Source: Escherichia phage EPIMRB01
Strand: one strand, 5' to 3'
Length of the DNA: 64,000 bases
Sequence record: PQ657784
The notes under the pieces are model-generated. The model did not search any database. It had not been told where the DNA came from and was given only the letters and a program-made list of their open reading frames with translations. Positions 1 through 64,000 of this stretch are shown piece after piece. Both the position numbers and the translations under genes were made by a program. How positions within the stretch are numbered: the first letter of the stretch is position 1; every line of letters begins with the position of its first letter.

Positions 1-1174
1 TTTTATCAAGTTCTTCTTGAAGCAGTGCTATTTCATCAGCATGGTCAATAAACTCAGAAGATGCTTTTTCTATAGCTGCTTTAACTTTTTTAGCTTTATC
101 TACCGTCGTAATTAGAGATTGCTTTTTATTGCGAATATCATTTGCCAACGACTGCTGGGTTTTAATATTATCTCGGTATTCATCAACAAGAACTTTTAAA
201 TTATCACGGTGTGTTGAAAGCTGTTCAAACGAATGCGTGCATTCAGAAACTTTATCTTTAATTTTAGAAACAACTTTATCACCGGAACTCAATTGTGACA
301 AACAGGTTGGACATAATCCACCTTCGTGATACATATTAATGACTTTATTATACGAGTCAATTTTTGATTTAATTAAAACTGCTTCTTGACCGATTTTATT
401 AAATGCATCAGTCGGGTCTTCGTCTAAAACAATATTAACTAATCTTTCATTAGCTTCTTCTATTTCCGATTTTAGCGTTCTAGCTTCTTTTGCCAAATCA
501 TCATACATATTTTGCAGACGAGTAAGATTGTCACCCGTTAATTTTTTCTGGCGTTCAACGTTATCATTATATATTTTAATTTGTTGGATAATACTATCTT
601 TTTTAACATCAAGCACTTGGTTTTGTGAATTTAATTCACGTATTAGTGCTTTATTAAGCTTATCCATTTCAGCTAATGTTCCTACCTCAAGCAGGTCTTC
701 CACAAGCTTTCTTCGTGCAGGGGTCGACAAACCCATGAAAGGGGTATACCCTGCTGTACCAAGGACAACAATCTGCTTGAAACTGGCATATGACATTCCG
801 ATAAGCTGTTCAAATTCTGCTTGGAAATCTTTACTGCTGGCAGATTCATTAAGACGTGTACCGTTAACGGTGATTTCGAAAACGTTTGGTTTTTGTCCTC
901 TTTTGATATAGTACTTTTTCTCATCATATTCCATCCACAGTTCAACTAAAAGTTCTTTCTTATTTGTGCTGTTTATTAATTGACCTTTCTTTACATCACG
1001 AAATGGTTTGCCAAAAAGCCCAAATGTGATGGCTTCTAACATAGTAGACTTACCACCGCCATTTCGGCCAGTAATAAGAGTTTTTTGAACCTTATCTAAT
1101 TGAATGTCAATAGGATTTCCACCTACTGACATTATATTTTGATACCTAACTCGGTTTAGTTTAAAATTCTTCAC
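1..1174 (-). CDS. 46: Recombination endonuclease subunit gp46 (SbcC/Rad50-like ATPase), N-terminal part; C-terminus lies beyond window start
   Basis: Open frame from GTG at 1174 (AAGGA RBS upstream, GTGA overlap with upstream stop) to window edge; Walker A GRNGGGKST; CPTC zinc-hook-like CxxC; directly downstream of gene 47. Confidence 0.85.
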   Translation of the reverse strand, partial: MKNFKLNRVRYQNIMSVGGNPIDIQLDKVQKTLITGRNGGGKSTMLEAITFGLFGKPFRDVKKGQLINSTNKKELLVELWMEYDEKKYYIKRGQKPNVFEITVNGTRLNESASSKDFQAEFEQLIGMSYASFKQIVVLGTAGYTPFMGLSTPARRKLVEDLLEVGTLAEMDKLNKALIRELNSQNQVLDVKKDSIIQQIKIYNDNVERQKKLTGDNLTRLQNMYDDLAKEARTLKSEIEEANERLVNIVLDEDPTDAFNKIGQEAVLIKSKIDSYNKVINMYHEGGLCPTCLSQLSSGDKVVSKIKDKVSECTHSFEQLSTHRDNLKVLVDEYRDNIKTQQSLANDIRNKKQSLITTVDKAKKVKAAIEKASSEFIDHADEIALLQEELDK

Positions 1175-1434
1175 AAAAGATTCCTTTTAATGTATCTTTT
1201 AGACCATTCTATCATATCATCATAATCTAAAAAGTATTCATCAAATTCAGCCATGCAAACAACACCTTGTGCTGCTTTTGATGTGATATAAATTATTCCA
1301 ACATATCTAGAATCTTCTTCGGTGTAATCAATATTTGCTATGAATTCATCATTAATGTCAAATGTCGAAAACTTCACAGTATGCATCCTTAATACAAGAT
1401 ACAGCCATATCTTGTAATGATTTAGGTGTGTCAT
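1171..1434 (-). CDS. Hypothetical protein, 87 aa; start uncertain (overlaps upstream ORF by 77 nt)
   Basis: Six-frame ORF between genes 47 and 46; no recognisable motif. Confidence 0.4.
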   Translation of the reverse strand: MTHLNHYKIWLYLVLRMHTVKFSTFDINDEFIANIDYTEEDSRYVGIIYITSKAAQGVVCMAEFDEYFLDYDDMIEWSKRYIKRNLL

Positions 1435-1621
1435 TATCTAAAATGTTGAAGTTAAAAGATACAGCCCAGTCAGTGCAGACTGTAACCTTTTTAATACAAT
1501 TATCTTCAACCTCTAACGGTTCAAACCAATATTCAATAATTTCTTTATGCCCAATATCATCTTTTACTTCGCATTCAAAATGCTGACTCATCATAACATT
1601 TTTAAATTCATCAAAAGTCAT
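1358..1621 (-). CDS. Hypothetical protein, 87 aa
   Basis: ORF with stop/start overlap to gene 47; compact early-gene packing. Confidence 0.45.
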   Translation of the reverse strand: MTFDEFKNVMMSQHFECEVKDDIGHKEIIEYWFEPLEVEDNCIKKVTVCTDWAVSFNFNILDNDTPKSLQDMAVSCIKDAYCEVFDI

Positions 1622-2637
1622 TGTGTTGCCTCTACATATAGCTGGTTTGCATATTGAATAAGTGCTTCACGGTCAGAATCAGTGATGTCTGGAATTGCAT
1701 TAATGTATTCTTCCATCAACGTCTGAAGAGATTGAACTTCAACTTCTTCACTTTCATCTGACTCGACAGAGTTATCAATTTTTGACACAACTCGTAATGA
1801 ATGCACAACTTTTTCTAGTTCAGATTCGAACTTCGTCAGATTTTTGTCTACTTCAGTTACTATAACACGTACTGATAGATTTGTAAAATCTTTATAGTCA
1901 ATTTTTCCTTTAAATGGATAATGAATTCTACGATGCCAGGTAGTATTGTTTGGAATAAATTCCATTCGTTCTGTTTCTGTATCAAACATCCAGAACCCGC
2001 GAGGGTCATTCTCGTCACCTGCAGTTAGTGTCCATGGTGTCCCAATATATCTGACGTTAGCAGCCTCAGAGATAGTATGGAAGTGACCAGACCACACTTC
2101 TTTATAAGTCTTAAGGAAATCAGGTTCAAGACCGTGAGATTTCATTCCTTTATAAAAATAAAATCCGTTCAGTTCCCAGTGACCAACGCAAAAAGAAGCA
2201 GATGAAGTTTTGATGTGTTCAAGAATTTCACCAGTATTTTCTTCACACATCCAAGGAATTAAATCAATTAAACATCCGTCAAAATCTACTGTAGTAGGCT
2301 TATCATACACTTTAACATTAGGATATTTAGCCAAAAGCTCAGTAGAGGCATTTGGAGTTAAAGTATTTTTAAAGTGCATATCATGGTTTCCTACAACAGT
2401 ATGTAGGGTAATACCAGCATCATCAAGCATTTGAACTATTTCACGAGCAAACTCCATAGTTTTATGCGTGATTGCTTTTCGCACATCAAAAATATCGCCG
2501 TATTGAATCCAGGTAGTAATTCCATTTTTCTTAGAATATTCTATTGCTTGTTTAATTCCATCCAACTGAATGGATTGAACCCACTCATCGTCGGCTTTAA
2601 CACCTAAATGCCAATCACCTAAATTTAAAATTTTCAT
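1618..2637 (-). CDS. 47: Recombination endonuclease subunit gp47 (SbcD/Mre11-like metallophosphoesterase)
   Basis: 339 aa; phosphoesterase motifs GDWHLG, GDIFD, GNHD; synteny with 46. Confidence 0.9.
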   Translation of the reverse strand: MKILNLGDWHLGVKADDEWVQSIQLDGIKQAIEYSKKNGITTWIQYGDIFDVRKAITHKTMEFAREIVQMLDDAGITLHTVVGNHDMHFKNTLTPNASTELLAKYPNVKVYDKPTTVDFDGCLIDLIPWMCEENTGEILEHIKTSSASFCVGHWELNGFYFYKGMKSHGLEPDFLKTYKEVWSGHFHTISEAANVRYIGTPWTLTAGDENDPRGFWMFDTETERMEFIPNNTTWHRRIHYPFKGKIDYKDFTNLSVRVIVTEVDKNLTKFESELEKVVHSLRVVSKIDNSVESDESEEVEVQSLQTLMEEYINAIPDITDSDREALIQYANQLYVEATQ

Positions 2638-2797
2638 ATATCAAGAACCGTCATTGAAATGCAAAATAAAATTATTGAAATAAACCCATCTGGTGTGCTA
2701 AAGAACCCAATCCAACATGCTCTAGTGAATAGATAAAATGCAAGAAAAAGTATCACATATCCAAGAAATATCATTATATCAAACTCCGTATAAAGCT

Positions 2798-2815
2798 AAA
2801 GGGCCGAAGCCCTTT
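2798..2815 (-). terminator. GGGC-UUCG-GCCC tetraloop hairpin at 3' end of a-gt (RNA 3'-end/stability element)
   Basis: Inverted repeat aaagggc cgaa gcccttt overlapping the a-gt stop. Confidence 0.4.
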
Positions 2816-4016
2816 ATTTTGTAATAATGTCAAACTGTTCTTTAAAGCAGAAGCTTGAATCTTGATGCTGATACAAAAATTCATATGCTTTTTCTCGCTC
2901 ACGGTCATAAAGAGTTCGATCAGATGACAGTTCTTTAATACGTTCAAATGTTGATTCCATGTCATTTTCATCAAACCAAATGATACCGCTATCATGCGAG
3001 GTCAAAGGAGTATTATCAACACGGAATTTTAAATTTTCGCCAGTAGATTTCCAAAATACCGGAATTGTTCCACATGCACCAAGCTCGAGATGAGTATATT
3101 CTAAAGAACGTTGTAGATATTTTTTGTCCAACTTACTCAGCTGATAACCAAATCCGGATTTACTCATACGTTCAAGCATTTCGCTATTTACATAACGGTC
3201 AAGAATTTGCGTTGGCAAATTAGGAGCAATTTTAATTTGGTCTACTTGATGAAGACGATAATACTCGTATGGAATTCCTTTTTCTTTAATAGGAATGAAC
3301 GCTGGAGAACGTTCCAGACCTTCCATAATAGTACTTAGTCCTGCAGGTTTAAGATGTTTTTCATGAAAATCAAACATCTGATAAAAACCTTTCCATGTAG
3401 TCGTACGACCAATCCAACGGTTGATATTCATGTTAATTTCAGAAACATCTTTCCAGTAGGTTGACCGAACCTTCGCAATATCCATAGGAGGCTGAAAGTT
3501 ATATACTGTCGGTGCTTCTTCAATATCATCAAACAGAGAAACTGTTTCAGGATACCATTCTTTCATCAGAACTTTATTAAAATCACCATTATCAGAATGG
3601 CTAAAAATAACATCAGCTCGACGAACAGTTTCTTCTAATCCCAAATTTCGGCGCAAAGAAAGAGAAGAATGGTCATGTTGATAAACTACAACACGAACAG
3701 AAGGTTTAATGTTATCAATAATTTTTTTATAGTTATTAATAGTGTCTTCTTCAACCGAAGTAGCAGGAACTGAATTGATAATTAGAATATCACAATCATT
3801 TACCAGCTTAAGTGTTTTATCATATTCTTTTGCCAATAAAACCGGAATTGAAAATGATTTATAATCATGCGCGCAATTACGAGTAAATGATTTATCTTTA
3901 GCATAAACCAAAGTTACTTCATGACCATTTTTAATAAACCAATCACGTTGCTCGAGTGAGAATTTTGTTACACCACAACCTTCAAGACCTCGAGCCATAA
4001 AAATACATACTTTCAT
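2814..4016 (-). CDS. a-gt: DNA alpha-glucosyltransferase (glucosylates hydroxymethylcytosine)
   Basis: 400 aa; N-terminus MKVCIFMARGLEGCGVTKFSLEQRDWFIKNGHEVTLVYAKDKSF matches T4 alpha-gt as recalled; position after gene 47. Confidence 0.88.
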   Translation of the reverse strand: MKVCIFMARGLEGCGVTKFSLEQRDWFIKNGHEVTLVYAKDKSFTRNCAHDYKSFSIPVLLAKEYDKTLKLVNDCDILIINSVPATSVEEDTINNYKKIIDNIKPSVRVVVYQHDHSSLSLRRNLGLEETVRRADVIFSHSDNGDFNKVLMKEWYPETVSLFDDIEEAPTVYNFQPPMDIAKVRSTYWKDVSEINMNINRWIGRTTTWKGFYQMFDFHEKHLKPAGLSTIMEGLERSPAFIPIKEKGIPYEYYRLHQVDQIKIAPNLPTQILDRYVNSEMLERMSKSGFGYQLSKLDKKYLQRSLEYTHLELGACGTIPVFWKSTGENLKFRVDNTPLTSHDSGIIWFDENDMESTFERIKELSSDRTLYDREREKAYEFLYQHQDSSFCFKEQFDIITK

Positions 4017-4065
4017 TTAATATCCTCTTTGTTTTGGTTTATTTTACCAAAAATTTATAAAGCAA

Positions 4066-4085
4066 TATAGGAGCCGAAGCTCCTA
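4066..4085 (-). terminator. UUCG tetraloop hairpin (ataggagc-cgaa-gctcctat)
   Basis: Perfect 8-bp inverted repeat with cgaa loop on plus strand (UUCG on minus-strand RNA). Confidence 0.4.
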
Positions 4086-4256
4086 TCCACATAATACGCC
4101 ATACAGAGGCTCATTAGAACTTTTAAATTTTATGCGCTTATATTTTATAGTTCCTTCTGCTTTAGCTTTATCATGAGACTCTTTAAAGCGTCTCATCATT
4201 TCCTCTTTAGAGGAACGAATTTTATTATAATCTATTTCAGAAGTCTGGGTGTTCAT
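4083..4256 (-). CDS. Small hypothetical protein (57 aa), below the ORF-track cutoff
   Basis: ATG at 4256 to TAG at 4083, read by eye: MNTQTSEIDYNKIRSS...LYGVLCG; fills the gap between a-gt and the next ORF. Confidence 0.3.
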   Translation of the reverse strand: MNTQTSEIDYNKIRSSKEEMMRRFKESHDKAKAEGTIKYKRIKFKSSNEPLYGVLCG

Positions 4257-4259
4257 CTT

Positions 4260-4466
4260 TCATAACTGCCACCATTTTTTGACTTGATAAGAATCAACCC
4301 ACACTTTCATATTAGGGTCTGCTCTTACAATAGGAGGATTAACTTCTTTAATTGAACTATCATGGTATTCTTTTTCAGAAATTTTCACACAAAGATGACC
4401 ATTCAAAGATTCAGTAAATCCTGCATTAATTTTAAGACGCTTGAATTTTACGTGTGTAAGCATCAA
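4260..4466 (-). CDS. Hypothetical protein, 68 aa
   Basis: ORF in compact minus-strand gene series. Confidence 0.4.
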   Translation of the reverse strand: MMLTHVKFKRLKINAGFTESLNGHLCVKISEKEYHDSSIKEVNPPIVRADPNMKVWVDSYQVKKWWQL

Positions 4467-4749
4467 TCATATCCTCAATTTGCGATCTAGTAGTCTTCCA
4501 AAGAATACTGATGAGTTCATCGTTATATGGCTGTTTTAGAATATCCCGACTTTTCTTGATAGCATATTCGTATTGAGCAAAATTATTGTTTTCAGCTGCA
4601 ATCTGAGCGTGCTTATAAAGACGATTCAGTTCGCGTTTGTTTTTAGACAATAACTTATTTGCTTTTCTTTCTGCTTCAAGACGGTTCTTTTCTTCAATAG
4701 AAGAAATAAGCTTTTCCACTTCATCATTAATTTCGGGTTTATCAGTCAT
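4432..4749 (-). CDS. Hypothetical protein, 105 aa, basic and helical
   Basis: ORF; Lys/Glu-rich helical sequence. Confidence 0.5.
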   Translation of the reverse strand: MTDKPEINDEVEKLISSIEEKNRLEAERKANKLLSKNKRELNRLYKHAQIAAENNNFAQYEYAIKKSRDILKQPYNDELISILWKTTRSQIEDMIDAYTRKIQAS

Positions 4750-4750
4750 A

Positions 4751-4969
4751 TTATTTCTCTAATATAAAATAAAAATCATCATCTGTTAAATGATACCTGT
4801 AATTTAATTCTACACCATTAGATTTAAAAGCGGTATCATACGGATTTTCTGGATCAATATCAATGTCAAGAGCTAAAACTTCCCTGAGATACATTTTAAG
4901 TAAATAGGGAATAGCTTCAACTTCAGGTATTTCTTCCAAGAATCCGGAGAGGTTAATCGTTAGCCTCAT
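4751..4969 (-). CDS. Hypothetical protein, 72 aa
   Basis: ORF immediately downstream of gene 55. Confidence 0.5.
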
Positions 4970-5510
4970 ATAAAAAATCCAAACTAGGAGAATCGTCTAC
5001 AACACTTTTCTTTTCAGCCCCCGGTGTTCTATAGGTTGATTCTTCGTAATGCGTCATTTTATCATAGATGTCTTGAATAAAAGTTTCATCTACTAACGCA
5101 ACCATATCGTCGTCACGGCTGTCATAGACATTGTGAACGAAGTAACTATATTTCTTTGCAACTTCCTTACGTTCTTTTTTAATACGCTGGACGAATGCAT
5201 TAAAACAAGCTTGAGTTATATACGCATGTGGGTTTTTATATTTCGTTTCATCAAAATTGTGAAGCCCCTTAATAGAAGCTTCTATACCATCTGCAATCAT
5301 TTCTTGTTTCCAAGACTGGGTGTATCCTGAAAAGTTGAAACGTTTAGATAAGCCTTCTGCAATAAGCATAATGGCTAATCCGATAGTATCATTCTGACGA
5401 ACTACTTTATTTGGGTCTTTATTATTTGCTAATTCTGTTTTCCAATCAATAATAGCTTGTAAAAGCTCTTTATTGTTTACGTAATTATATTTAGGCTTAG
5501 TTTCTGACAT
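4953..5510 (-). CDS. 55: Late-transcription sigma factor gp55
   Basis: N-terminus [24 protein letters not shown] matches T4 gp55 as recalled; about 185 aa from the second ATG. Confidence 0.9.
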
Positions 5511-5588
5511 TTTCACCTCTTAGCTCAATTCATAGATCTATTATATCATAATATTTGAAGATCTATCTTAAAGCATAGAGGATATCAG

Positions 5589-5858
5589 TTATCTAAGTAA
5601 ACAGTATGCTTGGAATACTTTTTCCATCATCTTTTTAAATTCATGAATATCTATATAATGACTAGTTAGATCAGCATGATATAAAAAGTCTAAAAACTTT
5701 TCATGTGTACTAACATATTCACTTTCATTTAATTCAGAAACATGGCTTTCCCAATATCCAACACCAGTCTTATTTGGGAAAAATGAAATTTTCATGTATT
5801 GGTCAACATAGAAAATGCCATAATTTTCAATAGTAATAGAAATATTAATAAATTTCAT
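5589..5858 (-). CDS. Hypothetical protein, 89 aa
   Basis: ORF. Confidence 0.5.
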   Translation of the reverse strand: MKFINISITIENYGIFYVDQYMKISFFPNKTGVGYWESHVSELNESEYVSTHEKFLDFLYHADLTSHYIDIHEFKKMMEKVFQAYCLLR

Positions 5859-6070
5859 ACATTCATCAACTTAGCCGCTTCAAGAGCTGCATCTAGTGAA
5901 TCAAATTGGTCAACGTATTCAATCAATTCGCCATAATTGGCATATAACCACCATTGGCTAAATTCATACTCAAGGATGAATCCGTTTCCTTCAATTTGAG
6001 TTAAACCAATGCCATTTGTATTTACTTCATATCCAGCAAGACGCAAATCGTTAATAAGAGCTTCGTTCAT
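5855..6070 (-). CDS. Hypothetical protein, 71 aa
   Basis: ORF with 4-nt overlap to the downstream gene. Confidence 0.5.
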   Translation of the reverse strand: MNEALINDLRLAGYEVNTNGIGLTQIEGNGFILEYEFSQWWLYANYGELIEYVDQFDSLDAALEAAKLMNV

Positions 6071-6072
6071 AA

Positions 6073-6399
6073 TTATACCTTAGTAATTTTCAGGTCTGCA
6101 AATTTTTTCTTGCGTTGATTTTTCATGCGACGAATAGTTTTATCGGAAATTTCATGCTTTTGATAAGCTTTAGATTCTACACCAAAAGCTTTAACATCAA
6201 ATTCTGACAAGATATATTGAACCAACAATTCACGGACAGTATTGCGTCCAATCTTCTGATCATTCTGTTTCATCGTCTGATGAAGCTCTTTTTCCCATTT
6301 ATCCAAAATTTGAGGAGTTACAATATCGCCTTTTTCTAGCAAAGAAACTACTTTATCATATGCGTAAGAATTAATGACGTTTTTAATTTGAATAGTCAT
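6073..6399 (-). CDS. Hypothetical protein, 108 aa
   Basis: ORF. Confidence 0.5.
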   Translation of the reverse strand: MTIQIKNVINSYAYDKVVSLLEKGDIVTPQILDKWEKELHQTMKQNDQKIGRNTVRELLVQYILSEFDVKAFGVESKAYQKHEISDKTIRRMKNQRKKKFADLKITKV

Positions 6400-6438
6400 A
6401 CATTATCCTCAATTACGTTAAAATTTTATTATCCAAAA

Positions 6439-6452
6439 AGGGCCGAAGCCCT
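6439..6452 (-). terminator. UUCG tetraloop hairpin (agggc-cgaa-gccct)
   Basis: Inverted repeat at the 3' end of ORF 6452..6652. Confidence 0.35.
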
Positions 6453-6652
6453 TAGCTAAACTTTTTGGCACCCTTCCAGCCTTCATACATCATTGCGGCT
6501 GATATTAATATTGCTCCTGAGCAACTTGAATATTTGTGATTCCAAAACCAGTTTAGAAAAACTTCATCATCAATACCTTGGGCTATCATATTTTCAAAGA
6601 ACTGACGACGAGATTCGGCAATTCGTTGTGATAATTTAGATTCAGGATTCAT
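6452..6652 (-). CDS. Hypothetical protein, 66 aa
   Basis: ORF. Confidence 0.45.
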   Translation of the reverse strand: MNPESKLSQRIAESRRQFFENMIAQGIDDEVFLNWFWNHKYSSCSGAILISAAMMYEGWKGAKKFS

Positions 6653-6784
6653 TTAAATTTTCCAGTTACCGTTTTCATCAATAAATTTAATCCAGTCATT
6701 TACTGACCACTTAGTTGTATCACCTTTTGGAGTAACATTTAAAGTGTATAACCCCTGCTTAAAAAGCATTCGTTTGATATTCAT
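6653..6784 (-). CDS. Small hypothetical protein (about 43 aa from internal Met; track ORF 6653..6868 overlaps its neighbour)
   Basis: Track N-terminus overlaps the upstream gene by 77 nt; an internal ATG removes the overlap. Confidence 0.3.
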   Translation of the reverse strand: MNIKRMLFKQGLYTLNVTPKGDTTKWSVNDWIKFIDENGNWKI

Positions 6785-6791
6785 AATTTCC

Positions 6792-7086
6792 TCAGCTATA
6801 ACGATAACACTCGTTTGATTTACGTTTAGCAACTCGTTGAGAAGTATTATAATCAAAATCATCGTCAATGTAAACTGATTTTTTCAACTTTCTTACTTCA
6901 CCACGTAATTGGCGATTTAGCTCATCTTTAACTTCTGAATCAATACCTTTCATTCTACGCCATTTATCTGAGCGAAAAATGTTTTCAACCATATCTTTAT
7001 GACTTACCCCATCAGGAGCTTTACGCTTTCCGAAATAGTCATAATCACGCACTTTTAAGTCTTTACGACGATACGTTTTACCCATG
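6792..7086 (-). CDS. Hypothetical protein (about 98 aa from internal Met with AGGA RBS)
   Basis: ORF 6792..7130 trimmed to the Met that has an upstream RBS. Confidence 0.45.
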
Positions 7087-7260
7087 GAGTTTAATTTCCT
7101 TAGCAACTGAACTAAATACAGCACGATCACAAATCATCTGTTTATGTAACTTGAGTATAAGATAATAAACTTCAAAACCGTTTACATAAGTAACACGAAC
7201 AACATTACCATTAATAAAATAATATTGTCCCTTTTTAATCTCTTTATCAACCACAACCAT
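7078..7260 (-). CDS. Hypothetical protein, 60 aa
   Basis: ORF downstream of an early promoter. Confidence 0.4.
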   Translation of the reverse strand: MVVVDKEIKKGQYYFINGNVVRVTYVNGFEVYYLILKLHKQMICDRAVFSSVAKEIKLHG

Positions 7261-7290
7261 ATCAAATCCTCAAAGGCAATTCATATGTTA

Positions 7291-7340
7291 ATAATACCAC
7301 AGTTTGAACTTGTTGTAAACAACTTTGTGAAATTATTTTA
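7291..7340 (-). promoter_or_regulatory. T4-type early promoter (-35 GTTTAC, -10 TGGTATTAT, A/T-rich upstream element)
   Basis: Reverse complement reads AAAATAATTTCACAAAGTTGTTTAC-N15-TGGTATTAT. Confidence 0.55.
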
Positions 7341-7400
7341 GGGAATGATAAGAAGGGAACGATAGCTTAGAATGGTAATATACAGAATGTGAGAAAGAAA

Positions 7401-7414
7401 GGCCCAGAGGGCCC
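7401..7414 (-). terminator. GC hairpin (ggccc-agag-gggcc) downstream of the nrdH-like gene
   Basis: Inverted repeat on plus strand. Confidence 0.35.
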
Positions 7415-7417
7415 GTC

Positions 7418-7711
7418 TTAGTCTTCTATGATATCTCTATCATATCCAAGTGAAATGAGAGTTTCTTTGAAGTGTTTAATGTTCTTTTGTCTAGAATCAT
7501 TAATGAAAATGACTGGATAACGAATGTTAAGAGATGTGAATCCAGCGCGTTTAGCAAGAGATACAATCAGTGGACGATCATACTCAATCTTACCATTATT
7601 TGTAAGAACTTTATAGAAAGTAAAAGGAGCATTGAGCTCCTTTAGAAGTTTTGTAACTGATTGACATCCAGGACAACGACCTACTTCATCTGGAATTCCA
7701 TAGACTTCAAT
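7418..7711 (-). CDS. nrdH: NrdH-like glutaredoxin/thioredoxin-fold protein; start codon uncertain (possibly non-AUG)
   Basis: CPGC redox motif in KIEVYGIPDEVGRCPGCQ; no in-frame ATG close to the fold start (ATT at 7711 or a far-upstream start). Confidence 0.55.
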   Translation of the reverse strand: MEVYGIPDEVGRCPGCQSVTKLLKELNAPFTFYKVLTNNGKIEYDRPLIVSLAKRAGFTSLNIRYPVIFINDSRQKNIKHFKETLISLGYDRDIIED

Positions 7712-7712
7712 C

Positions 7713-8024
7713 TTATTCTTTAAGTTCGAGTTTTGTTCCACGAGAAATAATTCCTTGGTAAGCCCAATAAGGAGGATTAACAGAATCCTCACCAGAGTTT
7801 TCTTCAGGAAAATAAACCTGGATAACGAAGCCGGATTCATCAAAGGTGAAATAAGTAGTAGGCAGTTCACCTAACAAATCGGCACGAGCGTTGATTTCTT
7901 CGAGGTCTTGTTCACGTCCAGCCCAGAAGCTTGGGTTCAGACTACATTCATAGAAATAATAGTCATTACCGAACATATCAAAACCATTCCAACTCTCTAC
8001 TACATACCGCTCAAAACTAATCAT
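7713..8024 (-). CDS. Hypothetical protein, 103 aa
   Basis: ORF. Confidence 0.5.
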   Translation of the reverse strand: MISFERYVVESWNGFDMFGNDYYFYECSLNPSFWAGREQDLEEINARADLLGELPTTYFTFDESGFVIQVYFPEENSGEDSVNPPYWAYQGIISRGTKLELKE

Positions 8025-8026
8025 AA

Positions 8027-8242
8027 TTAAGCCTTTTTATCAAGAACCGCATTCAGCTTGTTAGTAATTTTATCCAGACGCTCATTGAACTCACTAGAAG
8101 ATAAGCCCTTTTCTGGAGAAATTAAACTAATCACGAAAAATATAGCAATAAAAGGAATAAGGAAAATAGCTCCAACTGCCATAAACAGAAAGAATGTTAC
8201 AGTTGTAAGAAAATCAGCTAAACCTTTACGAAATTTATACAT
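8027..8242 (-). CDS. Small membrane protein, 71 aa
   Basis: Long hydrophobic stretch FLTTVTFFLFMAVGAIFLIPFIAIFFVISLI. Confidence 0.5.
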   Translation of the reverse strand: MYKFRKGLADFLTTVTFFLFMAVGAIFLIPFIAIFFVISLISPEKGLSSSEFNERLDKITNKLNAVLDKKA

Positions 8243-8366
8243 TTACCTTTACCTTTACCTTTAATTGATTAACCAAGCATTGATAAGCACTAAACTATAT
8301 TGCGAATAAAATTCTGGACCAAAATGAAAAATCATATCATTTATAGTATCCATAATGTAATTCAAT

Positions 8367-8837
8367 TTAATCATGTGTCCACACCCCATCGGTATTTGAC
8401 CAAAGTCGCTGATTATCTGATCCTCGCCACAGCTTTTTAGTCGGAAGATTTTTCTCATACTTCCCATCAATAATAACATCAACATATTTAAGCATTTCTA
8501 GTTGTTTAATATCTTCAAACTTATATCCTGTCCACAACCAAATGCTTTTATTGGGATAAAGATTTTTTACTGTTTGAACGATGCAATGAATAACATCTCG
8601 GTTATCAGGATAGAGAGGGTCACCTCCGGTTATAGTCAATCCTTCTATATAATCATTATTCAAACATTCAATCAATTGTTCTAGCGTTTCACCAGTGAAT
8701 GGAATACCATTTCTAGCATTCCATGTTGATTTATTATAACACCCTTCACATTTATGCAAACAACCTGTAACGAAAAGAACGACCCTGCAACCAGGGCCAT
8801 TCACAAAATCACAAGGATAAAATCTATCATAATTCAT
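8367..8837 (-). CDS. nrdG: Anaerobic ribonucleotide reductase activating protein (radical SAM)
   Basis: 156 aa; CxxxCxxC motif (CLHKCEGC); directly downstream of nrdD. Confidence 0.9.
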   Translation of the reverse strand: MNYDRFYPCDFVNGPGCRVVLFVTGCLHKCEGCYNKSTWNARNGIPFTGETLEQLIECLNNDYIEGLTITGGDPLYPDNRDVIHCIVQTVKNLYPNKSIWLWTGYKFEDIKQLEMLKYVDVIIDGKYEKNLPTKKLWRGSDNQRLWSNTDGVWTHD

Positions 8838-10651
8838 TGATGCTTAACCCTATGCATGATTTCTTTATTTTTACCGAGATTAAATCCGCGTTCGTTCGGA
8901 TTTCCCAAATAACCACATGTTCTTCTTATTGTGTTCATCTTTTTAGGATCAGTTTCTCCACAAATAGAACAAACAAATCCGTTTTCAGTAGGAGTCATTT
9001 CATGGGTACTTCCACATGTAAAACATTTATCTACTGGCATATTAACACCAAAATAATCTAAATGTTGTGCAGCATAATCCCATACGGCCTCAAGACCCTT
9101 TAAGTTATTTTTCATATCAGGAAGTTCAACATAAGAAATGTGGCCGCCTGTCGCAATGAAATGATATGGTGCTTCGCGAGAAATCTTTTCAAACGGAGTA
9201 ATATTTTCTTCTACTGAAACATGGAAACTGTTAGTGTACCAACCTTTATCGGTAACATCCTTTACACTTCCATATTTTTCGGTATCAAGTTTACAGAAGC
9301 GATAACAAAGGTTTTCAGCAGGAGTAGAATACAAACTAAAAGCAAACCCAGTTCTTTCAGTCCACTGTTTAAGACGAGCATTCATTTTAGTTAAAATTTC
9401 CTGTCCAATATCACGACCGACAAGAATATTCAATTCGTGAATACCAATGTATCCTAGAGACACTGAACTTCTGCCATTTTTAAATAACTCAATTATATCG
9501 TCATCAGGTTTAAGACGAACCCCGAATGCACCTTCTTGGTAAAGAATAGGAGCAACAGTCGCTTTAACTCCTTTTAAGGAACTAATTCTACACATCAAAG
9601 CTTCAAAACATAAATCCATTCGCTCATTGAACAATTCAACAAATTTCTGTTCATTGAATTGTGTTCCAATATAAGAATCTAACGCGATACGAGGAAGATT
9701 CAGTGTTACAACACCGAGATTATTACGTCCATCAAGAATTTCATTGCCAGTCGAATCTTTCCATACGCTCAAGAAACTACGACAACCCATTGGAGAAACA
9801 GGAATAGATGAGCCGGTGATAGCTTTATTGTTCTTAGCCGAAATGATGTCAGGATACATTCTTTTGCTTGCGCACTCTAGAGCAAGCTGTTTAATATCAT
9901 AGTTCGGATCGTCTTTATAAAGATTAACACCTTCTTCAACGAACATAACAAGTTTAGGGAAAATAGGAGTTATCCCATCACGACCAAGACCTTTAATACG
10001 ATTTTTCAGAATTGCTTTCTGAATCATTCGTTCAGTCCAGTCAGTTCCCGTACCAAATGTAATTGTTACAAAAGGCGTTTGTCCGTTTGAACTAAAGAGA
10101 GTATTTACTTCATATTCATAAGCTTGGAATGCATCGTATACATCTTTTTCTGTTTTAGATTGAGCATAATTCAACGCATCAGCGATTTGCCATTTTTCTG
10201 CATCCTCAATATGTTTTGCATAGGTGCGTTTAACATAAGGAGAAAGTACTTTATCTACATTAGCAAAAGTCGTTCCGCCGTATTGATGGGAAGCAACCTG
10301 TGCAGTAATTTGTGCCATAATTGCAGTAGCAACTCCAATTGATTTAGGAGTTTCAATCTGTGCATTACCTAGCTTAAATCCGTTCTCAAGCATTCCTTTT
10401 AAATCTACTAAACAACAATTAGTAAATGGAAGAGCAGGGGAATAATCAATATCATGGAAATGAATAATTCCGCTTTCATGCGCTTTCATAATAAAAGACG
10501 GGACCATATTTTTGGCAATGTGTTTAGACACAATACCAGCCATAAGGTCCCGTTGAGTTGGAAAAACACGAGAATCTTTATTAGCATTCTCGTTTAAAAG
10601 GTCTTTATTAGTTTTATGAATCAATCCTTCAATTTCTTTTTCAATTGTCAT
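8834..10651 (-). CDS. nrdD: Anaerobic ribonucleoside-triphosphate reductase, uninterrupted reading frame
   Basis: 605 aa; C-terminal glycyl-radical motif RRTCGYLG and Cys cluster CFTCGS...CSICG. Confidence 0.92.
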   Translation of the reverse strand: MTIEKEIEGLIHKTNKDLLNENANKDSRVFPTQRDLMAGIVSKHIAKNMVPSFIMKAHESGIIHFHDIDYSPALPFTNCCLVDLKGMLENGFKLGNAQIETPKSIGVATAIMAQITAQVASHQYGGTTFANVDKVLSPYVKRTYAKHIEDAEKWQIADALNYAQSKTEKDVYDAFQAYEYEVNTLFSSNGQTPFVTITFGTGTDWTERMIQKAILKNRIKGLGRDGITPIFPKLVMFVEEGVNLYKDDPNYDIKQLALECASKRMYPDIISAKNNKAITGSSIPVSPMGCRSFLSVWKDSTGNEILDGRNNLGVVTLNLPRIALDSYIGTQFNEQKFVELFNERMDLCFEALMCRISSLKGVKATVAPILYQEGAFGVRLKPDDDIIELFKNGRSSVSLGYIGIHELNILVGRDIGQEILTKMNARLKQWTERTGFAFSLYSTPAENLCYRFCKLDTEKYGSVKDVTDKGWYTNSFHVSVEENITPFEKISREAPYHFIATGGHISYVELPDMKNNLKGLEAVWDYAAQHLDYFGVNMPVDKCFTCGSTHEMTPTENGFVCSICGETDPKKMNTIRRTCGYLGNPNERGFNLGKNKEIMHRVKHQ

Positions 10652-11121
10652 TTTAAACTCTTTCTAAGCTGCTTCTTAAATGAAGCTATTAACTGTGTTT
10701 TTGTGTCAGATTCATTATATTCAAATCCTCTTTGAAGCATCTCAGCCATCATTTCCTCTTTTCCTAAACGAGAAAATTCCTTTGATTTATCTCCAACAAA
10801 GTTAGGGTGAATATTATTTTGGGTGTAATCGGATTTTAAATAAGTAAGTAAATTTTCTAACCATTCAAGATAATCAACGCCTTGTCCTTTTAAGCCAGAA
10901 CGATTAAATTTATGTTTCATTTGACCTTCTGCAGCATTGCAGAGATTACAGAGCAATCCACGTACCTTTCCAGCTTTCGGTCCATTTAATTCATGGTCAT
11001 GGTCAAGATGATTAGCTTGAACATCAGGATTTAATTCTCGTTGGCAAATTAAGCATTTACCGTTTTGTGCATTATAAAATTTTTGTTTTTCTTCTTTGTA
11101 TAATTTGCCAGTCAATAACAT
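10648..11121 (-). CDS. 49: Endonuclease VII (Holliday-junction resolvase) gp49
   Basis: 157 aa; N-terminus and Zn-binding Cys/His pattern consistent with T4 endo VII as recalled. Confidence 0.88.
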   Translation of the reverse strand: MLLTGKLYKEEKQKFYNAQNGKCLICQRELNPDVQANHLDHDHELNGPKAGKVRGLLCNLCNAAEGQMKHKFNRSGLKGQGVDYLEWLENLLTYLKSDYTQNNIHPNFVGDKSKEFSRLGKEEMMAEMLQRGFEYNESDTKTQLIASFKKQLRKSLK

Positions 11122-11170
11122 AATAAAACCCTTACCTTAAATAGATAAGGGTATTTATTATTTTCAAGTA

Positions 11171-11617
11171 TTAAAACGCTCGGTCAGAAAAAGAAATTTG
11201 AGTTTCAAGCCATTCAATATATTCTGCCGCGGCTTGCATCAAATTTCCTTCATAACCATCGTTATTTTCTTGTGCAGCTAATTTAGCTAATGCATATGAA
11301 ATGCGTTCACCTTGAAAAGCGGCTTTAGGTTTATGAATAGCTTGATCAACTCGTTCTACGACTTCTTCAATTTCGCCATTTTCTACTGATTCAGTATTCC
11401 ACAAGCACCAATACGAAATTGGCTTATCGTAGATGTTAATAATCTTTCCATCAGAAAGTTCAATTTCAATAATTCCAGTATCAGGTTCTATATCATCTTC
11501 ACATTCTTTTGCAAGTTCACGAACTTTAAAGACAGTACCTGCACTAAGTTCCGGCCAGTAATTACATAGCCCTGTATCAACACGATTAATTCTAAACCAC
11601 TTATCTACTGTAATCAT
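11171..11617 (-). CDS. Hypothetical protein (148 aa from the Met with a GGAG RBS); sits where T4 has pin/49.x
   Basis: ORF 11171..11635 with start adjusted; acidic protein. Confidence 0.5.
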   Translation of the reverse strand: MITVDKWFRINRVDTGLCNYWPELSAGTVFKVRELAKECEDDIEPDTGIIEIELSDGKIINIYDKPISYWCLWNTESVENGEIEEVVERVDQAIHKPKAAFQGERISYALAKLAAQENNDGYEGNLMQAAAEYIEWLETQISFSDRAF

Positions 11618-11656
11618 GTCCCATCTCCATATCAATTAAGTCATTTATCGTTGGTT

Positions 11657-11690
11657 CATTATATACTGTTTCTTCATCAGTGTAAACCGG
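11657..11690 (-). promoter_or_regulatory. T4-type early promoter (GTTTAC-N16-TATATAATG)
   Basis: Reverse complement of 11657-11687 contains GTTTAC and TATATAAT. Confidence 0.5.
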
Positions 11691-11740
11691 TTCTTCCAGC
11701 TCTGGCTCTACAGTTTCCCATCTAGCCGCCCACCAGGGTT

Positions 11741-12061
11741 TTATAGCGTAATCCATTCTCGTACTGTCTGAGTTACTACACGTTCATGGGGCTCGACTAG
11801 TTCAACAGTCGGAACTGCATAATACCAGTCAGAATGATAAGAACCTGACCGAGATTCATTTACAGCCACATGTACATTATGTTTTGGACTAAAGTAAACA
11901 CACTGACGATATTGACATTTACCATCTTGCACCCAGTCTTCTATTTCGACAGGTTTAAGATAATCGGAAAAATCGAAATCATAGTTTTCCGAAAATGCAT
12001 CATGGTCTTCAATGATTTCGCTCAGAACTGCATCAACATCTAATTTATTTTCAATAGTCAT
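11741..12061 (-). CDS. Hypothetical protein, 106 aa
   Basis: ORF. Confidence 0.5.
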   Translation of the reverse strand: MTIENKLDVDAVLSEIIEDHDAFSENYDFDFSDYLKPVEIEDWVQDGKCQYRQCVYFSPKHNVHVAVNESRSGSYHSDWYYAVPTVELVEPHERVVTQTVREWITL

Positions 12062-12071
12062 TTTTCACCAA

Positions 12072-12281
12072 TTAATTTCGCAATTTATTAAGTTCTTCAT
12101 CATCAATCCAGGATTCTAGTCCTGATGGCAGGGCACATTCAATTTCCCAAAGAAGTTCTTCAATTTTATGAAGACGATCTAATTCTTCAGCTGGAATAGT
12201 AACCATTGATGGAGTTCTTGATACACTAATATCGTAAATCATATTTACCCCAGTTTGACCATGCAATCGCCGTATTTCCAC
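12072..12281 (-). CDS. Hypothetical protein, 69 aa
   Basis: ORF. Confidence 0.45.
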   Translation of the reverse strand: MEIRRLHGQTGVNMIYDISVSRTPSMVTIPAEELDRLHKIEELLWEIECALPSGLESWIDDEELNKLRN

Positions 12282-12460
12282 TTAGAAATAGACTTTTCAC
12301 CATTAGAATAATAAACTTCGAGTTTAGCACGATTATTTTTAATTTGAATAACCTTGGCTGTCATCAAAGTTCCATATCCATAGTAAACTGCAACTTCATC
12401 ACCTACATATACCGCGCTTCCGCGATAATCATGGATATAATCAGTTCCTTCGAGCATCAT
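12245..12460 (-). CDS. Hypothetical protein, 71 aa
   Basis: ORF with 4-nt overlap to nrdC. Confidence 0.45.
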   Translation of the reverse strand: MMLEGTDYIHDYRGSAVYVGDEVAVYYGYGTLMTAKVIQIKNNRAKLEVYYSNGEKSISKWKYGDCMVKLG

Positions 12461-12720
12461 TTAAAGTATTCCCGCAATTGGTCAAATCCACCAATATGAC
12501 TTCCATCAGGAGCAAATATCTGAGGCATTGTCAAGCCGATTTGAGTATCACGACCTAGTTTAGTCAGAAGCTCAGCGATTTTCTCATCATCAAAAACACC
12601 TTTTTCCGGCATAATGTTGATAAATTCAAACGGCTGTTTCTTCACAGTCAAAAGACGTTTTGCATTATCGCAATACACACATTTATGGATGTTGCTATCA
12701 TAACCATATACTTTAAACAT
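12457..12720 (-). CDS. nrdC: Thioredoxin/glutaredoxin NrdC
   Basis: 87 aa; CVYC active site; sequence MFKVYGYDSNIHKCVYCDNAKRLL matches T4 thioredoxin as recalled. Confidence 0.88.
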   Translation of the reverse strand: MFKVYGYDSNIHKCVYCDNAKRLLTVKKQPFEFINIMPEKGVFDDEKIAELLTKLGRDTQIGLTMPQIFAPDGSHIGGFDQLREYFK

Positions 12721-12721
12721 A

Positions 12722-12964
12722 TTATTCCTTAATTCCTAGTACTTGTTTAAAAGTCTCGTCGTAATCAAGACTTTGACCCGTTTGTTCTTTATGTTTGTAT
12801 ATAATATCACTTACTTCTGATAGCATATTTTTATATGAACGAGTTAAAGCTGATTTAAGCACGCTGTATCTATCAGGAAATTTACCATGTTCATTATAAT
12901 AAGCTATTGCTAATTCACGGACTGCCTTTTCGGCAGTCTCCATATATTCTTTACGCTTTGTCAT
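12722..12964 (-). CDS. Hypothetical protein (about 80 aa from internal Met)
   Basis: ORF 12722..13123 trimmed; the N-terminal extension overlaps the upstream gene. Confidence 0.4.
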
Positions 12965-13247
12965 TTTCTTCTCGGTCAAATCGGTGTTTACAATGGCGAC
13001 ATTTATAACGAAGATTACTAGTATGCCAATGGACCAATTGCACCTGTTCAGTTCCACATTCAGGGCAATTAGGAACGTTTTTAGAAGCACGTTCGCGACG
13101 TTCAACCATAGCCATAATGGCATCCCAAGCCGGAGGTTTAAAATCTAAATCGTCAGTAACTAGCAGTCCTTTATCAAACCCAGCGCATGGAGTCCATTCA
13201 GGAAAATCTGAAGCTTCAGCAATATCTTCTAATAAACGCTTTTTCAT
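12951..13247 (-). CDS. Small zinc-ribbon protein, 98 aa
   Basis: Two CxxC pairs (CPECG ... CRHCKH). Confidence 0.5.
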
Positions 13248-14170
13248 TTTAGTACCTCAATAGCATTACGTAAACCATTTGCTTTGGCGGTTAAAGTCTT
13301 AATAACTTTAGTATGCTCTTCAATCTGTTTTTCAACTTCAATCAAACGGGCACTGAGATATTCGCGTTCTTCTTTCATAGTATCATTCCCATGATTGTGC
13401 TTTGGTGTAGGTTTAAATTTACTAGGGTCCTTTAACTTAATAACAACTTTAGTTTCAAACAGTGAAAGACCATAATTCGTATTATCATCAAAGGATTCAA
13501 CTACGTCCATTTTAGACAATAACGTACGAAGATTATAAGTCAAAGAACGAATCGTTTTATTATGTTTATTAGCTTCACATGGTTTCATATATGGAAGATT
13601 TTTATATATTTCATGTGGAGCACAAACAATAATTGACAATTCAAATGGTCCATTCTGTGATGATGGAATGAATTTAGCCGTAACCCAATCTTTTACATTT
13701 ACATTAATAGTACGGTCATCGCCATGACAAAACAGTCTACGAGAATGCTTAAAAAGCATATTCACATTATTATTGAATTCATGTGAAAACTCACTAGCAA
13801 ATTTTTCTTTACTATTTTTAGAAAACCATTCTTCTAAATAAGTTCTTTTCACGTCATTAATAATATTAAATGTAACAACACTAGCATTTGATACATTAGT
13901 CTCAATGTAGTTTGGATACATAAATTTTTTAACATTATTAACAGCTATCACAGAAGATAGTAATCGGGAACGTTTGAACCACTCTAGCAAAGAACCAAGA
14001 GAATGTGAATACGCATTTTGTGTATCTTTACAAATATGGTTTTCCCATCCAATATAGTCTAAAAAATCACGAAGAATATTATTGATTACTGCTCTATGTC
14101 CTATCTGATAATTACGATGTTTAGTAATAAGACTGTCAAAATAATCAATATAATGTTTACGAGTTTTCAT
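13244..14170 (-). CDS. Hypothetical protein, 308 aa; paralogue A of a 4-gene family with C-terminal coiled coil
   Basis: About 260-aa globular part plus C-terminal heptad-repeat helix ([31 protein letters not shown]); same architecture as the three upstream genes. Confidence 0.6.
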   Translation of the reverse strand: MKTRKHYIDYFDSLITKHRNYQIGHRAVINNILRDFLDYIGWENHICKDTQNAYSHSLGSLLEWFKRSRLLSSVIAVNNVKKFMYPNYIETNVSNASVVTFNIINDVKRTYLEEWFSKNSKEKFASEFSHEFNNNVNMLFKHSRRLFCHGDDRTINVNVKDWVTAKFIPSSQNGPFELSIIVCAPHEIYKNLPYMKPCEANKHNKTIRSLTYNLRTLLSKMDVVESFDDNTNYGLSLFETKVVIKLKDPSKFKPTPKHNHGNDTMKEEREYLSARLIEVEKQIEEHTKVIKTLTAKANGLRNAIEVLK

Positions 14171-14222
14171 GTTCTTCTCACTTGGTTAATGATTTATACT
14201 CCGAGCCATCCTTGGCTTTAAA

Positions 14223-15224
14223 TTACTTAATTAGCTGTAAAGCTTGTTCAAGACGATCCAGACGATTAACAGATTCTTCCCAAATCCTTTTAGCCTTCTC
14301 ATATTCTTTCTGCGCTTTATTAGAAATTTCTAGAACTTCTTTATAAGCTTTTTCTAGTGCAATAACTTCTGGACGAATTTCTATCGGTTCAGGCGAATCG
14401 TCAAGACATTCCATTAGTTCTTCAAGGGTAGTTTCTTCTTTAGGAGTATTCACAATTTCATCACATTTTTGTTGGTAAATTTCTTTATCAGTCGGTGAGT
14501 ACGTACGTTTCACTTCACGGAGGCTAATTATAATTTTATATCCTTCCCAACCACACATATTTTTGAAAGGATATGTATGAATACTTTTTACGGTTTCCAT
14601 ACAGCCCAAAGCCGCCTCTAATTGATAAGTTATAGTGCTAGCAATTGAGAAAAATTTATTAATATTCTTTTGGTTAGCGTTTGGTGTAAAAAATCCATAA
14701 TTCACAAAAATAGCTACTTTATTTTTATCAAGCTCATATTCTTTTACGATAATCATATCAGAAGCCAAAGGATGAATTTGACGATAATTGCCATAACATA
14801 ATTTAGAAGCTGATTTTAGAATTTGTCCTTTGAAAAGTCTGAAATTACTAATCCAACGACGAGTAAAAATATTCTCAGGGTCTTCTTTATTATTAAGATG
14901 ATAAGAATTAACATCACCGAACCAATTATATCCTACTACATCTTTAGTTCGTTTAATTTCTTTCCCAAATTTACCAAGAATATCTCTGTTAACTAAGTAT
15001 GAAAGAAGACGAGACCCTTTAAAGGTTTTCTTAATGTCATCTTTATCTGTACGACTAGAAATTTCACGAACTTCGTGAATAAATCTGCTGGAAGAAACAA
15101 TGCTTACATCAATATTATTGAGCCATTGATTGATAATAGAAAGAACACTATTCTGACTAGACTTAGGTTTAACTTTATCATCAATAACACTGTTGAATGA
15201 TTTGATATATTCGTTACGAGTCAT
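14223..15224 (-). CDS. Hypothetical protein, about 333 aa (start moved to the Met downstream of promoter); paralogue B
   Basis: Segment RRWISNFRLFKGQILKSASKL resembles WRFIALFRRQLKQILSTASRL in paralogue C; C-terminal coiled coil; GAGGAG RBS. Confidence 0.6.
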   Translation of the reverse strand: MTRNEYIKSFNSVIDDKVKPKSSQNSVLSIINQWLNNIDVSIVSSSRFIHEVREISSRTDKDDIKKTFKGSRLLSYLVNRDILGKFGKEIKRTKDVVGYNWFGDVNSYHLNNKEDPENIFTRRWISNFRLFKGQILKSASKLCYGNYRQIHPLASDMIIVKEYELDKNKVAIFVNYGFFTPNANQKNINKFFSIASTITYQLEAALGCMETVKSIHTYPFKNMCGWEGYKIIISLREVKRTYSPTDKEIYQQKCDEIVNTPKEETTLEELMECLDDSPEPIEIRPEVIALEKAYKEVLEISNKAQKEYEKAKRIWEESVNRLDRLEQALQLIK

Positions 15225-15252
15225 ATTAATCTCCTCAGTAGAAAGTAAGAAC

Positions 15253-15290
15253 ATTATACCACATCCTTGTGGTAAAGTAAACTAGTTCAG
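15253..15290 (-). promoter_or_regulatory. T4-type early promoter (GTTTAC-N18-TGGTATAAT)
   Basis: Reverse complement reads GTTTACTTTACCACAAGGATGTGGTATAATG; overlaps the stop of paralogue C. Confidence 0.55.
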
Positions 15291-16310
15291 TGCATTTAGT
15301 GCATTGTTCAGTTTAGAACGTTGCTTCGTGAGATTTTTGACTTTTTCTTGAGCTTTTTCTAGCATCTTTTCAGCTTCTAGCACTTCATTAGTTGCTTTAA
15401 CGAGTTCATCATCTACTGCCTTGATAGACTTCTCAATCGCATCTGCATGCCATTTTTCAACAGGTTTAAGACTCGGATTTTCAATAGGAAGAAAATTCAC
15501 TTTATTGAATTTCCATGCATCCTTATTACCTGAACTATACATCCAAAATTTAGGATCGTTTGATGAATAATTGGATAAATTTAAATTTAAGTTATCTTGC
15601 ACTTCCTGCTTTTTCTCTTGTGTGACTTCGTCCTTTCTCAAAAAATCGTATTTAAATGAAACGATCATATCAAGTTCATATGTTGTTGTGTCTAATTTAA
15701 ATCGTTCAAAACGAGGTAAAATCTTAGACTGAACAGCGGCAACAACATCCATATACTTAAATGCTTCTGTCAACTGCGATTTAAGGCATTCGCAAATTGA
15801 AAGAGAATTTTTTGTATTAGGTTTAAAGCTAATTCGTGCAGTTCTATTATTTTCTTTTAATGGTCTTACTTCCATCTGAAGAGTATAACCATCAAATTTC
15901 AGATTCTTTAAGTTAATATCAGAACCTTTTAATCGACTCGCAGTTGATAAAATTTGCTTTAATTGTCTACGGAACAGAGCAATAAATCTCCATTCAATAC
16001 GATAATGATTTGGATTGAAGAATCCAGATGATAAATCGACCTTACTTTGACCAACGCCTTGAACAAATAGAGGATTTTTATAATCAATAGTTTTACAGAA
16101 ATCGGTGAGCTGCTCACGGGCCGTCATTTGTGTAATATACCCTGCTTTACTAAAATTACGCACCCATTCACTGCTATTCGTATACTTAAAGTGATGAATA
16201 ACACGATTAACTTTATCAGGGTCTAAATTATTTTCACACAAAAATGTCATAACATCACGAGTATAGCTGGCATTACGAACCATATCTTCAATTTGAGAAC
16301 GAGTTTTCAT
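15282..16310 (-). CDS. Hypothetical protein, 342 aa; paralogue C
   Basis: Shared internal motif with B; C-terminal coiled coil (EKAQEKVKNLTKQRSKLNNALNALN). Confidence 0.6.
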   Translation of the reverse strand: MKTRSQIEDMVRNASYTRDVMTFLCENNLDPDKVNRVIHHFKYTNSSEWVRNFSKAGYITQMTAREQLTDFCKTIDYKNPLFVQGVGQSKVDLSSGFFNPNHYRIEWRFIALFRRQLKQILSTASRLKGSDINLKNLKFDGYTLQMEVRPLKENNRTARISFKPNTKNSLSICECLKSQLTEAFKYMDVVAAVQSKILPRFERFKLDTTTYELDMIVSFKYDFLRKDEVTQEKKQEVQDNLNLNLSNYSSNDPKFWMYSSGNKDAWKFNKVNFLPIENPSLKPVEKWHADAIEKSIKAVDDELVKATNEVLEAEKMLEKAQEKVKNLTKQRSKLNNALNALN

Positions 16311-16318
16311 GGTATTCC

Positions 16319-17221
16319 TTAAGATTTAAGTAAATCAACGATTTTAATTAACTTTTCACGCTCAGATTTAGCTTTACTACTCAATCCAGATAGTCTGAAA
16401 ATTTCATCGTCATATTGTTGAATAGAAATATTCAGCTCTTCAATTTGCTTATTAAAATAATCAATTTGTTCAGAATGTTTTTCGTTACTACGACCTGGTG
16501 CAGGTTTTGTAGGCAATTTAGTTGAACTGGATTCATCCGGGCGATAAATTAAAATACAACTTGAACCAATCGGACATTTAGCACCAGATGAATATTCTAA
16601 TGTTCCGGCTTCTTTTAAAACTTCAAAAGCTAAACAGAGATGATGCCCCATATTAACATAATCTGTAGAGCGAGCTCTGACGTAATAATCATCGCCGCGA
16701 ATACTAAATTTAAAGCATTTAAGGTCTTCTGTATTATTGGTCTTAAAAATCATTTGTTTATCTAGACCTTTAGCTAATCGAGCGCCTAATGCTAATAATC
16801 GTCGTTGATTTTCCCACAAATCTGCGATCATTTGATCGAATGATAATTTTGGCATTAGTCGACCATAAAGGTCATATCCTTTATTATAATTACGAAGGAT
16901 TTCACTCGCGTTAATACGAGACAATGCTCCAATTTTATTAAGGGCTTTCATAATGCGATTAGATAAACCCATTCCAGACCAGTTTGTTCGCTGCAAATGT
17001 TTTTCTAATCCAAATCCAATATCAACTTTAAACTTATCTAAAATTTCTGCATGAACATCTCTGTCAATAACATTCAAATCCAAAGTTGGGTTAAATCTAT
17101 GAAAAAATTTATCTGGCTCTCCACGACGAAGTACAGTCCATTCATTCAATTTTTTATTAACTAAAGATTTAATTACTGCATTGACATTATTAATTGCTAC
17201 TGACATATTTTCCTCACTCAA
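16319..17221 (-). CDS. Hypothetical protein, 300 aa; paralogue D
   Basis: C-terminal coiled coil; 4-nt overlap with the upstream membrane-protein gene. Confidence 0.55.
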   Translation of the reverse strand: MSEENMSVAINNVNAVIKSLVNKKLNEWTVLRRGEPDKFFHRFNPTLDLNVIDRDVHAEILDKFKVDIGFGLEKHLQRTNWSGMGLSNRIMKALNKIGALSRINASEILRNYNKGYDLYGRLMPKLSFDQMIADLWENQRRLLALGARLAKGLDKQMIFKTNNTEDLKCFKFSIRGDDYYVRARSTDYVNMGHHLCLAFEVLKEAGTLEYSSGAKCPIGSSCILIYRPDESSSTKLPTKPAPGRSNEKHSEQIDYFNKQIEELNISIQQYDDEIFRLSGLSSKAKSEREKLIKIVDLLKS

Positions 17222-17622
17222 TTTTCAATTTTACTAAATACGCAGAATATGATGGAAAAGACTATATAAGCACCGCACACAGATTGAACTAATACCATTC
17301 CAAAGAACCAGACAATATTATCAAACAGTGTCTGTTTTACGTCGAAAGGACGTAAACTTACAGTAATATTATCACCTTTTTCTATTGAAGAATACATCTC
17401 TGGAGAAATATATTCACTAAATCTATAACCGTCTTTGAGTTCATATACGGCAATAAACGATAAACTAGACCCCTTTCCTTGAGTTCCTGTAAGGGTATTA
17501 ACTATAGTAACATCATAATCTTTATAATGCATATAATCATTAATAGCATAATAACCATATGCAATTACTATACATAAACAACATATCAATAAATTCAATC
17601 TTTTAATTATCAACTGTTTCAT
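17218..17622 (-). CDS. Membrane protein, 134 aa (N- and C-terminal hydrophobic helices)
   Basis: LNLLICCLCIVIAYGYYAI and FFGMVLVQSVCGAYIVFSIIFCVF hydrophobic segments. Confidence 0.55.
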   Translation of the reverse strand: MKQLIIKRLNLLICCLCIVIAYGYYAINDYMHYKDYDVTIVNTLTGTQGKGSSLSFIAVYELKDGYRFSEYISPEMYSSIEKGDNITVSLRPFDVKQTLFDNIVWFFGMVLVQSVCGAYIVFSIIFCVFSKIEN

Positions 17623-17651
17623 AATAATCTCAATTAAAAGGGCTTAGAACC

Positions 17652-17680
17652 ATTATACCATCCTTGGTATAAAGCGGTTA
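17652..17680 (-). promoter_or_regulatory. Candidate middle-type promoter (MotA-box-like CGCTTTA, 12 bp, TATAAT)
   Basis: Reverse complement reads CGCTTTATACCAAGGATGGTATAATGG. Confidence 0.4.
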
Positions 17681-18205
17681 TGCGAGTACCGTCTTTAACC
17701 GTTCTTCAAATTTCCGAAGAGTGTTCTGGCGTTCAGCTCTTTGCTTTTTGTAAGTTTCAATACGCTCTGAAATGAGAGTGTATCGTTCATTTACTGATTC
17801 TTTCATAAAATCAGGAATTTCACGAGAAGCTTTAATTTCATCAAATTTATCAATAACAGCTTGCTCTTCAGCAATTAAGTTATCATACATCAAAATATCT
17901 TTCTTGATGAACTCAATATCTTCTTGAGTTACACGAGATAATTTAGATGCTTTATCCTTTTTGTACTGTTCGTTAGTATCACGAGACCAGTGTAATGTAC
18001 GATTTTTATTCGTATTCTTATAAATTTCTACAATACCAATCTCATCAATAATAACGATCCAATTCCAACGGGATTTGTAAATTTGTCCTCCATCAACCGC
18101 GATTTCACCACCGATTGAGACATCATTAAAGAACTTGCTTTGAGCTTCAGATTTAAATTTACCATCATTGTAGTTTACTAAGTTGAAAATATCTTTAGCA
18201 TTCAT
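17678..18205 (-). CDS. Hypothetical protein, about 175 aa (start at the Met after promoter and GGAGG RBS)
   Basis: Track ORF 17678..18265 starts upstream of its own promoter; internal Met MNAKDIFN has the RBS. Confidence 0.5.
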   Translation of the reverse strand: MNAKDIFNLVNYNDGKFKSEAQSKFFNDVSIGGEIAVDGGQIYKSRWNWIVIIDEIGIVEIYKNTNKNRTLHWSRDTNEQYKKDKASKLSRVTQEDIEFIKKDILMYDNLIAEEQAVIDKFDEIKASREIPDFMKESVNERYTLISERIETYKKQRAERQNTLRKFEERLKTVLA

Positions 18206-18231
18206 TTTCTGTTCCTCCGTAGTTGATAGTT

Positions 18232-18270
18232 GTATAGTATCACAGAGGAACAGTCTTGTAAACAACTAAA
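18232..18270 (-). promoter_or_regulatory. T4-type early promoter with conserved leader TACTATACAACTATCAACTAC
   Basis: Reverse complement reads GTTTACAAGACTGTTCCTCTGTGATACTATACAACTATCAACTACGGAGG. Confidence 0.55.
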
Positions 18271-18571
18271 AGAAACTTCTTTCACAATTTTTTCCACTGA
18301 ACCACGCGCTCACTGCTTTCTTAGTCTCAGGAGCAGTGTTATCCATAAACCATTCAAAGGCAGCCTTTTTATGATTCTGGAGGGCTTCTCGGGCTTTAAT
18401 CTGCTCACGGTCTATTAACACTAACATATGAGCCTTTCTTGTCACCAAGGGCTTCTTATGATTTTTTGAATACTCCCAATCATTTGTCCATCGCATCGTT
18501 GTTGCGAACTGAAATACTGCTTCTTTAATTTTAGTTTCGTAAATTTCACGAGCCTTTGAGTATAACATCAT
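18266..18571 (-). CDS. Hypothetical protein, about 100 aa
   Basis: ORF; start chosen among clustered Met codons after a GGAGG RBS. Confidence 0.5.
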   Translation of the reverse strand: MMLYSKAREIYETKIKEAVFQFATTMRWTNDWEYSKNHKKPLVTRKAHMLVLIDREQIKAREALQNHKKAAFEWFMDNTAPETKKAVSAWFSGKNCERSFF

Positions 18572-18669
18572 TACCTCCATTTACCAGTTTAATTCTAGTC
18601 ATCTTTTTGATGGCAGTCCATATAATCTATTTCTGAACTGCCTTTTTATCTTAGAAGGCCTCTTATGAA

Positions 18670-19638
18670 TTATTTCAGAAGAGTAACCTCAGCGATTTCT
18701 TCCCAACCGTTTTTGTCGGTCATAATAAAGTCAGCAAGATAAAGAGCAGTACGCAGTGAAACATTGCGTAAACGATTAACATTGACTTTCATCCATGATA
18801 ATGCTTTATAAGTTTCTTCATCAGAAAGACCGCGCTTTTGCATCATGTCAGTTGAAAGAATAACATCTTCAACCCTGACCATAATTTCTTCATTAGTGTG
18901 AACACCTAAATCTAAATAAACTGAGCGGGACACTAATGCTTGTAAATGTGGAGCAAGTTTAGTACCACGGTCTAATTCGCGGTCAATGTCAACGTTTGTG
19001 ATAAAAACAATCGTTCCTTTAAATTCAAACTCACGCTCAATGCCTTTTTCTTCTAAGTAAGAAGATGCAGTGCTCCAGCAGACTTTACGGGTCTCTCCAG
19101 TGTCCAGAGCAGCTTTCAGAAGATTAAGAATGTCCATATCAGAGAAAACATCCACATCATCAATCAAAAGGACAGAATTCTCTTCACGATTATTCCAAAG
19201 CTGCTCATAAAGACCAATACCAGAGATTTTACCGTTAATGCTTTTATACTCAATGTATCCAATATCATTTGCTTTATTTAAAGCTTTATCTAAAGAATAC
19301 GTTTTACCAATACCTGCTGCACCAGAGATAATTAATGAACGAATGTTTCCGTTAATAATACCATTCGTCATCATTCCCATAACATTAAATCTTTTATTAA
19401 TGCGGGTTTTCATATCTTCATATGATTCTTTAACTTCTTCAACTTTTACACCGTCATATGAAATGTCTGATTTGTAAACCCAAACACCGCGACGTTTACC
19501 GTCAATTTCAACAAAAACTTTACCATCTCCTTGTGCATCTACCGGAGCATTATCAGGGAACCACTCACCTAAGAGTTCAAAAGTTCCAGAGATTTCTTTG
19601 CCAAAGTAGATACCCTTATTGATAGTTACAGTTTTCAT
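18670..19638 (-). CDS. P-loop NTPase (AAA+-like ATPase), about 322 aa
   Basis: Walker A GAAGIGKT; Walker B VLLIDDVD; sensor-like FITN; start at the Met after promoter and GGAGAAT RBS. Confidence 0.65.
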   Translation of the reverse strand: MKTVTINKGIYFGKEISGTFELLGEWFPDNAPVDAQGDGKVFVEIDGKRRGVWVYKSDISYDGVKVEEVKESYEDMKTRINKRFNVMGMMTNGIINGNIRSLIISGAAGIGKTYSLDKALNKANDIGYIEYKSINGKISGIGLYEQLWNNREENSVLLIDDVDVFSDMDILNLLKAALDTGETRKVCWSTASSYLEEKGIEREFEFKGTIVFITNVDIDRELDRGTKLAPHLQALVSRSVYLDLGVHTNEEIMVRVEDVILSTDMMQKRGLSDEETYKALSWMKVNVNRLRNVSLRTALYLADFIMTDKNGWEEIAEVTLLK

Positions 19639-19672
19639 TTTATTCTCCAAATCCGTATCAGTTGATAGTTGT

Positions 19673-19725
19673 ATAGTACCATAAAGCTTTATGCTTGTAA
19701 ACCGTTCTGTGAAAAATTTTTGAAA
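19673..19725 (-). promoter_or_regulatory. T4-type early promoter with conserved leader
   Basis: Reverse complement reads TTTTTCACAGAACGGTTTAC-N17-TACTATACAACTATCAACTG. Confidence 0.55.
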
Positions 19726-19726
19726 T

Positions 19727-19751
19727 AAAAAAAGGGAGCCCGAAGGCTCCC
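19727..19751 (-). terminator. Intrinsic terminator (GGGAGCC-UUCG-GGCUCCC followed by a U run)
   Basis: Plus strand aaaaaaagggagcccgaaggctccc immediately after the stop of ORF 19754..20767. Confidence 0.7.
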
Positions 19752-19753
19752 TA

Positions 19754-20767
19754 TCATTTATAATAACTTCGGTGGTTTTCAAGATAGACCTTCTCAAGGA
19801 AGTCATCCCAGAAACTCATATCTACTTTTTGCTGCATACCGTTCTTAGAAGCTTCAGTAGATGCTGCTTCTACTTGATCTACCACATCTTCCAAAAACTC
19901 TTGAACTATTTTAAATGGATGTTTACCCAACTTCACGTCGAGAATAAATGGAGCATCTTGGAGTGGATAAACCAAGTCGCCAGTTTTGTAAATTTCCAAT
20001 AGTTGGAGTCCACCACGACAAGCATGACTTAGTGCTTTCCAATCAATACCTTCATTAGCTTCGGCTTTACGAGCACGTTCACCATATTCAGCATCTAATT
20101 TGTTCAGTGACTGCTTAAGCTCAATAAGAGAAAGCGTTGTCTGATATTTACGACCCAGCACTGTATAGAACGTTTGTGGACCTGTTTTCTCATGATTATG
20201 GAACACCCATTCACAGAATTCGTTTTCTGGAAGACGATGCTTAATATCTTCAATTTTAGTGCGACGTTGTCCTTGTGTTCCATCTTCTCGGTAGACATTC
20301 CGTTGATCAGGAATTTGATTAATTACTTTCAACACATCACGTAATGCAGCTAGACGAGAACCTTTAACACCATATTTAGAGGCTTGCTTGCGGACATATC
20401 CTAAATAGGATTTCATGTTAGTCGTATAAAAACGAGAACGGTTGTCTTGAATAAACTTCCACACATCAGGCAAATCAGATTTAACCACTAGTTCAGGTGG
20501 AGTGTGAAGCATATCCAATGCTACAGTTTCACCATCTGCTGCTAATTTAAAGAAATACTTAAGACTATACAATTCGTGGTCAATATCATCTTTAGTGTTT
20601 TTAGATGATGTGTTGTTGGTATTTTTACTCATGTGCTCTTTGACATTTCCGATAAGAATATCGCGAGCAGGAGGAACAAAGATTTCTTTAAAATCTACAT
20701 CAGATTCTGGGGTAGAAGTTCCATAAAGATGACTACCGAAATAGCTTTTCATTACTGTTTTCATCAT
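19754..20767 (-). CDS. Pol-beta-superfamily nucleotidyltransferase-like protein, 337 aa
   Basis: N-terminal FGSHLYGTSTPESDVDF fits the G[SG]-x(9-13)-DxD signature; no other domain recognised. Confidence 0.55.
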   Translation of the reverse strand: MMKTVMKSYFGSHLYGTSTPESDVDFKEIFVPPARDILIGNVKEHMSKNTNNTSSKNTKDDIDHELYSLKYFFKLAADGETVALDMLHTPPELVVKSDLPDVWKFIQDNRSRFYTTNMKSYLGYVRKQASKYGVKGSRLAALRDVLKVINQIPDQRNVYREDGTQGQRRTKIEDIKHRLPENEFCEWVFHNHEKTGPQTFYTVLGRKYQTTLSLIELKQSLNKLDAEYGERARKAEANEGIDWKALSHACRGGLQLLEIYKTGDLVYPLQDAPFILDVKLGKHPFKIVQEFLEDVVDQVEAASTEASKNGMQQKVDMSFWDDFLEKVYLENHRSYYK

Positions 20768-21225
20768 TCAGCCTTATATTCAATAACAGGACATACTTTA
20801 GCTTTACGAGCTTTTAAAAATTCAACGATAATCGATTTCTTGGGTTGAATAGGAGGTAAACCTTTATTTTTCCTATCAATGTTTTCTACGTGTAAAGCAT
20901 AATCCTTTTTCCATTTATAATCTTTATATTTTTCACGCAAATGTACAGGAATAACAAATGAACCAATAATAAGTAAAACAACCAAAAGCGCAAGTATAAA
21001 TGCTGATGGAAGCAAAGTCCATAAACTACCGAAAATAAGCCATCGTTGTAGGCTTTCTGCACAAATAATTGTTAGCCCTACAAGTATAGCACATCCAAAA
21101 ATAGAAACGAAAAATGTAGGAATGACAATAGACCAAAAATATGCGCATAATGTCTTAGGTCGTTGCCATTCATCGTTAAACAATTTGAATAATTTATAGT
21201 GCCAAGAGTTTTCATTAATAATCAT
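20764..21225 (-). CDS. Membrane protein, 153 aa (two or more TM helices)
   Basis: Hydrophobic segments YFWSIVIPTFFVSIFGCAILVGLTIICA and LLPSAFILALLVVLLIIGSFVIP. Confidence 0.55.
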   Translation of the reverse strand: MIINENSWHYKLFKLFNDEWQRPKTLCAYFWSIVIPTFFVSIFGCAILVGLTIICAESLQRWLIFGSLWTLLPSAFILALLVVLLIIGSFVIPVHLREKYKDYKWKKDYALHVENIDRKNKGLPPIQPKKSIIVEFLKARKAKVCPVIEYKAE

Positions 21226-21227
21226 AA

Positions 21228-21749
21228 TTATCCTTTCATTGAAGGCGTAACGGTTGTTAAATACTTAATCATAGCTTCAGCTTCTGATTTTGATAATGAA
21301 ATTTCTTCACCGTTTTGACGAATAGAAATAAAATCCGGATGACGGTCACCACCAGCTTTTAAAACACACATATAAGTATCAGTTTCGCCTTCAATATTTG
21401 AAATGATTGAAGCAGTTCCGCATGAATGTGGTTTTTGATAAATCAATACAGCTTTTCTTCCACCGTTTGACTGTTCATAGGCTTTTAATACATCAAGCAA
21501 ATCAGTTCTTTTATCAATAGCTAAAATGTTATTTTCATCTTCAATGTTAAATCCTTCGGATACTTCATAAAGCGTTACCCATAAATCACCGATGTCAATA
21601 ACAGCATTTACTTTTCCACGGCTTTCAAGAGTATGACAAATTTTCTTGATTTCGTCATAACTCATTTTAATAATATCATCTCCTTGACTAAGAAAGATGT
21701 CATTTTTAAATTCAACACGAATTAAACCACTTCCACTTGAAATAAACAT
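21228..21749 (-). CDS. Hypothetical protein, 173 aa; paralogue of 21756..22310
   Basis: C-terminus SKSEAEAMIKYLTTVTPSM resembles TKDEAIALKTYLDSVIPTM of its neighbour. Confidence 0.55.
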   Translation of the reverse strand: MFISSGSGLIRVEFKNDIFLSQGDDIIKMSYDEIKKICHTLESRGKVNAVIDIGDLWVTLYEVSEGFNIEDENNILAIDKRTDLLDVLKAYEQSNGGRKAVLIYQKPHSCGTASIISNIEGETDTYMCVLKAGGDRHPDFISIRQNGEEISLSKSEAEAMIKYLTTVTPSMKG

Positions 21750-21755
21750 ATTTCC

Positions 21756-22310
21756 TCACTTTGAAATCATAGTTGGAATGACAGAATCAAGATAAGTCTT
21801 TAGCGCAATAGCTTCGTCTTTGGTAAATGTAATGATATGTGATCGAAAATCATCAATTTGACGAATAGATACTACATCTCCCTCTTCATAGCATTTTGAC
21901 ACATTTAAAATAGTTTCATCATTCTGATCGCAAGCGTTAGTAATAATAGCATTGCAATTTTTGAGCCATTTTAAACTATGTTTTCTTTCATTAGAATAAT
22001 AAAAATATTTAATCTTAGCTATAAAACTATCCCAATGGATAACTGATAAACACATTGACTCGCTTTTAATATTAAATCCTGGGCATGAAGAATAAAAATG
22101 AATTTTATGCTCATCATTAATGCTTACAATTTTATCAGTGTAAGCATATTCAATTTGAGTTAAACGAACAATTTCACTAGGTGTAAAATACAGCATATCG
22201 TCTTCTTGCGTCAAACGATACATATTATTTACTTTTTCTATAGCCAATTCACCAAAAAGTGGACTAACTTCTAATACTAATCGTTTCATATTAATCCTTT
22301 TTATTGGCAC
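21756..22310 (-). CDS. Hypothetical protein, 184 aa; paralogue of 21228..21749
   Basis: Shared C-terminal motif with the downstream gene. Confidence 0.55.
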   Translation of the reverse strand: MPIKRINMKRLVLEVSPLFGELAIEKVNNMYRLTQEDDMLYFTPSEIVRLTQIEYAYTDKIVSINDEHKIHFYSSCPGFNIKSESMCLSVIHWDSFIAKIKYFYYSNERKHSLKWLKNCNAIITNACDQNDETILNVSKCYEEGDVVSIRQIDDFRSHIITFTKDEAIALKTYLDSVIPTMISK

Positions 22311-22569
22311 GAATTTGTTCTAAAATTTTAGAGTATTCCTTTGTATCAGATTTACGTACAATCGATACACTATACGGCATACTATCGGTGTCTTTTATAA
22401 AGCGTTCCAAATGACATTCTAATAAAATTTCTGGATTATAAATCGTGTACATCAAATTACCTGTTGCTCCACGATATTGACAGATTTCTACTGATTGAAC
22501 ACCATTCCATAATTTTGTTAAGACCAAATCACCTACTTCTAATTTAGGAAAGCCCATGTTATTCACCAA
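22291..22569 (-). CDS. Hypothetical protein, 92 aa
   Basis: ORF. Confidence 0.45.
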   Translation of the reverse strand: MVNNMGFPKLEVGDLVLTKLWNGVQSVEICQYRGATGNLMYTIYNPEILLECHLERFIKDTDSMPYSVSIVRKSDTKEYSKILEQIRANKKD

Positions 22570-22744
22570 TTAAAGTTTCAATATAAGAATCAAGATTTAC
22601 TTTAGCTTCTTCCATAAGAGTTTTGTATTTAATCTTGTTGGCATGTCCGGAGAAAGCTGATTCATCAATAATTGTTGATGTATGAACAGCTTTACTATAC
22701 GTCTCAATTAATTCTCTTAATTTAAAAGCCTGCTCACTTGTCAT
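22559..22744 (-). CDS. Hypothetical protein, 61 aa
   Basis: First ORF after the early promoter at 22876-22910. Confidence 0.4.
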   Translation of the reverse strand: MTSEQAFKLRELIETYSKAVHTSTIIDESAFSGHANKIKYKTLMEEAKVNLDSYIETLIGE

Positions 22745-22875
22745 TACATACTCCTCTGAATCATATCAATAATGTTGTTCACCAAATTATAAGTAAACAT
22801 TGGGTAATTATATTGAATCATCACATACACAACAAACAAAACTTTCATTCTCTTCTCCTTGGCAGTTGACAAGAT

Positions 22876-22910
22876 TACTATACCATAACCTTGCCAACTT
22901 GTAAACCATT
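22876..22910 (-). promoter_or_regulatory. T4-type early promoter (GTTTAC-N17-GTATAGTAAT)
   Basis: Reverse complement reads GTTTACAAGTTGGCAAGGTTATGGTATAGTAAT. Confidence 0.5.
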
Positions 22911-23082
22911 AAATGACGTTTTCGATAAAATTCTGAAGCTTTGTATGAGCATCAACCATGATTTTCATTTCTTCCTTTGCGAAAGCTGTGCCTCTTTCAC
23001 GAGAAGAACATTCATAGTCAGAAACTGCATTAGCATATTCTTCAATTAGCTTCATTAAAAACATCTGCTTTTCAGTTTTCAT
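22909..23082 (-). CDS. Small hypothetical protein, 57 aa (below track cutoff)
   Basis: ATG at 23082 to TAA at 22909, read by eye: MKTEKQMFLMKLIEEYANAV... Confidence 0.3.
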   Translation of the reverse strand: MKTEKQMFLMKLIEEYANAVSDYECSSRERGTAFAKEEMKIMVDAHTKLQNFIENVI

Positions 23083-23266
23083 TATTCCACCTAATCATTT
23101 CAAGATATTGAACTAACTTAGCTTTGGATTTATCCAAATCCTTTTTAGCTGTTTCTATACCGTCGTATGAATATCCTTCACAATGCTCAACTGCTAATTG
23201 ATATGAATCTATTTCAACATCACGTGCTAATTTAATGATTTTTTCAAACTGTTCGTGTGTTAGCAT
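23072..23266 (-). CDS. Hypothetical protein, 64 aa
   Basis: ORF. Confidence 0.4.
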   Translation of the reverse strand: MLTHEQFEKIIKLARDVEIDSYQLAVEHCEGYSYDGIETAKKDLDKSKAKLVQYLEMIRWNNEN

Positions 23267-23268
23267 AC

Positions 23269-23508
23269 TTAAACTCTCGTATTATGATCGATAATTTCAT
23301 CAAGAAACATATCTAACGCTTCTAAAGCATTATCAACTTTAGTTTCAAAGTCTTTAATGCCTTTATTCGAAATACCCGATGAATACCAAGCAAAGTCAAT
23401 CAGCTCTTCATCTGCTTTACGAATTGAAGCCACTAATTCCTTGATTTTATCTGCTTGCTCTATACTAATCATTATTCTACCACATATGACAGAGAGAATA
23501 TTGCACAC
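23269..23508 (-). CDS. Hypothetical protein, 67-79 aa (start ambiguous)
   Basis: ORF; alternative Met at 23472 would remove the overlap with the upstream gene. Confidence 0.4.
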
Positions 23509-23660
23509 GCCATGTGAGTTGCAACTTCATCACACATATTATAACGTTTCTTAAGAAGTTCTACAAGTTCTTCACTAGTAACTTCATCCATGTCGACGAA
23601 AAAATCACCATTAATGATGACGTAGATATTTCCTTCTTGATTGAGTGCTTCAATTTTCAT
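23472..23660 (-). CDS. Hypothetical protein, about 62 aa (start at the Met after promoter and GAGGAG RBS)
   Basis: Track ORF 23472..23705 trimmed to MKIEALNQ. Confidence 0.4.
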
Positions 23661-23687
23661 GATGTTCTCCTCTTTATCCGATAGTTG

Positions 23688-23725
23688 TATAGTATCACAG
23701 CTCAAACGGAAAGTAAACCGGTAAA
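23688..23725 (-). promoter_or_regulatory. T4-type early promoter with conserved leader
   Basis: Reverse complement reads GGTTTAC-N17-GATACTATACAACTATCGGATAAAGAGGAG. Confidence 0.55.
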
Positions 23726-23728
23726 ATG

Positions 23729-23751
23729 AAAAAAGTCTCCCGAAGGAGACT
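23729..23751 (-). terminator. Intrinsic terminator (AGUCUCC-UUCG-GGAGACU followed by a U run)
   Basis: Plus strand aaaaaagtctcccgaaggagact just downstream of ORF 23756..24142. Confidence 0.65.
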
Positions 23752-23755
23752 AATG

Positions 23756-24142
23756 TTATTCGAGGGAAAGAAGATATTTACTCTGGTAAAACATTCCAGT
23801 AATATCATCTATCGTGCTTTGAATGGCTGGAGGCATTTCTTTATAAATGCTGTTAGATTGGTCTAGTATGCGATCAATCATTTTAATTGTGTCGGTAGGA
23901 AGTTTACTGGCATCTGGAATTGAAGGCGTGTATTTTCTACCAGAATACCCCAAATATTGTTCACCAAATTTATCAATCAAATCTGGCAATTCGGAGAAAA
24001 TAAAATCGTATGCTTTGTGTCTAGCATAACTTTTAGTTTCAAAATGTGCAGAATGAAAATAAGCTTGTGCAGCCATTAATAAACCTAAGTATTCATCTGC
24101 CTTTGAAGGTTTTCCACTTTGTGAAAAGTCGCTGAATTTCAT
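23756..24142 (-). CDS. Hypothetical protein, 128 aa (position of T4 rI.-1)
   Basis: ORF immediately downstream of rI. Confidence 0.5.
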
Positions 24143-24432
24143 TCAGTCTCCAATTTAATGTTCATAATTCTAGCGTATGATTGTGCCATCTCCGCGCCTC
24201 GTTCTATACATTCAAAATCAGAAGAGCACGGGTCATTTTTATAGGTCGTTCTCATAAAACTATAGAACTGTTCAGATGATTCTACGCTTTTATTTTCAAA
24301 AAGCATATAAACATGTCTAATACCAGATTCCATAAATTTATCAAAATGAGGATCGACATTCGCTTCAATCGATGGTGATAAAGCAAATGACAATCCTAGC
24401 ATGGCAAATAGTGCCGTTGCTTTTAAGGCCAT
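24139..24432 (-). CDS. rI: Lysis-inhibition regulator rI-like membrane/periplasmic protein
   Basis: 97 aa with N-terminal signal-anchor MALKATALFAMLGLSFALS; size and position next to tk match T4 rI. Confidence 0.65.
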   Translation of the reverse strand: MALKATALFAMLGLSFALSPSIEANVDPHFDKFMESGIRHVYMLFENKSVESSEQFYSFMRTTYKNDPCSSDFECIERGAEMAQSYARIMNIKLETE

Positions 24433-24444
24433 AAAGGCCTCCTA

Positions 24445-24657
24445 TCATTTTTGTCCTGTATTTACTTTATGCCGATGCACGGCCTTAACTTTATCAAGGT
24501 ATTTTTCAAAATTTCGCAATCTAGTATAGTCTGCCGGAGATTGGTTGAGTGATACTTCTCGACGCAAAGCTGAAATGATATTTCCAACTTCCCTACGAAT
24601 TTCATCTAATTGAAGCACAGTAAGATTGCGAAGTTGCTTTTCAGTTAATTGTAGCAT
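24445..24657 (-). CDS. Hypothetical protein, 70 aa
   Basis: ORF between tk and rI. Confidence 0.5.
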
Positions 24658-24699
24658 ATATACCCCTTTAGTTAGATAAACCTATTTATAACTTTTGCA

Positions 24700-25281
24700 C
24701 TAACCGAGCTTTTTAGTTAATTCGTTCCAGTGTTTTCTACACAAAGAAACATAAATTTCATCACCAATACAGATTTGATTACCTTCTTTAACTGGTGTTC
24801 CATCTTCCATTAATCGAGCTGTCATAATCGCTTTTTTGCCGCAATGACAAACTGCCTTTAGTTCAATAAGTTTATCTGCAATCGCTAAAAGTTCTTTAGA
24901 ACCTTCAAACAATTTTCCAGCGAAATCAGTCCTTAATCCATAAGCCATAACAGGAACATTATATGTATCAACAATTCGACTTAATTGATGCACCTGTTCA
25001 GTTTTTAAAAACTGAGCTTCATCTACAAATACGCAATGAATATCTTTTTGTGCTTCAGCCCATTTATAGAACTCGAAAATATCCATATCATCTGTAATAA
25101 TATTCGCTTCCTGCTTAATTCCAATGCGAGAAACAACTTCACAGACAGAATCGCGAGTATCAATAGCAGGCTTAAGAACTAATACACCCATTCCACGTTC
25201 TTTATAATTATGTGCAGCAGTCAAAAGAGAAGCAGATTTTCCAGCATTCATTGCTGCATAAGTAAAAATTAAACTCGCCAT
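24700..25281 (-). CDS. tk: Thymidine kinase
   Basis: 193 aa; P-loop MNAGKS; C-terminal Zn-binding Cys pairs typical of type II TK. Confidence 0.92.
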   Translation of the reverse strand: MASLIFTYAAMNAGKSASLLTAAHNYKERGMGVLVLKPAIDTRDSVCEVVSRIGIKQEANIITDDMDIFEFYKWAEAQKDIHCVFVDEAQFLKTEQVHQLSRIVDTYNVPVMAYGLRTDFAGKLFEGSKELLAIADKLIELKAVCHCGKKAIMTARLMEDGTPVKEGNQICIGDEIYVSLCRKHWNELTKKLG

Positions 25282-25290
25282 ATCACCTTC

Positions 25291-25476
25291 TTAAAGCGTA
25301 TTCACATAAGCTATTAATTCATTTTCTTTCTTATCAAACCGATCAGCAAATTCTTCCTGCTGTTCGGGAGATAGCGGGCCGTATTCATCATAAAAGGTGT
25401 TTGCTTCTGTATGCTCATCTAGAAGTTCATGGATAAGCTCAAACAATTTATCTTTTTGTTCTTTACTCAGACTCAT
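25291..25476 (-). CDS. Hypothetical acidic protein, 61 aa
   Basis: ORF. Confidence 0.45.
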   Translation of the reverse strand: MSLSKEQKDKLFELIHELLDEHTEANTFYDEYGPLSPEQQEEFADRFDKKENELIAYVNTL

Positions 25477-25646
25477 ATATTAATTTCCAGGAGTTTTAAA
25501 ATAATTCGCTTTTGCTTAAATATTTCCATAGTTAAATGATCAGTATCTTTTTGACCAATTCCAATGGCAAAACCTTTATTAGCAGCGAGTTCAATTAAAT
25601 TATCAAGCTCACGTAACACTTCGTATTGTAACTCAAAACTATTCAT
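25473..25646 (-). CDS. Small hypothetical protein, about 57 aa (below track cutoff)
   Basis: ATG at 25646 to TGA at 25473, read by eye; ATGA overlaps at both ends. Confidence 0.3.
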   Translation of the reverse strand: MNSFELQYEVLRELDNLIELAANKGFAIGIGQKDTDHLTMEIFKQKRIILKLLEINI

Positions 25647-25870
25647 TTTGGTTTACCTTCTTTAACGAAATCTGGATAAGGATAAAATCCCGAATAAAAT
25701 CCTTCACCTTTATGATTGATACATCCTTTATTAGAACAATAGCACCAATAATCGAAATCACAAGTCATTTCATCGTTGCATAAAGCAAAAACAACCGGCC
25801 ACTTACACTTTTCACAGTGGGCATTTTTAAGAATACTAGTTTGGCTCATAACCATGTAACCTTTAAGCAA
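25643..25870 (-). CDS. Cys-rich small protein, 75 aa (probable Zn-binding)
   Basis: Cys pattern CEKCKW...C...C...CYC...C. Confidence 0.45.
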   Translation of the reverse strand: MLKGYMVMSQTSILKNAHCEKCKWPVVFALCNDEMTCDFDYWCYCSNKGCINHKGEGFYSGFYPYPDFVKEGKPK

Positions 25871-26058
25871 TATTCTTCTACATGTTGTTTACGACCTTTC
25901 TTATCAATAAAGGTATATTCAACGAATGTTCCAATGTAGTCTTTATCTACATCATGTGGACTATTAATTGGGCATTTAGTACGGCAAATGCGTTCCCATT
26001 GACGAATAATTACTGCTTTGTTTTTAGGATCAAACGGATGTGGGTAATGTACTTTCAT
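25846..26058 (-). CDS. Hypothetical protein, 70 aa
   Basis: ORF. Confidence 0.4.
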   Translation of the reverse strand: MKVHYPHPFDPKNKAVIIRQWERICRTKCPINSPHDVDKDYIGTFVEYTFIDKKGRKQHVEEYCLKVTWL

Positions 26059-26509
26059 AATCCACCACTATTAAATCAATATCAGGAGTAAACATGTCGA
26101 TTAATTTAGAAACCTTATCCCAATCGCCGCCAGCAATACCACAACCTATACGCGGAATGTAAATTACCGGTTTAAACAAAAGGGTTTCTGCCTGTAGATT
26201 TAATTCTATCATGCAGTTTACTAAAGCACCATAATCAAGATTAGGACCTGGTTCGTATTGCGTATACAAGTTATAACATATGCCAAACCCATTAGGTTTA
26301 TGTTTAAAAACAATAGACATATCACCGAGTTTTTCACGCGAACCATATTCAGTTGTGGTCTTATCTATTTCTAAAATTTTGGGATAGGCTCTTGCTAATT
26401 GACCAGCTACACCACTGCCCATTGTATGAAAACAGTTACACCCGTGCGCAATAATATTACCTTCAAGAAAGAGGGCGACAATATCGCCCTTGATATATTT
26501 TACAATCAT
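26030..26509 (-). CDS. Macro-domain protein (ADP-ribose binding/processing fold), 159 aa
   Basis: Macro-domain motifs KGDIVAL, GSGVAGQL, PRIGCGIAGG. Confidence 0.65.
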   Translation of the reverse strand: MIVKYIKGDIVALFLEGNIIAHGCNCFHTMGSGVAGQLARAYPKILEIDKTTTEYGSREKLGDMSIVFKHKPNGFGICYNLYTQYEPGPNLDYGALVNCMIELNLQAETLLFKPVIYIPRIGCGIAGGDWDKVSKLIDMFTPDIDLIVVDYESTLPTSV

Positions 26510-26853
26510 CTAGTACTCAATCCTCGATTATAAGAATCTACTAAACGGTCAACCATTGAATGACAAGCGGCTTTATCTTTTTCCTCCGCAACTGAACATT
26601 CTAGGGTATTCCACTTTTTAGCATATCGTTTTAATAATGTATCGTTTTTGTATCTGCTTGATTTATCTCTTTCTCCGTCTTTATATGCATATATTAATTT
26701 CTGCGCAAATTCAGCTTGGCATGCTTTATTTTTCCCACAATAATCTGCCGCAGTGCGGTTCACATACTCCCTAATTTCAGTATATGATGTATCTGCTGAC
26801 GCATAAGCAGAAAATGAAATTAATCCTATACATAAAACCAAAATTTTAGTCAT
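26506..26853 (-). CDS. Secreted hypothetical protein, 115 aa (in the position of T4 vs)
   Basis: N-terminal signal peptide MTKILVLCIGLISFSAYASA; identity with Vs not verified. Confidence 0.5.
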   Translation of the reverse strand: MTKILVLCIGLISFSAYASADTSYTEIREYVNRTAADYCGKNKACQAEFAQKLIYAYKDGERDKSSRYKNDTLLKRYAKKWNTLECSVAEEKDKAACHSMVDRLVDSYNRGLSTR

Positions 26854-27391
26854 TTACTATTTCCAAAAGTTTATTATTTTTAAGGTAATTAGCCTTTTCT
26901 AGGACTTCAGAAGCATATTTAGAACCTGCTTTAACATTCCATCCCGAATTATAAGAGGATATTGCTTTTCTTATATCGCCCTTATGTATATTTAACCAAT
27001 AAGAAAGTTCAATGTACGCCCAGGAAGCTGAATTGGATCGTTTATTCAACATTCTTTTTATTTCAGCATCGGTCATATTATAACCAAGTTCCTTAACTCT
27101 CGCTCGCATAGTAGGCAAATAATTTTGGAACATTCCGTAAGCATGATGTTTTGGTTTAGATTTTAAATTAACTCCGCCAGAGCTTTCTTGCCATAAAATA
27201 GCAGCCATTATATGACCTAATCCGCTCTTGTGGATATTTTTGTGTGTTTTATATTTTCCATCCTTAGAAAATTGTTCCCCGAATTGATACGCGTAACGCA
27301 TGTTATCGAGTTGGACATTACTGAAAGTATGCTCGGAGCTATGTGCCATCATTGAAATGGCCAATAGACCAGCGAGTAGTGCTTTTCTCAT
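26846..27391 (-). CDS. Secreted lytic-transglycosylase-like protein, 181 aa
   Basis: Signal peptide; SLT-like motifs LWQESSGG, GMFQ, SYNSGW. Confidence 0.6.
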   Translation of the reverse strand: MRKALLAGLLAISMMAHSSEHTFSNVQLDNMRYAYQFGEQFSKDGKYKTHKNIHKSGLGHIMAAILWQESSGGVNLKSKPKHHAYGMFQNYLPTMRARVKELGYNMTDAEIKRMLNKRSNSASWAYIELSYWLNIHKGDIRKAISSYNSGWNVKAGSKYASEVLEKANYLKNNKLLEIVND

Positions 27392-27398
27392 GTTTACC

Positions 27399-27860
27399 TC
27401 ATTGAGTTTTAATTACTGCTTTAGAAGCCTTTCCTGGTAAACGACGACTGTTGATAATTGCCATCCTACATTGAAGTGACGGGTCTTTGAACTTCTCATT
27501 AGGTTTACAAACTGTAAATCCAAGCCAAAGATTTCCATCTGTAATTTCTAAACGTCCAGGACGATATTCAACTCCATCAATAAAATCCTCATCAATGTCA
27601 GGACGCGGAGGCATACTCAGGAATTCATTAACTTCTAAAACATGGTCTTTTATTTTATGGAATAATTCAAAAACATATGTCTCATCAATCTCCCGTTGAA
27701 TTGCACGATCAAGAAGATGTTGAGAATATTTTAGATGAAACGATGAGACCCCTGCTGCTTTTGATGCCTCACGAATCTCATTGTTAATTTGACGAAACTC
27801 CGACTCAAAGTGACGACGAAGCTTATTTCGACGGATAAAAACTTCTGTATTGATAGTCAT
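27399..27860 (-). CDS. regB: Sequence-specific endoribonuclease RegB
   Basis: 153 aa; sequence MTINTEVFIRRNKLRRHFESEF matches T4 RegB as recalled; preceded by an early promoter. Confidence 0.88.
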   Translation of the reverse strand: MTINTEVFIRRNKLRRHFESEFRQINNEIREASKAAGVSSFHLKYSQHLLDRAIQREIDETYVFELFHKIKDHVLEVNEFLSMPPRPDIDEDFIDGVEYRPGRLEITDGNLWLGFTVCKPNEKFKDPSLQCRMAIINSRRLPGKASKAVIKTQ

Positions 27861-27888
27861 GTTATTCTCCTCTTAACTGATAGAAAAA

Positions 27889-27925
27889 TTATACCACAGT
27901 CAAGAGGAAAAGTAAACAGTTATTC
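27889..27925 (-). promoter_or_regulatory. T4-type early promoter for regB (GTTTAC-N17-TGGTATAAT)
   Basis: Reverse complement reads CTGTTTACTTTTCCTCTTGACTGTGGTATAAT. Confidence 0.6.
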
Positions 27926-28198
27926 TTTAAATCTAGTCAATTTATTCATAGACTTTGAAACTTCTGCACGAACCTCATGTAGATTTTTGAGCTGTTCAAG
28001 ACGCTGCGTATAGTAAGCAATTTCATCTTCTTCGAGACAGTCCTGTGAATCTTCTTTAAGATAACGTGCATAGTCCTGAAAAGCGTTACGAACTACTTCC
28101 TGGAAATCATCAAGACTTTGAATTTTCTTAGGAGCAGCAGATACACGACGAGGGGCAGTATAATACTCATAACCAAACCCTGCGCTTAATTGAGCCAT
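27920..28198 (-). CDS. Hypothetical protein, about 92 aa
   Basis: ORF trimmed to the Met giving an ATGA junction with the upstream gene. Confidence 0.45.
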
Positions 28199-28464
28199 TA
28201 GTATTTTTCCTCTGGTTGGAACACTGCACGACAAGCCCACATACTGGCTTCTTTGAGTTTCGTTTTAGCAATAGTTAACTGATCGAGGCTTTCAGCATAA
28301 TTCTTCGCGAGTTCATCGTCTTCACAGCTATCAAATGCTTCCCAAAATTCATCGTATAAAGCATCAAAGATAAGTCCTAAACGAACTTCAGCGTCTTTGA
28401 TAGCATTCACTTTACCGATTTTCTCTTCGGTATGCGGCTTATAACCCTTAATATCTTCAATCAT
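28198..28464 (-). CDS. Hypothetical protein, about 88 aa
   Basis: ORF trimmed to the Met with a GAGGAAG RBS. Confidence 0.45.
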
Positions 28465-28678
28465 ATTTGACTTCCTCACCAGTACATAAATCATATTCAA
28501 CTAAACGAATAGGTTCATGAATGCCATATCCCTGAACAGAAATTTCTGTCGTAGGATAAATTCCATCAATATCACCCATATTCCAGGCTTCATTAAATTG
28601 CTGTTCGCCTGAATTACTAAACCACTCGGCGAAAGCATTTAGCACATCTTCAGAACCTTCAATAATTATCTTTGCCAT
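28457..28678 (-). CDS. Hypothetical protein, 73 aa
   Basis: ORF. Confidence 0.45.
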   Translation of the reverse strand: MAKIIIEGSEDVLNAFAEWFSNSGEQQFNEAWNMGDIDGIYPTTEISVQGYGIHEPIRLVEYDLCTGEEVKYD

Positions 28679-29040
28679 TACAAACTCTCGGTGAAGGTAC
28701 GAGCGATAACGTCGCGCTGCTGTTCCGGAGTCAGAGAGTTAAAGCGAACTGCATAACCTGATACACGGATGGTCAGCTGCGGATATTTTTCCGGATGCTT
28801 AACTGCATCTTCCAGAGTTTCACGACGCAGAACGTTAACGTTCAGGTGTTGACCACCTTCAATTTTAACTGTAGGTTGTGTTTCAATTTCAATTTCACGG
28901 GCATGCAAACCGTAGAAAATTTCCGGGTCTACAAAAGAGTCCTCTTTAAAGGTTTTAGAGACAATAATTCGTGCTTGAATACCATCTTCAAAATAAATAG
29001 TACCTTTATGTGTGCCTTCAAGAATTTGATATGCTTTCAT
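28678..29040 (-). CDS. Autonomous glycyl-radical cofactor-like protein (GrcA/YfiD-like)
   Basis: 120 aa; C-terminal glycyl-radical motif RVSGYAVRF as in GrcA and the C-termini of PFL/NrdD. Confidence 0.75.
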
Positions 29041-29047
29041 ATAAACC

Positions 29048-29377
29048 TCAATTAGAAAATAAATTTATCCAAGATTGTTCTTTAATTAAAAATGGCTCAG
29101 AATCATATGCCATTAAACTTTGGGTGATTAGTCCTTTAAAAGGTCCATCAATAAATTCCATGGTAAAATATGGAATTTTATTCATTAACTGTGCGTTAGG
29201 AGCAGTGCACAAAACTCTGCATCCTTTGAATACACCCTTTTGTAATTTGTATTGCTTGGGATAAAATTCGCTCAAAATGTTATTATTTGCTAAAATTTCA
29301 AAATGATTCACCAATTTATTTTTAATAGTTTTTGGTGAAAAATAAAGATATTCGAAAAGCTGTGTGTCTGTCATCAT
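29048..29377 (-). CDS. Hypothetical protein, 109 aa
   Basis: ORF. Confidence 0.45.
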
Positions 29378-29973
29378 TGCATTCCAATCACAAAAAATTG
29401 AGGACGAACTGTTTCACCTGTTTCAGCATTATAGCTTCGACAACAGTGTTGTACCGTTTTAATATGGATATTGTAAATCTTATCCATATCAGGAGCTTTA
29501 ATAGGTTCGTCAATTATGTACAAGATACGAGAAAGCGATAACCCACGGAATTTATGACCTTCATTACCGATAAAACTACGGACAGAATCAGTAAATAAAC
29601 GGAATCGAATATCATCGCTAGAATAACGAGAAAATTCTTTTTCAATGTTGCCAGCAGAAATTTTAGCGTAAGCTGAAGTATTAGAAAGAACAATAACTGT
29701 TCCGCCATCATACAGCCAATTAGCGGCAAAGTTAGTCACAGCAATTGATTTACCGGATTGACGTCCACCATCTATACGAAGTGTGCAGTACTGTTTGAGC
29801 ACATCTTCCATTGGTGGAAGATAATCATTCTTACAGAGTTCTTCTACTCTAGCATCAGAATGGTGTGTAAAAGCATTCATCAGGGATAGATACGGGCCAG
29901 TTAAAAATGTTCTCATATTTTCTCTCTTAATTTTTGGGCCATTCCATGGCACATGAGTTGTCCATTCCTGCAT
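29374..29973 (-). CDS. Small P-loop NTPase with terminase-ATPase-like Walker motifs, 199 aa
   Basis: Walker A GGRQSGKS (compare gp17 SRQLGKT in this window) and Walker B ILYIIDE. Confidence 0.55.
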   Translation of the reverse strand: MQEWTTHVPWNGPKIKRENMRTFLTGPYLSLMNAFTHHSDARVEELCKNDYLPPMEDVLKQYCTLRIDGGRQSGKSIAVTNFAANWLYDGGTVIVLSNTSAYAKISAGNIEKEFSRYSSDDIRFRLFTDSVRSFIGNEGHKFRGLSLSRILYIIDEPIKAPDMDKIYNIHIKTVQHCCRSYNAETGETVRPQFFVIGMQ

Positions 29974-30051
29974 TACCCATTACCGCACTCAGGCTCGACC
30001 TTATCACAGGTTGGCGGGAATACCTCAAATGAGGTCCAGGTTGTTCCCATA

Positions 30052-30525
30052 TTATTTGAACGATTTAACGTACTGAATAGAACCTTTACTATTTACAAAG
30101 GCAATTTTACCATTTTTATTATACATTGTAGCAGTACGTTGATAGCCATAAGTTTGTTTACCAGATTGATAACCAACTAATGCAAAATTATCTTCACCCA
30201 TTTTATTCTGTTTAGCGCGAATGCGTTCATGACCATGTGCCATAAGAACCTTAGCATCACCAGTTGCAATGGATCGACGAGTTTTTTCATCTTCAACTGT
30301 ATTAACAAAGTCGTCAAATGAATCAAATTTAGCATGAGATTTATTATACAATTTTCCATCTACTGCATAATTATATCCCTGTACATCCATCTCAACTTCT
30401 GTACCATCATCCAATACAGCAGTAATTTTCTGTCCTTTTTTAAATTTCAAAAGATCAGTAAAAGATTCAGCAATAATTTGAGAATTAATAGCTGCTTCAG
30501 TGATAAATTCTTGATATGTTTTCAT
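30052..30525 (-). CDS. Internal (capsid-packaged) protein with capsid-targeting sequence, 157 aa (IPII/IPIII position)
   Basis: N-terminus MKTYQEFITEAAINSQIIAE matches the T4 internal-protein targeting leader with protease-type cleavage after I-x-E. Confidence 0.7.
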   Translation of the reverse strand: MKTYQEFITEAAINSQIIAESFTDLLKFKKGQKITAVLDDGTEVEMDVQGYNYAVDGKLYNKSHAKFDSFDDFVNTVEDEKTRRSIATGDAKVLMAHGHERIRAKQNKMGEDNFALVGYQSGKQTYGYQRTATMYNKNGKIAFVNSKGSIQYVKSFK

Positions 30526-30579
30526 GTGTTTCCTTTAAATATTTTAATTAGTAATTTGTCTCTTCAAGCAACTGTGAAT

Positions 30580-30613
30580 ATACTATCACAATTCTAGGAG
30601 AAAGTAAACAACT

Positions 30614-30615
<2 letters not shown>
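30580..30615 (-). promoter_or_regulatory. T4-type early promoter (GTTTAC-N17-ATAGTATAT)
   Basis: Reverse complement reads GTTTACTTTCTCCTAGAATTGTGATAGTATAT; overlaps the lysozyme stop. Confidence 0.5.
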
Positions 30616-31582
<967 letters not shown>

Positions 31583-31586
<4 letters not shown>

Positions 31587-32071
31587 TTTAATTTCCTGCA
31601 TTCAGTGATAAAGTTATTTAAATTTTGAGTATATTTCTTTTCATCAAAAATCTTTTGTTGTCTGCGTAGCCGCCATGGCATTTCAATGAACGTGTACCAT
31701 ATCCCAGATAATATTGCTGCTGTAAAAATATTAACAAGTATGGTTAAAAGAATCCAATCTCCTATTCTGTCCATTGGATTTTTTATAAAAAAGTAAAATA
31801 CGAATGATGTCACAGGAAGACTAATAATATACCACAGAATCATAATCTTATCTGTGAACCAATCAGCGTTCGTTAACTTAGCGCGACCATTATAAATACA
31901 CACGAATTTATCATCTGTTGCAGTAGATGGCTTAACTGGTTGATATCCCATTCTAAACTCCCTAATCAACAAATTTTTCATATCTTCGGAACAGCCATTC
32001 CAGTCAACTCTATCAACTGAAATGCCATCATCCACATCATCTAAATCATACCAGCGAGTTTTTAAAATCAT
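31583..32071 (-). CDS. Small membrane protein, 162 aa; member of a tandem paralogue family
   Basis: Two hydrophobic helices; C-terminal motif NFITECRKLK shared with neighbours. Confidence 0.5.
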
Positions 32072-32430
32072 TTAATTTTCCTGCAATCGCTCACAAACTC
32101 TTTCATTGATTCATTTTCAATATAAGACATGTAGCTATTGTATTCTTTTAATTGTATTTTGTAATCCTTTTTTCTTTGCCAATTTATGTTAAAATTATCA
32201 TAATGAAAATATAGTATAGTGCCAAAGAATGAAAATAATGAAATCGCTATAGTAAAACGAAGTTCACTCCAAACCTCTGTTATAATTGCTGAACCATCGA
32301 TGTTTAAAATAATACAATCAATCATTAATCCAATAAGACTACCCGCAAGAGCTGCAAATACTGATACGGCAAGAATTAATAGTACCTCAGGAAACGAATA
32401 TTTGACTTTATTTAGTTTTGGCTTTTGCAT
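32068..32430 (-). CDS. Small membrane protein, 120 aa; tandem paralogue
   Basis: Two hydrophobic helices; C-terminal EFVSDCRKIK. Confidence 0.5.
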   Translation of the reverse strand: MQKPKLNKVKYSFPEVLLILAVSVFAALAGSLIGLMIDCIILNIDGSAIITEVWSELRFTIAISLFSFFGTILYFHYDNFNINWQRKKDYKIQLKEYNSYMSYIENESMKEFVSDCRKIK

Positions 32431-32792
32431 CGTGATTCCTTAACAAATTTCATAATTTCGTTAAATTCATACATATCTAGTTTAAGCTGGTGTTCCTTTT
32501 TAATCTTTTTACACTGAGCTTTCCATTCACGTACGCGTTTACGATAATGTCTTCCTTGATACCAGTATCCTACCCAATTTACAGGTACTAATAAAAATGG
32601 AACTATCATTGGAAGAATTAGTGTTGACACAAATATTACATCAAATTTATTAACAGTCATAACGTCTATAACCATTCCAGCTATAAATGATACAACTACA
32701 ACAGGACCTATTAATACATCGGTAGAAATTATCTGGCGCTTTAGTTCATACTTCAAAGGTTTACTTGGAAGGTATAGTGATGGCTTTGACAT
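32412..32792 (-). CDS. Small membrane protein, about 126 aa; tandem paralogue
   Basis: Two hydrophobic helices; C-terminal KFVKESRCK; start trimmed to an internal Met. Confidence 0.5.
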   Translation of the reverse strand: MSKPSLYLPSKPLKYELKRQIISTDVLIGPVVVVSFIAGMVIDVMTVNKFDVIFVSTLILPMIVPFLLVPVNWVGYWYQGRHYRKRVREWKAQCKKIKKEHQLKLDMYEFNEIMKFVKESRCKSQN

Positions 32793-33369
32793 ATTCTCTG
32801 CATTCCTTAACAAATTTTTCTAATAATAAATCGCTTTCAAAATTAGGATTTTCCACGAATTTATCAAAAAGATCATCAACAATAGTTAAGATATTCTTTT
32901 TACTAAGAATACGCTTATTTTCATATTTTGTTTCAGAGTCAACTATAAGAGTAAAGAAATATTTCTTTCCCTGAAATTTTACCGTAGTATCAATATAAAA
33001 TAAATTTGACTTTTGTAAATTACGTTTAAACCCTGCGTCACTTAAACTGTAAACGCCAAGATAATCATAATCGTCGTTTAAATAACAAACTGTCCATTCA
33101 GGGGAAACGAAATCAGTAAATTCAACATCAAAATCACACGTCAATGAATGAATTGATTCAATACTTTTAATGAGTATTCCAGGGCGTATTAAAGACTTTT
33201 TACCTCTATAAAATCTTCCAGAAAGACTTTCATCAGTTTCATATGAAGACCCCCAATAGTAATTACGTCCTTCTGCCATACGTTTAAGAGCATTTAGTAA
33301 TTGGTCTGGAACATCAACCTGTCTTTGGAACTCTTCAAACATTGAATTGAAATCATTTTGCATTCTCAT
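32761..33369 (-). CDS. Hypothetical soluble protein, 202 aa, carrying the same C-terminal motif as the downstream membrane paralogues
   Basis: C-terminal EKFVKECREYVK. Confidence 0.5.
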   Translation of the reverse strand: MRMQNDFNSMFEEFQRQVDVPDQLLNALKRMAEGRNYYWGSSYETDESLSGRFYRGKKSLIRPGILIKSIESIHSLTCDFDVEFTDFVSPEWTVCYLNDDYDYLGVYSLSDAGFKRNLQKSNLFYIDTTVKFQGKKYFFTLIVDSETKYENKRILSKKNILTIVDDLFDKFVENPNFESDLLLEKFVKECREYVKAITIPSK

Positions 33370-33390
33370 TCCTATTTACTCCAAGTAATA

Positions 33391-33404
33391 GGGGCCGAAG
33401 CCCC
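33391..33404 (-). terminator. UUCG tetraloop hairpin (ggggc-cgaa-gcccc)
   Basis: Inverted repeat at the 3' end of ORF 33411..34004. Confidence 0.4.
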
Positions 33405-33410
33405 TTATCA

Positions 33411-34004
33411 TTATTTCAGAGAATTAATGTATTCCTGAACATCGGCAGAGGTAGTTTCAACCCCAGAAATATTGCCATTAAAGGTTTCAACTCGAGCAAG
33501 AGTATCTTCAATATCAACTTTAGTCAGTGCTGCAATTTCAACTACATCATCGGCAGTACTAATTCCAAGGGCATTTGCCGCACGAGTTTCACGGATATAT
33601 TCCAATTTAACTGCAAGTTCTTGGCGAGCATCATCTAACTCAACTACTTTCTTGGCGATTTCAATTCGCATTTCAGCATAACCATCAGCTTTAGTAGTCA
33701 ACTGTTCAGCTGTTCGACGATATAGTAAACCGAGCTTAGCATGCATTGTTACATCTTGACCTTCGGAAAGAAGTTTACGAATTTCACGCTCTTTTGATTC
33801 GGCTTGTCGATTCTTTTCGATAACAAGTTCACGAATACGTTTTTCTTCATTAATAGATTTAACAGAAGCAGTTTTTAGATCTTTAATTTTATCAAGTAGT
33901 TTTGCTGCTGCAGCAGTATACTGTTCTTCAACAGATAAATTTTTAGCCATAGCAGAACCAAGTTTAGTGCGAATAAACTCAACAATTTTCTTCAGTGTGT
34001 TCAT
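33411..34004 (-). CDS. Coiled-coil protein, 197 aa
   Basis: Long charged helical repeats; no enzymatic motif. Confidence 0.5.
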
Positions 34005-34047
34005 AGTATTTCCTTAGGTTGATTAAAAATTAAAATCTGTGAAAGAA

Positions 34048-34578
34048 TTATATCATGCTATTTAAGAGATGTAAACTATTTTTAATTTTACAAATTCGTT
34101 CAGCTTCTTCAACAGCGGCGGCGATAATGCTTTTAGCTATAGGAGTACTAATACTAGTAGCTTTTACACTTAACACGATTTCTTTATCTTTACCAGGCCA
34201 ACCCCACGATTTTTCACCGTGAGTGCCTTTAATTACAGCAGACACCTCAAGTGAGCATCCATTATCATATGTTTTTACATTGACAACCCAAGGTTCACTT
34301 TTCTCAATCGGTTTCTCAATCGGTTTATCCCAGTAAATATTAAGAATACGTGGGACATCAAATTTGGCAGGACAAATCTTAACCGTAAGACCTTCGCTTT
34401 CTAGCCAATTAATAAGAGGGCGTTCATACAGGCGACGATGTGGGCTTGGGATTCGACAAGCCTTATGTCCGTTGCTTGCGGCTTCACTAAGCTGTTCTAA
34501 TACCTGCTTTTGCATTATTGATAAGATACCATCAAAAGATTTTTCGGAAGTTTCATTCAGTTCGGTATAAAGAGACAT
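34048..34578 (-). CDS. Hypothetical protein, 176 aa
   Basis: ORF. Confidence 0.5.
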   Translation of the reverse strand: MSLYTELNETSEKSFDGILSIMQKQVLEQLSEAASNGHKACRIPSPHRRLYERPLINWLESEGLTVKICPAKFDVPRILNIYWDKPIEKPIEKSEPWVVNVKTYDNGCSLEVSAVIKGTHGEKSWGWPGKDKEIVLSVKATSISTPIAKSIIAAAVEEAERICKIKNSLHLLNSMI

Positions 34579-34633
34579 AACAGTTTCCTCAAATTATAGG
34601 CTCATAATATCTCAATCATGAGCCTATGTAAAC

Positions 34634-34897
34634 TTATTTCATATTATTGAAATATTCTTCTGCGATTTCGTCGTTATCGTGGTAAACTTTAGAAGACAGT
34701 TTAACATAACCTTCAGCGGTGAACATGTTAATCACAACCTTTACAGTATACCACTGACCATCTTCATTACCCATTACTGCATAGGTTTCAAACATCGGAT
34801 GGTCAGGACCGATAACTTTAATATCATTCACTGTACGACCGAAATCTTCTGAAACGCATTTCATAAAGAAGTTGAACAGTTCGCCGTAATTATCCAT
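34634..34897 (-). CDS. Hypothetical protein, about 87 aa (start at the Met after promoter and GGAGAAT RBS)
   Basis: Track ORF 34634..34951 trimmed to MDNYGELF. Confidence 0.45.
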   Translation of the reverse strand: MDNYGELFNFFMKCVSEDFGRTVNDIKVIGPDHPMFETYAVMGNEDGQWYTVKVVINMFTAEGYVKLSSKVYHDNDEIAEEYFNNMK

Positions 34898-34942
34898 TTT
34901 ATTCTCCAAGTTGTTTTTCTGTATCAGTAGTTGATAGTTGTA

Positions 34943-34995
34943 TAGTACCATGGAAGAACGGGGATGTAAACCGTTTTGTGAAAAAATTTTTAAAA
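34943..34995 (-). promoter_or_regulatory. T4-type early promoter with conserved leader
   Basis: Reverse complement reads AAAAATTTTTTCACAAAACGGTTTAC-N17-GGTACTATACAACTATCAACTAC. Confidence 0.55.
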
Positions 34996-35104
34996 AGTTT
35001 TAGGGAATTCTAGGGCAGGGATGGGCAATTAAAGGATAGGATAATATATTATAAAGGGTATAAACTAAATGATGCCTAGAGAGGTCCAGAAAGGCCTAGA
35101 TATC

Positions 35105-35132
35105 AAAAAGCCCCAACCTTTCGGTCGGGGCT
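35105..35132 (-). terminator. Intrinsic terminator (AGCCCC-loop-GGGGCU plus U5); copy 1 of an exact 28-nt repeat
   Basis: Plus strand aaaaagccccaacctttcggtcggggct just after the stop of ORF 35139..35612. Confidence 0.65.
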
Positions 35133-35138
35133 AAAATG

Positions 35139-35612
35139 TTATTTGATTTGTTTAGCAGACCAAATGCGGTCTTTGATGATTTTTTGGATGTCTTCAACAT
35201 ACTCAAGAGAGTGAGCATGTGGGTTATCTTTGAAACTATAAGCACGAGCTAGCTTTTGGCCTTCGGTTTTGATTACTAAAAGCTCTTTAAGGATAGCTTC
35301 ATATTTAGCGATAATTCCTTTAACAATATTTTTTTCTTGTGCAGCTTTAGGATCTGCTTTAGGAGCAGGTTTACCCGAAGCCTTTGCAAAAGCAGCGCCA
35401 GTAGCAACTAAACTTTTCCAGGCCATACTAACTGCATTTCCCGTAAATCCTTCTGCTTTCATGTCGCGAGCAAACTGGAATCGTGATTCGTCAGAAGCAT
35501 CTTTATAGGAATATTTACCCGCTGCAATGGCTGCTTTTGCGACAGCTTGAATTTCGGTGCTAGATGCTTCATTTAACACCGCTTCATTTAAAAATTGAGC
35601 ATATGATTTCAT
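35139..35612 (-). CDS. Internal-protein-like protein with capsid-targeting-type leader, 157 aa
   Basis: N-terminus MKSYAQFLNEAVLNE resembles the internal-protein leader MK(T/S)YxEF(I/L)xE with an L-x-E cleavage context; Ala/Lys-rich body. Confidence 0.6.
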   Translation of the reverse strand: MKSYAQFLNEAVLNEASSTEIQAVAKAAIAAGKYSYKDASDESRFQFARDMKAEGFTGNAVSMAWKSLVATGAAFAKASGKPAPKADPKAAQEKNIVKGIIAKYEAILKELLVIKTEGQKLARAYSFKDNPHAHSLEYVEDIQKIIKDRIWSAKQIK

Positions 35613-35652
35613 CTTATTTCCTGTTTTAATTCGTGGATTTAATATACTACTA

Positions 35653-35660
35653 TATTTATA
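35653..35660 (-). promoter_or_regulatory. Late promoter TATAAATA upstream of the internal-protein-like gene
   Basis: Reverse complement of 35653-35660 is TATAAATA. Confidence 0.5.
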
Positions 35661-35662
35661 CT

Positions 35663-35690
35663 AAAAAGCCCCAACCTTTCGGTCGGGGCT
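35663..35690 (-). terminator. Intrinsic terminator; copy 2 of the exact 28-nt repeat
   Basis: Identical sequence to 35105-35132. Confidence 0.6.
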
Positions 35691-35693
35691 AAG

Positions 35694-35996
35694 CCTTGCG
35701 GCAACCTTGTCGGGGTTCCACCTGCTAAGGCAAGTGTTTGTACGAAACGCCGGGATTCGAACCCGGTTATTAAGCAGTTGACGCTACTCAATATTTTTAA
35801 AAGGCCATATCTCGACCATATCCGAACGTTCCGTCAAAAACGCTACTCGGCTTACGGCAAAGATATTTCCTCGAATCGATAATTCGGTGCGCCGTTTCTG
35901 CTGTGATAGTAAAGAATCAGAACACAGTAAAACTGTGGGAGAAACTATACTCCAGGGAACATCAGTCCGACGACTTACCGGTAGCGACCCGGTTTC
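35694..35996 (-). ncRNA. Non-coding region next to the tRNA cluster containing a tRNA-like T-arm; candidate small stable RNA or tRNA remnant
   Basis: No credible ORF; 35749-35768 cgccgggattcgaacccggt is a perfect T-stem-loop (GGTTCGAATCC) without a full cloverleaf. Confidence 0.3.
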
Positions 35997-36347
35997 TTAG
36001 TATTCTTTTAAAGCATCAACCTGTTCACGACGTTTACGCCATAAATCAATTACTTCATACGCAGATTCAGCATTTCGAATTGGACGGCATTTATATAAAG
36101 ACTTATGATTTTGATATTGTGTAGATAACGGAATTTTATCTAAAAGGTCTTTACGTTCAAAATATTCGTAACCATCTAAACCAAATGAACGATTTTTGAG
36201 AAATTGCCAATGACCGTATTCGTTTTCGACATAAACATAATCTGCATGCTGATAAAGTAAATTAATTACACGTTCAGAAATAACAGTGTCATTGTGATTA
36301 AAATAGAATGTTAAATCATGAACTACTAAATAAACATTACCTTTCAT
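35997..36347 (-). CDS. Hypothetical protein, 116 aa, immediately downstream of the tRNA cluster
   Basis: ORF; no motif recognised. Confidence 0.45.
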   Translation of the reverse strand: MKGNVYLVVHDLTFYFNHNDTVISERVINLLYQHADYVYVENEYGHWQFLKNRSFGLDGYEYFERKDLLDKIPLSTQYQNHKSLYKCRPIRNAESAYEVIDLWRKRREQVDALKEY

Positions 36348-36363
36348 ATTTTCCTCACTTAAT

Positions 36364-36439
36364 TGGTCGAGGCAGTAGGGATCGAACCTACGACCTAGGA
36401 CTTAGAAGGTCCTTGCTCTTCCTTCTGAGCTATGCCTCG
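36364..36439 (-). tRNA. tRNA-Arg (anticodon UCU)
   Basis: Cloverleaf folded by eye: 7-bp acceptor, D-stem GCTC/GAGC, anticodon loop CTTCTAA, T-loop TTCGATC, encoded CCA. Confidence 0.8.
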
Positions 36440-36443
36440 GATT

Positions 36444-36518
36444 TGGCGGACGTGATAGGATTCGAACCTATAACCAATCGCTTAACAGGCGATCGCTCTG
36501 CCATTGAGCTACACATCC
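36444..36518 (-). tRNA. tRNA-Asn (anticodon GUU)
   Basis: Acceptor GGATGTG/CACGTCC, D-arm AGCTCAATGGCAGAGC, anticodon loop CTGTTAA, T-arm, CCA. Confidence 0.7.
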
Positions 36519-36522
36519 AAAT

Positions 36523-36609
36523 TGGTGGGGAGTGATGGAGTCGAACCACCCGAGTCGCAATGACAATGAATTTACAGTCCACACCGCTACCTCTACGGGA
36601 TAACTCCCC
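36523..36609 (-). tRNA. tRNA-Tyr (anticodon GUA), long variable arm; D-arm non-canonical
   Basis: Perfect acceptor GGGGAGT/ACTCCCC, anticodon loop CTGTAAA, T-arm GGTGG-TTCGACT-CCATC, CCA; D-stem pairs only weakly. Confidence 0.6.
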
Positions 36610-36618
36610 AAATTAATT

Positions 36619-36693
36619 TGGTGGCCCTGGGTGGAATTGAACCACCATCTGGCGATTATGAGTCGCTTGCTTGAACCTTCCAGCTACAGGGCC
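36619..36693 (-). tRNA. tRNA with CAU anticodon (tRNA-Ile2-like; Met not excluded)
   Basis: Acceptor GGCCCTG/CAGGGCC, anticodon loop CTCATAA, T-arm, CCA. Confidence 0.7.
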
Positions 36694-36694
36694 T

Positions 36695-36770
36695 TGGTGC
36701 TGATTGACGGAATCGAACCGCCGACCTTCTCATTACAAGTGAGTTGCTCTTCCTTCTGAGCTAAATCAGC
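36695..36770 (-). tRNA. tRNA-Thr (anticodon UGU)
   Basis: Acceptor GCTGATT/AATCAGC, D-arm AGCTCAGAAGG, anticodon loop CTTGTAA, T-arm, CCA. Confidence 0.8.
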
Positions 36771-36775
36771 AAAGC

Positions 36776-36865
36776 TGGCGGAGGCGATAGGATTTGAACC
36801 TATGAGTCGCCGGAGCGACTGCCGGTTTTCAAGACCGGTGCATTAAACCACTCTGCCACGCCTCC
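36776..36865 (-). tRNA. tRNA-Ser (anticodon UGA), long variable arm
   Basis: Acceptor GGAGGCG/CGCCTCC, anticodon loop CTTGAAA, long extra arm, T-arm GGTTCAAATCC. Confidence 0.8.
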
Positions 36866-36867
36866 AG

Positions 36868-36941
36868 TCTCCATACAAGGATTTGAACCTTGGACCTCCT
36901 GATCCCAAATCAGGCGCTCTACCAAACTGAGCTACACGGAG
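36868..36941 (-). tRNA. tRNA-Pro (anticodon UGG), CCA not encoded
   Basis: D-arm AGCTCAGTTTGGTAGAGC, anticodon loop TTTGGGA, T-arm GGTTCAAATCC; acceptor includes G-U pairs. Confidence 0.7.
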
Positions 36942-36951
36942 TAAATTAAAT

Positions 36952-37025
<74 letters not shown>

Positions 37026-37030
37026 AAATT

Positions 37031-37119
37031 TGGTGCGAGAAGTGGGACTCGAACCCACAAGGAAATCATTCCGCAGCATTTTAAGTGCTGTGCCTTTACC
37101 AATTTGACCATTCTCGCGC
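37031..37119 (-). tRNA. tRNA-Leu (anticodon UAA), long variable arm
   Basis: Acceptor GCGCGAG/CTCGCAC, anticodon loop CTTAAAA, long extra arm, T-arm GGTTCGAGTCC, CCA. Confidence 0.8.
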
Positions 37120-37191
37120 TGGGAATAAAGGACTTGAACCTTTGCATCCTGGAATCAAAATCCAGTGCCTTACCAACTTGGCTAATTCCCA
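37120..37191 (-). tRNA. tRNA-Gln (anticodon UUG), CCA not encoded
   Basis: Acceptor TGGGAAT/ATTCCCA, anticodon loop TTTTGAT, T-arm GGTTCAAGTCC. Confidence 0.75.
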
Positions 37192-37277
37192 ATTATTAAC
37201 AAAGGCTCTCAAACAAGAACCCTTGATGATAGAGGGTATTAATCAGTGCGGTATGAGTTAATAATAACAAATAATTC

Positions 37278-37793
37278 TTAAAGCAAATCAACCATTTTAA
37301 CAGTCGGCAAAACAATTTCTTCTTCAATATAAGTAAATTCTACATGTTCAACTACACGCAAGAAATCATAGTCATAGTATTCAGAAGCATGACCAAGAAT
37401 ATCAATGAGGCCTTCAGATATCTTATTACCATTCACAAAGAATAAATCAAATACACGTTCTTCATCTTCTTCGGATTTATTACCAAGGTCAACTTCTATG
37501 TCAAAGAGCTTTTTAATGAATTCTGGATAAAGTTGGTCTGAGAACAGTCCTTCAACCAAATATTCATATATAAAAAGCTCTTGCTCGCTGAACAAACCAT
37601 TACCACAATAACGTTCAACTTTGGTACTAGAATGACGACTCTTAAACTTCTTCAAGAGATATTTAAATTGTTGGAGCTCATTCTCTTCTACGCCAAACAG
37701 TGTTTTGGTTTTATAGTTGTCACCATCATTTTCACAGGTAGTGACATCAATTACGTAACCCTTAGGAATTGTGCTGCCTAAACGAATATACAT
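37278..37793 (-). CDS. Hypothetical acidic protein, 171 aa
   Basis: ORF upstream of the tRNA cluster. Confidence 0.5.
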   Translation of the reverse strand: MYIRLGSTIPKGYVIDVTTCENDGDNYKTKTLFGVEENELQQFKYLLKKFKSRHSSTKVERYCGNGLFSEQELFIYEYLVEGLFSDQLYPEFIKKLFDIEVDLGNKSEEDEERVFDLFFVNGNKISEGLIDILGHASEYYDYDFLRVVEHVEFTYIEEEIVLPTVKMVDLL

Positions 37794-38089
37794 TTGTTCA
37801 CCATATTAATATAAGTATATTTAATACATTCAAGACCCAAAGGATTCTTGAAAATATCATATTCAAGAGGACCTTTTTCTGTTTCAATAAAGAAATCAAA
37901 ATTTACTGTATTAAATTTACGGTCTTCCTTCACTAATTTAACTTGAGAAGATGAACGGTCAATGTAAACCTTTTCAACTTCAAAACATGTTAAAATGCCA
38001 TAATCATCAATCAAGGCTTTAGCAGCATCTTGATCATATTTATATCCATTTTCAACGGACGATACTTTCGCATAAAGAATCATTATCAA
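37778..38089 (-). CDS. Hypothetical protein, 103 aa
   Basis: ORF. Confidence 0.5.
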   Translation of the reverse strand: MIMILYAKVSSVENGYKYDQDAAKALIDDYGILTCFEVEKVYIDRSSSQVKLVKEDRKFNTVNFDFFIETEKGPLEYDIFKNPLGLECIKYTYINMVNKCIFV

Positions 38090-38466
38090 CCTTCATCAAC
38101 AATAGTATGCGTATTGGCATTTACAATTTGCCACCAATCAAAGCGATTAGAACCATACATCGGTTTGTTTTCATTTTCTTTAATAATGCCACGGAGTTCA
38201 TCTTCAGTGGCGGCTTTCGCGATTAAATCAGCATATCCACCACGAGGATAATAATTATCACCTGCAAAAAGTAAAAAGTTTGGTTTAATGTTATTGAACT
38301 CTTCAAGAGTAATAACTTTTCCTGTTGGTTGAACAATCTCTACATATTTATATCCCAATTTTTGAGCAGCATCTACTGCTTCAAGCAAAGTATCATGAGC
38401 CCATCCTATTTGACAATTCGGCTTTTTAGATGGATTAGCCTGATAATCCGCGTACACTTTATACAT
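38086..38466 (-). CDS. Hypothetical protein, about 126 aa (start at the Met with AAGGTGA RBS)
   Basis: Track ORF 38086..38499 trimmed to MYKVYADYQ. Confidence 0.5.
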   Translation of the reverse strand: MYKVYADYQANPSKKPNCQIGWAHDTLLEAVDAAQKLGYKYVEIVQPTGKVITLEEFNNIKPNFLLFAGDNYYPRGGYADLIAKAATEDELRGIIKENENKPMYGSNRFDWWQIVNANTHTIVDEG

Positions 38467-38467
38467 T

Positions 38468-38653
38468 CTATTCACCTTTAGAAATTTTATCCATAACAAT
38501 AGCGATTAAACCAATTAAAAATGCTACTACAAGTGAAAAAACATTTTCTGCTGTAGTCAATAATCCGCATATAAATCCAACAAACATTGAAAAACTAAAA
38601 GCGGAAGCAGAAATTGCAATAGCAACATTTCGAATTAATTCACAACGTTTCAT
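38468..38653 (-). CDS. Small membrane protein, 61 aa
   Basis: Two hydrophobic segments; GGAGGAGAAT RBS; directly after an early promoter. Confidence 0.5.
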   Translation of the reverse strand: MKRCELIRNVAIAISASAFSFSMFVGFICGLLTTAENVFSLVVAFLIGLIAIVMDKISKGE

Positions 38654-38680
38654 TTTATTCTCCTCGGTAGTTGATAGGGT

Positions 38681-38730
38681 AATAGTATCACAACTAAAAC
38701 CCTATGTAAACAACTTTGTGAAATATTTAT
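38681..38730 (-). promoter_or_regulatory. T4-type early promoter with conserved leader variant
   Basis: Reverse complement reads AATAAATATTTCACAAAGTTGTTTAC-N17-GATACTATTACCCTATCAACTAC. Confidence 0.55.
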
Positions 38731-39017
38731 TACAAAAGATTTTTAGCAATAATCTTGAGATGTGCCGCAGAAATGTGTTTAGCTTTAAACAACGCAGTTT
38801 CTTCAGCAGGAGAGATAATGATTGTAGCACCATCCTTTTTAGCAGACCACCCATCACCTAGGTAAACAGTACCTTTGATTTCTTCGCCATCAACCAAACT
38901 AATCATTGGTTTACCTTCTCGTCCTTTATTTGCTTTAATAACTTCAGAAGTAAGAGTAGCTTCAGTAATAGTAGAAACCGGGGTAGTTGTAGAAGTAAAT
39001 TCTTTGAAAGTTTTCAT
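38730..39017 (-). CDS. Internal protein with capsid-targeting leader, 95 aa (IPI position and size)
   Basis: N-terminus MKTFKEFTSTTTPVSTITE with I-T-E cleavage context; located between 57B and the tRNA cluster. Confidence 0.65.
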   Translation of the reverse strand: MKTFKEFTSTTTPVSTITEATLTSEVIKANKGREGKPMISLVDGEEIKGTVYLGDGWSAKKDGATIIISPAEETALFKAKHISAAHLKIIAKNLL

Positions 39018-39045
39018 TTTATTTTCCTAATTAATTTTGATGAGA

Positions 39046-39786
<741 letters not shown>

Positions 39787-39787
<1 letters not shown>

Positions 39788-40500
39788 TATAGTACCTTTA
39801 GTGTATTTTTAATTTTAGAAAAAAGTTCTTCAAGAGAACCATCGTTTGTAATTACTAAATCGCCATCACGAATTGGCAATCCAGCTTCTGTAATATGAGT
39901 ATCATTGGATTTTTGACCAGGACGAACTACATGAATTACTGTAGCACCCATCGCCCTAGCCGCATCCATTTCATGATCTTGACGAGTATCAGGAACGATA
40001 TAATAATCATAACCTGAGTTAAATTTATCAAGATAATCTAAAGCAAATAATTTTACCCAATACATGCGGTCGAAGTTATTAACAATCAAATCCGTACCTA
40101 GGGCTTGCATCAGACGACGGACTGACCATTGATCTTCAATATTATTTATAACGTCAGCAATCTTGTTAAATGCTACGAAATTAACTGCGTCATCAAAAAC
40201 AAACACACCTTTAATTGGGCTTTTACTATTAAGATAGCAAAATGCTTGTTCCATAATCGTAATTACTTCTAATTTAGTCAGATTTAAATTAGTCTCACGA
40301 TCATAGTCAATTCCTTCAAACTCTTTACGAGTTAAGCAAGGATAGTCAGTGTTTGCAGCAAACACACCCCATGCATAAGCCAATGCATCCTTAATAGGAC
40401 CAGCAAGTTGATATTTAACTGCAGAATAATTATTCATAATAAAATCTGCAGTAGTATCTTTTCCACTACGCTTTACACCACTTAAAAAGATTAGTTTCAT
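39787..40500 (-). CDS. 1: Deoxynucleoside monophosphate kinase gp1
   Basis: 237 aa; P-loop GVKRSGKDT; position after 57A. Confidence 0.88.
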
Positions 40501-40549
40501 ATGTTTCTCCTCAAATTTAGTTAAGATTATAACACATGAAACTTAAGCA

Positions 40550-41080
40550 TTAAACTTCTGCTATAATTTTGCCATCTTTTTCTACTTGAAAATACGTATA
40601 AGGAATCGTTGCTGTGCATACTAAAGCTGGGTCTGAATCTTCTGTGTAGCTAAATTCTACTTCAGACAGGTCAGAAACCCAAGGCTTATAAAAGTTTATT
40701 GACATCACGATTTCAGTTTTACTATTATCTAAAATGTAAAGCGTAATGTATTCAGGACCTGTTTTTTGGGCAGTATTTTCGCCTGTAAGATAGTTACTAG
40801 TTCCTAGCATCCATTCATACATTCCTATCCACGACTTAAGTTCTTCATCAACTATAAATCTCACAATGAGTGGGTCGTACTCAAATGTAACTCCTGGACG
40901 CTGTGCTCGGCCTAGTCCAAAAGGCCCAGTCACGGTATCAGTAACAGGTATCCTAATTCCCGGAATAGGAACTGACTGAGCATTTAAAGTAAAAGCAGAT
41001 GTAGTATTACTATGCGGTATTGATACTACAAAGTTAGTTGTATTTGCTTGGTTAAAAATTTGTTGTAGTGCTTGCGACAT
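40550..41080 (-). CDS. 3: Tail sheath stabiliser/tail completion protein gp3
   Basis: About 176 aa from MSQALQQIFNQ; track ORF extends upstream in-frame; T4 order 1-3-2-4. Confidence 0.75.
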   Translation of the reverse strand: MSQALQQIFNQANTTNFVVSIPHSNTTSAFTLNAQSVPIPGIRIPVTDTVTGPFGLGRAQRPGVTFEYDPLIVRFIVDEELKSWIGMYEWMLGTSNYLTGENTAQKTGPEYITLYILDNSKTEIVMSINFYKPWVSDLSEVEFSYTEDSDPALVCTATIPYTYFQVEKDGKIIAEV

Positions 41081-41186
41081 ATATTCCTCATAATGCTTTA
41101 TAAATGTTGGTGGTATAATGGGTCTAAGTCCCTTCCATTCAATTCCAATTAGAACAAACAATAGAAAAGAATGGAAGATAATAGAA

Positions 41187-42011
41187 TTAGATATTTGACC
41201 AGACTTTGTTTGCAGAGAAACGTTTTCCTTTTGAAACGAACTGCTGAAGTGGCATTAACACAACGTTCGCCCAGTCTTTCGGGGCGATTTCAACAAGGCT
41301 ACCCATAATATTACCAGGTATATATGCCTTAATCATTTGGTCTGCACCCCTAAATCCTTTCACTTGACTCCAATCAATTTTTAATTTCGTTTTATTAGTA
41401 ATAGTAGGTGTATTTGAATATTGCTTTAAAAGCTCTTCTAGAAATTGCTGACGAGCTTTAGGTGGAATATAGTGCAAGTTCAATCCGTACATTAAATTAT
41501 GTTTACCTAAACCAAGGTAAATTATCAAAGGAAATTTATCCCAATAAGGAAGAGTTTCCTTGTGTTTAGCATCATAAGCAAAAGCATATATTCGTCCCGG
41601 CTGCGGGCGAACAACTTTATGTCCTTTTACCTGCTTAATAGTTTCAGCAAACCACTTTCTAGTTTTATTATTAATTGCTGCACCTTCATTACGAATTTTA
41701 TCACGCAATGTTTGTCTGAATGAATTTATCATAAGCAGTTGTCTTTCTTGCTTATTGAGTTTATTCATTGGTTTTGATTCAAGCTTTTGAATCTTTTCAG
41801 CTGTTTTAATTCCTGAAGCATATTTTGACATTGCCGAAGTAAACGTAGAATATTTAATTCCTTTTTCTTCAGCAAATTGCTTTCCTGTCATTCCTTTTGC
41901 TTTGGACTTTTTGTATTCAAGACCTATCTGAATCCATTTCTTTTCGTTTAATGATTGCTTAACCTTTGGAACTTGGGGAGTGCTTTCATTAATTATTTGA
42001 AAAATAGCCAT
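41187..42011 (-). CDS. 2: DNA end-protector protein gp2
   Basis: 274 aa, basic; position between 3 and 4. Confidence 0.8.
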
Positions 42012-42463
42012 TATGCCCCCTTAAAGCCAAGAGCTCGTAATCCATCTTCTGTTAAAATTCTAAATTTTATTCCACGCTTTTCAGCTAAAGCTTGAGCTGC
42101 TTTCCATTTGTCAGTATTAACTGAATATGTATAAATTTCATTCATAAATCTTTTCTTCGCTGCAGTTGTTAGATGTGCTGGTTTAACTGGTGGTTGTGTT
42201 TCTTTTTTAGGCTTTATTTCAATAAAAAATTCTTGTCCAGAAGAATCTTTCATCCAAATATCCATGAAGTATCTACGTTTTTTCCCTTCTGCATTACAAA
42301 AATAAGGAATTACTGCTGTTTCACTACCCCATGCAATAATTTCTGGATTTTTATCTAACCATTCAAAAAAGAATTTTTCCCAATTTGATCTATACGTAAT
42401 TTTTTTAGGGTCACCTCTATATTTTGATATATTTTTAGGAACCCATTTTCCAGAATATGCCAT
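42011..42463 (-). CDS. 4: Head completion protein gp4
   Basis: 150 aa; last minus-strand gene before the divergent late promoter region. Confidence 0.8.
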
Positions 42464-42474
42464 TGGATTCTCCT

Positions 42475-42497
42475 TATAAATAGATAATATATTTATA
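42475..42497. promoter_or_regulatory. Divergent late promoters: TATAAATA on plus strand (gene 53) and on minus strand (gene 4)
   Basis: Plus 42475-42482 tataaata; reverse complement of 42490-42497 is TATAAATA. Confidence 0.55.
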
Positions 42498-42510
42498 AAC
42501 AGGAGGGCCC

Positions 42511-43101
42511 ATGCTCTTTACATTTTTTGATCCGATTGAATATGCGGCCAAAACGGTGAATAAAAACGCGCCGACTATTCCTATGACAGATATTTTTAGA
42601 AACTATAAAGACTATTTCAAACGCGCTCTTGCGGGATATCGCTTACGTACTTATTATATTAAAGGTTCACCACGCCCGGAAGAATTAGCAAATGCTATAT
42701 ATGGAAATCCACAGTTGTATTGGGTTTTATTGATGTGTAATGATAATTATGATCCGTATTATGGATGGATTACTTCGCAAGAAGCTGCTTATCAAGCATC
42801 TATACAAAAATACAAAAACGTAGGTGGAGACCAAATAGTATATCATGTGAACGAGAATGGTGAAAAATTTTATAATTTAATAGCATACGATGATAATCCA
42901 TATGTTTGGTATGATAAAGGCGATAAAGCTAGAAAATATCCTCAATATGAAGGAGCACTTGCTGCCGTCGATACGTATGAAGCTGCTGTTCTTGAAAATG
43001 AAAAACTTCGTCAAATAAAAATAATAGCAAAATCAGACATTAATTCATTTATGAACGACCTTATACGTATAATGGAGAAATCTTATGGAAATGATAAGTA
43101 A
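42511..43101 (+). CDS. 53: Baseplate wedge protein gp53
   Basis: 196 aa; first gene of the plus-strand late block, before gene 5. Confidence 0.85.
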   Translation: MLFTFFDPIEYAAKTVNKNAPTIPMTDIFRNYKDYFKRALAGYRLRTYYIKGSPRPEELANAIYGNPQLYWVLLMCNDNYDPYYGWITSQEAAYQASIQKYKNVGGDQIVYHVNENGEKFYNLIAYDDNPYVWYDKGDKARKYPQYEGALAAVDTYEAAVLENEKLRQIKIIAKSDINSFMNDLIRIMEKSYGNDK

Positions 43102-44812
43102 TAACCTTAATTGGTTTGTTGGTGTTGTTGAAGATAGAATGGACCCATTAAAATTAGGTCGTGTTCGTGTTCGTGTTGTTGGTCTGCATCCACATCAAAG
43201 AGCCCAAGGCGATGTAATGGGTATTCCAACTGATAAATTACCGTGGATGTCAGTTATTCAACCTATAACTTCGGCAGCAATGTCTGGAATTGGAGGCTCC
43301 GTTACTGGTCCGGTAGAAGGAACTAGAGTTTATGGTCATTTTTTAGACAAATGGAAAACTAACGGAATTGTCCTTGGCACTTATGGCGGAATAGTTCGCG
43401 AAAAACCTAATAGACTTGAAGGATTTTCTGACCCAACTGGTCAGTATCCTAGACGTCTAGGAAATGATACTAACGTATTAAACCAAGGCGGAGAAGTAGG
43501 ATATGATTCGTCTTCTAATATTATCCAAGATAGTAATCTAGACACTGCGATAAATCCCGATGATAGACCGCTATCAGAGATTCCAACTGATGATAATCCA
43601 AATATGTCAATGGCTGAAATGCTTCGCCGTGATGAAGGATTAAGACTAAAAGTTTATTGGGATACTGAAGGATATCCGACAATTGGCATTGGTCATCTTA
43701 TCATGAAGCAGCCAGTTCGTGATATGACCCAAATTAATAAAGTTTTATCAAAACAAGTTGGTCGTGAAATTACCGGAAATCCAGGTTCTATTACAATGGA
43801 AGAAGCGGTAACTTTATTTGAACGCGATTTGGCTGATATGCAACGTGACATTAAATCACATTCTAAAGTTGGCCCAGTTTGGCAAGCAGTTAATCGTTCT
43901 CGTCAAATGGCATTAGAAAATATGGCATTTCAGATGGGCGTTGGTGGCGTAGCTAAATTTAACACAATGTTAACTGCTATGTTAGCCGGAGATTGGGAAA
44001 AAGCATACAAAGCCGGTCGTGATTCATTATGGTATCAACAAACAAAAGGCCGTGCATCCCGTGTTACCATGATTATTCTTACAGGTAATTTGGAATCATA
44101 CGGTATTGAAGTTAAAACACCAGCTAGGTCTTTGTCAGCAATGGCTGCTACTGTAGCAAAGTCTTCTGACCCGGCTGACCCTCCTATTCCGAATGATTCG
44201 AGAATTTTATTCAAAGAACCTGTTTCTTCATATAAAGGTGAATATCCGTATGTTCACACAATGGAAACTGAAAGCGGTCATATTCAGGAATTTGATGATA
44301 CCCCTGGACAAGAACGATACAGATTAGTTCATCCGACTGGAACATATGAGGAAGTATCACCGTCAGGAAGAAGAACAAGAAAAACTGTTGATAATTTATA
44401 TGATATAACAAATGCTGATGGTAATTTTTTGGTAGCCGGCGATAAAAAGACTAACGTCGGTGGATCAGAAATTTACTACAACATGGATAATCGTCTTCAC
44501 CAAATAGATGGAAGCAACACAATATTTGTGCGCGGCGATGAAACTAAGACAGTTGAAGGTAATGGAACTATCCTAGTAAAAGGTAATGTTACTATTGTAG
44601 TTGAAGGTAATGCTGACATTACAGTTAAAGGGGATGCTACCACTTTAGTTGAAGGAAATCAGACTAATACAGTAAATGGAAATCTTTCTTGGAAAGTTGC
44701 TGGGACAGTTGATTGGGACGTTGGTGGTGATTGGACAGAAAAAATGGCATCTATGAGTTCTATTTCATCTGGTCAATACACAATTGATGGATCGAGGATT
44801 GACATTGGCTAA
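43085..44812 (+). CDS. 5: Baseplate central spike/tail lysozyme gp5
   Basis: 575 aa; internal lysozyme domain similar to e (EGLRLKVYWDTEGYPTIGIGHLI); C-terminal VxGxxxxx beta-helix repeats. Confidence 0.92.
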   Translation: MEMISNNLNWFVGVVEDRMDPLKLGRVRVRVVGLHPHQRAQGDVMGIPTDKLPWMSVIQPITSAAMSGIGGSVTGPVEGTRVYGHFLDKWKTNGIVLGTYGGIVREKPNRLEGFSDPTGQYPRRLGNDTNVLNQGGEVGYDSSSNIIQDSNLDTAINPDDRPLSEIPTDDNPNMSMAEMLRRDEGLRLKVYWDTEGYPTIGIGHLIMKQPVRDMTQINKVLSKQVGREITGNPGSITMEEAVTLFERDLADMQRDIKSHSKVGPVWQAVNRSRQMALENMAFQMGVGGVAKFNTMLTAMLAGDWEKAYKAGRDSLWYQQTKGRASRVTMIILTGNLESYGIEVKTPARSLSAMAATVAKSSDPADPPIPNDSRILFKEPVSSYKGEYPYVHTMETESGHIQEFDDTPGQERYRLVHPTGTYEEVSPSGRRTRKTVDNLYDITNADGNFLVAGDKKTNVGGSEIYYNMDNRLHQIDGSNTIFVRGDETKTVEGNGTILVKGNVTIVVEGNADITVKGDATTLVEGNQTNTVNGNLSWKVAGTVDWDVGGDWTEKMASMSSISSGQYTIDGSRIDIG

Positions 44813-44846
44813 TATACTTCCAATGAGCGCTGATTTAGGAGAATCC

Positions 44847-45341
44847 ATGGAAGGTTCTTCTATCGACGTCACCTTTACCGCTCAATTAGAAACAGGTGAA
44901 ACGTTAGTATCTATAAATATAACTAGTTACGAAGAAACTCCTGGGGTTTTAGTAGAAGAAAATCATTTATATGGAACGTATGAATCTGTATTTGGATTTG
45001 GAAATGATGCATTGAAATATCGTTTAGATGATGAATTTAAAACTGCTGCTTCATGGGAAGACCTTCCAACTGATTCTAATACTCAGTTATATCTATGGAA
45101 AGCTCCTCAAAACCTCCAGAAGACATTCACTTACGAAGTAACATTAATATATGACTACCAAGAACAAAGTGAATCTGGAGGTTCTGGTAGTAATTCTAGG
45201 TCATCTTCTGATACTATTGAACCAACGGATCCTCCAGCTCCAATAAGAAAAACTCTTGTTAAAAATTACACAAAAACTATAGTTGGAAATTGGAGCCGTT
45301 GGGCTAATAAATTGAGAAGCTACGTATATGAGAGGCAATAA
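44847..45341 (+). CDS. 5.1: gp5.1-position protein (about 164 aa from the Met with AGGAG RBS)
   Basis: ORF 44784..45341 trimmed to remove the overlap with gene 5. Confidence 0.6.
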
Positions 45342-45634
45342 TGTCAGGATTAAGTTATGATAAGTGTGTTACTGCTGGCCATGAAGCATGGCCTCCAACA
45401 GTTGTGAATGCTACACAAAATAAAGTATTCACTGGAGGAATTGCTGTTCTCGTAGCAGGTGATCCAATTACAGAACATACAGAAATTAAAAAGCCATATG
45501 AAACACATGGCGGAGTGACACAACCTAGAACTTCTAAGGTATATGTCACTGGAAAGAAAGCTGTTCAAATGGCTGATCCAATATCATGTGGCGATACTGT
45601 GGCTCAGGCATCATCTAAAGTATTCATTAAATAG
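45341..45634 (+). CDS. 5.4: Spike-tip PAAR-like protein gp5.4
   Basis: 97 aa; [30 protein letters not shown] matches T4 gp5.4 as recalled. Confidence 0.85.
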
Positions 45635-45642
45635 GATTTAAA

Positions 45643-47625
45643 ATGGCAAATACCCCTGTAAATTATCAATTAACAAGAACAGCAAATGCTATTCCCGAGA
45701 TATTCGTCGGGGGTACATTTGCTGAAATAAAACAAAACCTCATTGAATGGCTTAATGGCCAAAATGAATTTTTGGATTATGATTTTGAAGGCTCAAGATT
45801 AAACGTTCTGTGCGACCTTTTGGCTTATAATACATTATACATTCAGCAGTTTGGTAATGCTGCCGTATATGAAAGCTTTATGCGTACTGCTAACTTACGT
45901 AGTTCAGTAGTTCAAGCGGCGCAAGATAATGGATATTTACCTACTTCAAAATCAGCTGCTCAAACTGAAATTATGCTAACTTGTACAGACGCATTGAATA
46001 GAAATTACATTACTATTCCTCGTGGTACTCGCTTTTTAGCATATGCAAAAGATACTTCTGTTAATCCTTATAACTTTGTCTCTACCGAAGATGTTATTGC
46101 TATTCGTGATAAAAATAACCAGTATTTTCCACGTTTAAAATTAGCCCAAGGACGTATAGTAAGAACTGAAATCGTTTATGATAAATTAACACCTATTATC
46201 ATTTATGACAAAAATATAGATAGAAACCAAGTTAAGCTGTATGTTGATGGAGCAGAATGGATTAACTGGACAAGAAAGTCAATGGTTCACGCTGGTTCTA
46301 CATCAACAATTTACTATATGCGTGAAACTATTGATGGAAATACTGAATTTTATTTTGGTGAAGGTGAGATTTCCGTTAATGCGGCAGAAGGAGCATTGAC
46401 CGCTAATTATATTGGAGGTCTTAAACCTACTCAGAACTCTACGATTGTTATTGAGTATATCAGTACTAACGGTGCAGATGCGAACGGTGCAGTCGGATTT
46501 TCATACGCAGATACATTAACAAATATAACTGTCATCAATATTAATGAAAACCCAAACGATGACCCAGATTTTGTTGGGGCAGATGGCGGCGGTGACCCAG
46601 AAGATATTGAACGTATTCGCGAATTGGGTACTATTAAACGTGAAACCCAGCAACGCTGCGTAACTGCGACCGACTATGATACATTCGTTTCAGAAAGATT
46701 CGGTTCTATTATTCAAGCGGTTCAGACTTTCACTGATTCTACTAAGCCTGGTTATGCATTTATTGCTGCTAAACCTAAATCAGGACTATATTTAACTACT
46801 GTACAACGTGAAGATATTAAAAATTATCTCAAAGATTATAATTTAGCTCCTATTACACCATCAATTATTTCTCCTAATTATCTTTTTGTTAAGACTAATT
46901 TAAAAGTCACATATGCTTTAAATAAGCTGCAAGAATCCGAACAGTGGCTTGAAGGTCAAATAATTGATAAAATTGATCGTTATTATACCGAAGATGTAGA
47001 AATTTTTAACTCATCTTTCGCTAAATCTAAGATGTTGACATATGTAGATGATGCAGATCATTCTATCATTGGCTCATCGGCGACAATTCAGATGGTACGT
47101 GAAGTACAAAACTTCTATAAAACGCCTGAAGCGGGTATTAAATACAATAATCAAATAAAAGATCGTTCTATGGAATCTAATACGTTTTCATTTAATTCCG
47201 GACGAAAGGTTGTAAATCCTGATACTGGCTTAGAAGAAGATGTATTATATGACGTTCGTATAGTATCAACAGACCGAGATTCTAAAGGAATTGGCAAAGT
47301 TATTATTGGTCCATTTGCTTCTGGTGATGTTACAGAAAATGAAAACATTCAGCCATATACAGGCAATGATTTTAATAAATTAGCAAGTTCCGATGGACGT
47401 GACAAATACTATGTTATCGGTGAAATAAATTATCCAGCTGACATGATTTATTGGAATATCGCTAAAATTAATTTAACATCCGATAAATTTGAGGTTCAGA
47501 CTATTGAGCTATATTCTGATCCAATAGACGATGTTATTTTCACACGCGATGGTTCACTGATTGTATTTGAAAATGATTTACGTCCACAATACTTAACTAT
47601 CGATTTGGAGCCTATATCACAATGA
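45643..47625 (+). CDS. 6: Baseplate wedge protein gp6
   Basis: 660 aa; size and order as in T4. Confidence 0.9.
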   Translation: MANTPVNYQLTRTANAIPEIFVGGTFAEIKQNLIEWLNGQNEFLDYDFEGSRLNVLCDLLAYNTLYIQQFGNAAVYESFMRTANLRSSVVQAAQDNGYLPTSKSAAQTEIMLTCTDALNRNYITIPRGTRFLAYAKDTSVNPYNFVSTEDVIAIRDKNNQYFPRLKLAQGRIVRTEIVYDKLTPIIIYDKNIDRNQVKLYVDGAEWINWTRKSMVHAGSTSTIYYMRETIDGNTEFYFGEGEISVNAAEGALTANYIGGLKPTQNSTIVIEYISTNGADANGAVGFSYADTLTNITVININENPNDDPDFVGADGGGDPEDIERIRELGTIKRETQQRCVTATDYDTFVSERFGSIIQAVQTFTDSTKPGYAFIAAKPKSGLYLTTVQREDIKNYLKDYNLAPITPSIISPNYLFVKTNLKVTYALNKLQESEQWLEGQIIDKIDRYYTEDVEIFNSSFAKSKMLTYVDDADHSIIGSSATIQMVREVQNFYKTPEAGIKYNNQIKDRSMESNTFSFNSGRKVVNPDTGLEEDVLYDVRIVSTDRDSKGIGKVIIGPFASGDVTENENIQPYTGNDFNKLASSDGRDKYYVIGEINYPADMIYWNIAKINLTSDKFEVQTIELYSDPIDDVIFTRDGSLIVFENDLRPQYLTIDLEPISQ

Positions 47626-50600
47626 CAGTAAAAGCACCTTCAGTCACTAGTCTCAGAATTTCCAAGTTATCCGCAAATCAGGTGCAAGTACGCTGGGATG
47701 ACGTTGGTGCTAATTTCTACTATTTTGTAGAAATCGCTGAGACAAAAACAAACTCGGGGGAAAATCTCCCGAGCAATCAATACCGATGGATTAACTTAGG
47801 ATATACTGCAAATAACAGCTTCTTTTTTGATAATGCTAATCCATTGACATCGTACATTATTAGAGTAGCTACAGCTGCGCAGGATTTTGAGCAGTCTGAT
47901 TGGATTTATACTGAAGAGTTTGAAACTTTTGCTACAAACGCTTATACATTTCAAAACATGATTGAAATGCAATTAGCTAATAAATTCATTCAGGAAAAAT
48001 TTACTCTTAATAATTCTGACTATGTCAATTTTAACAATGACACTATAATGGCTGCATTGATGAATGAATCGTTTCAATTCAGCCCATCATATGTTGATGT
48101 TTCATCAATAAGTAATTTTATTATTGGTGAAAATGAGTATCATGAAATACAAGGTTCTATTCAGCAAGTATGTAAGGATATTAACCGAGTTTATTTGATG
48201 GAATCAGAAGGGATTCTATATCTTTTTGAGCGTTATCAACCTGTAGTTAAAGTATCTAATGATAAAGGACAAACCTGGAAAGCTGTAAAGCTCTTCAATG
48301 ACCGTGTAGGATATCCTTTATCTAAGACTGTATATTACCAATCTGCAAACACAACATACGTTCTAGGATACGACAAGATTTTCTATGGCCGCAAATCTAC
48401 TGATGTTAGATGGTCAGCTGATGATGTCAGATTTAGTTCGCAGGATATAACATTTGCTAAACTTGGCGACCAATTACATCTAGGATTTGATGTAGAAATT
48501 TTTGCCACTTACGCGACTTTGCCAGCTAATGTATACCGCATTGCAGAAGCTATTACTTGCACCGATGATTACATTTACGTTGTCGCCAGAGACAAAGTTA
48601 GATACATAAAAACGAGTAATGCACCTATAGATTCTGACCCATTATCTCCAACATATTCGGAACGGCTATTTGAACCTGATACGATGACTATAACCGGAAA
48701 TCCTAAAGCAGTATGTTATAAAATGGATTCTATTGGTGATAAAGTTTTTGCTCTTATTATCGGAGAAGTTGAAACATTAAATGCTAATCCTAGAACATCA
48801 AAAATAATTGATTCTGCTGATAAAGGAATATATGTTTTAAATCATGGCACGAAAACATGGAAAAGAGTTTTTGGCAACACTGAAGAAGAAAGAAGACGTA
48901 TTCAACCTGGATATGCGAATATGTCAACTGATGGTAAATTAGTTTCTCTGTCTTCGAGTAATTTTAAATTTTTAAGCGATAACATTGTTAATGACCCTGA
49001 AACTGCAGCGAAATATCAGTTAATCGGTGCTGTTAAATATGAATTTCCTCGTGAATGGCTAGCTGATAAGCATTATCATATGATGGCATTTATAGCAGAT
49101 GAAAAATCTGATTGGGAAACTTTTACACCTCAGCCGATGAAATACTATGCAGAACCATTCTTTAACTGGTCTAAAAAATCTAACACACGCTGTTGGATAA
49201 ACAACTCTGACAGAGCTGTAGTAGTTTATGCTGATTTAAAATACACTAAAGTTATAGAAAATATTCCGGAAACATCGCCAGATAGATTAGTTCATGAATA
49301 CTGGGATGATGGTGATTGTACGATAGTAATGCCAAATGTTAAATTCACGGGATTTAAAAAATACGCGTCTGGGATGCTTTTTTATAAGTCTTCTGGTGAA
49401 ATAATTTCTTACTATGATTTTAACTATCGAGTGAGAGACACGGTTGAAATAATTTGGAAGCCAACTGGAATATTTTTAAAAGCATTTTTACAAAACCAAG
49501 AGCGTGAAACTCCTTGGTCCCCGGAAGAAGAGCATGGATTAGCTGATCCTGATTTAAGACCATTGATTGGCACAATGATGCCTGATTCTTATTTGCTACA
49601 GGATTCTAATTTTGAGGCATTCTGCGAAGCATATATTCAGTATCTTTCTGATGGATATGGAACTCAGTATAATAATTTACGAAATTTAATTCGTAACCAA
49701 TATCCGCGAGAAGAGCATGCGTGGGAATATTTGTGGTCAGAGATATATAAAAGAAACATTTATTTAAATGCTGACAAACGTGATGCTGTTGCAAGATTTT
49801 TTGAATCACGTAGCTATGATTTTTATTCTACTAAAGGAATTGAAGCATCATACAAATTTCTTTTTAAAGTTCTTTATAATGAAGAAGTTGAAATTGAAAT
49901 TGAATCTGGGGCTGGTACTGAATATGATATAATCGTTCAATCTGATTCTTTGACTGAAGATTTAGTAGGACAAACGATTTATACTGCTACAGGAAGATGT
50001 AATGTTACTTATATAGAAAGAAGCTATTCCAATGGCAAATTGCAATGGACCGTAACTATTCATAATCTTTTGGGAAGATTAATTGCCGGTCAAGAAGTTA
50101 AAGCAGAAAGACTCCCTAGTTTCGAAGGCGAAATTATTCGCGGGGTTAAAGGAAAGGATTTGCTTCAAAATAACATAGACTATATTAATAGAAGTAGATC
50201 ATATTATGTAATGAAAATTAAATCCAATTTACCTTCTTCCCGCTGGAAATCTGACGTTATTCGTTTTGTTCATCCAGTAGGATTTGGATTTATAGCAATT
50301 ACCCTTTTAACAATGTTTATTAATGTTGGTTTAACTCTTAAACACACAGAGACTATAATTAATAAATACAAAAACTATAAATGGGATTCTGGATTGCCTA
50401 CTGAATATGCTGATAGAGTAGCCAAATTGACTCCAACTGGTGAAATTGAGCATGATTCAGTAACAGGCGAAGCAATTTATGAACCTGGCCCAATGGCTGG
50501 TGTAGAATATCCTCTTCCTGATGACTATAATGCTGAAAATAATAATTCAATATTTCAAGGTCAATTGCCATCTGAACGACGTAAATTAATGAGTCCTCTA

Positions 50601-50720
50601 TTTGATGCATCTGGAACAACATTTGCGCAATTTAGGGATTTAGTTAATAAACGTCTAAAAGATAATATAGGAAATCCAAGAGACCCTGAAAATCCAACAC
50701 AGGTTAAAATAGATGAATGA
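47622..50720 (+). CDS. 7: Baseplate wedge protein gp7
   Basis: 1032 aa; size and order as in T4. Confidence 0.9.
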   Translation: MTVKAPSVTSLRISKLSANQVQVRWDDVGANFYYFVEIAETKTNSGENLPSNQYRWINLGYTANNSFFFDNANPLTSYIIRVATAAQDFEQSDWIYTEEFETFATNAYTFQNMIEMQLANKFIQEKFTLNNSDYVNFNNDTIMAALMNESFQFSPSYVDVSSISNFIIGENEYHEIQGSIQQVCKDINRVYLMESEGILYLFERYQPVVKVSNDKGQTWKAVKLFNDRVGYPLSKTVYYQSANTTYVLGYDKIFYGRKSTDVRWSADDVRFSSQDITFAKLGDQLHLGFDVEIFATYATLPANVYRIAEAITCTDDYIYVVARDKVRYIKTSNAPIDSDPLSPTYSERLFEPDTMTITGNPKAVCYKMDSIGDKVFALIIGEVETLNANPRTSKIIDSADKGIYVLNHGTKTWKRVFGNTEEERRRIQPGYANMSTDGKLVSLSSSNFKFLSDNIVNDPETAAKYQLIGAVKYEFPREWLADKHYHMMAFIADEKSDWETFTPQPMKYYAEPFFNWSKKSNTRCWINNSDRAVVVYADLKYTKVIENIPETSPDRLVHEYWDDGDCTIVMPNVKFTGFKKYASGMLFYKSSGEIISYYDFNYRVRDTVEIIWKPTGIFLKAFLQNQERETPWSPEEEHGLADPDLRPLIGTMMPDSYLLQDSNFEAFCEAYIQYLSDGYGTQYNNLRNLIRNQYPREEHAWEYLWSEIYKRNIYLNADKRDAVARFFESRSYDFYSTKGIEASYKFLFKVLYNEEVEIEIESGAGTEYDIIVQSDSLTEDLVGQTIYTATGRCNVTYIERSYSNGKLQWTVTIHNLLGRLIAGQEVKAERLPSFEGEIIRGVKGKDLLQNNIDYINRSRSYYVMKIKSNLPSSRWKSDVIRFVHPVGFGFIAITLLTMFINVGLTLKHTETIINKYKNYKWDSGLPTEYADRVAKLTPTGEIEHDSVTGEAIYEPGPMAGVEYPLPDDYNAENNNSIFQGQLPSERRKLMSPLFDASGTTFAQFRDLVNKRLKDNIGNPRDPENPTQVKIDE

Positions 50721-51717
50721 TTCAAGTGTTATCTATCGTGCGATAGTTACTTCAAAATTTAGAACAGAAAAAATGTTGAATTTTTATAATTCAATTGGAA
50801 GTGGTCCGGATAAAAACACTATCTTTATTACATTTGGAAGATCAGAACCGTGGTCATCAAACGAAAATGAGGTGGGATTTGCCCCACCTTATCCCACCGA
50901 TTCTGTGTTAGGTGTAACTGACATGTGGACTCATATGATGGGAACCGTGAAGGTTCTTCCATCTATGCTTGATGCAGTTATTCCTCGTCGAGATTGGGGA
51001 GATACTAGATATCCGGATCCATACACATTTAGAATTAACGATATTGTAGTGTGTAACTCAGCTCCTTACAACGCTACCGAATCAGGCGCAGGCTGGTTAG
51101 TATATCGTTGTTTAGATGTTCCTGATACCGGAATGTGCTCAATTGAGTCTTTAACTAATAAGGATGAATGCCTTAAGTTAGGTGGAAAATGGACTCCTTC
51201 TGTTAGGTCAATGACTCCTCCTGAAGGTCGAGGAGACGCGGAAGGAACAATCGAACCTGGAGACGGGTATGTATGGGAATATCTTTTTGAGATTCCGCCT
51301 GATGTATCTATAAACAGATGCACGAATGAATATATCGTGGTTCCTTGGCCTGAGGAATTAAAAGAAGATCCGACTAGATGGGGGTATGAAGATAACCTCA
51401 CTTGGCAGCAAGATGATTTTGGATTAATTTACCGGGTTAAGGCAAATACTATTCGTTTTAAAGCATACTTAGATTCAGTTTATTTTCCTGAAGCTGCATT
51501 GCCAGGAAATAAAGGATTTAGACAAATATCGATAATCACGAATCCTCTTGAAGCTAAAGTTCATCCAAATGACCCAAACGTTAAAGCTGAAAAGGATTAC
51601 TATGATCCGGAAGATTTAATGAGGCATTCGGGCGAAATGATTTATATGGAAAATAGGCCACCTATTATTATGGCAATGGATCAAACAGAAGAAATCAATA
51701 TTCTGTTTACATTTTAA
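50713..51717 (+). CDS. 8: Baseplate wedge protein gp8
   Basis: 334 aa; size and order as in T4. Confidence 0.9.
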   Translation: MNDSSVIYRAIVTSKFRTEKMLNFYNSIGSGPDKNTIFITFGRSEPWSSNENEVGFAPPYPTDSVLGVTDMWTHMMGTVKVLPSMLDAVIPRRDWGDTRYPDPYTFRINDIVVCNSAPYNATESGAGWLVYRCLDVPDTGMCSIESLTNKDECLKLGGKWTPSVRSMTPPEGRGDAEGTIEPGDGYVWEYLFEIPPDVSINRCTNEYIVVPWPEELKEDPTRWGYEDNLTWQQDDFGLIYRVKANTIRFKAYLDSVYFPEAALPGNKGFRQISIITNPLEAKVHPNDPNVKAEKDYYDPEDLMRHSGEMIYMENRPPIIMAMDQTEEINILFTF

Positions 51718-51722
51718 ATTAA

Positions 51723-51749
51723 GGGAGCCCATGGGCTCCCTTTTTCTTT
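51723..51749 (+). terminator. Hairpin plus T run after gene 8 (GGGAGCC-CAT-GGGCTCCC TTTTTCTTT)
   Basis: Perfect 7-8 bp GC stem followed by a T-rich run. Confidence 0.6.
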
Positions 51750-51756
51750 ATAAATA
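51749..51756 (+). promoter_or_regulatory. Late promoter TATAAATA upstream of gene 9
   Basis: tataaatactat 25 nt upstream of the gene 9 ATG. Confidence 0.6.
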
Positions 51757-51780
51757 CTATAAACTCATAAGGAAACCGCT

Positions 51781-52647
51781 ATGTTCATTCAAGAACCAAA
51801 GAAATTGATTGATACCGGCGAAATTGGTAACGCTTCTACTGGTGATATCTTATTCGACGGTGGTAATAAAATTAATAGTGATTTTAATGCAATTTATAAC
51901 GCGTTTGGCGATCAGCGTAAAATGGCAGTAGCAAATGGTACTGGTGCTGACGGCCAAATTATCCATGCTACTGGATATTATCAAAAGCATTCTATCACAG
52001 AGTACGCAACTCCGGTGAAAGTTGGTACTAGGCATGATATTGATACCTCTACTGTTGGTGTTAAAGTTATCATTGAAAGAGGAGAACTCGGTGACTGTGT
52101 TGAATTCATTAATTCTAACGGATCGATATCAGTTACTAATCCTTTAACAATTCAAGCCATTGATTCAATTAAAGGTGTTTCGGGTAATTTGGTAGTAACT
52201 AGCCCATATAGTAAAGTTACTTTACGTTGTATTTCATCTGATAATTCTACGTCAGTTTGGAATTATTCTATTGAAAGTATGTTTGGCCAAAAGGAATCAC
52301 CGGCCGAAGGTACATGGAATATTTCTACATCTGGATCAGTTGACATTCCATTATTTCATCGTACTGAATACAATATGGCTAAATTGCTAGTTACTTGTCA
52401 ATCGGTAGATGGAAGAAAAATTAAAACGGCAGAAATAAATATTCTTGTAGATACTGTTAATTCAACGGTCATTTCTTCTGAATATGCTGTCATGCGGGTT
52501 GGGAATGAAACCGAAGAAGACGAAATCGCTAATATTGCATTTAGTATTAAAGAAAATTATGTAACGGCGACTATAAGTTCTTCAACTGTCGGTATGAGAG
52601 CAGCAGTTAAAGTTATCGCTACGCAGAAAATCGGGGTGGCTCAATAA
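51781..52647 (+). CDS. 9: Baseplate protein gp9 (long-tail-fibre socket)
   Basis: 288 aa; size and order as in T4. Confidence 0.88.
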   Translation: MFIQEPKKLIDTGEIGNASTGDILFDGGNKINSDFNAIYNAFGDQRKMAVANGTGADGQIIHATGYYQKHSITEYATPVKVGTRHDIDTSTVGVKVIIERGELGDCVEFINSNGSISVTNPLTIQAIDSIKGVSGNLVVTSPYSKVTLRCISSDNSTSVWNYSIESMFGQKESPAEGTWNISTSGSVDIPLFHRTEYNMAKLLVTCQSVDGRKIKTAEINILVDTVNSTVISSEYAVMRVGNETEEDEIANIAFSIKENYVTATISSSTVGMRAAVKVIATQKIGVAQ

Positions 52648-54452
52648 TGAAACAAAATATTAATATCGGTAATGTTGTTGATGATGGTACCGGTGACTAC
52701 CTGCGTAAAGGTGGTATAAAAATAAATGAAAACTTTGATGAACTTTATTATGAACTTGGTGATGGAGATGTTCCATATTCAGCCGGTGCCTGGAAAACTT
52801 ATGATGCTTCATCTGGACAAACACTAACGGCAGAATGGGGAAAATCATATGCCATTAATACTTCGTCTGGAAGAGTAACTCTACAACTTCCTAAAGGAAC
52901 TGTTAATGATTACAACAAGGTAATTAGAGCTAGAGACGTATTCGCTACATGGAACATCAATCCAGTTACTTTAGTAGCTGCTTCCGGAGATACAATTAAA
53001 GGGTCGTCATCGTCAGTTGAAATTAATATTCAATTTAGTGATTTAGAGCTAGTTTATTGCGCTCCAGGACGTTGGGAATATGTCAAAAACAAACAAATTG
53101 ACAAAATTGTTAGTTCAGATATTAGTAATGTAGCTCGCAAAGAATTTTTAGTTGAAGTTCAAGGACAAACTGACTTTTTAGATGTTTTCAATGGAACTAG
53201 TTATAATGTCAATAACATCAGAGTAAAACATCGTGGTAACGAATTGTATTACGGCGATGTATTTAGCGAAAACAGTGACTTTGGCTCTCCGGGCGAAAAT
53301 GAAGGCGAATTAGTTCCTCTTGATGGATTTAATATTCGATTAAGACAGCCTTGTAATATTGGTGACACCGTTCAAATTGAAACATTTATGGATGGTGTAT
53401 CACAATGGAGAAGTTCATATACAAGACGCCAAATAAAAGTACTAGATTCAAAACTAACATCAAAGACTTCTTTAGAAGGAAGCATTTATGTTACTGATTT
53501 ATCGGCGATGAAATCAATTCCATTCTCTGCATTTGGATTAATTCCTGGTGAACCCATTAATCCTAATTCTCTTGAGGTTCGTTTTAATGGAATTTTACAG
53601 CAACAAGCTGGAACAGCTGGATATCCTCTGTTTTTGTGTGAAGGCGCTAATTCAGATACGCAAGAAGGTTGTATATCTCTTGGCGGCGAATGGAAAGAAT
53701 CAAACACCGATTATTCTATAGAATATGAAGACGGAAAACCTATCAGTCTTTTATTTGATAGAAAATTTGAATCAGGCGATATAATCGTTATAACGTGGTT
53801 CAATAATGATTTAGGAACTCTTTTAGAAAAAGATGACATTATTGAATTAACGGATGACCGTTATGTTAGCAAAGGATCATCTACCGAAGTTACTGGTGAT
53901 GTAGCCTTAACAGATTTTGATAAAATCGGTTGGCCAAATGTTGAAAAAGTTGATTCTTATACTAGAACGTATAATTCAATATCATCTATTTTCGATAGCA
54001 TTTATCCTGTAGGTTCAATTTATGAAAATGCTATAAATCCAAATAATCCGGTGACTTATATGGGATTTGGTTCATGGAAATTATTTGGTAAAGGACAGGT
54101 TTTAGTAGGATGGAATGATGATGTTACGGATCCAAACTTTGCTTTAAACAATAATGATTTAGATTCTAGCGGAAATCCTTCACATACTGCCGGTGGAACA
54201 GTTGGAACAACAACAGTGACACTTGAGAATGCAAATCTTCCTGCAACTAAAACCGACGAAAGAGTTTTAATTGAAGACGAAAACGGATCAGTTATTATTG
54301 GAGGTTGCCAATATGACCCAGATGAAACTGGTCCTATATATACAAAATATCGTGAAGACTACGCAACAACAAACTCTTCACATACTCCTCCTGCTAATAT
54401 TAGTAATATTCAACCGTCTATTACTGTATACCGTTGGATAAGGATTGCATAA
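52647..54452 (+). CDS. 10: Baseplate wedge protein gp10
   Basis: 601 aa; TAATG junctions with genes 9 and 11. Confidence 0.88.
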
Positions 54453-55111
54453 TGAGTTTACTTAATAATAAAGCGGGAGTTATTTCCCGCTTAGCAGATT
54501 TTCTTGGTTTTAGAACTAAGAAAAATGATATTTCGGTTATGAATAATCAGCCAGTAGGTGCTGTAACAATTTCACAAATAGCAAAAGGTTTTTATGACCC
54601 AAATGTAGAATCTGCTATCAATGATGTTAGAAATATGGCAGAGCAACAAGTTGGAGCTGTATTAGTTAATATAAGCGGCGTATCTCCTACTGGTGTGCAG
54701 CAAACAGACTATTGGTCATTTGAAGGAACTGTTACTGATACTTCAGCCAAACCAGGTGACCCAGTTATTGTTAACATGTTTGGTATTCCAGTTAAAGCTA
54801 CTAACGGAATGACTTCAATCGAATTTACCAGTGCCGTTAGAACAGCTCTACAGGAAATGGTTGCAAAATTTATTGCAATTGATTCATTTGAAGACCATCC
54901 TACAATAGGAAATAAAATACAAGTTAAGTATTTAGATAACCAGGAACATATCTTAGAACAATACTCTGATAAAGGAATTACTTTCAAACAGGAAATAATT
55001 TCTCCTTCTAAACCTGGATACGGAACTTGGCAATTATTAGGTGCGCAAACTGTTACGCTAGATAGTCACACACAACCCACGGTATTTTATTATTTTGAGA
55101 GAATAGCATGA
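54452..55111 (+). CDS. 11: Baseplate wedge protein gp11 (short-tail-fibre attachment)
   Basis: 219 aa from [20 protein letters not shown]; track ORF begins at an upstream TTG. Confidence 0.88.
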
Positions 55112-56658
55112 GTAACAATACATATCAGCACGTATCAAATGAATCAAAATATGTTAAATTCGATCCTGCAGGATCGAATTTTCCTGACACTGTCACGACA
55201 GTGCAGTCTGCATTATCAAAAATAAGTAATATCGGCGTAAATGGTATTCCTGATGCAACTATGGAAGTTAAAGGAATAGCAATGATTGCGTCAGAGCAAG
55301 AGGTTTTAGATGGAACTAATAATTCTAAAATCGTTACACCAGCTACATTAGCAACAAGATTATTGTATCCAAATGCTACTGAAACTAAGTATGGTTTAAC
55401 GCGCTATTCAACAAATGAAGAAACATTAGAAGGCTCAGATAATAATTCATCAATAACGCCGCAAAAACTGAAATACCATACTGACGATGTGTTCCAAAAT
55501 AGATATTCGTCTGAGTCATCAAACGGGGTTATTAAAATATCATCTACACCTGCAGCTTTAGCTGGAGTTGATGATACTACGGCAATGACTCCATTAAAAA
55601 CACAAAAACTTGCAATAAAATTAATTTCACAAATAGCTCCTTCCGAAGATACTGCATCAGAATCTGTGAGAGGTGTAGTTCAATTATCTACTGTTGCGCA
55701 AACTCGTCAAGGAACTCTCCGCGAAGGATATGCAATTTCTCCGTATACCTTTATGAATTCTGTTGCAACACAAGAATATAAGGGTGTTATACGTTTAGGA
55801 ACACAATCGGAAATTAACAGTAATTTGGGAGATGTTGCAGTAACGGGTGAAACACTAAATGGTCGAGGAGCTACTGGTTCTATGCGTGGAGTAGTTAAAT
55901 TAACGACGCAAGCCGGTATTGCCCCTGAAGGTGATAGCTCTGGTGCATTAGCATGGAACGCAGATGTAATTAATACTCGTGGTGGACAAACTATTAATGG
56001 TTCTTTAAATTTAGACCATCTTACAGCAAACGGAATTTGGTCGCGCGGCGGAATGTGGAAAAATGGCGATCAACCTGTTGCCACTGAAAGATATGCGTCC
56101 GAAAGGGTTCCAGTTGGAACTATTATGATGTTTGCGGGTGATTCAGCGCCTCCAGGTTGGATTATGTGCCATGGTGGAACCGTGTCAGGAGATCAATATC
56201 CTGATTATAGAAACACAGTTGGAACGAGATTTGGTGGTGATTGGAATAACCCTGGCATTCCTGATATGCGAGGTCTTTTTGTTAGAGGAGCTGGCACGGG
56301 CGGTCATATTTTAAATCAACGAGGACAAGATGGCTATGGGAAGGATAGACTTGGCGTAGGATGTGACGGAATGCATGTTGGTGGTGTTCAGGCACAACAA
56401 ATGTCATACCATAAACACGCTGGTGGTTGGGGAGAATACCAAAGACATGAAGCTCCATTTGGCGCGTCCGTTTATCAAGGATATCTTGGAACTAGAAAAT
56501 ATGCCGACTGGGATAATGCTTCATACTTCACTAATGATGGATTTGAATTGGGTGGACCGAGAGATGCCCTTGGTACACTTAATCGTGAAGGATTAATTGG
56601 TTATGAAACTAGACCATGGAATATATCATTAAACTATATTATTAAAATTCATTACTAA
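55108..56658 (+). CDS. 12: Short tail fibre protein gp12
   Basis: 516 aa; N-terminus [13 protein letters not shown] and C-terminal receptor-binding region with HxH metal-site motif (SYHKHAGG). Confidence 0.88.
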
Positions 56659-56667
56659 GGATTACAA

Positions 56668-58125
56668 ATGATTGAATTAAAAGAGTTACCTTTTGTTGAT
56701 AGCGTTCCTGGCGAAGGTCAGGAACGTATTTCATGGATTAAAAATGGTGAAGAAATATTAGGAGCTAGTACTAAGTATGGAAACGATGGGTCAATGAATA
56801 GACCAACTGTTTCTGTGTTTAAAAATGTCGAGGTTCTCGACGAAAATGTAGGAATTCTTAAAACTGCCATTGAAACATCTCAGGAAGATATTAAAACCAT
56901 TCAAGGCATTTTAGATGTATCAGGAGATATAGAAGCGCTATCACAGATTAGTGTTAATAAAAATGATATATCAAATTTAAAGACACTCACGAATGAACAT
57001 ACTGATATATTAAATGGTACAAATACTACGGTTGATAATATTCTTTCTGACATTGGTCCATTTAATTCGCAAGCAAATTCAGTTTATAGAACGATTAGAA
57101 ATGATTTGTTATGGATTAAAAGGGAATTAGGACAATATGCTGGGCAAGACATTAATGGTCTTCCTGTTGTAGGAAATAGCAGCACGGGTATGAAGCACCG
57201 TATCATTAATAATACAGATGCTATAACTTCCCAAGGAATACGTCTAAGCGATTTGGAAGAAAAATTTATTGAATCTGATGTAGGTTCACTGACAATTGAA
57301 GTCGGAAATCTTAGACAAGAACTTGGACAAAGACCATCTTCATTCAGTGAAAGCATATATTCACGTGTGCATAATTTAGATCAATCTCAGATTAATCTTA
57401 GTTCCGAAATTAAATCTATCAAAACTTCTATTGGATATCCAGGAAATACTTCAATAATCACAGATGTTAACACTAATACACGAGAAGTTTCAGCTTTAAA
57501 TGATGAACTAAATAAAAGCGGAGGTATTAAACAACGATTGACTGTCATTGAAACGTCAATTGGCTCAGATGATATTCCTTCTAGTATTAAAGGTAGAATT
57601 AAAGATAATACAACATCTATTGAGTTTTTAAATGGAATTGTTGGTGAAAACACTTCATCTGGACTACGAGCAAACGTTTCATGGTTAAACCAAATCGTTG
57701 GAACTGATTCTAGTGGAGGTCAGCCTTCTCCTCCTGGGTCTCTTTTAAATAGAGTTTCAACAGTTGAAACTTCAGTTAATAGACTGAACAATGATGTTCA
57801 AAACTTACAAGTTGAAATTGGTAATAACACTACTGGAATTAAAGGCCAAGTTGTTGCATTAAATAAACTAGTAAGCGGCACAAATCCAAATGGTTCAACA
57901 GTAGAAGAGCGCGGATTAACTAATTCAATAAAAGCTAATGAAACTAACATTTCTTCTATTAATCAAGAAATGCGTAGTATTAAAAGTAATGTATCTTCAT
58001 TACAGGGGGATGTTCAGACTTTACAGGAAGCAGGTTATATTCCTGAAGCTCCAAAAGATGGCCAAGCTTACGTTCGTAAAGACGGCGAATGGGTACTACT
58101 TTCTACCTTTTTATCACCAGCATAA
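56668..58125 (+). CDS. wac: Fibritin (whisker antigen control, wac)
   Basis: 485 aa coiled coil ending in the foldon [27 protein letters not shown]. Confidence 0.92.
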
Positions 58126-58128
58126 CAT

Positions 58129-58144
58129 GGGGCCGCAAGGCCCC
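58129..58144 (+). terminator. GNRA-type hairpin after wac (GGGGCC-GCAA-GGCCCC)
   Basis: Perfect 6-bp GC stem with GCAA loop; no strong T run. Confidence 0.4.
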
Positions 58145-58157
58145 AAAGGATTTTTAA

Positions 58158-59859
<1,702 letters not shown>

Positions 59860-59900
59860 TAAATATTATAAACTAATTAAAGCCCAGATTAGGAGAAATC

Positions 59901-63041
<3,141 letters not shown>

Positions 63042-63069
63042 TATTAAAGCATATTAAAGAGGATTAAAA

Positions 63070-64000
63070 ATGACTTTATTATCTCCGGGCATTGAGCTCA
63101 AAGAAACTACGGTTCAAAGCACCGTGGTTAATAACTCTACTGGTACAGCAGCTTTGGCCGGTAAATTCCAGTGGGGTCCTGCTTTTCAGATTAAACAGGT
63201 TACAAATGAAGTAGATTTAGTTAATACTTTTGGTCAACCTACAGCTGAAACTGCTGATTATTTTATGTCTGCAATGAATTTCTTACAATATGGAAATGAT
63301 TTGCGAGTTGTGCGCGCTGTCGATAGAGATACCGCTAAAAACTCATCTCCGATTGCTGGTAATATTGAATACACTATTTCTACCCCAGGTAGTAACTACG
63401 CGGTTGGAGATAAAATCACAGTTAAGTATGTTTCAGAAGACATTGAAACGGAAGGTAAAATTACCGAAGTAGATGCTGATGGAAAAATTAAGAAAATTAA
63501 TATTCCTACTGCAAAAATTATCGCTAAAGCGAAAGAAGTCGGTGAATATCCAGCATTAGGTTCTAACTGGACCGCGGAAATTTCTTCGTCTTCATCTGGT
63601 TTAGCTGCAGTAATAACTCTTGGAAAAATTATTACTGATTCCGGTATTTTATTAGCTGAGATTGAAAATGCTGAAGCTGCTATGACAGCAGTTGAATTTC
63701 AAACAAATCTCGAAAAATATGGAATTCCAGGAGTAGTAGCTCTTTATCCAGGCGAGTTGGGCGATAAAATCGAAATTGAAATCGTATCTAAAGCTGACTA
63801 CGCAAAAGGTGCTTCTGCATTACTCCCAATTTATCCAGGTGGCGGAACACGTGCATCTACTGCCAAAGCAGTGTTTGGATATGGACCACAAACTGATTCA
63901 CAATACGCTATTATAGTTCGTCGCAATGATGCTATTGTTCAAAGTGTTGTTCTTTCAACAAAGCGTGGTGAAAAAGATATTTACGATAGCAACATCTATA
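63070..64000 (+). CDS. 18: Tail sheath protein gp18, N-terminal portion (continues beyond window end)
   Basis: ATG at 63070 after GAGGA RBS; open frame to window end (MTLLSPGIELKETTVQSTVVNNSTGTAALAGKFQWGPAF...). Confidence 0.88.
   Translation, partial: MTLLSPGIELKETTVQSTVVNNSTGTAALAGKFQWGPAFQIKQVTNEVDLVNTFGQPTAETADYFMSAMNFLQYGNDLRVVRAVDRDTAKNSSPIAGNIEYTISTPGSNYAVGDKITVKYVSEDIETEGKITEVDADGKIKKINIPTAKIIAKAKEVGEYPALGSNWTAEISSSSSGLAAVITLGKIITDSGILLAEIENAEAAMTAVEFQTNLEKYGIPGVVALYPGELGDKIEIEIVSKADYAKGASALLPIYPGGGTRASTAKAVFGYGPQTDSQYAIIVRRNDAIVQSVVLSTKRGEKDIYDSNIY

Follow-up and report, generated by a model that had tools for sequence, protein, structure and literature searches.

The closest described relative of the genes analysed here is nrdC.5 of phage T4 (DUF7235; Srikant, Guegler and Laub 2022, PMC9391042). 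T4 nrdC.5 restores infection and plating on cells carrying Dsr1, and a plasmid copy of this gene alone lets a deletion mutant infect again, a genetic rescue from Dsr1 (PMC9391042). The sensor of Dsr1 recognises major capsid proteins (PMC13581612). A functional analogue is DSAD1 of SPbeta-group phages, which inhibits the SIR2 NADase DSR2 (PMC11087589, PMC10981675) and, like NrdC.5, is a phage protein acting against a sirtuin that serves in defence and detects a virion protein through its sensor domain. DSAD1 binds DSR2 directly whereas NrdC.5 is known from genetic rescue, and the likeness is a functional one. DSAD1 is not known to belong to a tandem array of paralogues. T4 also has other sets of small non-essential genes, such as the dmd-tifA-adfA 'anti-TA island' and those for internal proteins IPI, IPII and IPIII, each gene acting against a different host system; these clusters vary among T-even phages, and recombination at microhomologies reshapes them (PMC9391042). 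The nrdC.3-nrdC.6 genes differ from these islands in encoding paralogues of ~300-340 aa with a two-domain body and a coiled-coil tail, and in an array position that is conserved across Straboviridae subfamilies. Uncharacterised proteins encoded next to nrdC in other Straboviridae (Acj61p120 and p121, which are in tandem; PM2 A0A0A0PZG4 of Pectobacterium; IME523 A0A7G3KGN9 of Enterobacter; Marfa gp080 of Klebsiella; JIPh_Kp122_0066) share predicted fold (probability 1.00), size, C-terminal heptad helix and genomic position with the present proteins, whereas identity is 10-18% and mostly below profile detection. Also among the nearest known proteins are those that terminate or complete phage tails (lambda gpU and SPP1 gp17-like fold).

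The window, i.e., the whole 64-kb stretch of DNA under analysis, is a Tequatrovirus (T4-like) genome. Four adjoining minus-strand ORFs were identified as nrdC.3, nrdC.4, nrdC.5 and nrdC.6 from RB32 and T4 records, and are referred to as copies A, B, C and D, respectively:

13244-14170, minus strand: nrdC.3 (copy A), 308 aa, basic body, short linker and C-terminal heptad helix
13247-13372, minus strand: C-terminal heptad helix of nrdC.3, residues ~267-308, from the heptad test
14223-15224, minus strand: nrdC.4 (copy B), 333 aa from M11; the longest ORF reaches 15254 (343 aa)
14226-14372, minus strand: C-terminal helix of nrdC.4, residues 285-333, from the AlphaFold2 model
15282-16310, minus strand: nrdC.5 (copy C), 342 aa; its T4 orthologue acts against Dsr1
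15285-15458, minus strand: C-terminal helix of nrdC.5, residues ~285-342, with perfect a/d heptads
16319-17206, minus strand: nrdC.6 (copy D), 295 aa from M6; the ORF reaches 17221 (300 aa)
16322-16483, minus strand: C-terminal helices of nrdC.6, residues 242-295, from the AlphaFold2 model

A preliminary description had reported four consecutive genes of 300-343 aa, each made of a body and a C-terminal heptad helix, and the ORFs, models and heptad test all agree with it; the longest ORFs for nrdC.3 to nrdC.6 are 308, 343, 342 and 300 aa, and the MKTR / MTR N-termini are indeed present. Its proviso that the four might be fragments of one disrupted gene can be set aside, as each has its own start and stop and belongs to a separate, conserved orthologue group (553-741 phage records). 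Two starts were revised. The true start of nrdC.4 is M11 (15224), preceded by a Shine-Dalgarno sequence GAGGAG (15236-15231) and giving the 333 aa found in most databases, while the upstream ATG sits within a -10 hexamer (TATAATG); for nrdC.6, annotations usually begin at M6 (17206), for a product of 295 aa. Copy C is 96% identical to T4 NrdC.5, the sole member with a known target, and matches DUF7235 (PF23882, NrdC.5 family) over its full length (425.7 bits, E 1.6e-127). The other copies lie outside this family: A reaches 15.6 bits in the tail only, below the gathering cut-off of 30 bits, and B and D gave no match. They are placed in separate Pfam families and PHROGs: precomputed Pfam labels are PF26897 (B family) and PF26899 (D family), and PHROG 1435 holds A and B together. 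Two allele classes of nrdC.3, ~60% identical, exist inside Tequatrovirus.

Related arrays adjoin nrdC across the Straboviridae, and a survey of copy number, proposed as a check in the preliminary description, revealed a composition that differs by lineage with 1-4 copies per genome: D-C-B-A in Tequatrovirus, D-C-B in Dhakavirus-like phages, D-C-A in Mosigvirus and two copies in Acj61. Natural deletions and in-frame chimeras between copies (D::B, C::A, C::B) exist as well. Divergence has been much more rapid in the four genes than in those around them: between genera, identity is 41-51% for D, 38-51% for B and 23-28% for C, compared to 77-88% for most flanking genes and 67-70% for nrdC.8. A comparison of overall dN/dS likewise set the four genes (0.16-0.28) above gp49, nrdC and nrdC.8 (0.01-0.04), although all four values are below 1.

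A function has been demonstrated for only one of the four genes, nrdC.5, through its T4 orthologue. The flanking nrdC.1 is an anti-Septu factor, and the nrdC.8 orthologue bas37_0203 acts against Druantia III (bioRxiv 10.1101/2025.11.20.689424). In the same work, nrdC.3-nrdC.6 were non-essential on E. coli K-12, and HIDEN-SEQ did not place nrdC.3, nrdC.4 or nrdC.6 among the conditionally essential genes in the hosts tested; as far as the data for one comparison in that source go, their log2 fold changes were 0.09, -0.31 and 0.47, respectively (bioRxiv 10.1101/2025.11.20.689424). Taken together, we favor, with a probability of roughly 55%, a reading in which the T4-like nrdC.3-nrdC.6 block is an array of diverged paralogues encoding putative stoichiometric inhibitors of host immune proteins. 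The preliminary description had suggested an arms-race locus of decoys, receptor-binding proteins or inhibitors; the anti-Dsr1 activity of nrdC.5, the anti-defence neighbours, the fast divergence and the flux in copy number all speak for the arms race and for inhibitors, while 'decoy' and 'receptor-binding' gained no specific support. By extension, A, B and D would also have an anti-defence role, and the proteins may bind defence proteins directly.

Alternatively, the proteins could serve host takeover or bind nucleic acids, with DNA, RNA or the transcription machinery as possible targets, and NrdC.5 would then relieve Dsr1 only indirectly. We consider it unlikely: none of the genes is needed on K-12, natural isolates have lost or fused them, their divergence greatly exceeds that of neighbouring genes, and they match no known DNA- or RNA-binding family. 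Loss, dispensability and fast divergence form a pattern typical of host-specific accessory functions rather than of general takeover.

The paralogy that the inhibitor reading assumes is best supported for A, B and C. Copies A and B are clear sequence homologues (blastp E 3.9e-5 over 271 aa; HMMER 2e-16 to 1e-14; hhalign 97.9%, E 5.8e-13). Copies B and C are homologous at the profile level (hhalign 87.5%, E 3.6e-6, 238 columns; still 77.6%, E 1.9e-5, without the tails) and through a bridging sequence, Klebsiella phage Marfa gp080, which matches both B (87.5%) and C (95.3%). The hhalign alignment of these two families falls precisely on the internal segment earlier described as common to B and C. 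In a column-shuffle control on the bodies, B-C scored 36.6 and A-C 28.9 against a null maximum of 23.3 (n=120 shuffles), which supports A-C homology too. Copy D showed sequence similarity to none of the others: hhalign against A, B and C gave probabilities of 0.5-1.5%, its comparison with the C body (18.7) fell within the shuffle null, and jackhmmer searches started from D stayed inside the D family. The alignments thus bear out the proposed four diverged paralogues for A, B and C by sequence, and D joins them by predicted fold alone.

This fold comparison is based on the B and D models, searched in BFVD with Foldseek, A and C being known from sequence alone. The B and D models both match PM2 A0A0A0PZG4 (E 2.3e-7 and 1.8e-7, respectively), IME523 A0A7G3KGN9 (E 9.2e-8 and 8.8e-7), a fHyAci03 protein (E 3.8e-6 and 3.6e-5) and Acj61 E5E4A2 (E 4e-5 and 1.6e-4), and the B model directly matches a D-family protein of Sf25 (E 2.2e-3, probability 1.00). 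TM scores to the matches common to B and D are modest (0.39-0.51) and the rmsd is large. Paralogy of the array is supported further by synteny, common architecture and a promoter cassette repeated along the locus:

14193-14222, minus strand: decayed promoter cassette of nrdC.3, TTTAAAG, CCAAGGATGG (14215-14206), CTCGGAG, TATAAA (14198-14193)
15253-15282, minus strand: early-type sigma-70 promoter of nrdC.4, GTTTAC (15282-15277), 18 nt spacer, TGG-TATAAT (TATAAT 15258-15253)
17652-17676, minus strand: PnrdC.7, MotA-type middle promoter, CGCTTTA box (17676-17670), 12 nt, TATAAT (17657-17652)

The early promoter that had been assigned to one copy proved real: it scores 10/12 plus TG, lies before nrdC.4 and is kept there in 15/16 related loci scanned, and in all genera examined although protein identity is 38-51%. 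PnrdC.7, listed in T4 with a start site at 53325 (PMC2988021), has the same CCAAGGATGG core and drives nrdC.7, then nrdC.6 downstream; in genera without nrdC.7, a promoter of this type directly precedes nrdC.6. The sequence before nrdC.3, which aligns with the cassettes of related loci, looks like a decayed copy of the cassette and its promoter is putative. The CCAAGGATGG cassette precedes A, B (in variant form) and nrdC.7/D, the exact CCAAGGATGG occurring only twice in the window, and in Mosigvirus it precedes all three copies.

It could be argued from the silent sequence comparisons, the modest TM scores and the large rmsd that true paralogy is confined to A, B and C, and that nrdC.6 resembles them by chance in size, element order and coiled-coil tail. 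However, the B and D models match the same Straboviridae proteins with probability 1.00 and E-values of 1e-4 to 1e-7, the B model reaches a D-family member directly, and the core elements of the two models are alike in order and spacing. Moreover, D occupies the same syntenic place within the array in all genera examined, its promoter has the CCAAGGATGG core common to the other copies, and a natural in-frame D::B chimera retains the architecture. We therefore find a chance resemblance quite unlikely, and D probably shares its ancestry with A, B and C.

The AlphaFold2 models of nrdC.4 (pLDDT 84.8) and nrdC.6 (pLDDT 76.3) both predict a folded body of ~225-245 aa followed by a low-confidence linker and a long C-terminal helical tail, a single helix in nrdC.4 (residues 285-332) and two in nrdC.6 (242-271 and 277-294). 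Together with the heptad tails of all four copies, these models indicate a common fold and architecture. With a pI of 9.2-9.6 and a net charge of +8 to +14, the bodies are basic, a property that would also suit nucleic-acid binding, and no catalytic family or motif is common to the proteins. In all four tails, 0.80-0.94 of the a/d positions are hydrophobic, a fraction equalled by 0-7 of 2000 shuffles; the heptads of nrdC.5 are perfect. This periodicity along a long predicted helix is that of a coiled coil, and all four tails end in a similar L-x-x-A-L-x-x-L-K type motif. The tail is more constrained than the body in B (65% versus 38% in the core), in D (63% versus 49% in the core and 26% in the N-terminal domain) and in C (34% versus 22% in the core). 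From the heptads and the monomer models, we infer that the tail helices may oligomerise.

Adjacent, co-transcribed genes whose best-conserved parts are heptad tails with a similar terminal motif could also encode the subunits of one hetero-oligomer, held together by the C-terminal helices, that would act as a single machine instead of four effectors. Such an assembly is improbable, since natural phages that carry one to three of these genes are viable and nrdC.5 alone is sufficient for plasmid-borne rescue of the deletion mutant. In addition, tail profiles are only weakly similar between copies (best A-C, E 3.3e-4), with no similarity detected between B and D. Slightly less credible still than the hetero-oligomer is the idea that, in its alpha/beta core, each protein imitates a conserved virion protein of the tail-terminator or tail-completion fold, the proteins being early decoys that saturate host sensors of structural proteins. 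Finally, a role in redox or nucleotide metabolism, as in the product name 'thioredoxin, phage-associated' of many GenBank records and as the position beside nrdC and nrdD might suggest, can be practically dismissed because the predicted fold is unrelated to thioredoxin or glutaredoxin and the label derives from the nrdC.x gene names, which record map position alone. Pfam and NCBIfam detected no thioredoxin or glutaredoxin domain, nor any other enzyme family, in any of the four proteins; the true NrdC glutaredoxin is a separate 87-aa gene (12457-12720).

Under the favored reading, in which the four proteins are immune inhibitors, the array would have arisen by duplication of a promoter plus gene unit and would have been kept in varying copy number beside nrdC across the Straboviridae. 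Each protein begins with a basic helical domain and continues into an alpha/beta core (two helices, beta-hairpin, helix, beta-hairpin), which a disordered linker joins to an amphipathic heptad helix at the C terminus. Laboratory hosts do not require these proteins, which are produced ahead of late gene expression. They would inhibit host immune proteins stoichiometrically: the variable body would recognise a particular defence protein, and the more conserved tail helix would oligomerise the inhibitor or anchor it to a constant partner. NrdC.5 counteracts the SIR2 NADase Dsr1 and, by analogy, may occupy or lock the Dsr1 sensor before the late capsid protein appears; for NrdC.3, NrdC.4 and NrdC.6, we predict different targets among defence proteins or their variants.

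We view these genes as a small immune-evasion toolbox that is being reshuffled, and not as a new kind of system. More tentatively, and with considerable doubt on our part, nrdC.3-nrdC.6 and their Straboviridae relatives could form a modular anti-immune platform in which a coiled-coil tail is combined with a diversifying body and specificities are generated by recombination. The conserved tail would provide oligomerisation or a constant docking function, and the body would block the sensors of pattern-recognition defence proteins, of the Dsr1/Avs7 type for NrdC.5 and others for the rest. Recombination between paralogues at microhomologies would yield new in-frame body-tail combinations of the D::B, C::A and C::B kinds. 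If true, the array would be a combinatorial generator of counter-defence specificities, conserved next to nrdC in Tevenvirinae and Twarogvirinae.

Region 13000-17700 of this T4-like (Tequatrovirus) genome matches Escherichia phage AUBRB02 with 100% identity; 595 phage records match it, 461 of which cover at least 80% of the region. Based on the RB32 and T4 records, its four minus-strand ORFs are nrdC.3, nrdC.4, nrdC.5 and nrdC.6, referred to here as A, B, C and D. T4 NrdC.5 and C are 96% identical. The array, the genes flanking it and the copies of the promoter core described below are arranged as follows:

12722-12964, minus strand: nrdC.1, flanking counter-defence gene
13244-14170, minus strand: nrdC.3 (A)
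14206-14215, minus strand: promoter core site
14223-15224, minus strand: nrdC.4 (B)
15259-15271, minus strand: promoter core site
15282-16310, minus strand: nrdC.5 (C)
16319-17206, minus strand: nrdC.6 (D)
17658-17667, minus strand: promoter core site
17678-18205, minus strand: nrdC.8, flanking counter-defence gene

The initial ATG of the longest B ORF belongs to a -10 hexamer (TATAATG); the true start, M11 (15224), has GAGGAG in front of it and gives the 333-aa protein annotated in most databases. D is mostly annotated from M6, yielding 295 aa. The possibility that A-D are fragments of a single gene was rejected, as they are separate ORFs, each recovered by tblastn across hundreds of phage records. 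In the T4 reference NC_000866.4 (locus L002, 10067-10930), nrdC.6 bears a 1-nt deletion (GAGCTG-ATATTT vs GAGCTGAATATTT) causing a frameshift and the loss of most of the C-terminal helix, while an intact 891-nt nrdC.6 is listed in the T4 annotation table underlying HIDEN-SEQ; the deletion stems either from an early sequencing error or from a polymorphism between strains.

Searches of A-D against Pfam and NCBIfam returned DUF and coiled-coil noise, except for a Pfam DUF7235 match of C, and recognised no enzyme or binding family. Many GenBank records label the products of nrdC.1 to nrdC.11 "thioredoxin" or "thioredoxin, phage-associated". No such domain is found in A-D; the labels were carried over from the gene names nrdC.x, which denote map position.

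The preliminary description of this locus proposed four diverged paralogues, and sequence comparison bears this out for A, B and C beyond their C-terminal helices. Every method applied shows homology between A and B: blastp (E 3.9e-5 across 271 residues), family HMMs (2e-16 to 1e-14), hhalign (97.9%, E 5.8e-13) and joint membership in phrog_1435 of PHROGs. B and C are linked at the profile level (hhalign 87.5%, E 3.6e-6, 238 columns), also after removal of all C-terminal helices (77.6%, E 1.9e-5), and this tail-less alignment passes through the internal segment of B and C that had been singled out by eye as related. When the columns of the C profile were shuffled (n=120), the top null score was 23.3, compared with 36.6 for the real B-C and 28.9 for the real A-C alignment. 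One protein, gp080 of Klebsiella phage Marfa (N-terminus MTRNEV...), bridges the two families, matching B at 87.5% (235 columns) and C at 95.3%. An A-C merge in an initial jackhmmer run was discarded as an artefact of a natural C::A chimera, P0224, present in the database; chimeras kept in a database can falsely join families in iterative searches. When the search was rerun on a database without chimeras, the iterated B profile retrieved several genuine C proteins (E 1e-4 to 6e-4). Each of A-D has a single occurrence of the motif [ILMV][LFI]xx[AGSTH][SAR][KR]L-x(1-3)-G, which is absent from the rest of the window; since this motif was derived from A-D and is missing from many orthologues, we regard it as illustrative and not as evidence.

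D is a different matter. No link between D and A-C was detected by blastp, HMMER, jackhmmer or hhalign, whether with shallow profiles, deep profiles or bodies only, and the two may be unrelated. A marginal link to D was found for Yersinia fHe-Yen9-01 gp94 (E 1.3e-3 and 7.4e-4). The case for kinship of D with A-C is structural and contextual. AlphaFold2 predicts for B (pLDDT 84.8) and D (pLDDT 76.3) cores whose elements have the same order and spacing (two helices, a short helix, a beta-hairpin, a helix and a beta-hairpin); in both, a linker of low confidence and a long C-terminal helix follow. Foldseek searches of BFVD with both models return common uncharacterised Straboviridae proteins (E 1e-4 to 1e-7, probability 1.00), namely those of PM2, IME523, fHyAci03 and Acj61 (E5E4A2), and the B model directly matches a member of the D family.

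The context of D includes its promoter. The early promoter proposed for one of the copies was found upstream of nrdC.4 (15282-15253, minus strand), where GTTTAC, an 18-nt spacer and TGG-TATAAT form a strong early-type promoter kept in all genera sampled. Its spacer holds a distinctive core, CCAAGGATGG, which in this promoter takes the variant form CACAAGGATGTGG. The exact 10-mer CCAAGGATGG has two occurrences in the 64 kb window, each within the array: in a decayed cassette before nrdC.3 and before nrdC.7/nrdC.6. The core, as CCAAGGA(T/C)GG, recurs before paralogues in related phage loci (L020 at 3896, 4952 and 5948; L008-L016). Early-type cassettes read GTTTAC ... core ... NGGAG TATAAT and MotA-type cassettes GCTTTA, 2 nt, core, TATAAT; consequently, one core serves two promoter classes. 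The copy before nrdC.7 (CGCTTTA box, 12 nt, TATAAT) coincides with the published PnrdC.7, a MotA-dependent middle promoter of T4 (PMC2988021). The cassette precedes all three paralogues in Mosigvirus, and directly precedes nrdC.6 in loci devoid of nrdC.7. This repetition supports, from sequence, duplication of promoter-plus-gene units, D included. The nrdC.7 gene itself (17218-17622, minus strand), predicted to encode a membrane protein, lies between PnrdC.7 and nrdC.6 in Tequatrovirus only; as no gene separates the two in the other sampled genera, nrdC.7 looks like an insertion into the array leader.

Large protein searches found homologues only in T4-like phages or in phage-sized contigs filed under bacterial names. 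The NrdC.5 profile retrieved 13 proteins among 1.84 billion representative proteins, with no link beyond T4-like phages. Among 50,697 phage records, tblastn detected A in 653, B in 553, C in 581 and D in 741. Array composition and copy number vary by lineage, as set out below.

Composition of the array in related phages
Tequatrovirus: D-C-B-A
Dhakavirus-like loci: D-C-B
Mosigvirus APCEc01: D-C-A
Acinetobacter phage Acj61 (Twarogvirinae): two tandem copies adjoining nrdC
Jiaodavirus, Karamvirus, Tegunavirus, Marfavirus, Hadassahvirus: one recognisable copy, heptad tail present
RB43: no copy at the nrdC site

Rearrangements inside the array are natural and include in-frame D::B, C::A and C::B fusions at microhomologies; within Tequatrovirus, single phages lack copies or carry them fused. 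Salmonella phage Manna (L017, 3215-4252) carries an in-frame D::B fusion at a common DEI microhomology, P0224 is an in-frame C::A fusion and P0234 a C::B remnant of 48 residues. D is reduced to a tail remnant in Pinarejo (L021, 4501-4641), is the only intact copy in ACG-C40 (L022, 4302-4713), which lost C-B-A, and has an internal tandem duplication in Shigella phage Sf25 (P0064, 378 aa). In protein P0230 (L023, the 803-bp ENA contig k141_89665, gene 120-641), a 120-residue N-terminal part, which matches nothing in the 50,697 phage records, is followed by 53 residues identical to the C-terminal end of NrdC.5, the tail helix. This may reflect exchange of the body in front of a retained tail, or chimeric assembly of the contig.

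The four proteins share a body-linker-tail plan: basic bodies (pI 9.2-9.6), linkers of 19 to 59 residues, acidic in B, and near-neutral tails. A C-terminal heptad helix in all four, as first noticed by inspection, was recovered statistically, the a/d hydrophobicity of each tail being reached by at most 7 of 2000 shuffles. The C-terminus of nrdC.8 also contains a heptad helix (9/2000 shuffles). Most genes flanking the array retain 77-88% identity across genera, and nrdC.8 67-70%, compared with 41-51% for D, 38-51% for B and only 23-28% for C. A comprises two allele classes that are about 60% identical. In comparisons across genera, each orthologue group is most conserved in its tail: 65% vs 38% for the core in B, 34% vs 22% in C, and 63% in D, where the core reaches 49% and the N-terminal domain 26%. 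This points to a constant role for the tail and a variable role for the body. Within Tequatrovirus, dN/dS of A-D (0.16-0.28) exceeds that of gp49, nrdC and nrdC.8 (0.01-0.04), although all values are below 1.

We read the array as a diversifying family of putative protein inhibitors of host immune sensors. On cells carrying ECOR17 Dsr1, a deletion mutant regains the ability to infect when T4 nrdC.5 is expressed (PMC9391042). In addition, nrdC.1 is a Septu inhibitor and bas37_0203, the nrdC.8 orthologue by the Bas37 gene table, inhibits Druantia type III (bioRxiv 10.1101/2025.11.20.689424). As nrdC.1 and nrdC.8 flank the array, the nrdC.8-nrdC region is an anti-defence island. The Lon inhibitor gene pin is nearby, and the whole nrdC.8-to-pin stretch looks like such an island. 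Together with the fast divergence and varying copy number, these data favour the arms-race or inhibitor interpretation of the preliminary description. On K-12, nrdC.3 to nrdC.6 are non-essential (bioRxiv 10.1101/2025.11.20.689424), and one table of the HIDEN-SEQ supplementary data contains no condition-specific signal for nrdC.3, nrdC.4 or nrdC.6.

Dsr1 and Avs7 have a common sensor, Dsr1 being triggered by major capsid proteins (PMC13581612). Across the family, the variable body would recognise the defence protein and the conserved tail would mediate oligomerisation or docking. In the simplest model for NrdC.5, it would block Dsr1 before late capsid protein builds up; such a block would be akin to that of DSAD1 on DSR2. 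Alternatively, A-D may be basic nucleic-acid-binding takeover factors whose effect on Dsr1 is indirect, or decoys of virion proteins. A single hetero-oligomeric complex of A-D is disfavoured by the existence of natural phages with only some of the genes and by the activity of nrdC.5 on its own. Genes for nicotinamide phosphoribosyltransferase and ribose-phosphate pyrophosphokinase, an NAD+ reconstitution-type pair, lie about 30 kb from the nrdC array in Acj61 (L019, 1229-3938). RB43, which has no paralogue at the nrdC site, carries a NAMPT-like gene about 1.1 kb from nrdC (L028, 4427-5857). These NAMPT-type genes may represent another route against NAD+-depleting defences.

Anti-defence islands are a previously recognised type of locus, and one array member, nrdC.5, had been characterised before. 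Our literature search found no mention of the Pfam families of A-D or of nrdC.3-nrdC.6 paralogy; as far as we found, the grouping of nrdC.3, nrdC.4 and nrdC.6 with nrdC.5 into one recombining family across Straboviridae is new, as is the promoter cassette common to array copies. Kinship with the anti-Dsr1 NrdC.5 makes nrdC.3, nrdC.4 and nrdC.6, all large pre-late genes like nrdC.5, three candidate counter-defence proteins in T4, the best-studied phage. Dozens of homologues from Klebsiella, Acinetobacter, Yersinia and Enterobacter phages are available for screening against defence-system panels. The family alignment marks constant and variable regions relevant to the mechanism of Dsr1 inhibition, and the body-linker-tail plan and natural chimeras suggest that domains could easily be swapped to map specificity. 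Finally, island content differs between therapeutic T-even phages, which could help host-range prediction.

Follow-up and report, generated by a model that had tools for sequence, protein, structure and literature searches.

This study showed that the repeated elements between positions 18,232 and 38,730 of the window (the whole 64,000-nucleotide stretch of Escherichia phage EPIMRB01, PQ657784) are ordinary, previously described early promoters (Pe) of a T4-like phage. The copies are very probably (about 85%) paralogues of one promoter-leader cassette family, and they would look alike because these paralogues exchange segments by recombination or gene conversion. The main finding is already known, both for the T4 early promoters themselves and for the recurrence of their cassettes before accessory genes. 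Judged from its letters, the source is a T4-like Tequatrovirus: the sequence comparison gave 100% identity with phage AUBRB02 and 95-99% with hundreds of T4-like genomes.

A search of the window for GTTTAC-N18-TACTAT returned six matches where 0.05 would be expected, and each of them is on the minus strand. They comprise the five sites singled out in the initial annotation and a sixth at 39053, upstream of ipI. An independent repeat finder also gave these five copies as its top family (D1). The proposal of at least five repeated promoters with shared -35 and -10 elements was confirmed as real and non-random. The downstream genes are orthologues of T4 nrdC.8, nrdC.10, mobD.5, e.8, trna.4 and ipI, and alignment revealed near-identical promoters at the same six genes in T4. 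These genes had been described as unrelated, which holds, because blastp found no significant similarity among the six proteins (best E = 0.018, 6-sequence database). The cassettes, delineated from the sequence and the T4 alignment, are as follows.

18203..18287, minus strand: early promoter-leader cassette of the nrdC.8 orthologue; -35 GTTTAC 18263-18258; TGn and -10 TACTAT 18239-18234; predicted +1 18227; transcribed part of the motif 18227-18219; SD GGAGG 18218-18214; ATG 18205-18203; spacer arm 18254-18240 complementary to leader/SD arm 18222-18208 (-21.7 kcal/mol)
19636..19726, minus strand: early promoter-leader cassette of the nrdC.10 orthologue; -35 19702-19697; -10 19678-19673; predicted +1 19666; ATG 19638-19636; 14-nt palindrome CATAAAGCTTTATG inside the spacer
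23658..23742, minus strand: early promoter-leader cassette of the mobD.5 orthologue; -35 23718-23713; -10 23694-23689; predicted +1 23682; ATG 23660-23658; motif conserved to +3 only (ATCGGATAA)
34895..34995, minus strand: early promoter-leader cassette of the e.8 orthologue; -35 34971-34966; -10 34947-34942; predicted +1 34935; 38-nt leader; ATG 34897-34895
38651..38735, minus strand: early promoter-leader cassette of the trna.4 orthologue; -35 38711-38706; -10 38687-38682; predicted +1 38675; ATG 38653-38651; discriminator TACCCT in place of ACAACT
39015..39101, minus strand: ipI, the sixth TACTAT promoter, overlooked initially; -35 39077-39072; -10 39053-39048; predicted +1 39041; ATG 39017-39015; inverted-repeat arms 39069-39057 and 39047-39036 on either side of the -10

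At all six sites the -35 GTTTAC(A) and the -10 TAnnnT are 17 nt apart, counted from TTTACA, and TGn lies directly 5' of the -10. Each promoter is orthologous to a T4 promoter and co-oriented with the early gene downstream, and all six fit the early -10 motif TGTG(A/G)TA(C/T)(A/T)AT, which was derived from dRNA-seq. The sequences of the sites, together with the class profile, also reveal an A/T-rich UP-like region from about -40 to -60; in the profile, A occupies -40 in 89% of promoters and A/T tracts extend from -54 to -41.

The copies had been thought to share about 21 nt of identical transcribed leader immediately downstream of the -10. This description does not stand. TACTAT, the first six bases of the 21-mer TACTATACAACTATCAACTAC, is the -10 hexamer itself, preceded by TGn, and, with the start taken as the A 7 nt past the hexamer, the 21-mer therefore spans -12 to +9. 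Six of its bases are the hexamer, six are the discriminator ACAACT, and about 9 more, AUCAACUAC, are inferred to be transcribed, so that the promoter accounts for 12 of the 21 bases. As these 9 or so nucleotides are predicted to be transcribed, the motif does not lie wholly upstream of the start. Exact copies are found at 18239-18219 and 34947-34927 (minus strand) and the sequence is identical in these two only; a third copy, at 19678-19658 (minus strand), has two mismatches, and those at 23694 and 38687 match at 17 of 21 positions when counted directly on the sequences. Allowing up to 3 mismatches, the 21-mer gave 3 matches, compared with 0.00 in 100 shuffles. The motif was also said to end near a GGAG, which is correct at 18239, where the two adjoin, and at 38687, where they are close, but not at 34947, where the GGAG lies 20 nt further on.

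All +1 positions were inferred with a single rule, which places +1 at the seventh nucleotide after the hexamer. This rule reproduces the promoter name Pe133295 of the T4 record, in which the cd.3 -10 starts at 133307 and +1 falls at 133295. The predicted starts have T at -1 and A at +1; the prediction of the start site draws on the spacing, these two bases and the agreement with Pe133295. The predicted T4 equivalents are 53907, 55348, 58744, 70660, 73536 and 73903 for nrdC.8, nrdC.10, mobD.5, e.8, trna.4 and ipI, respectively.

With regard to the whole class, we considered 37 T4 promoters, a set defined by pattern and position and not taken from an experimental list. Their information content is 0.5-0.7 bit at -3 to +3, and signal beyond +3 is limited to the TACTAT sub-family, which comprises 15 of the 37. 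Around +1, T4, RB69 and JS98-like phages all show a class-wide CTATC core. RB69 multiplies TATAGT-AGTCCTATCAAAAC instead, with CTATC kept at -2 to +3 in most of its promoters, and a CTATCAA core persists in three genera whose flanking sequences differ, a persistence that is not explained by ancestry alone. A second reason for the likeness of the copies is probably a class-wide constraint on the shorter core C-3 C-2 T-1 A+1 T+2 C+3 A A, and this constraint would reflect start-site selection and promoter escape at very strong promoters.

Several other early promoters, and the regB gene, were found in the window.

7258..7344, minus strand: 55.6 early promoter; -10 TATTAT 7296-7291; UP/-35 block common to the trna.4 and ipI promoters (repeat family D2)
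15222..15306, minus strand: nrdC.4 early promoter; -10 TATAAT 15258-15253
22846..22930, minus strand: mobD.2 early promoter; -10 TATAGT 22882-22877; inverted-repeat arms 22900-22886 and 22876-22863 on either side of the -10
27399..27860, minus strand: regB gene (endoribonuclease RegB)
27858..27941, minus strand: regB early promoter, same class; -10 TATAAT 27893-27888; spacer arm 27912-27894 pairs with leader/SD arm 27884-27864 (18 pairs, -22.5 kcal/mol)
30523..30633, minus strand: ipIII-like early promoter; -10 TAGTAT 30585-30580; AATTGTGA...TCACA dyad around the -10
34002..34100, minus strand: e.6 early promoter; -10 TATAAT 34052-34047
34576..34657, minus strand: early promoter at the e.7 position; -10 TATTAT 34609-34604; arms 34628-34619 and 34603-34595 on either side of the -10; downstream ORF unlike T4 e.7

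Each cassette runs from an A/T-rich UP element through the -35 GTTTAC(A), a spacer of 18 nt with TGn at its end, the -10 variant TACTAT, the discriminator and a short, G-poor initial transcribed sequence to the SD and the ATG. Host RNA polymerase (sigma-70) would fire these promoters right after infection. Homologous recombination or gene conversion, by a mechanism of the PeSL (promoter-early stem-loop) type known from T4-like phages, would keep reshuffling and homogenizing the cassette segments. The T4 paralogues carry long exact runs whose pairings are mutually discordant, a mosaic of recombination or gene conversion like that described for PeSL cassettes. T4 nrdC.10 and frd.3 share an exact in-register run of 58 nt (-55 to +3) and all 18 spacer positions. 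A run of 42 nt (-70 to -29) links frd.3 to motA, with 26 of 26 positions identical in the upstream block, yet their spacers are only 50% identical. Exact runs also join imm.1 to ndd.6 (43 nt, -15 to +28), imm.1 to e.8 (40 nt) and e.8 to motA (34 nt), and the spacer of imm.1 is shared with ndd.4 at 17 of 18 positions although their discriminators differ. Downstream of TACTAT-N4-CTATCAACTAC combined with a proper -35, IMG/VR contains at least 15 different gene families, and repeat families D1, D2, D3 and D6 of the window consist of a recurring promoter, SD and start codon. Compared with T4, an ORF has been swapped at e.7 (34021-34576) between two promoter-leaders, and a 523-bp insertion with 35-bp stem-loop repeats on both flanks (35100-35692) adjoins the e.8 promoter. 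Synteny breakpoints between the window and T4 are not enriched at the cassettes, with 3 of 30 within 60 bp and 2.3 expected (P = 0.41). The earlier suggestion that a promoter-leader cassette spread by recombination is supported by the discordant T4 runs and by the published PeSL concept (PMC4122927).

The resemblance could also have arisen by convergence, with each promoter selected independently toward one RNA polymerase optimum and without common ancestry or recombination. The strong class-wide consensus, including -3 to +3, and the recurrence of the CTATC core in three genera would fit this explanation. It is contradicted by the long exact runs among T4 promoters, since identity covers positions without known polymerase contact (spacers, upstream blocks and leaders up to the ATG); moreover, the TACTAT form of the -10 and the motif downstream of it vary together, and different genera expanded different families. 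Convergence is very improbable. Common post-transcriptional control had been proposed as well, in which case AUCAACUAC would be a dedicated operator that either provides the context for RegB cleavage at the GGAG downstream or binds a translational repressor or enhancer, with the accessory genes co-regulated through it. Under the start rule, positions +1 to +9 of the motif are transcribed, identity extends further in a subset of T4 leaders (e.8/motA to +19, imm.1/ndd.6 to +28), regB is encoded within the window, GGAG is present in five of the six leaders, and T4 motA, a classic RegB substrate, has the same leader start as the 21-mer family. However, RegB/S1 needs the 11-nt GGAGAAUAAAA, in which GGAG is followed on its 3' side by 7 A-rich nt (Durand et al. 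2006, PMC1702504). The sequence 5' of GGAG need not carry any specific information, and motA RNA cut back to start at GGAG is still cleaved, albeit more slowly (PMC1702504). GGAG with the A-rich RAYARAA is found in three of the six leaders, as perfect matches to the consensus GGAGRAYARAA (PMC1702504).

19638..19648, minus strand: perfect RegB/S1 11-mer GGAGAATAAAA, the SD of nrdC.10
34897..34907, minus strand: perfect RegB/S1 11-mer GGAGAATAAAA, the SD of e.8
38653..38663, minus strand: perfect RegB/S1 11-mer GGAGAATAAAA, the SD of trna.4

In nrdC.8 and mobD.5, GGAG stands in a poorer 3' context, and ipI has the promoter but GGAA in place of GGAG. The RegB element and the motif occupy opposite ends of the leader, between 0 and 20 nt separate the 21-mer from GGAG depending on the leader, and promoters with other initial transcribed sequences, such as that of regB, also have good RegB sites. 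An Rfam search gave no family match, and known RegA operators overlap the AUG, not the mRNA 5' end. As the RegB determinant is 3' of GGAG without any upstream requirement, control through the shared leader is not supported: RegB control acts via the separate element at the far end of the leader, and an operator within AUCAACUAC is very improbable.

Many early promoters have an inverted repeat on either side of the -10. Depending on the threshold, a third to half of T-even early promoters bear such a repeat, with its arms in the spacer and in the initial transcribed sequence/SD region. This statistical pattern looks solid, given two genera, permutation tests and covariation at regB. In T4, the duplex energy of a spacer with its own leader is -11.8, against -7.4 +/- 0.41 kcal/mol for permuted pairs (0/5000), and perfect inverted repeats of at least 7 bp occur in 13 of 37 promoters (0.8 expected). 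The T4 helices are more stable on the sense than on the antisense strand (p = 0.011), with G-U in 27 of 212 pairs. Despite their different sequences, the regB promoters of four lineages keep the helix (85.6% of cells paired, compared with 34-56% when slid), 4 pairs being changed on both sides. Differences between T4 and AUBRB02 in nrdC.8, mobD.2 and ipI preserve or extend pairing. The repeat pattern was replicated in RB69, where the strand asymmetry was not seen.

Tentatively, such a repeat may restrict both translation and RegB cleavage to the promoter's own early transcript, or act in DNA in early shut-off. In the first case, the leader/SD would be conserved as the 3' arm of an RNA hairpin with the promoter spacer, masking the SD and shielding GGAG from RegB. 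Since transcripts from the local promoter lack the 5' arm, the hairpin would form only in read-through RNA, and translation of the gene would be confined to its own early transcript. The T4 energies, repeats and sense-strand bias, the regB helix, the pairing kept between T4 and AUBRB02 and the recurrence in RB69 are consistent with this possibility, and the same logic is known for the late promoters of T4 e, soc, 49 and I-TevI. On the other hand, most of the initially annotated copies pair weakly (nrdC.10 -2.4, e.8 -7.8 and trna.4 -9.3 kcal/mol), only nrdC.8 being strong; masking of the SD in read-through RNA is no better with a promoter's own spacer (0.39) than with foreign early-promoter spacers (0.40), the SD is left open in several promoters (ipI, ipII, mobD.2), and RB69 lacks the asymmetry. 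A hairpin of this kind is possible but doubtful. Alternatively, the dyad would act in DNA as a site for a dimeric or structure-specific protein or as a supercoil-dependent extruded structure, aiding early shut-off. Perfect palindromes without G-T, of equal energy on both strands (ipII 14 bp, mobD.2 13 bp, denV and ipI 10 bp), and the lack of strand bias in RB69 would agree with this, and reviews state that the mechanism of early-promoter shut-off is not understood. However, the arm sequences differ among promoters, which leaves no common sequence-specific site, loops of 8-17 nt make cruciform extrusion costly, and many T4 helices need G-U pairs, which DNA cannot use. A DNA-level role is very improbable.

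The main finding changes very little: T4 early promoters were re-identified, and the idea of a long shared leader was corrected. The result is of use for annotation, as promoter features are missing from the AUBRB02 record, to which predicted starts, RegB sites and two terminators can now be added. If the promoter-embedded helix does tell own from read-through transcripts, it would represent a general layer of T4 early control, as well as a concrete, mutable sequence feature for probing early-gene shut-off.

Control by a promoter within a hairpin is established for the late promoters of T4 e, soc, 49 and I-TevI, and reviews list it for a few late promoters only. Those helices mask the SD with a 5' arm upstream of the start, a geometry that the predicted helices of nrdC.8 and regB also have; whereas they are late and experimentally shown, the helices described here are early, have the -35/-10 spacer as 5' arm and are predicted only. 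As in RegB/S1 sites, three leaders end in a perfect GGAGAATAAAA doubling as SD, but the motif initially highlighted is at the leader 5' end, where published work found no requirement (PMC1702504). PeSL cassettes serve as patches of homology for recombination (Arbiol et al. 2010, PMC2839356; Comeau et al. 2014, PMC4122927). They resemble the present cassettes in their repeated AT-rich region, early promoter, SD and start codon before small accessory genes, and all six promoters fit the published T4/PST PeSL consensus TTTACW-N17-TAYWAT (PMC4122927). The differences are the breakpoints, which are not enriched at the cassettes, and the adjacent stem-loop, which a scan of 17500-24500, covering the nrdC.8, nrdC.10 and mobD.5 promoters, gave at two of the six.

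19733..19752, minus strand: intrinsic-terminator-like stem-loop, AGGGAGCCTTCGGGCTCCCT and a T run, just upstream of the nrdC.10 promoter, with which it forms a PeSL-type composite
23734..23751, minus strand: terminator-like stem-loop, AGTCTCCTTCGGGAGACT and a T run, upstream of the mobD.5 promoter

That scan found no adjacent terminator at nrdC.8, and the T4 orthologues of the e.8, trna.4 and ipI promoters have none. The adjacent terminator stem-loop of a strict PeSL occurs at 9 of the 37 T4 promoters. The closest correspondence is with the T4 Pe promoters, which share the UP element, the -35 GTTTAC, TGn, the TAYWAT -10, the orientation and the position before early genes, and from which the present copies differ by 1-3 substitutions per ~110 nt and in nothing essential.

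This analysis revealed that the repeats at the five early promoters initially listed (18232, 19673, 23688, 34943 and 38681) form a real family whose nature is already known: they are T4 early promoters, which behave as recombining promoter-leader cassettes. Only one element, an inverted repeat around the -10, may be new. The exact 21-mer that defined the family was found at 18239-18219 and 34947-34927 (minus strand), with no match in any shuffled sequence. A copy with two mismatches lies at 19678-19658 (minus strand), and the copies at 23694 and 38687 match at 17 of 21 positions by manual count. GTTTAC-N18-TACTAT occurs six times, always on the minus strand, against 0.05 expected; the sixth, at 39053, lies beyond the five original sites, which an independent repeat finder recovered as its largest family (D1, 48 nt). 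The genes downstream had been described as unrelated, and the proteins behind the six promoters are indeed mutually unrelated by blastp. Searched as text in the literature, the motif matched only unrelated primers and siRNAs, and Rfam at the gathering threshold returned only tRNAs over 1-42000.

The region 17000-25000 is 100% identical to Escherichia phage AUBRB02 (OY979771.1; record position + 3987 = window position) and shares 95-99% identity with the genomes of several hundred T4-like phages (Tequatrovirus). The window has a G+C content of about 35%, and its GC skew is negative to about 42 kb, a region of minus-strand genes. The six promoters stand upstream of orthologues of T4 nrdC.8, nrdC.10, mobD.5, e.8, trna.4 and ipI. 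Given that T4 has the same six with 1-3 substitutions each (alignment A1, to T4), the feature belongs to T4 itself and not to this isolate. The tRNA cluster at 36367-37191 (minus strand) holds nine tRNAs at the Rfam gathering threshold, versus ten annotated in the AUBRB02 record; relative to the eight of T4, Ile is replaced by Asn, Tyr and Met, and the segB gene is missing.

Each copy shows the same order of elements: an A/T-rich region, GTTTAC, a spacer of 18 nt with TGn at its end, TACTAT, six bases, ATCAACTAC or a variant, the Shine-Dalgarno sequence (SD) and ATG. From this order, TACTAT is the -10 hexamer itself. The copies fit both the published promoter of T4/PST promoter-early stem-loop (PeSL) cassettes, TTTACW-N17-TAYWAT (PMC4122927), and the early -10 motif TGTG(A/G)TA(C/T)(A/T)AT from T4 dRNA-seq start sites (10.1101/2024.04.04.588121). 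The start was placed at the A seven bases past the hexamer, so that -1 is T and +1 is A. For the T4 cd.3 promoter, with its -10 at 133307, this rule predicts 133295; a note of the T4 record carries the same number ("early promoter Pe133295"), which we infer to be the start coordinate. The predicted starts, which give leaders of 22-38 nt and correspond in order to T4 positions 53907, 55348, 58744, 70660, 73536 and 73903, are:

18227, minus strand, predicted transcription start
19666, minus strand, predicted transcription start
23682, minus strand, predicted transcription start
34935, minus strand, predicted transcription start
38675, minus strand, predicted transcription start
39041, minus strand, predicted transcription start

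By the same rule, the 21-mer would span -12 to +9 and comprise the -10 (6 nt), the discriminator ACAACT (6 nt) and 9 transcribed nt. The identical transcribed leader of about 21 nt proposed in the initial annotation thus shrinks, in most copies, to about nine predicted transcribed nucleotides, which do remain.

With regard to the promoter class, the T4 genome was assembled from fetched pieces, and 37 promoters were listed as GTTTAC-N17/18-TAnnnT in front of a gene, a set defined by pattern and not an experimental list. Their profile carries 0.5-0.7 bit each at -3 C, -2 C, -1 T, +1 A, +2 T and +3 C, with a weaker signal reaching +7. The signal at -3 to +2 is kept in the 22 non-TACTAT promoters and is gone beyond +3; therefore, CTATC around the start is a feature of the whole T4 early-promoter class. 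The full ATCAACTAC is a property of the TACTAT sub-family, which comprises 15 of the 37 promoters, eight of them with TACTATACAAC. CTATCAA at -2 to +5 is the common denominator of the T4, RB69 and JS98-like versions; by analogy with sigma-70 initiation in general, it may be under functional constraint, through start-site context and escape from very strong promoters.

Within T4, the cassettes share long runs of identity in discordant combinations. The nrdC.10 promoter equals that of frd.3 over 58 nt in register (-55 to +3), including the entire 18-nt spacer between -35 and -10, and diverges completely thereafter, while frd.3 equals motA over 42 nt (-70 to -29) with different spacers. The imm.1 promoter equals ndd.6 from -15 to +28 with unrelated spacers, shares 40 nt with e.8 (-25 to +15), and agrees with ndd.4 at 17 of 18 spacer positions with a different discriminator. 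Because identity covers positions that the polymerase does not read, pairings are discordant and ends are sharp, the T4 TACTAT sub-family is a patchwork of the kind that marks paralogous cassettes exchanging segments by recombination or gene conversion. Recombination of PeSL cassettes was proposed by Arbiol et al. (PMC2839356) and Comeau et al. (PMC4122927), the T4/PST pair included. In IMG/VR, TACTAT-N4-CTATCAACTAC gave 57 matches; the 46 with a proper -35 stand before at least 15 different gene families. Together with the T4 mosaic runs, this lends good support to the spread of the cassette by recombination, one of the explanations initially offered. Different genera multiplied different versions: RB69 has about seven copies of TATAGT-AGTCCTATCAAAAC, and its first 80 kb contain only one ACAACT-type promoter, the e.8 orthologue, while JS98-like contigs prefer TACTAT-AGACCTATCAACTAC.

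Several further observations concern these cassettes. The RB69 family (T)AGGACTATGT-TATAGT-AGTCCTATCAAAAC (e.g. at record positions 76774, 76421, 69216, 67921, 57651 and 18982) differs from the T4 TACTAT-ACAACT family, a sign of homogenisation within each lineage; the e.8 promoter of RB69 nonetheless nearly matches that of T4. Between the unlinked T4 imm.1 (-10 at 27056) and ndd.6 (-10 at 167062), identity covers the entire leader and, after a single mismatch, picks up again in the first codons (ATGAAAATCGCT); an exchange can therefore take the beginning of the coding sequence along. The nrdC.10 spacer holds a perfect 14-nt palindrome, CATAAAGCTTTATG, at 19694-19681 (minus strand); in T4, both nrdC.10 and the unlinked frd.3 promoter contain it unchanged.

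The conserved 5' leader had also been proposed as a cleavage context for RegB, whose gene lies at 27399-27860 in the window. This is contradicted by published experiments: the RegB/S1 site is GGAGRAYARAA, in T4 typically GGAGAAUAAAA, no specific sequence is required upstream of it, and a motA RNA beginning at GGAG is still cut, more slowly (PMC1702504; review PMC3014915). The gap from the 5' motif to GGAG ranges from 0 to 20 nt across leaders, and the ipI leader has no GGAG. The RegB determinant is the SD-proximal 11-mer and not the 5' motif. Since three leaders end in a perfect GGAGAATAAAA, the genes concerned are probably RegB targets:

19648-19638, perfect GGAGAATAAAA at leader end
34907-34897, perfect GGAGAATAAAA at leader end
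38663-38653, perfect GGAGAATAAAA at leader end

The spacer of T4 early promoters frequently complements the bases directly past the -10. In the window, repeats bracketing the -10 were found at six places:

18254-18208, minus strand, inverted repeat around -10
22900-22863, minus strand, inverted repeat around -10
27912-27864, minus strand, inverted repeat around -10
34628-34595, minus strand, inverted repeat around -10
38706-38673, minus strand, inverted repeat around -10
39069-39036, minus strand, inverted repeat around -10

Each spacer (-31 to -13) of the 37 T4 promoters was paired with its own -6 to +18. Perfect repeats of at least 7 bp occur in 13 of 37 and of at least 8 bp in 8 of 37, against 0.8 and 0.14 for permuted pairs (maxima 5 and 3 in 2000 permutations). 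Duplex energy is -11.8 kcal/mol for own pairs versus -7.4 +/- 0.41 for permuted ones (0/5000). In T4, stability is higher for the sense than for the antisense strand (p = 0.011), and G-U accounts for 27 of 212 pairs in strong helices; both point to a helix at the RNA level. Because its 5' arm precedes the local start, the helix can form only in read-through transcripts, which enter from upstream across the promoter. The pattern recurs in 27 predicted RB69 promoters, where repeats of at least 7 bp number 8 versus 2.9 (P = 0.0018), with energies of -9.9 versus -7.5 +/- 0.48 kcal/mol; the RB69 promoters showed no strand bias, and the T4 asymmetry was not reproduced there.

The regB promoters of four lineages keep the helix between spacer and SD region with different sequences:

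T4 type, regB helix of 18 pairs
Second lineage, regB helix arms CTCCTCTAGTTG / CAACTAGAGGAG
Third lineage, regB helix arms CTCCTGTAAG / CTTACAGGAG
Fourth lineage, regB helix arms CTCCTGTAG / CTACAGGAG

The helix covaries across the four: formally, 85.6% of cells are paired versus 34-56% when the partners are slid, and at four pairs both sides have changed. These counts understate the T4 helix, which was taken from the duplex fold, because the MAFFT alignment shifts the T4 row by one column in the 3' arm. Between T4 and AUBRB02, two substitutions in nrdC.8 lengthen the helix by two pairs, and in mobD.2 and ipI, A-U or G-C pairs become G-U.

Modelled SD accessibility is 0.39 in read-through RNA versus 0.68 in the gene's own transcript (p = 2e-7). 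Masking specific to the own spacer is absent from read-through RNA (0.39 versus 0.40 with foreign early-promoter spacers); in ipI, ipII and mobD.2 the repeat leaves the SD unpaired, and most copies at the five original sites form weak helices. In a review of T4 post-transcriptional control, promoter-in-hairpin control is confined to late promoters, namely those of e, soc, 49, I-TevI and a few endonuclease genes; the repeats described here sit at early promoters. No account of T4 early promoters with such a repeat bracketing the -10 was found in the literature covered, outside which most older T4 papers fall; this silence is weak evidence of novelty. The ipIII-like promoter at 30604-30558 (minus strand) and the T4 ipII and ipIII promoters carry a AATTGTGA-N8-TCACA dyad centred on the -10. 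This dyad resembles the TGTGA/TCACA half-sites of CRP or of the lac operator, and probably follows simply from the TGTGA extended -10.

Three local differences from T4 do fit the PeSL reading as individual events. At the e.7 position stands an ORF other than T4 e.7, and the replaced block (34021-34576) has at its two ends the leaders of the e.6 early promoter and of the one at the e.7 position, a textbook cassette swap. At 30052-30494, 441 bp stand in for the 1441 bp that in T4 hold denV, ipII and most of ipIII. The internal-protein gene behind the ipIII-like promoter differs from that of T4, and homology restarts about 46 bp from the cassette; promoter and leader are therefore the same, but the gene that follows them is different. 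A 523-bp insertion relative to T4 (35100-35692, minus strand) lies just upstream of the e.8 promoter. On either side of it is one copy of a 35-bp direct repeat (35100-35134 and 35658-35692; identity 94%) that holds a GC-rich terminator stem-loop. The insert also contains a late-promoter-like TATAAATA and an ORF beginning MKSYAQFLNEA, which resembles the capsid-targeting N-terminus of T4 internal proteins.

A scan of 17500-24500 located two terminator stem-loops adjoining promoters:

19733-19752, terminator stem-loop adjoining the nrdC.10 promoter
23734-23751, terminator stem-loop adjoining the mobD.5 promoter

In T4, 9 of the 37 promoters have an adjacent terminator stem-loop, and the complementary distribution of upstream terminators and promoter hairpins is only a trend (p = 0.07). 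Collinearity breakpoints against T4 showed no enrichment near promoter cassettes (3 of 30 versus 2.3 expected, P = 0.41), and several are simply T4 homing-endonuclease insertions. The family resembles the PeSL cassettes of Arbiol et al. and Comeau et al. in placing promoter-leader repeats on many genes, with adjoining stem-loops located at some of the promoters and breakpoints unenriched overall.

Follow-up and report, generated by a model that had tools for sequence, protein, structure and literature searches.

The window analysed here is a 64,000-nt stretch of the genome of Escherichia phage EPIMRB01 (sequence record PQ657784), a Tequatrovirus, and it covers the usual T4 early region, with gp46/47, a-gt, 55, nrdH/G/D, 49, pin and nrdC to nrdC.11, continuing with the mobD.x genes, rI, tk, vs, regB, denV, e, the tRNA cluster, 57B and genes 1/3. 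The entry labelled "RNA ligase" in the comparison genome encodes 152 aa and occupies the 57B position. The gene of interest is the orthologue of T4 nrdC.11 (hereafter its product is called the NTase), the last gene of a minus-strand transcription unit (Table 1). Over a region of 3.8 kb the sequence matches Escherichia phage AUBRB02 at 100% identity; for many Tequatrovirus genomes the figure is about 96-97%. No hydrophobic segment was found in the NTase, for which the highest 19-residue Kyte-Doolittle mean is 0.61.

Table 1. Genes and putative regulatory elements of the transcription unit that ends with the nrdC.11 orthologue (window positions).
Feature	Position	Strand	Description
nrdC.11 orthologue (NTase)	19754..20767	minus	Single ORF, ATG start, 337 aa; RlaP-family (PF10127) Pol-beta-fold nucleotidyltransferase
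Intrinsic terminator	19752->19733	minus	AGGGAGCC-UUCG-GGCUCCCU + U7; 8-bp G+C-rich stem; one base past the NTase stop
Two-TM protein (phrog_944)	20764..21225	minus	153 aa; hydrophobic segments aa 25-60 and 62-98; directly upstream of the NTase
y05I-like paralogue pair	21228..21749 + 21756..22310 (together 21228..22310)	minus	173 + 184 aa; same transcription unit as the NTase; mobD.1 family
Candidate T4 early-type promoter	22905->22877	minus	TTTACA-17-TATAGT, extended-10 TG; for the unit ending with the NTase
T4 early-type promoter-like site	19701->19673	minus	TTTACA-17-TACTAT with TG; past the terminator; marks the end of the NTase unit

The TGA of the 153-aa protein overlaps the NTase start codon (ATGA), which suggests translational coupling, and the two y05I-like proteins upstream share 28% identity (E 1.6e-9), each containing both the T4_y05I_N and the T4_y05I_C Pfam domains. 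The arrangement proposed in the initial annotation, in which the NTase gene is co-transcribed with a two-TM membrane protein and a paralogue pair and is followed by a strong terminator, is thus what we found at the locus, including a UUCG-loop hairpin with its U tract immediately beyond the stop codon. Terminator-like sites were more frequent in the scan than in shuffled sequences (8 versus 2.4 +/- 1.7). For promoter-like sites there was no overall enrichment (30 versus 25.3 in shuffles), and the promoter calls therefore rest on the quality of the sites (TG-extended, 17-nt spacer) and on their position. The promoter consensus suggests early expression of the NTase unit. The second promoter-like site would drive the next gene, a nrdC.10-like AAA ATPase with a likely true start at 19638. 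A functional link between the NTase and this downstream ATPase was considered and rejected: a terminator and a promoter lie between the two genes, and in the KVP40-like and phiKp_32 loci they are not evidently paired.

In T4, nrdC.11 likewise lies between nrdC.10 and the mobD region. The gene directly upstream differs, since T4 has the homing endonuclease gene mobD, overlapping nrdC.11 by 17 nt, at the position held by the two-TM membrane protein in EPIMRB01. Co-transcription with the membrane protein therefore looks incidental, and a functional link between the two products is not evident. As in T4, the neighbours are unrelated early genes, and no Pnkp or RNA ligase gene was found near the NTase in the window.

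The NTase is 95% identical to the reference entry of T4 NrdC.11 (NP_049709.1) and 96% identical to the protein of re-sequenced T4. The about 13-16 substitutions lie mainly in the 149-172 loop of an insertion described below. The comparison with T4 nrdC.11 advised in the initial annotation thus identified an orthologue, and with it the implied novelty of the gene was lost: RefSeq labels NP_049709.1 "nucleotidyltransferase", a match between nrdC.11 orthologues and the COG3541 nucleotidyltransferase domain dates from 2006 (PMC1524935), and a 2025 preprint assigns T4 NrdC.11 to the RlaP family, in cluster 5 of its SSN (PMC12776372). Our searches agree with these assignments, with matches of the NTase to PHROG 388 "nucleotidyltransferase" (E 9e-136) and to Pfam PF10127 RlaP (43.9 bits, E 3e-11, above the gathering score of 23), the latter confined to NTase residues 7-135 and profile positions 23-142 of 249. 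Neither PADLOC nor NCBIfam returned a match to the NTase. Since public annotation (RefSeq, Pfam, PHROGs) and the literature already cover the gene, its fold class and its family, the finding as such is already known, and what the present analysis adds is modest: a predicted third catalytic carboxylate, D63; the delimitation of a T4-type long subfamily; and its frequent tandem arrangement with canonical RlaP in RNA-repair loci of cellular genomes.

The catalytic motifs were assessed in two homologue alignments, of 129 sequences (25-96% identical to the query) and of 384 sequences. The N-terminal segment FGSHLYGTSTPESDVDF corresponds to residues 10-26 and the acidic stretch DDIDHE to residues 60-65. 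In the larger alignment G11 was found in 383, S12 in 384, D23 in 383 and D25 in 383 sequences, so that each of these residues of the GS...DxD signature of the Pol-beta superfamily recognised in the initial annotation is kept in at least 383 of the 384 homologues. D61 is kept in 375 of the 384, and position 63 is Asp in 381 and Glu in the other three. Nearly invariant residues in the 129-sequence alignment comprise G11, S12, D23, D25, N57, D61 and D63, and a C-terminal set consisting of R231, D242, W243, K244, H248, R251 and Q255.

An AlphaFold2 model built from the alignment (mean pLDDT 92, pTM 0.77) places these residues in a predicted NTase domain with an alpha/beta palm-like fold (aa ~1-115). 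G11-S12 falls between a predicted strand (3-10) and a helix (12-15), as in the hG[GS] motif of the superfamily, and D23-V-D25 lies at the start of the predicted strand 24-31, giving the Dx[DE] metal-binding pair. Two further strands are predicted at 45-49 and 62-68, the second of which bears D63. The remainder of the model consists of helices (119-149), a beta-rich insertion (155-209) and a helical C-terminal domain (214-336). The predicted Pol-beta palm-like fold and the conservation of the motif, which is invariant rather than part of a non-conserved loop, answer the two objections that the initial annotation had raised against its own reading, and membership of the NTase in the Pol-beta nucleotidyltransferase superfamily (Pfam clan CL0260) is supported.

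For comparison with canonical RlaP, a profile was made from 10 full-length PF10127 matches (e.g., E 1e-77, profile positions 1-248 of 249). Alignment of the NrdC.11-clade profile with this profile by hhalign (93% probability, E 3e-7, residues 3-132) pairs G11-S12 with G30-S31, D23/D25 with D42/D44, and D63 with D75 of canonical RlaP, all of which are invariant among the 10 canonical sequences. Since it aligns with the invariant D75 in this profile-profile comparison, and lies on a predicted strand, D63 is the predicted third catalytic carboxylate of the NrdC.11 clade, in keeping with the suggestion that the DDIDHE segment could supply this residue. Invariance of D61 is specific to the NrdC.11 clade, with Val or Leu at the equivalent position of canonical RlaP.

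Canonical RlaPs, such as the protein encoded in the Pseudomonas rtcB-rlaP-rtcA operon, thus resemble NrdC.11 in having GS, DxD and a third Asp in a homologous NTase domain, and also in having an NTase domain followed by a C-terminal helical domain, which in NrdC.11 is predicted. The NrdC.11 type differs from them in being about 80 residues longer, in its beta-rich insertion and in the additional clade-invariant D61. Sequence homology to canonical RlaP is detectable only in residues 3-135 and not in the C-terminal half: the hhalign match ends at residue 132, and neither the C-terminal 125 aa alone nor the insertion alone has a Pfam match. Many shorter viral NTases (230-290 aa) superpose along the whole model (TM normalised to target 0.56-0.93), in agreement with a two-domain plan common to the predicted structures, to which an insertion is added.

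Relatives in the PDB were not detected by sequence, either with the single protein or with the 129-sequence profile, and the PfRlaP crystal structure was absent from the matches in the PDB copies searched. The kanamycin nucleotidyltransferase ANT(4') and the NTase-like protein 3c18 are 10-12% identical to the NTase, with no HMM-level relationship; enzymes of this type adenylylate small molecules, and their genomic contexts are unrelated to that of the NTase. Hailong HalB (9dbh), a 217-aa minimal NTase that makes oligodeoxyadenylate in defence, has neither the insertion nor the C-terminal domain, and shares 17% identity and no common context with the NTase.

Homologues of the NTase were found in 1,564 phage records, from T4-like phages of Escherichia, Klebsiella, Aeromonas, Acinetobacter and Vibrio and from some jumbo phages, and clustering of the global protein set at 50% identity places them in 3,404 clusters. 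For canonical short RlaP the phage records number just 81 and include no T4-like phage; T4-like phages therefore carry the long form only. A scan of cellular genomes, with one genome per species, gave 141 relatives, and 80 loci were kept. The relatives at these loci are full-length (residues about 2-330) and 31-54% identical, and come from Desulfobacterales, Nitrospirota, Chlamydiales, several archaea and Alphaproteobacteria (e.g., chromosomal contigs of Bradyrhizobium and Allorhizobium). The presence of full-length relatives in bacteria and archaea indicates that the NrdC.11-type clade is not phage-specific.

Neighbours in the 80 loci were identified by calling ORFs and then clustering them, with no function presupposed. 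The dominant neighbour was the canonical 250-aa RlaP, present in 25 of the 80 loci and, in 22 of those 25, encoded 11-280 nt downstream on the same strand. RtcB was encoded within 6 kb in 10 loci, the Pnkp ligase domain (PF16542) in four and a Ro60-type vWA protein in two; at least one of these four neighbours occurred in 31 of the 80 loci, and none of them within 6 kb in the other 49. As a single-copy gene would fall in a 12-kb window of a 4-Mb genome in about 0.3% of cases, fewer than one of 80 loci would be expected, on a rough estimate, to have RtcB by chance, versus the 10 observed. Linkage to RtcB and Pnkp is a property that NrdC.11-type relatives have in common with canonical RlaP. The tandem arrangement of the two types in 22 loci implies that the NrdC.11 type (SSN cluster 5) is a subfamily paralogous to canonical RlaP (cluster 1a), and argues that the long and the canonical proteins are functionally non-redundant.

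Several divergent viral relatives have similar neighbours. On a 370-kb viral contig the upstream gene, which overlaps that of the homologue, encodes a PF18143 "HAD domain in Swiss Army Knife RNA repair proteins" (HAD_SAK_2, E 2.5e-22), and an ATP-dependent ligase and a Metallophos phosphoesterase are encoded downstream. Tpt1/KptA (E 4e-38), a Macro domain and an RNA_ligase (26.4 bits, slightly below the gathering score of 27) are encoded within 5 kb of the homologue on a 264-kb viral contig, and in Vibrio phage 1.084.O the overlapping upstream gene encodes a PolyA_pol head (PF01743, CCA-adding/PAP class; E 4e-14). ORFs of 82-91 aa located immediately upstream of the homologue in three divergent phages had no Pfam match, and no Pfam matches are on record for the neighbours of the homologue on a 915-kb contig. 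The association with RNA-repair genes holds for the relatives of the NTase, and not at the EPIMRB01 or T4 locus itself.

RlaP was reportedly first described by Burroughs and Aravind in 2016. The biochemistry of the family comes from two Pseudomonas RlaPs, of P. fluorescens and P. aeruginosa, which are encoded between rtcB and rtcA and belong to SSN cluster 1a (Carruthers, Fatma and Huang, bioRxiv, December 2025; PMC12776372). These enzymes add 1-2 NMPs (or dNMPs) to an RNA 3'-OH, do not act on DNA or proteins, and prefer Mn2+ or Co2+ over Mg2+; a crystal structure has an NTase domain and a C-terminal helical domain (PMC12776372). Given an annealed mimic of a cleaved tRNA, they act on the 5' half in preference to the 3'-terminal acceptor end, and they partly rescue the aminoacylation of a tRNA that, prior to its ligation, lacks one anticodon-loop nucleotide (PMC12776372). 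The family thus acts on RNA 3' ends, and the making or mimicry of nucleotide signals, one of the roles offered for the NTase in the initial annotation, found no support.

We consider it rather likely, by analogy with these enzymes, that the NTase extends RNA 3'-OH ends by one or a few nucleotides in a template-independent manner and supports the repair of tRNA or other RNA as a counter-defence. In such a mechanism two metal ions, probably Mn2+, would be held by D23, D25 and D63 and would activate the RNA 3'-OH, and one or a few NMPs would be moved from NTPs to the RNA end, template-free, in a cleft that conserved basic loops (K131-x3-K135-x2-R138; R231, K244, H248, R251) may line. The NTase would put back nucleotides that cleaved tRNAs or other RNAs have lost to trimming, such as the wobble nucleotide that RloC-type anticodon nucleases excise, and phage Pnkp and Rnl1 would then regenerate a functional tRNA by healing and sealing. 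RNA repair as a viral counter-defence has its founding example in the T4 Pnkp/Rnl1 system, which is directed against PrrC (PMC2610378), and the role proposed for NrdC.11 would be a counter-defence of the same kind in the same lineage of phages. NrdC.11 is not among the known components of T4 tRNA repair, and its gene does not adjoin pseT or rnlA; it would supply the nucleotide-restoration step that classical T4 repair lacks.

[quoted passage not shown] A member of an NMP-adding family in >1,500 T4-like phage genomes is an obvious candidate answer to RloC-type nucleases. The NTase would be a non-essential accessory in this role, and the nrdC.11-mobD.3 segment can be deleted in T4 (PMC9825161), as expected for an accessory function.

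By analogy with the bacterial enzymes, we infer both that the T4-type enzyme shares RlaP activity and what its in vivo target would be. The substrate specificity of NrdC.11-type proteins could differ from that of canonical RlaP, as neither Pfam nor the canonical-RlaP profile gives a match in the C-terminal half or in the 155-209 insertion. The divergent C-terminal half and the tandem arrangement with canonical RlaP together suggest a substrate or role different in detail from those of the characterised enzymes. A more specific proposal, which we put forward only tentatively, is that of a functionally distinct 'long RlaP' subfamily, set apart by its unique beta insertion and divergent C-terminal domain, whose members would cooperate with canonical RlaP in RtcB/Pnkp loci of bacteria and archaea, perhaps by forming a heteromer or through complementary nucleotide or substrate specificity, and would act alone in T4-like phages as a third component of tRNA repair, re-adding the nucleotide removed by RloC for Pnkp and Rnl1.

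Other activities would also be compatible with parts of this evidence. Maintenance of the 3' end (CCA) of phage or host tRNAs, with the NTase complementing or replacing the host CCA-adding enzyme and taking no part in anticodon-loop repair, is unlikely, although full-length tRNAs are labelled by RlaPs, which can extend any RNA 3'-OH by 1-2 nt (PMC12776372), EPIMRB01 carries 10 tRNA genes, and the homologue in Vibrio phage 1.084.O overlaps a gene of the CCA/PAP class. RlaPs have little NTP specificity and prefer the 5' tRNA half over the acceptor end, and the cellular neighbours include the ligases RtcB and Pnkp, which are required for internal breaks and not for end maturation. The Pfam scan, moreover, found no match to the PolyA_pol head (PF01743) in the NTase, and the CCA-adding class named in the initial annotation is not supported for this protein.

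Nucleotidylation of a protein or small molecule, after the manner of kanamycin and lincosamide nucleotidyltransferases or of the MNT antitoxins that AMPylate HEPN toxins, could, for instance, render a host toxin or metabolite harmless, and the dissimilarity of the C-terminal half to canonical RlaP would leave room for such a substrate. We regard this activity as improbable: RlaP is the sole homology at the sequence level, bacterial RlaPs leave E. coli proteins unlabelled (PMC12776372), the relatives are found in RNA-repair loci rather than in toxin-antitoxin or resistance loci, and PADLOC gave no matches.

General tailing of RNA, in which short 3' tails on host or phage mRNAs or sRNAs would alter their stability during takeover, has slightly poorer prospects still. 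RlaPs act on many RNAs of total E. coli RNA, including rRNA-sized species (PMC12776372), the region is rich in RNA-directed functions such as regB, and the promoter consensus points to early expression of the NTase, but addition by RlaP ends at 1-2 nt (PMC12776372) and the conserved linkage is to repair ligases and phosphatases rather than to decay factors. A function in making or mimicking an (oligo)nucleotide immune signal, either cGAS/DncV-like as the initial annotation had envisaged or as a HalB-like oligodeoxyadenylate decoy against Hailong-type defence, is very improbable, given that no sequence or structural match to the CD-NTase/SMODS/cGAS catalytic core was found and PADLOC returned nothing, that the similarity to HalB is at the level of a minimal NTase and is nearly equalled by the scores of 3c18 and KNTase, that characterised family members yield no cyclic or oligonucleotide products and use no DNA acceptors (PMC12776372), and that NrdC.11-type relatives occur in RNA-repair contexts.

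At D61, which is invariant in the clade, the reference sequence of T4 NrdC.11 carries Asn, which might be taken for an inactive T4 allele. This was rejected, the residue being Asp in three independent re-sequencings of T4, which also correct a nearby Pro and an ambiguous X in the reference NrdC.11; the Asn is an error of the old reference and has no biological meaning.

Among the 80 bacterial and archaeal loci with full-length NrdC.11-type relatives, 22 encode a canonical RlaP of about 250 aa directly downstream of the long nucleotidyltransferase (NTase) and in the same orientation, and this pair is often accompanied by RtcB or Pnkp. The long NTase and the canonical RlaP are paralogues, and their tandem arrangement is conserved. 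A search of BFVD with the AlphaFold2 model of the window NTase returned significant structural matches that included baculovirus HE65 proteins and several giant-virus nucleotidyltransferases (Klosneuvirus, Terrestrivirus, and Yasminevirus), suggesting that RlaP-like NTases are widespread in eukaryotic viruses as well.

The two lowest-confidence stretches of the model of the NTase (window 19754-20767, minus strand), residues 131-140 and 231-240 with pLDDT of about 69, coincide with strongly conserved loops rich in Gly, Lys, and Arg: K131-Y-G-x-K135-G-x-R138 in the first stretch and R231 to G240 in the second. These loops are plausibly mobile and could bind RNA or NTP. An RNA-repair NTase could act on, or benefit, the ten tRNAs of the window (see table).

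Relative to the window NTase, the T4 reference NrdC.11 (L005:8436-9446, corresponding to NC_000866 55435-56445) carries Asn at the clade-invariant position D61, Pro at position 80, and an ambiguous X at position 101. Three independent T4 re-sequencings (MT984581, HM137666, and OZ209023) have D, T, and V at these positions, as does the window NTase. Judging from these sequences, Asn61, Pro80, and X101 are likely errors of the 1990s reference entry that were inherited by NP_049709.1.

The slot adjoining the NTase upstream varies among T4-like phages, with a two-TM protein in the window versus a homing endonuclease in T4. The Pfam matches of the two y05I-like paralogues of the window carry the description 'putative transcription factor'; within the 47-58 kb stretch of T4, mobD.1 (181 aa) is the single gene at the equivalent position. 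Among the small ORFs further upstream, similarity was detectable only between the 61-aa ORF at 22559-22744 and the 79-aa ORF at 23269-23508 (34% identity, E 5e-4).

Features of the NTase neighborhood and the tRNA cluster in the window, and of the corresponding regions in T4 (L005, reference segment of NC_000866), and in two cellular loci (L035 and L059)
Feature	Coordinates	Strand	Remarks
nrdC.10-like AAA ATPase, mechanical ORF	window 18670-19806	-	378 aa; downstream of NTase
Terminators either side of NTase transcription unit	window 19733-19752 and 23734-23751	-	G+C-rich hairpins, UUCG tetraloops
Two-TM protein, phrog_944	window 20764-21225	-	153 aa; ATGA stop/start overlap with NTase
Two tandem y05I-like paralogues	window 21228-22310	-	Pfam T4_y05I_N and T4_y05I_C
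Run of small ORFs	window 22559-23705	-	57-79 aa; upstream, same orientation
Ten tRNA genes	window 36364-37191	-	Arg, Asn, Tyr, Met, Thr, Ser, Pro, Gly, Leu, Gln
mobD, HNH homing endonuclease	L005:9430-10209		T4; 17-nt overlap with nrdC.11
Tandem example	L035:6001-6906 with 7186-7953		
Tandem example	L059:6001-6978 with 6977-7777		

The mechanical nrdC.10-like ORF extends back across the terminator and the 3' end of the NTase. Its true start is almost certainly the ATG at 19638, which would give a protein of 322 aa, because the PHROG 1250 match begins only at residue 57 and a promoter-like site is located at 19701 to 19673. Matches of this ATPase were AAA-, STAND-, and clamp-loader-like, all of them weak.

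Follow-up and report, generated by a model that had tools for sequence, protein, structure and literature searches.

The gene described here lies in a stretch of 64,000 nucleotides from Escherichia phage EPIMRB01 (record PQ657784; hereafter the window). It occupies the tk.4 (adfM) locus of T4-like phages, and its product is a stand-alone macro domain belonging to the ALC1/TARG1-like class. We consider it likely, by analogy with its T4 orthologue and with a bacterial enzyme of known activity, that this allele would counter the host toxin DarT2 through a glutamine-assisted removal of ADP-ribose from thymidine. The macro/A1pp annotation of tk.4 in the T4 record and the counter-defence role of adfM (reported in 2025) were already known; the remaining points of note are a glutamine in place of the catalytic lysine, a gene name (AdfM) that covers two separate lineages, and a cassette-like exchange of alleles.

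Fold, class and genomic position

A phage-encoded macro domain had been proposed for this region from three short motifs, all of which were found in the 159-residue product: KGDIVAL (residues 7-13), GSGVAGQL (31-38) and PRIGCGIAGG (119-128). The span given in the original prediction coincides exactly with an ORF, and its strand, absent from that prediction, is the minus strand (Table 1). The domain assignment was borne out by Pfam PF01661 (Macro; E 2.4e-8, 34.4 bits, above the gathering cutoff of 22), with the match spanning profile positions 2-117 of 118; the protein also matches PHROG 335 (E 1.7e-71). Among solved macrodomains, a single-sequence search returned BT1257 (1e-10), yeast Poa1p (2e-9) and SCO6735 (9e-8), and more weakly DarG of M. 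tuberculosis (1.2e-5) and human TARG1 (7e-3). The idea was to be given up if a profile search did not assign the protein to the macro superfamily; such searches were run, and the placement held by sequence as well as by predicted fold.

The predicted fold was obtained with AlphaFold2 from a family alignment of 63 homologues collected in a large protein database. The model (pLDDT 94.5, pTM 0.89) predicts the three-layer alpha/beta/alpha arrangement of macro domains, and its lead Foldseek matches in the PDB were TARG1 (top, E 3e-10), BT1257, Poa1p and DarG. The family profile, when searched against PDB sequences, gave BT1257 (1e-20), TARG1 (5e-17), SCO6735 (2e-16) and Poa1p (2.5e-15), followed by DarG (1.6e-11 and 2.9e-10) and SARS-CoV-2 Mac1 (4e-3). 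The structural and the profile-based neighbours agree, and the nearest of them all fall within the ALC1/TARG1-like class, clearly apart from the MacroD-type and viral macrodomains, which identifies the protein as an ALC1/TARG1-like macro domain. Its two glycine-rich motifs, MGSGVAG and GCGIAGG, are the two phosphate-binding loops and align with those of TARG1, DarG and BT1257; G31, G33, G122 and G124 are invariant, the first two of them across the Tk.4 family, TARG1, DarG, BT1257 and PhiKZ gp104.

Table 1. Coordinates of the tk.4 gene, its overlaps and neighbours, and its functional motifs in the window
Feature	Position	Strand	Evidence
tk.4/adfM-type gene, stand-alone macro-domain protein, 159 aa	26030..26509	-	ATG-initiated ORF
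vs (valyl-tRNA synthetase modifier), upstream neighbour, co-directional	26506..26853	-	PHROG 1256, E 1.4e-39; 99% amino acid identity to T4
tk.3 (DUF7202), downstream neighbour	25846..26058	-	Pfam PF23832, E 8e-39; 96% amino acid identity to T4
ATGA overlap of vs stop codon and tk.4 start codon (translational coupling)	26506..26509	-	ORF coordinates, sequence
29-nt overlap of tk.4 3' end and tk.3 start; right-hand edge of the diverged cassette	26030..26058	-	ORF coordinates
H-G-C-N-C active-site motif (H22, N25), codons 22-26	26432..26446	-	H22, G23, N25 and C26 invariant in 63 members
MGSGVAG, first glycine-rich phosphate-binding loop, codons 30-36	26402..26422	-	alignment
PRIGCGIAGGDW, second phosphate-binding loop, codons 119-130	26120..26155	-	P119, G122, G124 and W130 invariant
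Codon 84, Gln (CAA), at the site of the catalytic Lys of TARG1 (K84) and DarG (K80)	26258..26260	-	alignments

Comparison with the tk.x genes of T4, the check proposed at the outset, places the gene at the tk.4 position: it is flanked by vs and tk.3 on the early-gene strand, as expected of a tk.4 orthologue, within flanks 97-100% identical in DNA to T4. The T4 record names the gene between tk.3 and vs tk.4 and annotates it as "phosphatase; contains A1pp phosphatase motif"; in RB3 the arrangement is identical and the gene is likewise named tk.4. Over the 5 kb around tk.4, identity is 100% with Escherichia phage AUBRB02 and 95-99% with nearly five hundred T4-like phages (genus Tequatrovirus). 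The order on one strand is rI.-1, rI, rI.1, tk, tk.1, tk.2, a small zinc-binding ORF, tk.3, tk.4, vs, vs.1, regB, vs.3 and onward, and the overlaps with vs and tk.3 make tk.4 part of a tightly packed, co-directional gene run. The overlap with tk.3 is longer than in T4, where it measures 4 nt.

A scan of 24500..29200 for sigma-70 promoters and terminators gave counts no higher than shuffled controls. One match to the MotA-box middle-promoter pattern (TGCTTTA, 12 nt, TAGAAT; 26228..26203, minus strand) falls within the tk.4 coding sequence, at a site where T4 reads CGCTTTA; across the window the pattern matches 16 times against 4.6 expected, with 12 of the 16 on the minus strand. This putative promoter, if used, would drive tk.3-tk. 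Codons 7-13 of tk.4 contain a perfect 8-bp hairpin (AGGGCGAT / ATT / GTCGCCCT; 26490..26472, minus strand), located in a stretch 100% identical to T4 directly ahead of the allele divergence; its local fold z-score (-1.68) is not significant, and the hairpin may be incidental to the KGDIVAL codons.

The vs.1 product (26846..27391, minus strand; 181 aa), annotated as hypothetical in T4, carries an SLT lytic-transglycosylase domain (Pfam PF01464, E 1.4e-5) and an N-terminal hydrophobic segment resembling a signal peptide. Further along, vs.4 (28198..28464, minus strand) matches PDB entry 7UQ2, "Vs.4" (E 1.7e-53), a cyclic-oligonucleotide sponge countering CBASS; tk.4 thus lies in a run of small early genes with several counter-defence functions. 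In the RB3 map, ipI and 57B lie beyond the tk.4-vs.4 run. Ten contiguous tRNA genes (36364..37191, minus strand: Arg, Asn, Tyr, Met-CAT, Thr, Ser, Pro, Gly, Leu, Gln), nine of them confirmed by Rfam, equal the RB3 set; T4 has eight tRNA genes, with none for Asn or Tyr. The CAT tRNA of the window is probably the lysidine-modified Ile species.

Allele exchange at tk.4 and bacterial relatives

The window protein and T4 Tk.4 are homologous over their full length (58% identity over 155 residues, gap-free, E 5e-70), as diverged allele classes of one orthologue. They share the locus, the direction of transcription, the domain, a similar length, an almost identical N-terminal stretch of 38 residues, and the invariant H22, N25, Q84 and glycine loops. 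On the other hand, the second phosphate loop reads GCGIAGGDW in the window protein and GAGIGKGNW in T4, and the window protein is four residues longer at the C terminus. The divergence is sharply confined. As far as about codon 10 of tk.4 the DNA matches T4 at 97-100%; identity drops to 40-70% through the gene, and is back at 87-100% from about position 26040 downward (the start of tk.3). The proteins encoded by vs, vs.1, tk.3 and tk share 96-100% of their residues with the T4 ones.

Synonymous divergence is likewise concentrated in tk.4 (dS about 1.8, against 0.05-0.43 in the flanking genes), and the dN/dS ratio between the two alleles (about 0.21) indicates purifying selection. Taken with the near-identical flanks, these values identify the window allele as ancient, under functional constraint and acquired through recombination. 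Accelerated evolution in place was also considered as the source of the 58% identity and was ruled out, since dS too is near saturation (1.8) at a dN/dS of about 0.21. The allele looks intact: a profile built from 80 bacterial relatives scores it at 157 bits, compared with 146 for the T4 allele. At 90% identity or more, the window type, carried also by RB3 and AUBRB02, occurs in 318 phage records; the T4 type occurs in 224 records at that level and in 159 more distantly (80-90%). Further classes are found at 60-90% in phage records, and intermediate classes exist.

A second mosaic segment lies nearby. In the wider stretch 25290..25860, the tk.1/tk.2 segment has 15-48% DNA identity to T4, with tk and tk.3 on either side at about 97-100%. 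Between tk.2 and tk.3 the window contains a cysteine-rich ORF of 68 aa (25643..25849, minus strand; Pfam PF23895, Phage_zn_bind, E 1.9e-29), at a place where T4 has no gene.

Beyond phages, a scan of one genome per species revealed at least 497 chromosomal relatives, 80 of which were fetched for comparison (34-43% identity; Ruegeria, Hyphomicrobiaceae, Desulfobacter, Verrucomicrobia and others). A tblastn search with P. aeruginosa DarT2 found no homologue within 4 kb of any of these 80 (best E 2.2, chance level), and a Pfam scan of 131 flanking ORFs detected no DUF4433 (DarT family) among neighbours that were varied housekeeping genes. To judge from this genome context, the relatives are stand-alone genes rather than antitoxins, as are SCO6735 and BT1257. 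A direct origin of the Tk.4 lineage from a toxin-antitoxin operon is unsupported, since DarT was found neither beside the 80 relatives nor in the 131 flanking ORFs. Genes for NAD-salvage enzymes (NAPRTase in 3 loci, NAMPT_N in 2) and for Exo_endo_phos nucleases (5) also flank relatives (loci L003-L082), in numbers too few for an association.

Active site and comparison with known enzymes

Thirteen residues are invariant in the 63-member alignment (H22, G23, N25, C26, G33, A35, N80, Y82, Q84, P119, G122, G124 and W130). Among them, Q84 occupies the position of the catalytic lysine in DarG and TARG1 and is also present in 79 of the 80 fetched bacterial relatives; this count is informative because Q84 was not part of the pattern with which the relatives were sought. 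The profile alignment to TARG1 (a sequence identical to PDB 2LGR was used) is gap-free through the catalytic strand and loop and sets Q84 opposite catalytic K84. The corresponding alignment to BT1257 sets it opposite the Gln of "ANMIGQHG" ("MIGQ"), the counterpart of SCO6735 Q85 (numbering checked against the published mutants). MAFFT, too, placed T83-Q84 opposite the T-K pair found in TARG1, the two DarG structures and PhiKZ gp104; it misplaced BT1257 around the catalytic Gln, and HMM alignments were used for that residue. The H22-N25 stretch aligns with H24-V25-C26-N27 of SCO6735 and with H-I-C-N of BT1257, and N25 aligns with N23 of the PhiKZ AdfM.

These features relate the Tk.4 family to SCO6735 of Streptomyces coelicolor and BT1257 of Bacteroides, a Gln-type subclass of the ALC1/TARG1-like macrodomains with which the family has the Gln (Q84 for Q85) and the H-x-C-N motif (H22 and N25 for His24 and Asn27) in common. 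The likeness is incomplete. Where the subclass has Val or Ile at position 25, for which a role via the backbone oxygen has been proposed in SCO6735 (V25), the Tk.4 family has an invariant glycine (Gly23). Nor does it have a mobile loop some 5 residues longer than that of DarG and TARG1: the distance from the Gln to a conserved Tyr is 8 residues in the window protein and in TARG1, 14 in BT1257 and 11 in most of the bacterial relatives. TARG1 (OARD1), which shares the short loop, is itself able to clear DarT-made ADP-ribose from thymidine; its Lys84/Asp125 dyad is replaced by Gln84/Ala126 in the window protein, with A126 standing at the place of D125.

SCO6735 lacks the lysine of DarG and TARG1, yet it clears ADP-ribose from DarT-modified thymidine faster than either and rescues cells from DarT; H24 and N27 lie in its active site, and the Q85A mutant is inactive. 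It is reported to be inactive on RNA ADP-ribosylated at the 2'-OH and on 5'-phosphate ADP-ribosylation, and this substrate range speaks mildly, by analogy, against Gln-type enzymes acting on RNA.

The best NCBIfam and PADLOC match of the window protein is the macro part of DarG, but to judge from its sequence the protein is not a DarG. It scores 28.1 bits against the cutoff of 250 for the DarG equivalog model (NF048014), it has no DarT-binding C-terminal domain (its 159 residues match only positions 2-142 of 338 in that model), it lacks the catalytic lysine K80 (Gln84 is opposite the FPTK lysine of both DarGs, from T. aquaticus and M. tuberculosis), and no darT is adjacent, its neighbours being vs and tk.3. 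The active site of the whole Tk.4 family, with an invariant Q84 in place of the catalytic lysine, likewise differs from that of DarG, and a mechanism for T4-type AdfM copied from DarG would be wrong in detail.

The comparison also separates two phage proteins of the same name. PhiKZ gp104, also called AdfM, removes ADP-ribose from a DarT2-modified TNTC oligonucleotide, and its N23A variant has reduced activity (Cell Rep 2026, PMC13309987). Like Tk.4 it is a stand-alone phage macrodomain acting against DarTG2, and the Asn that matters for its activity is the one matching N25. In contrast to Tk.4, it belongs with the DarG-type macrodomains, whose FPTK lysine it keeps (E 9e-25 to M. tuberculosis DarG), and it is imported into the phage nucleus; it shares 22% identity with the Tk.4 family (hhalign probability 95.8%). 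By alignment, T4 Tk.4 and PhiKZ gp104 are non-orthologous members of separate lineages, and the name AdfM, given independently by two groups, joins a Gln-type protein with genetic evidence (T4) to a DarG-type protein with biochemical evidence (PhiKZ).

Probable counter-defence role and alternative readings

The functional assignment starts from T4. In the HIDEN-SEQ preprint of November 2025, a T4 transposon library was grown on DarTG2-expressing cells and tk.4 was the single significant hit; a clean tk.4 knock-out sensitised T4 to DarTG2, and the gene was renamed adfM (anti-DarT factor, macrodomain), with removal of ADP-ribose from DNA proposed by analogy with DarG (10.1101/2025.11.20.689424). 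Earlier work had found T4 without adfA and adfN to be still resistant to DarTG2, so that another factor was to be expected, and adfM fits. Other phage proteins, AdfN, AdfA and AdfB, are likewise counter-defences against DarT toxins: AdfN of T4 (gene 30.3, NADAR) is an orphan antitoxin-like enzyme of unrelated fold that acts on guanine-linked ADP-ribose from DarT1 and not on DarTG2, and AdfB is a 77-aa DarT binder.

In the window phage, the protein, a product of the tightly packed regB-vs-tk.4-tk run, would appear ahead of phage DNA replication or in its course, probably early in infection, as suggested by the orientation of its gene and the packing among early genes. It would bind ADP-ribose on thymidine in single-stranded DNA, the lesion left by host DarT2 of the DarTG2 system, and hydrolyse the bond between ribose and base, so restoring replicable DNA and cancelling the toxin. 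Catalysis would probably follow the scheme of SCO6735 rather than that of DarG and TARG1 and do without a catalytic lysine; the invariant Q84 would position the distal ribose, and the H22-x-x-N25 motif and both glycine-rich loops would assist it. Both the activity and the role of Q84 are inferred for the window protein by analogy. The T4 support is genetic and comes from a preprint, and the anti-DarTG2 phenotype has been shown only for the 58%-identical T4 allele; 42% of positions differ from that tested protein, the second phosphate loop among them. Two features tied to DNA function in SCO6735 are missing, namely the extended, lysine-bearing mobile loop and the Val/Ile at V25 (Gly here). The window protein is also acidic (pI about 5.1) rather than basic, whereas the DNA groove of SCO6735 has been described as strongly electropositive.

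Several other readings were weighed against thymidine de-ADP-ribosylation. The window allele could have a specificity other than that of T4, directed at another linkage of ADP-ribose to nucleic acid or at a variant DarT, with allele exchange serving to match the host toxin. The sharp boundaries of the cassette (58% amino acid identity and a dS of about 1.8 between flanks at 97-100% and 0.05-0.43), the coexistence of several tk.4 allele classes in phage records and the documented allele-specific activity of AdfA and AdfB all speak for it. We nevertheless hold it to be unlikely: the candidate catalytic and ligand-binding residues are all common to both alleles, a dN/dS of about 0.21 reflects purifying and not diversifying selection, small early genes of the region are often replaced in mosaic fashion (as in tk.1/tk.2), and a hydrolase that recognises the lesion need not track variation in the toxin, an argument published for AdfN. 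Protection might also be mainly non-catalytic, if the protein bound DarT2 and blocked it or shielded ADP-ribosylated DNA. The catalytically dead SCO6735 Q85A, DarG K80A and TARG1 K84A do inhibit DarT in vitro, SCO6735 most strongly, and AdfB acts purely by binding DarT. This reading nonetheless appears very improbable, as the window protein lacks the C-terminal DarT-binding domain of DarG, and as Q84, H22, N25 and the two phosphate loops are strictly conserved across phage and bacterial relatives with no neighbouring DarT, which points to an enzyme.

A role on small molecules, as an ADP-ribose-1''-phosphate phosphatase (Poa1p-like, in keeping with the historical "phosphatase/A1pp" label) or an O-acetyl-ADP-ribose deacetylase, would draw on the resemblance to Poa1p in sequence and predicted fold. 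We judge it quite improbable, because the labels are transferred names and the sole known phenotype of an orthologue is sensitivity to DarTG2. Such activities are, moreover, frequent side activities of macrodomains, and we know of no phage pathway that produces Appr-1''-p. The original prediction had left the target broad: marks set by bacterial defences, the phage's own marks, or ADP-ribose-derived signals. Of these, reversal of a defence mark finds backing in the DarTG2 sensitivity of the T4 tk.4 knock-out; the phage's own Alt, ModA and ModB marks and the signalling molecules found no support here. Erasing or reading those own marks (arginine ADP-ribosylation by Alt, ModA and ModB, or RNAylation by ModB) is suggested circumstantially by the presence of these transferases in T-even phages, and is to be regarded as extremely improbable: stand-alone relatives occur in bacterial genomes without phage transferases, nothing ties tk.4 to the Alt/Mod marks, and to our knowledge the described targets of hydrolases of the ALC1/TARG1-like class are Asp/Glu esters and thymidine rather than arginine N-glycosides.

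Thymidine de-ADP-ribosylation could be embedded in a wider scheme, which we rate as rather unlikely in its full form: Tk.4/AdfM proteins would be lysine-free, Gln-type thymidine de-ADP-ribosylases derived from stand-alone bacterial genome-protecting macrodomains and not from a captured DarG, and their old, recombining alleles would differ in the lesions or DarT variants that they neutralise.

For annotation, the outcome is that the gene which most T4-like genomes label "hypothetical protein" or "phosphatase" can be named as the adfM locus. DarTG systems block phage replication by ADP-ribosylating DNA, and the phage genes that reverse this modification inform host range as well as the choice and engineering of therapeutic phages. 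The deeply diverged tk.4 alleles swapped between otherwise near-identical phages offer a natural test set for distinguishing a toxin-specific from a lesion-specific range of such hydrolases.

Follow-up and report, generated by a model that had tools for sequence, protein, structure and literature searches.

Analysis of the gene vs.6 of Escherichia phage EPIMRB01, which encodes a GrcA-like autonomous glycyl-radical cofactor, indicates that the gene is a mosaic, in which an old phage-specific N-terminal half and a phage-type 3' tail flank a recently replaced core of host type. Comparison with related phages and with enterobacterial grcA alleles suggests that this core is very probably overwritten recurrently by alleles of the hosts, i.e. 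by host-to-phage gene conversion that is bounded inside the gene. If so, T4-like phages swap a functional module of 165 nt with the host chromosome so frequently that otherwise identical isolates can be told apart by it. The analysis is based on a stretch of 64,000 nt of EPIMRB01 DNA (record PQ657784), subsequently designated the window, and coordinates given without a locus label of another sequence are positions within this window.

Spare-part proteins of this type have a biochemical precedent in both the host and T4. According to the work of Wagner et al. 2001 (PMID 11444864), as far as it is related in PMC8683613 and in a 2026 review (PMC13450708), E. coli YfiD and T4 Y06I both serve as autonomous glycyl radical cofactors. 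As summarized in PMC8683613, the PFL-activating enzyme installs the radical on YfiD or Y06I, and the activated proteins form complexes with oxygen-cleaved pyruvate formate-lyase (PFL), which thereby regains activity. YfiD and Y06I are so far the sole two spare-part proteins validated biochemically (PMC8683613). Residues 1–60 of YfiD are disordered and matter for binding of cleaved PFL and for activation, while residues 61–127 are folded and resemble residues 693–759 of PflB (PMC8683613). The radical passes from G102 of GrcA to C419 of PflB (PMC12338860).

In all likelihood, the EPIMRB01 gene corresponds to vs.6/Y06I of the T4-like coliphages (Tequatrovirus), that is, the phage form of the PFL-reviving spare part GrcA/YfiD. 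Over its full length the protein is identical to T4 vs.6/Y06I in 118 of 120 residues (98.3%), and the order of the surrounding genes is that of T4 (vs.8-vs.7-vs.6-vs.5-vs.4-vs.3-regB-vs.1-vs-tk.4). High identity and the position between vs.7 and vs.5/vs.4 place the gene in the orthologous group of T4 vs.6. The Pfam model Gly_radical (PF01228) scores 67.2 bits (E 2e-18), well above its cutoff of 22.2, and the best solved structure is E. coli GrcA (6owr, E 4.6e-42), followed by PflB (E 4.8e-26), whereas the remaining glycyl-radical enzyme structures reach about 3e-12 or weaker. The radical domain is thus of the PFL type and not of the type of other glycyl-radical enzymes. In a global alignment Gly95 of vs.6 corresponds to G102 of GrcA and to G734 of PflB. 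Residues 61–120 are identical to residues 68–127 of GrcA at all 60 positions, and 49 of 63 residues (78%) are shared with PflB 697–759. Therefore, the preliminary description, which took the gene for a GrcA/YfiD-like autonomous glycyl-radical cofactor, is borne out: the C-terminal motif it pointed to is present as RVSGYAV, and the conserved glycine, which it proposed to check by alignment, is in place. The C-terminal sequence of the protein reads as quoted there.

The N-terminal half is of the right length and can be aligned with the N-terminus of GrcA, but only 17 of the 49 aligned residues are identical. The top NCBIfam model is GrcA (TIGR04365, E 1.4e-45), which covers residues 20–120; the score of 154.6 bits stays below the trusted cutoff of 170 of this equivalog model because the N-terminal half has diverged. 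The protein was therefore filed as a phage Y06I-type spare part and not classed with chromosomal GrcA as an equivalog in the strict sense. By tblastn, matches were detected in 1,588 phage records spread over the Straboviridae and the T5-like Demerecviridae. The 2-kb neighborhood of vs.6 shows complete identity (100%) to Escherichia phage AUBRB02 and 96–98% identity to many Tequatrovirus coliphages. Other phages encode proteins 100% identical to EPIMRB01 vs.6 that GenBank lists as 'autonomous glycyl radical cofactor GrcA', and RefSeq likewise uses the name GrcA for these phage genes. Since Y06I has been characterized since 2001 and since identical phage proteins already carry this name, the gene assignment is correct but already known, and by itself brings nothing new.

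The features of the gene are compiled in the table. Following an in-frame upstream stop, the first available start codon opens the ORF, which is intact and bounded by stop codons. It is thus no segment of a longer ORF, and the concern of the preliminary description that the motif might belong to a longer mis-called frame does not apply. With 120 aa and its own Shine-Dalgarno sequence, vs.6 encodes a small standalone protein, as is typical of spare parts, and not the C-terminus of a large enzyme; the protein contains no cysteine. The Shine-Dalgarno sequence overlaps the TGA stop codon of vs.7, and the stop codon of vs.6 overlaps the ATG of vs.5 in the sequence TAATG; these overlaps indicate translational coupling within a tightly packed cluster of co-directional genes. 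A scan for sigma-70 promoters and terminators around vs.6 yielded 12 sites, which is no excess over the 10.4 sites expected from shuffled sequence.

Table. Features of vs.6 and of the anaerobic ribonucleotide reductase genes in the 64,000-nt window of phage EPIMRB01.
Feature	Position	Strand	Remark
vs.6/Y06I ortholog, GrcA-like autonomous glycyl-radical cofactor	28678..29040 (including stop codon)	-	120 aa, 13.8 kDa
Start codon ATG of vs.6	29040..29038	-	
Stop codon TAA of vs.6	28680..28678	-	
Codons 1–60, phage-type N-terminal half	28861..29040	-	AT-rich, diverged homolog of the GrcA N-terminus
Codons 61–115, putative host-derived core	28696..28860	-	165/165 nt identical to E. coli grcA
Codons 92–98, RVSGYAV glycyl-radical fingerprint	28747..28767	-	
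Gly95 codon GGT	28756..28758	-	
Codons 116–120 and stop codon, phage-type tail	28678..28695	-	synonymous differences from E. coli grcA
Shine-Dalgarno sequence GAGG of vs.6	29046..29049	-	5 nt upstream of ATG; read from sequence
nrdG	8367..8837	-	phage activase gene, context
nrdD	8834..10651	-	phage anaerobic ribonucleotide reductase, context

By virtue of its near-identity, we infer for EPIMRB01 vs.6 the mechanism worked out for E. coli YfiD and T4 Y06I. Oxygen would strike active PFL and cut the chain at the radical glycine G734, leaving a dead enzyme. The C-terminal domain of the vs.6 protein, which would copy residues 693–759 of PflB (approximate borders), could dock into the cleaved PFL with the help of the N-terminal half, which by analogy with YfiD would bind the cleaved enzyme. 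The host radical-SAM activase PflA would then abstract a hydrogen atom from Gly95, the counterpart of GrcA G102, and the new glycyl radical would be handed on to C419/C418 of PflB, so that conversion of pyruvate and CoA to acetyl-CoA and formate is restored. NrdG is the sole ORF with a CxxxCxxC motif in the 64 kb, and given the domain identical to GrcA, activation of vs.6 would have to come from host PflA. As T4-type phages shut off host gene expression, the host would be unable to induce its own grcA, and a copy transcribed from the phage would sustain the fermentative supply of acetyl-CoA and ATP in the micro-oxic gut during infection. The presumable benefit is that PFL is kept running in oxygen-exposed infected cells in which host expression is shut off. 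The literature that could be searched yielded no in vivo phenotype of vs.6 in a phage.

The mosaic structure became evident from nucleotide comparisons. Searched by blastn against 5,426 complete E. coli genomes, vs.6 found matches with its 3' half only (97.3% identity), and these were always located in grcA. Codons 1–60 share merely 49% nucleotide identity with E. coli grcA and have a GC content of 0.33 (GC3 0.20). In contrast, codons 61–115, which correspond to GrcA residues 68–122 and thereby to the majority of the folded radical domain, are identical throughout (dS = 0) and have the composition of E. coli (GC 0.50, GC3 0.42). The exact run of identity extends over 169 nt (about 28694..28862). 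Immediately downstream, each of the five codons 116–120 (FTESL) carries a synonymous difference from E. coli grcA, and this stretch (GAG AGT ...) looks like the tails of other phages. Identity of the core drops to 98.8% with a cryptic Escherichia sp., to 92% with Citrobacter and to 82% with Salmonella, pointing to E. coli itself as the donor. Selection on the protein cannot explain identity at the level of DNA: in Cronobacter phage leB (L086, 301..663) the core protein is identical to that of E. coli GrcA, yet dS versus E. coli amounts to 1.38, indicating that synonymous sites are free to drift. The host gene is evenly diverged along its length between species and the tract in the phage has host-like composition, which argues for transfer from host to phage. 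For the N-terminal half, dN/dS between EPIMRB01 and Klebsiella phage KP179 is about 0.18, i.e. it is under purifying selection among phages and hence functional.

Two side observations concern these sequences. Saturated synonymous divergence combined with an identical protein, as seen in leB, reveals extreme constraint on the radical domain, independent of any recent transfer. The phage-type FTESL codons create the sequence GAGAG 9 nt upstream of the start codon of vs.5, directly after the 165 identical bases, and may have been retained as the ribosome-binding site of vs.5.

The same patch is present in T4 and RB69, where it is 98.8% (163/165 nt) and 98.2% identical to E. coli grcA, respectively. 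All three phages share the 5' edge of the patch but differ at its 3' edge, which lies between codons 115 and 116 in EPIMRB01, 118 and 119 in T4, and 117 and 118 in RB69. EPIMRB01 and RB69 differ at 16 of 180 nt in the 5' half and at only 3 of 165 nt in the core (Fisher p 0.004). A tract that is 95–99% identical to the 3' half of E. coli grcA occurs in about 500 phage records.

The comparison was extended to Klebsiella phages. A metagenome pattern scan for LLDAVEH, a variant of Klebsiella/Salmonella type, returned contigs of two kinds. The many bacterial contigs have 55–57% GC, a host-type MITGIQ N-terminus and 91–96% identity to Klebsiella/Raoultella grcA; it is on these three features that they were called bacterial, since a partial EamB sequence from E. 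coli found no match in them by tblastn. Two phage contigs (L102 and L097) have 39.7% GC and carry homologs of vs.7, vs.5, vs.4 and regB. They were compared with the Jiaodavirus isolates KP179, KPV15, phiKp_22, pzk-kv6-1 and Ra_O-2, and the cores were anchored on the EGGQHLN codons. Host alleles in this comparison are metagenome contigs rather than named genomes, the 5' half of KPV15 was left out due to a frameshift in the record, and the 300 nt downstream of the L102 core gave a poor ungapped alignment, for which an indel is the presumable cause.

Within this set, the comparable 5' halves of vs.6 are 98–100% identical; the cores are 89–96% identical in most pairs and 98–99% identical in pairs with the same allele type. 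The clearest case is provided by pzk-kv6-1 and Ra_O-2, which show no difference in 480 flanking nucleotides but ten differences in the 165 nt of the core (Fisher p 1e-6). Likewise, the 5' part of phiKp_22 is 100% identical to that of contig L102, whereas the core is only 92% identical. The cores of KPV15 and L102 are 2–3 nt away from one host allele of Klebsiella/Raoultella type (L092), while those of phiKp_22 and L097 are 3–4 nt away from a different one (L093). The cores of KP179, pzk-kv6-1 and Ra_O-2 are at a distance of 7–11 nt from the nearest sampled host allele. At 95–99% identity, the L092-type core is found in 80 phage records and the L093 type in two. As the pattern is present in isolates, it is not explained by chimerism of metagenome assemblies. 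It is also visible in the proteins, which read LEDAVKH in E. coli phages as in E. coli and LLDAVEH in Klebsiella phages as in Klebsiella. In Slopekvirus (Matisse), Pseudotevenvirus (leB), Karamvirus (PG7), T5-like (Spc35) and Aeromonas phages, the cores are 67–85% identical to the sampled hosts and give no sign of recent conversion, which is either older or absent in these phages.

The vs.6 gene of PG7 ends three codons early. In KPV15 (L164, 322..683) the frameshift in the 5' half leads RefSeq to split vs.6 into two CDS, of which only the 3' piece is named GrcA; it represents either a sequencing error or a natural pseudogene. Salmonella phage Spc35 (L088, 1501..1869), a T5-like member of the Demerecviridae, and the T4-like Aeromonas phage 31 (L090, 1492..1860) carry their GrcA-like genes inside a tRNA gene cluster, and the cores of both are about 70–77% identical to any sampled host grcA. 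The host-type grcA contigs L110 and L162 have aberrant 3' ends (FTEACK... and FTQTM*), which may be contig-end artefacts or hybrids with tails of pflB/tdcE type.

Conversion presumably proceeds through homologous recombination with host DNA during infection. A previous report of host-phage conversion at vs.6/grcA was not found in the searchable literature, in which coverage of the T4 work is partial, and the phenomenon is probably unreported so far. Turnover of the core might be maintained adaptively, in that the spare part is kept matched to PflA and PflB of the current enterobacterial host, but we consider this tentative and rather doubtful. Alternatively, conversion could be a neutral by-product of T4-type hyper-recombination with fragments of host DNA, and such a process would be self-reinforcing because identity begets further recombination. 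Should the adaptive reading be true, it would represent an unreported enterobacterial counterpart of the mosaicism of cyanophage psbA. Under recurrent conversion, the vs.6 core would be a simple marker of recent host use that can be read from sequence, and the gene would provide a tractable system for measuring recombination from the host into a virulent phage and for asking whether an auxiliary metabolic gene of a phage must match the host allele.

The cyanophage genes psbA and psbD are reportedly host-derived metabolic genes with intragenic recombination between host and phage, as described by Zeidner in 2005 and Sullivan in 2006. Both they and vs.6 are phage copies of a damage-prone host component that exchange tracts with the host alleles. 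They differ in the protein, host group and phage family concerned. Unlike in psbA/psbD, the exchange at vs.6 affects a discrete core of 165 nt in an old phage gene and is visible among near-identical isolates.

T4 Y06I (NP_049730) agrees with EPIMRB01 vs.6 in length, in the slot between vs.7 and vs.5 and in mosaic structure, but differs by T54P and R73H; the EPIMRB01 protein retains the host residue Arg at position 73, and its core lacks the two nucleotide differences from E. coli grcA seen in T4. E. coli GrcA/YfiD (P68066) is likewise a small standalone protein with the shared radical glycine and presumably with the same activase PflA and the same target, cleaved PflB. In contrast to GrcA, vs.6 is seven residues shorter, has an AT-rich N-terminal half and resides in a phage gene cluster instead of the ung-grcA locus of the host. 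The C-terminal domain of PflB has the same RVSGYAV loop and C-terminal helix and is the part replaced by the spare part; PflB is an 85-kDa enzyme, whereas vs.6 is a free-standing 14-kDa protein without the barrel carrying the catalytic Cys418/419.

Repair of another target was also considered. The preliminary description placed the gene alongside nrdD and nrdG and named phage NrdD as a possible repair target besides host PFL. Both genes are indeed in the window, but at a distance of about 18 kb from vs.6 and thus not adjacent, so that the linkage was overstated. NrdD, a class III ribonucleotide reductase, is encoded by the same phage and has a glycyl-radical site that is cleaved by oxygen, and vs.6 could be its spare part, activated by phage NrdG. 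Such a role is in line with a speculation by Nolan et al. 2006 (PMC1524935) on a function in nucleotide metabolism; these authors counted vs.6 as one of the ORFs conserved across five T4-like genomes, with 6/6 orthologs matching Gly_radical. It is also in line with Aeromonas phage PX29, in which the vs.6 homolog has nrdG and nrdC/nrdH as its immediate neighbors on either side. However, the C-terminus of EPIMRB01 NrdD reads CFTCGS...CSICG...RRTCGYLG, i.e. a Cys4 Zn-ribbon followed by the radical site with its RxCGY motif, and vs.6 has neither the ribbon nor this motif nor detectable pairwise similarity to NrdD: BLASTP returned an E value of 2.6 with the radical site unaligned. The radical domain of vs.6 is instead that of GrcA and PflB, even the PX29 homolog is of the PFL type (...RVSGYAIRF...RTFTQSM), and the published biochemistry, as far as the sources cited above relate it, is rescue of PFL. 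Repair of NrdD is accordingly very unlikely, and this part of the preliminary description finds no support.

Even less credence is due to the idea that vs.6 acts as a decoy, which titrates host PflA or occupies PflB in order to shut down or redirect pyruvate metabolism of the host rather than to repair it. Mimics that inhibit host enzymes are common in phages, and the diverged N-terminal half could in principle alter partner binding. Yet T4 Y06I, whose N-terminal half differs at 1 of 60 residues, reconstitutes PFL in vitro (Wagner 2001, as cited in PMC8683613), and the radical glycine together with the complete docking domain is identical to the functional GrcA of the host, making a decoy extremely improbable. 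We also regard it as barely credible that vs.6 is a functionless fragment of host grcA, recently captured and merely hitch-hiking, in spite of the 165 nt identical to the host gene and their host-like GC content. The patch sits within a phage gene of greater age and is no free-standing fragment, the reading frame is undisrupted, is preceded by a Shine-Dalgarno sequence of its own and is translationally coupled to its neighbors, homologs recur in the phage families named above, and the N-terminal half, which is not of host origin, is under purifying selection. A spare part for PFL with a core of host type remains the preferred reading.

Further observations relate to gene neighborhoods. In PX29 (L089, 359..3947) the genes nrdD-nrdG-vs.6-nrdC-nrdH form an unbroken series, with an overlap between the end of nrdG and the vs.6 homolog; this is the only synteny seen that ties the spare-part gene to anaerobic ribonucleotide reductase genes. 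In EPIMRB01, the vs.4 homolog (28198..28500, minus strand), located two genes downstream of vs.6 in the same tightly packed cluster, matches the Pfam Acb2/Tad1 hairpin domain (E 1.2e-19), a family of anti-CBASS/anti-Thoeris nucleotide sponges. T4 (L002) carries vs.8-denV-ipII-ipIII between vs.7 and the lysozyme gene e. A tblastn search detected no homologs of denV and ipIII within the 64 kb of EPIMRB01. The corresponding region (29374..30525, minus strand) contains no more than a vs.8 homolog of reduced length (84% identity) as well as an internal-protein-like ORF of 157 aa (MKTYQEFITEA...), which is 31% identical to ipII. The tk.4 gene product of EPIMRB01 is only 58% identical to that of T4.
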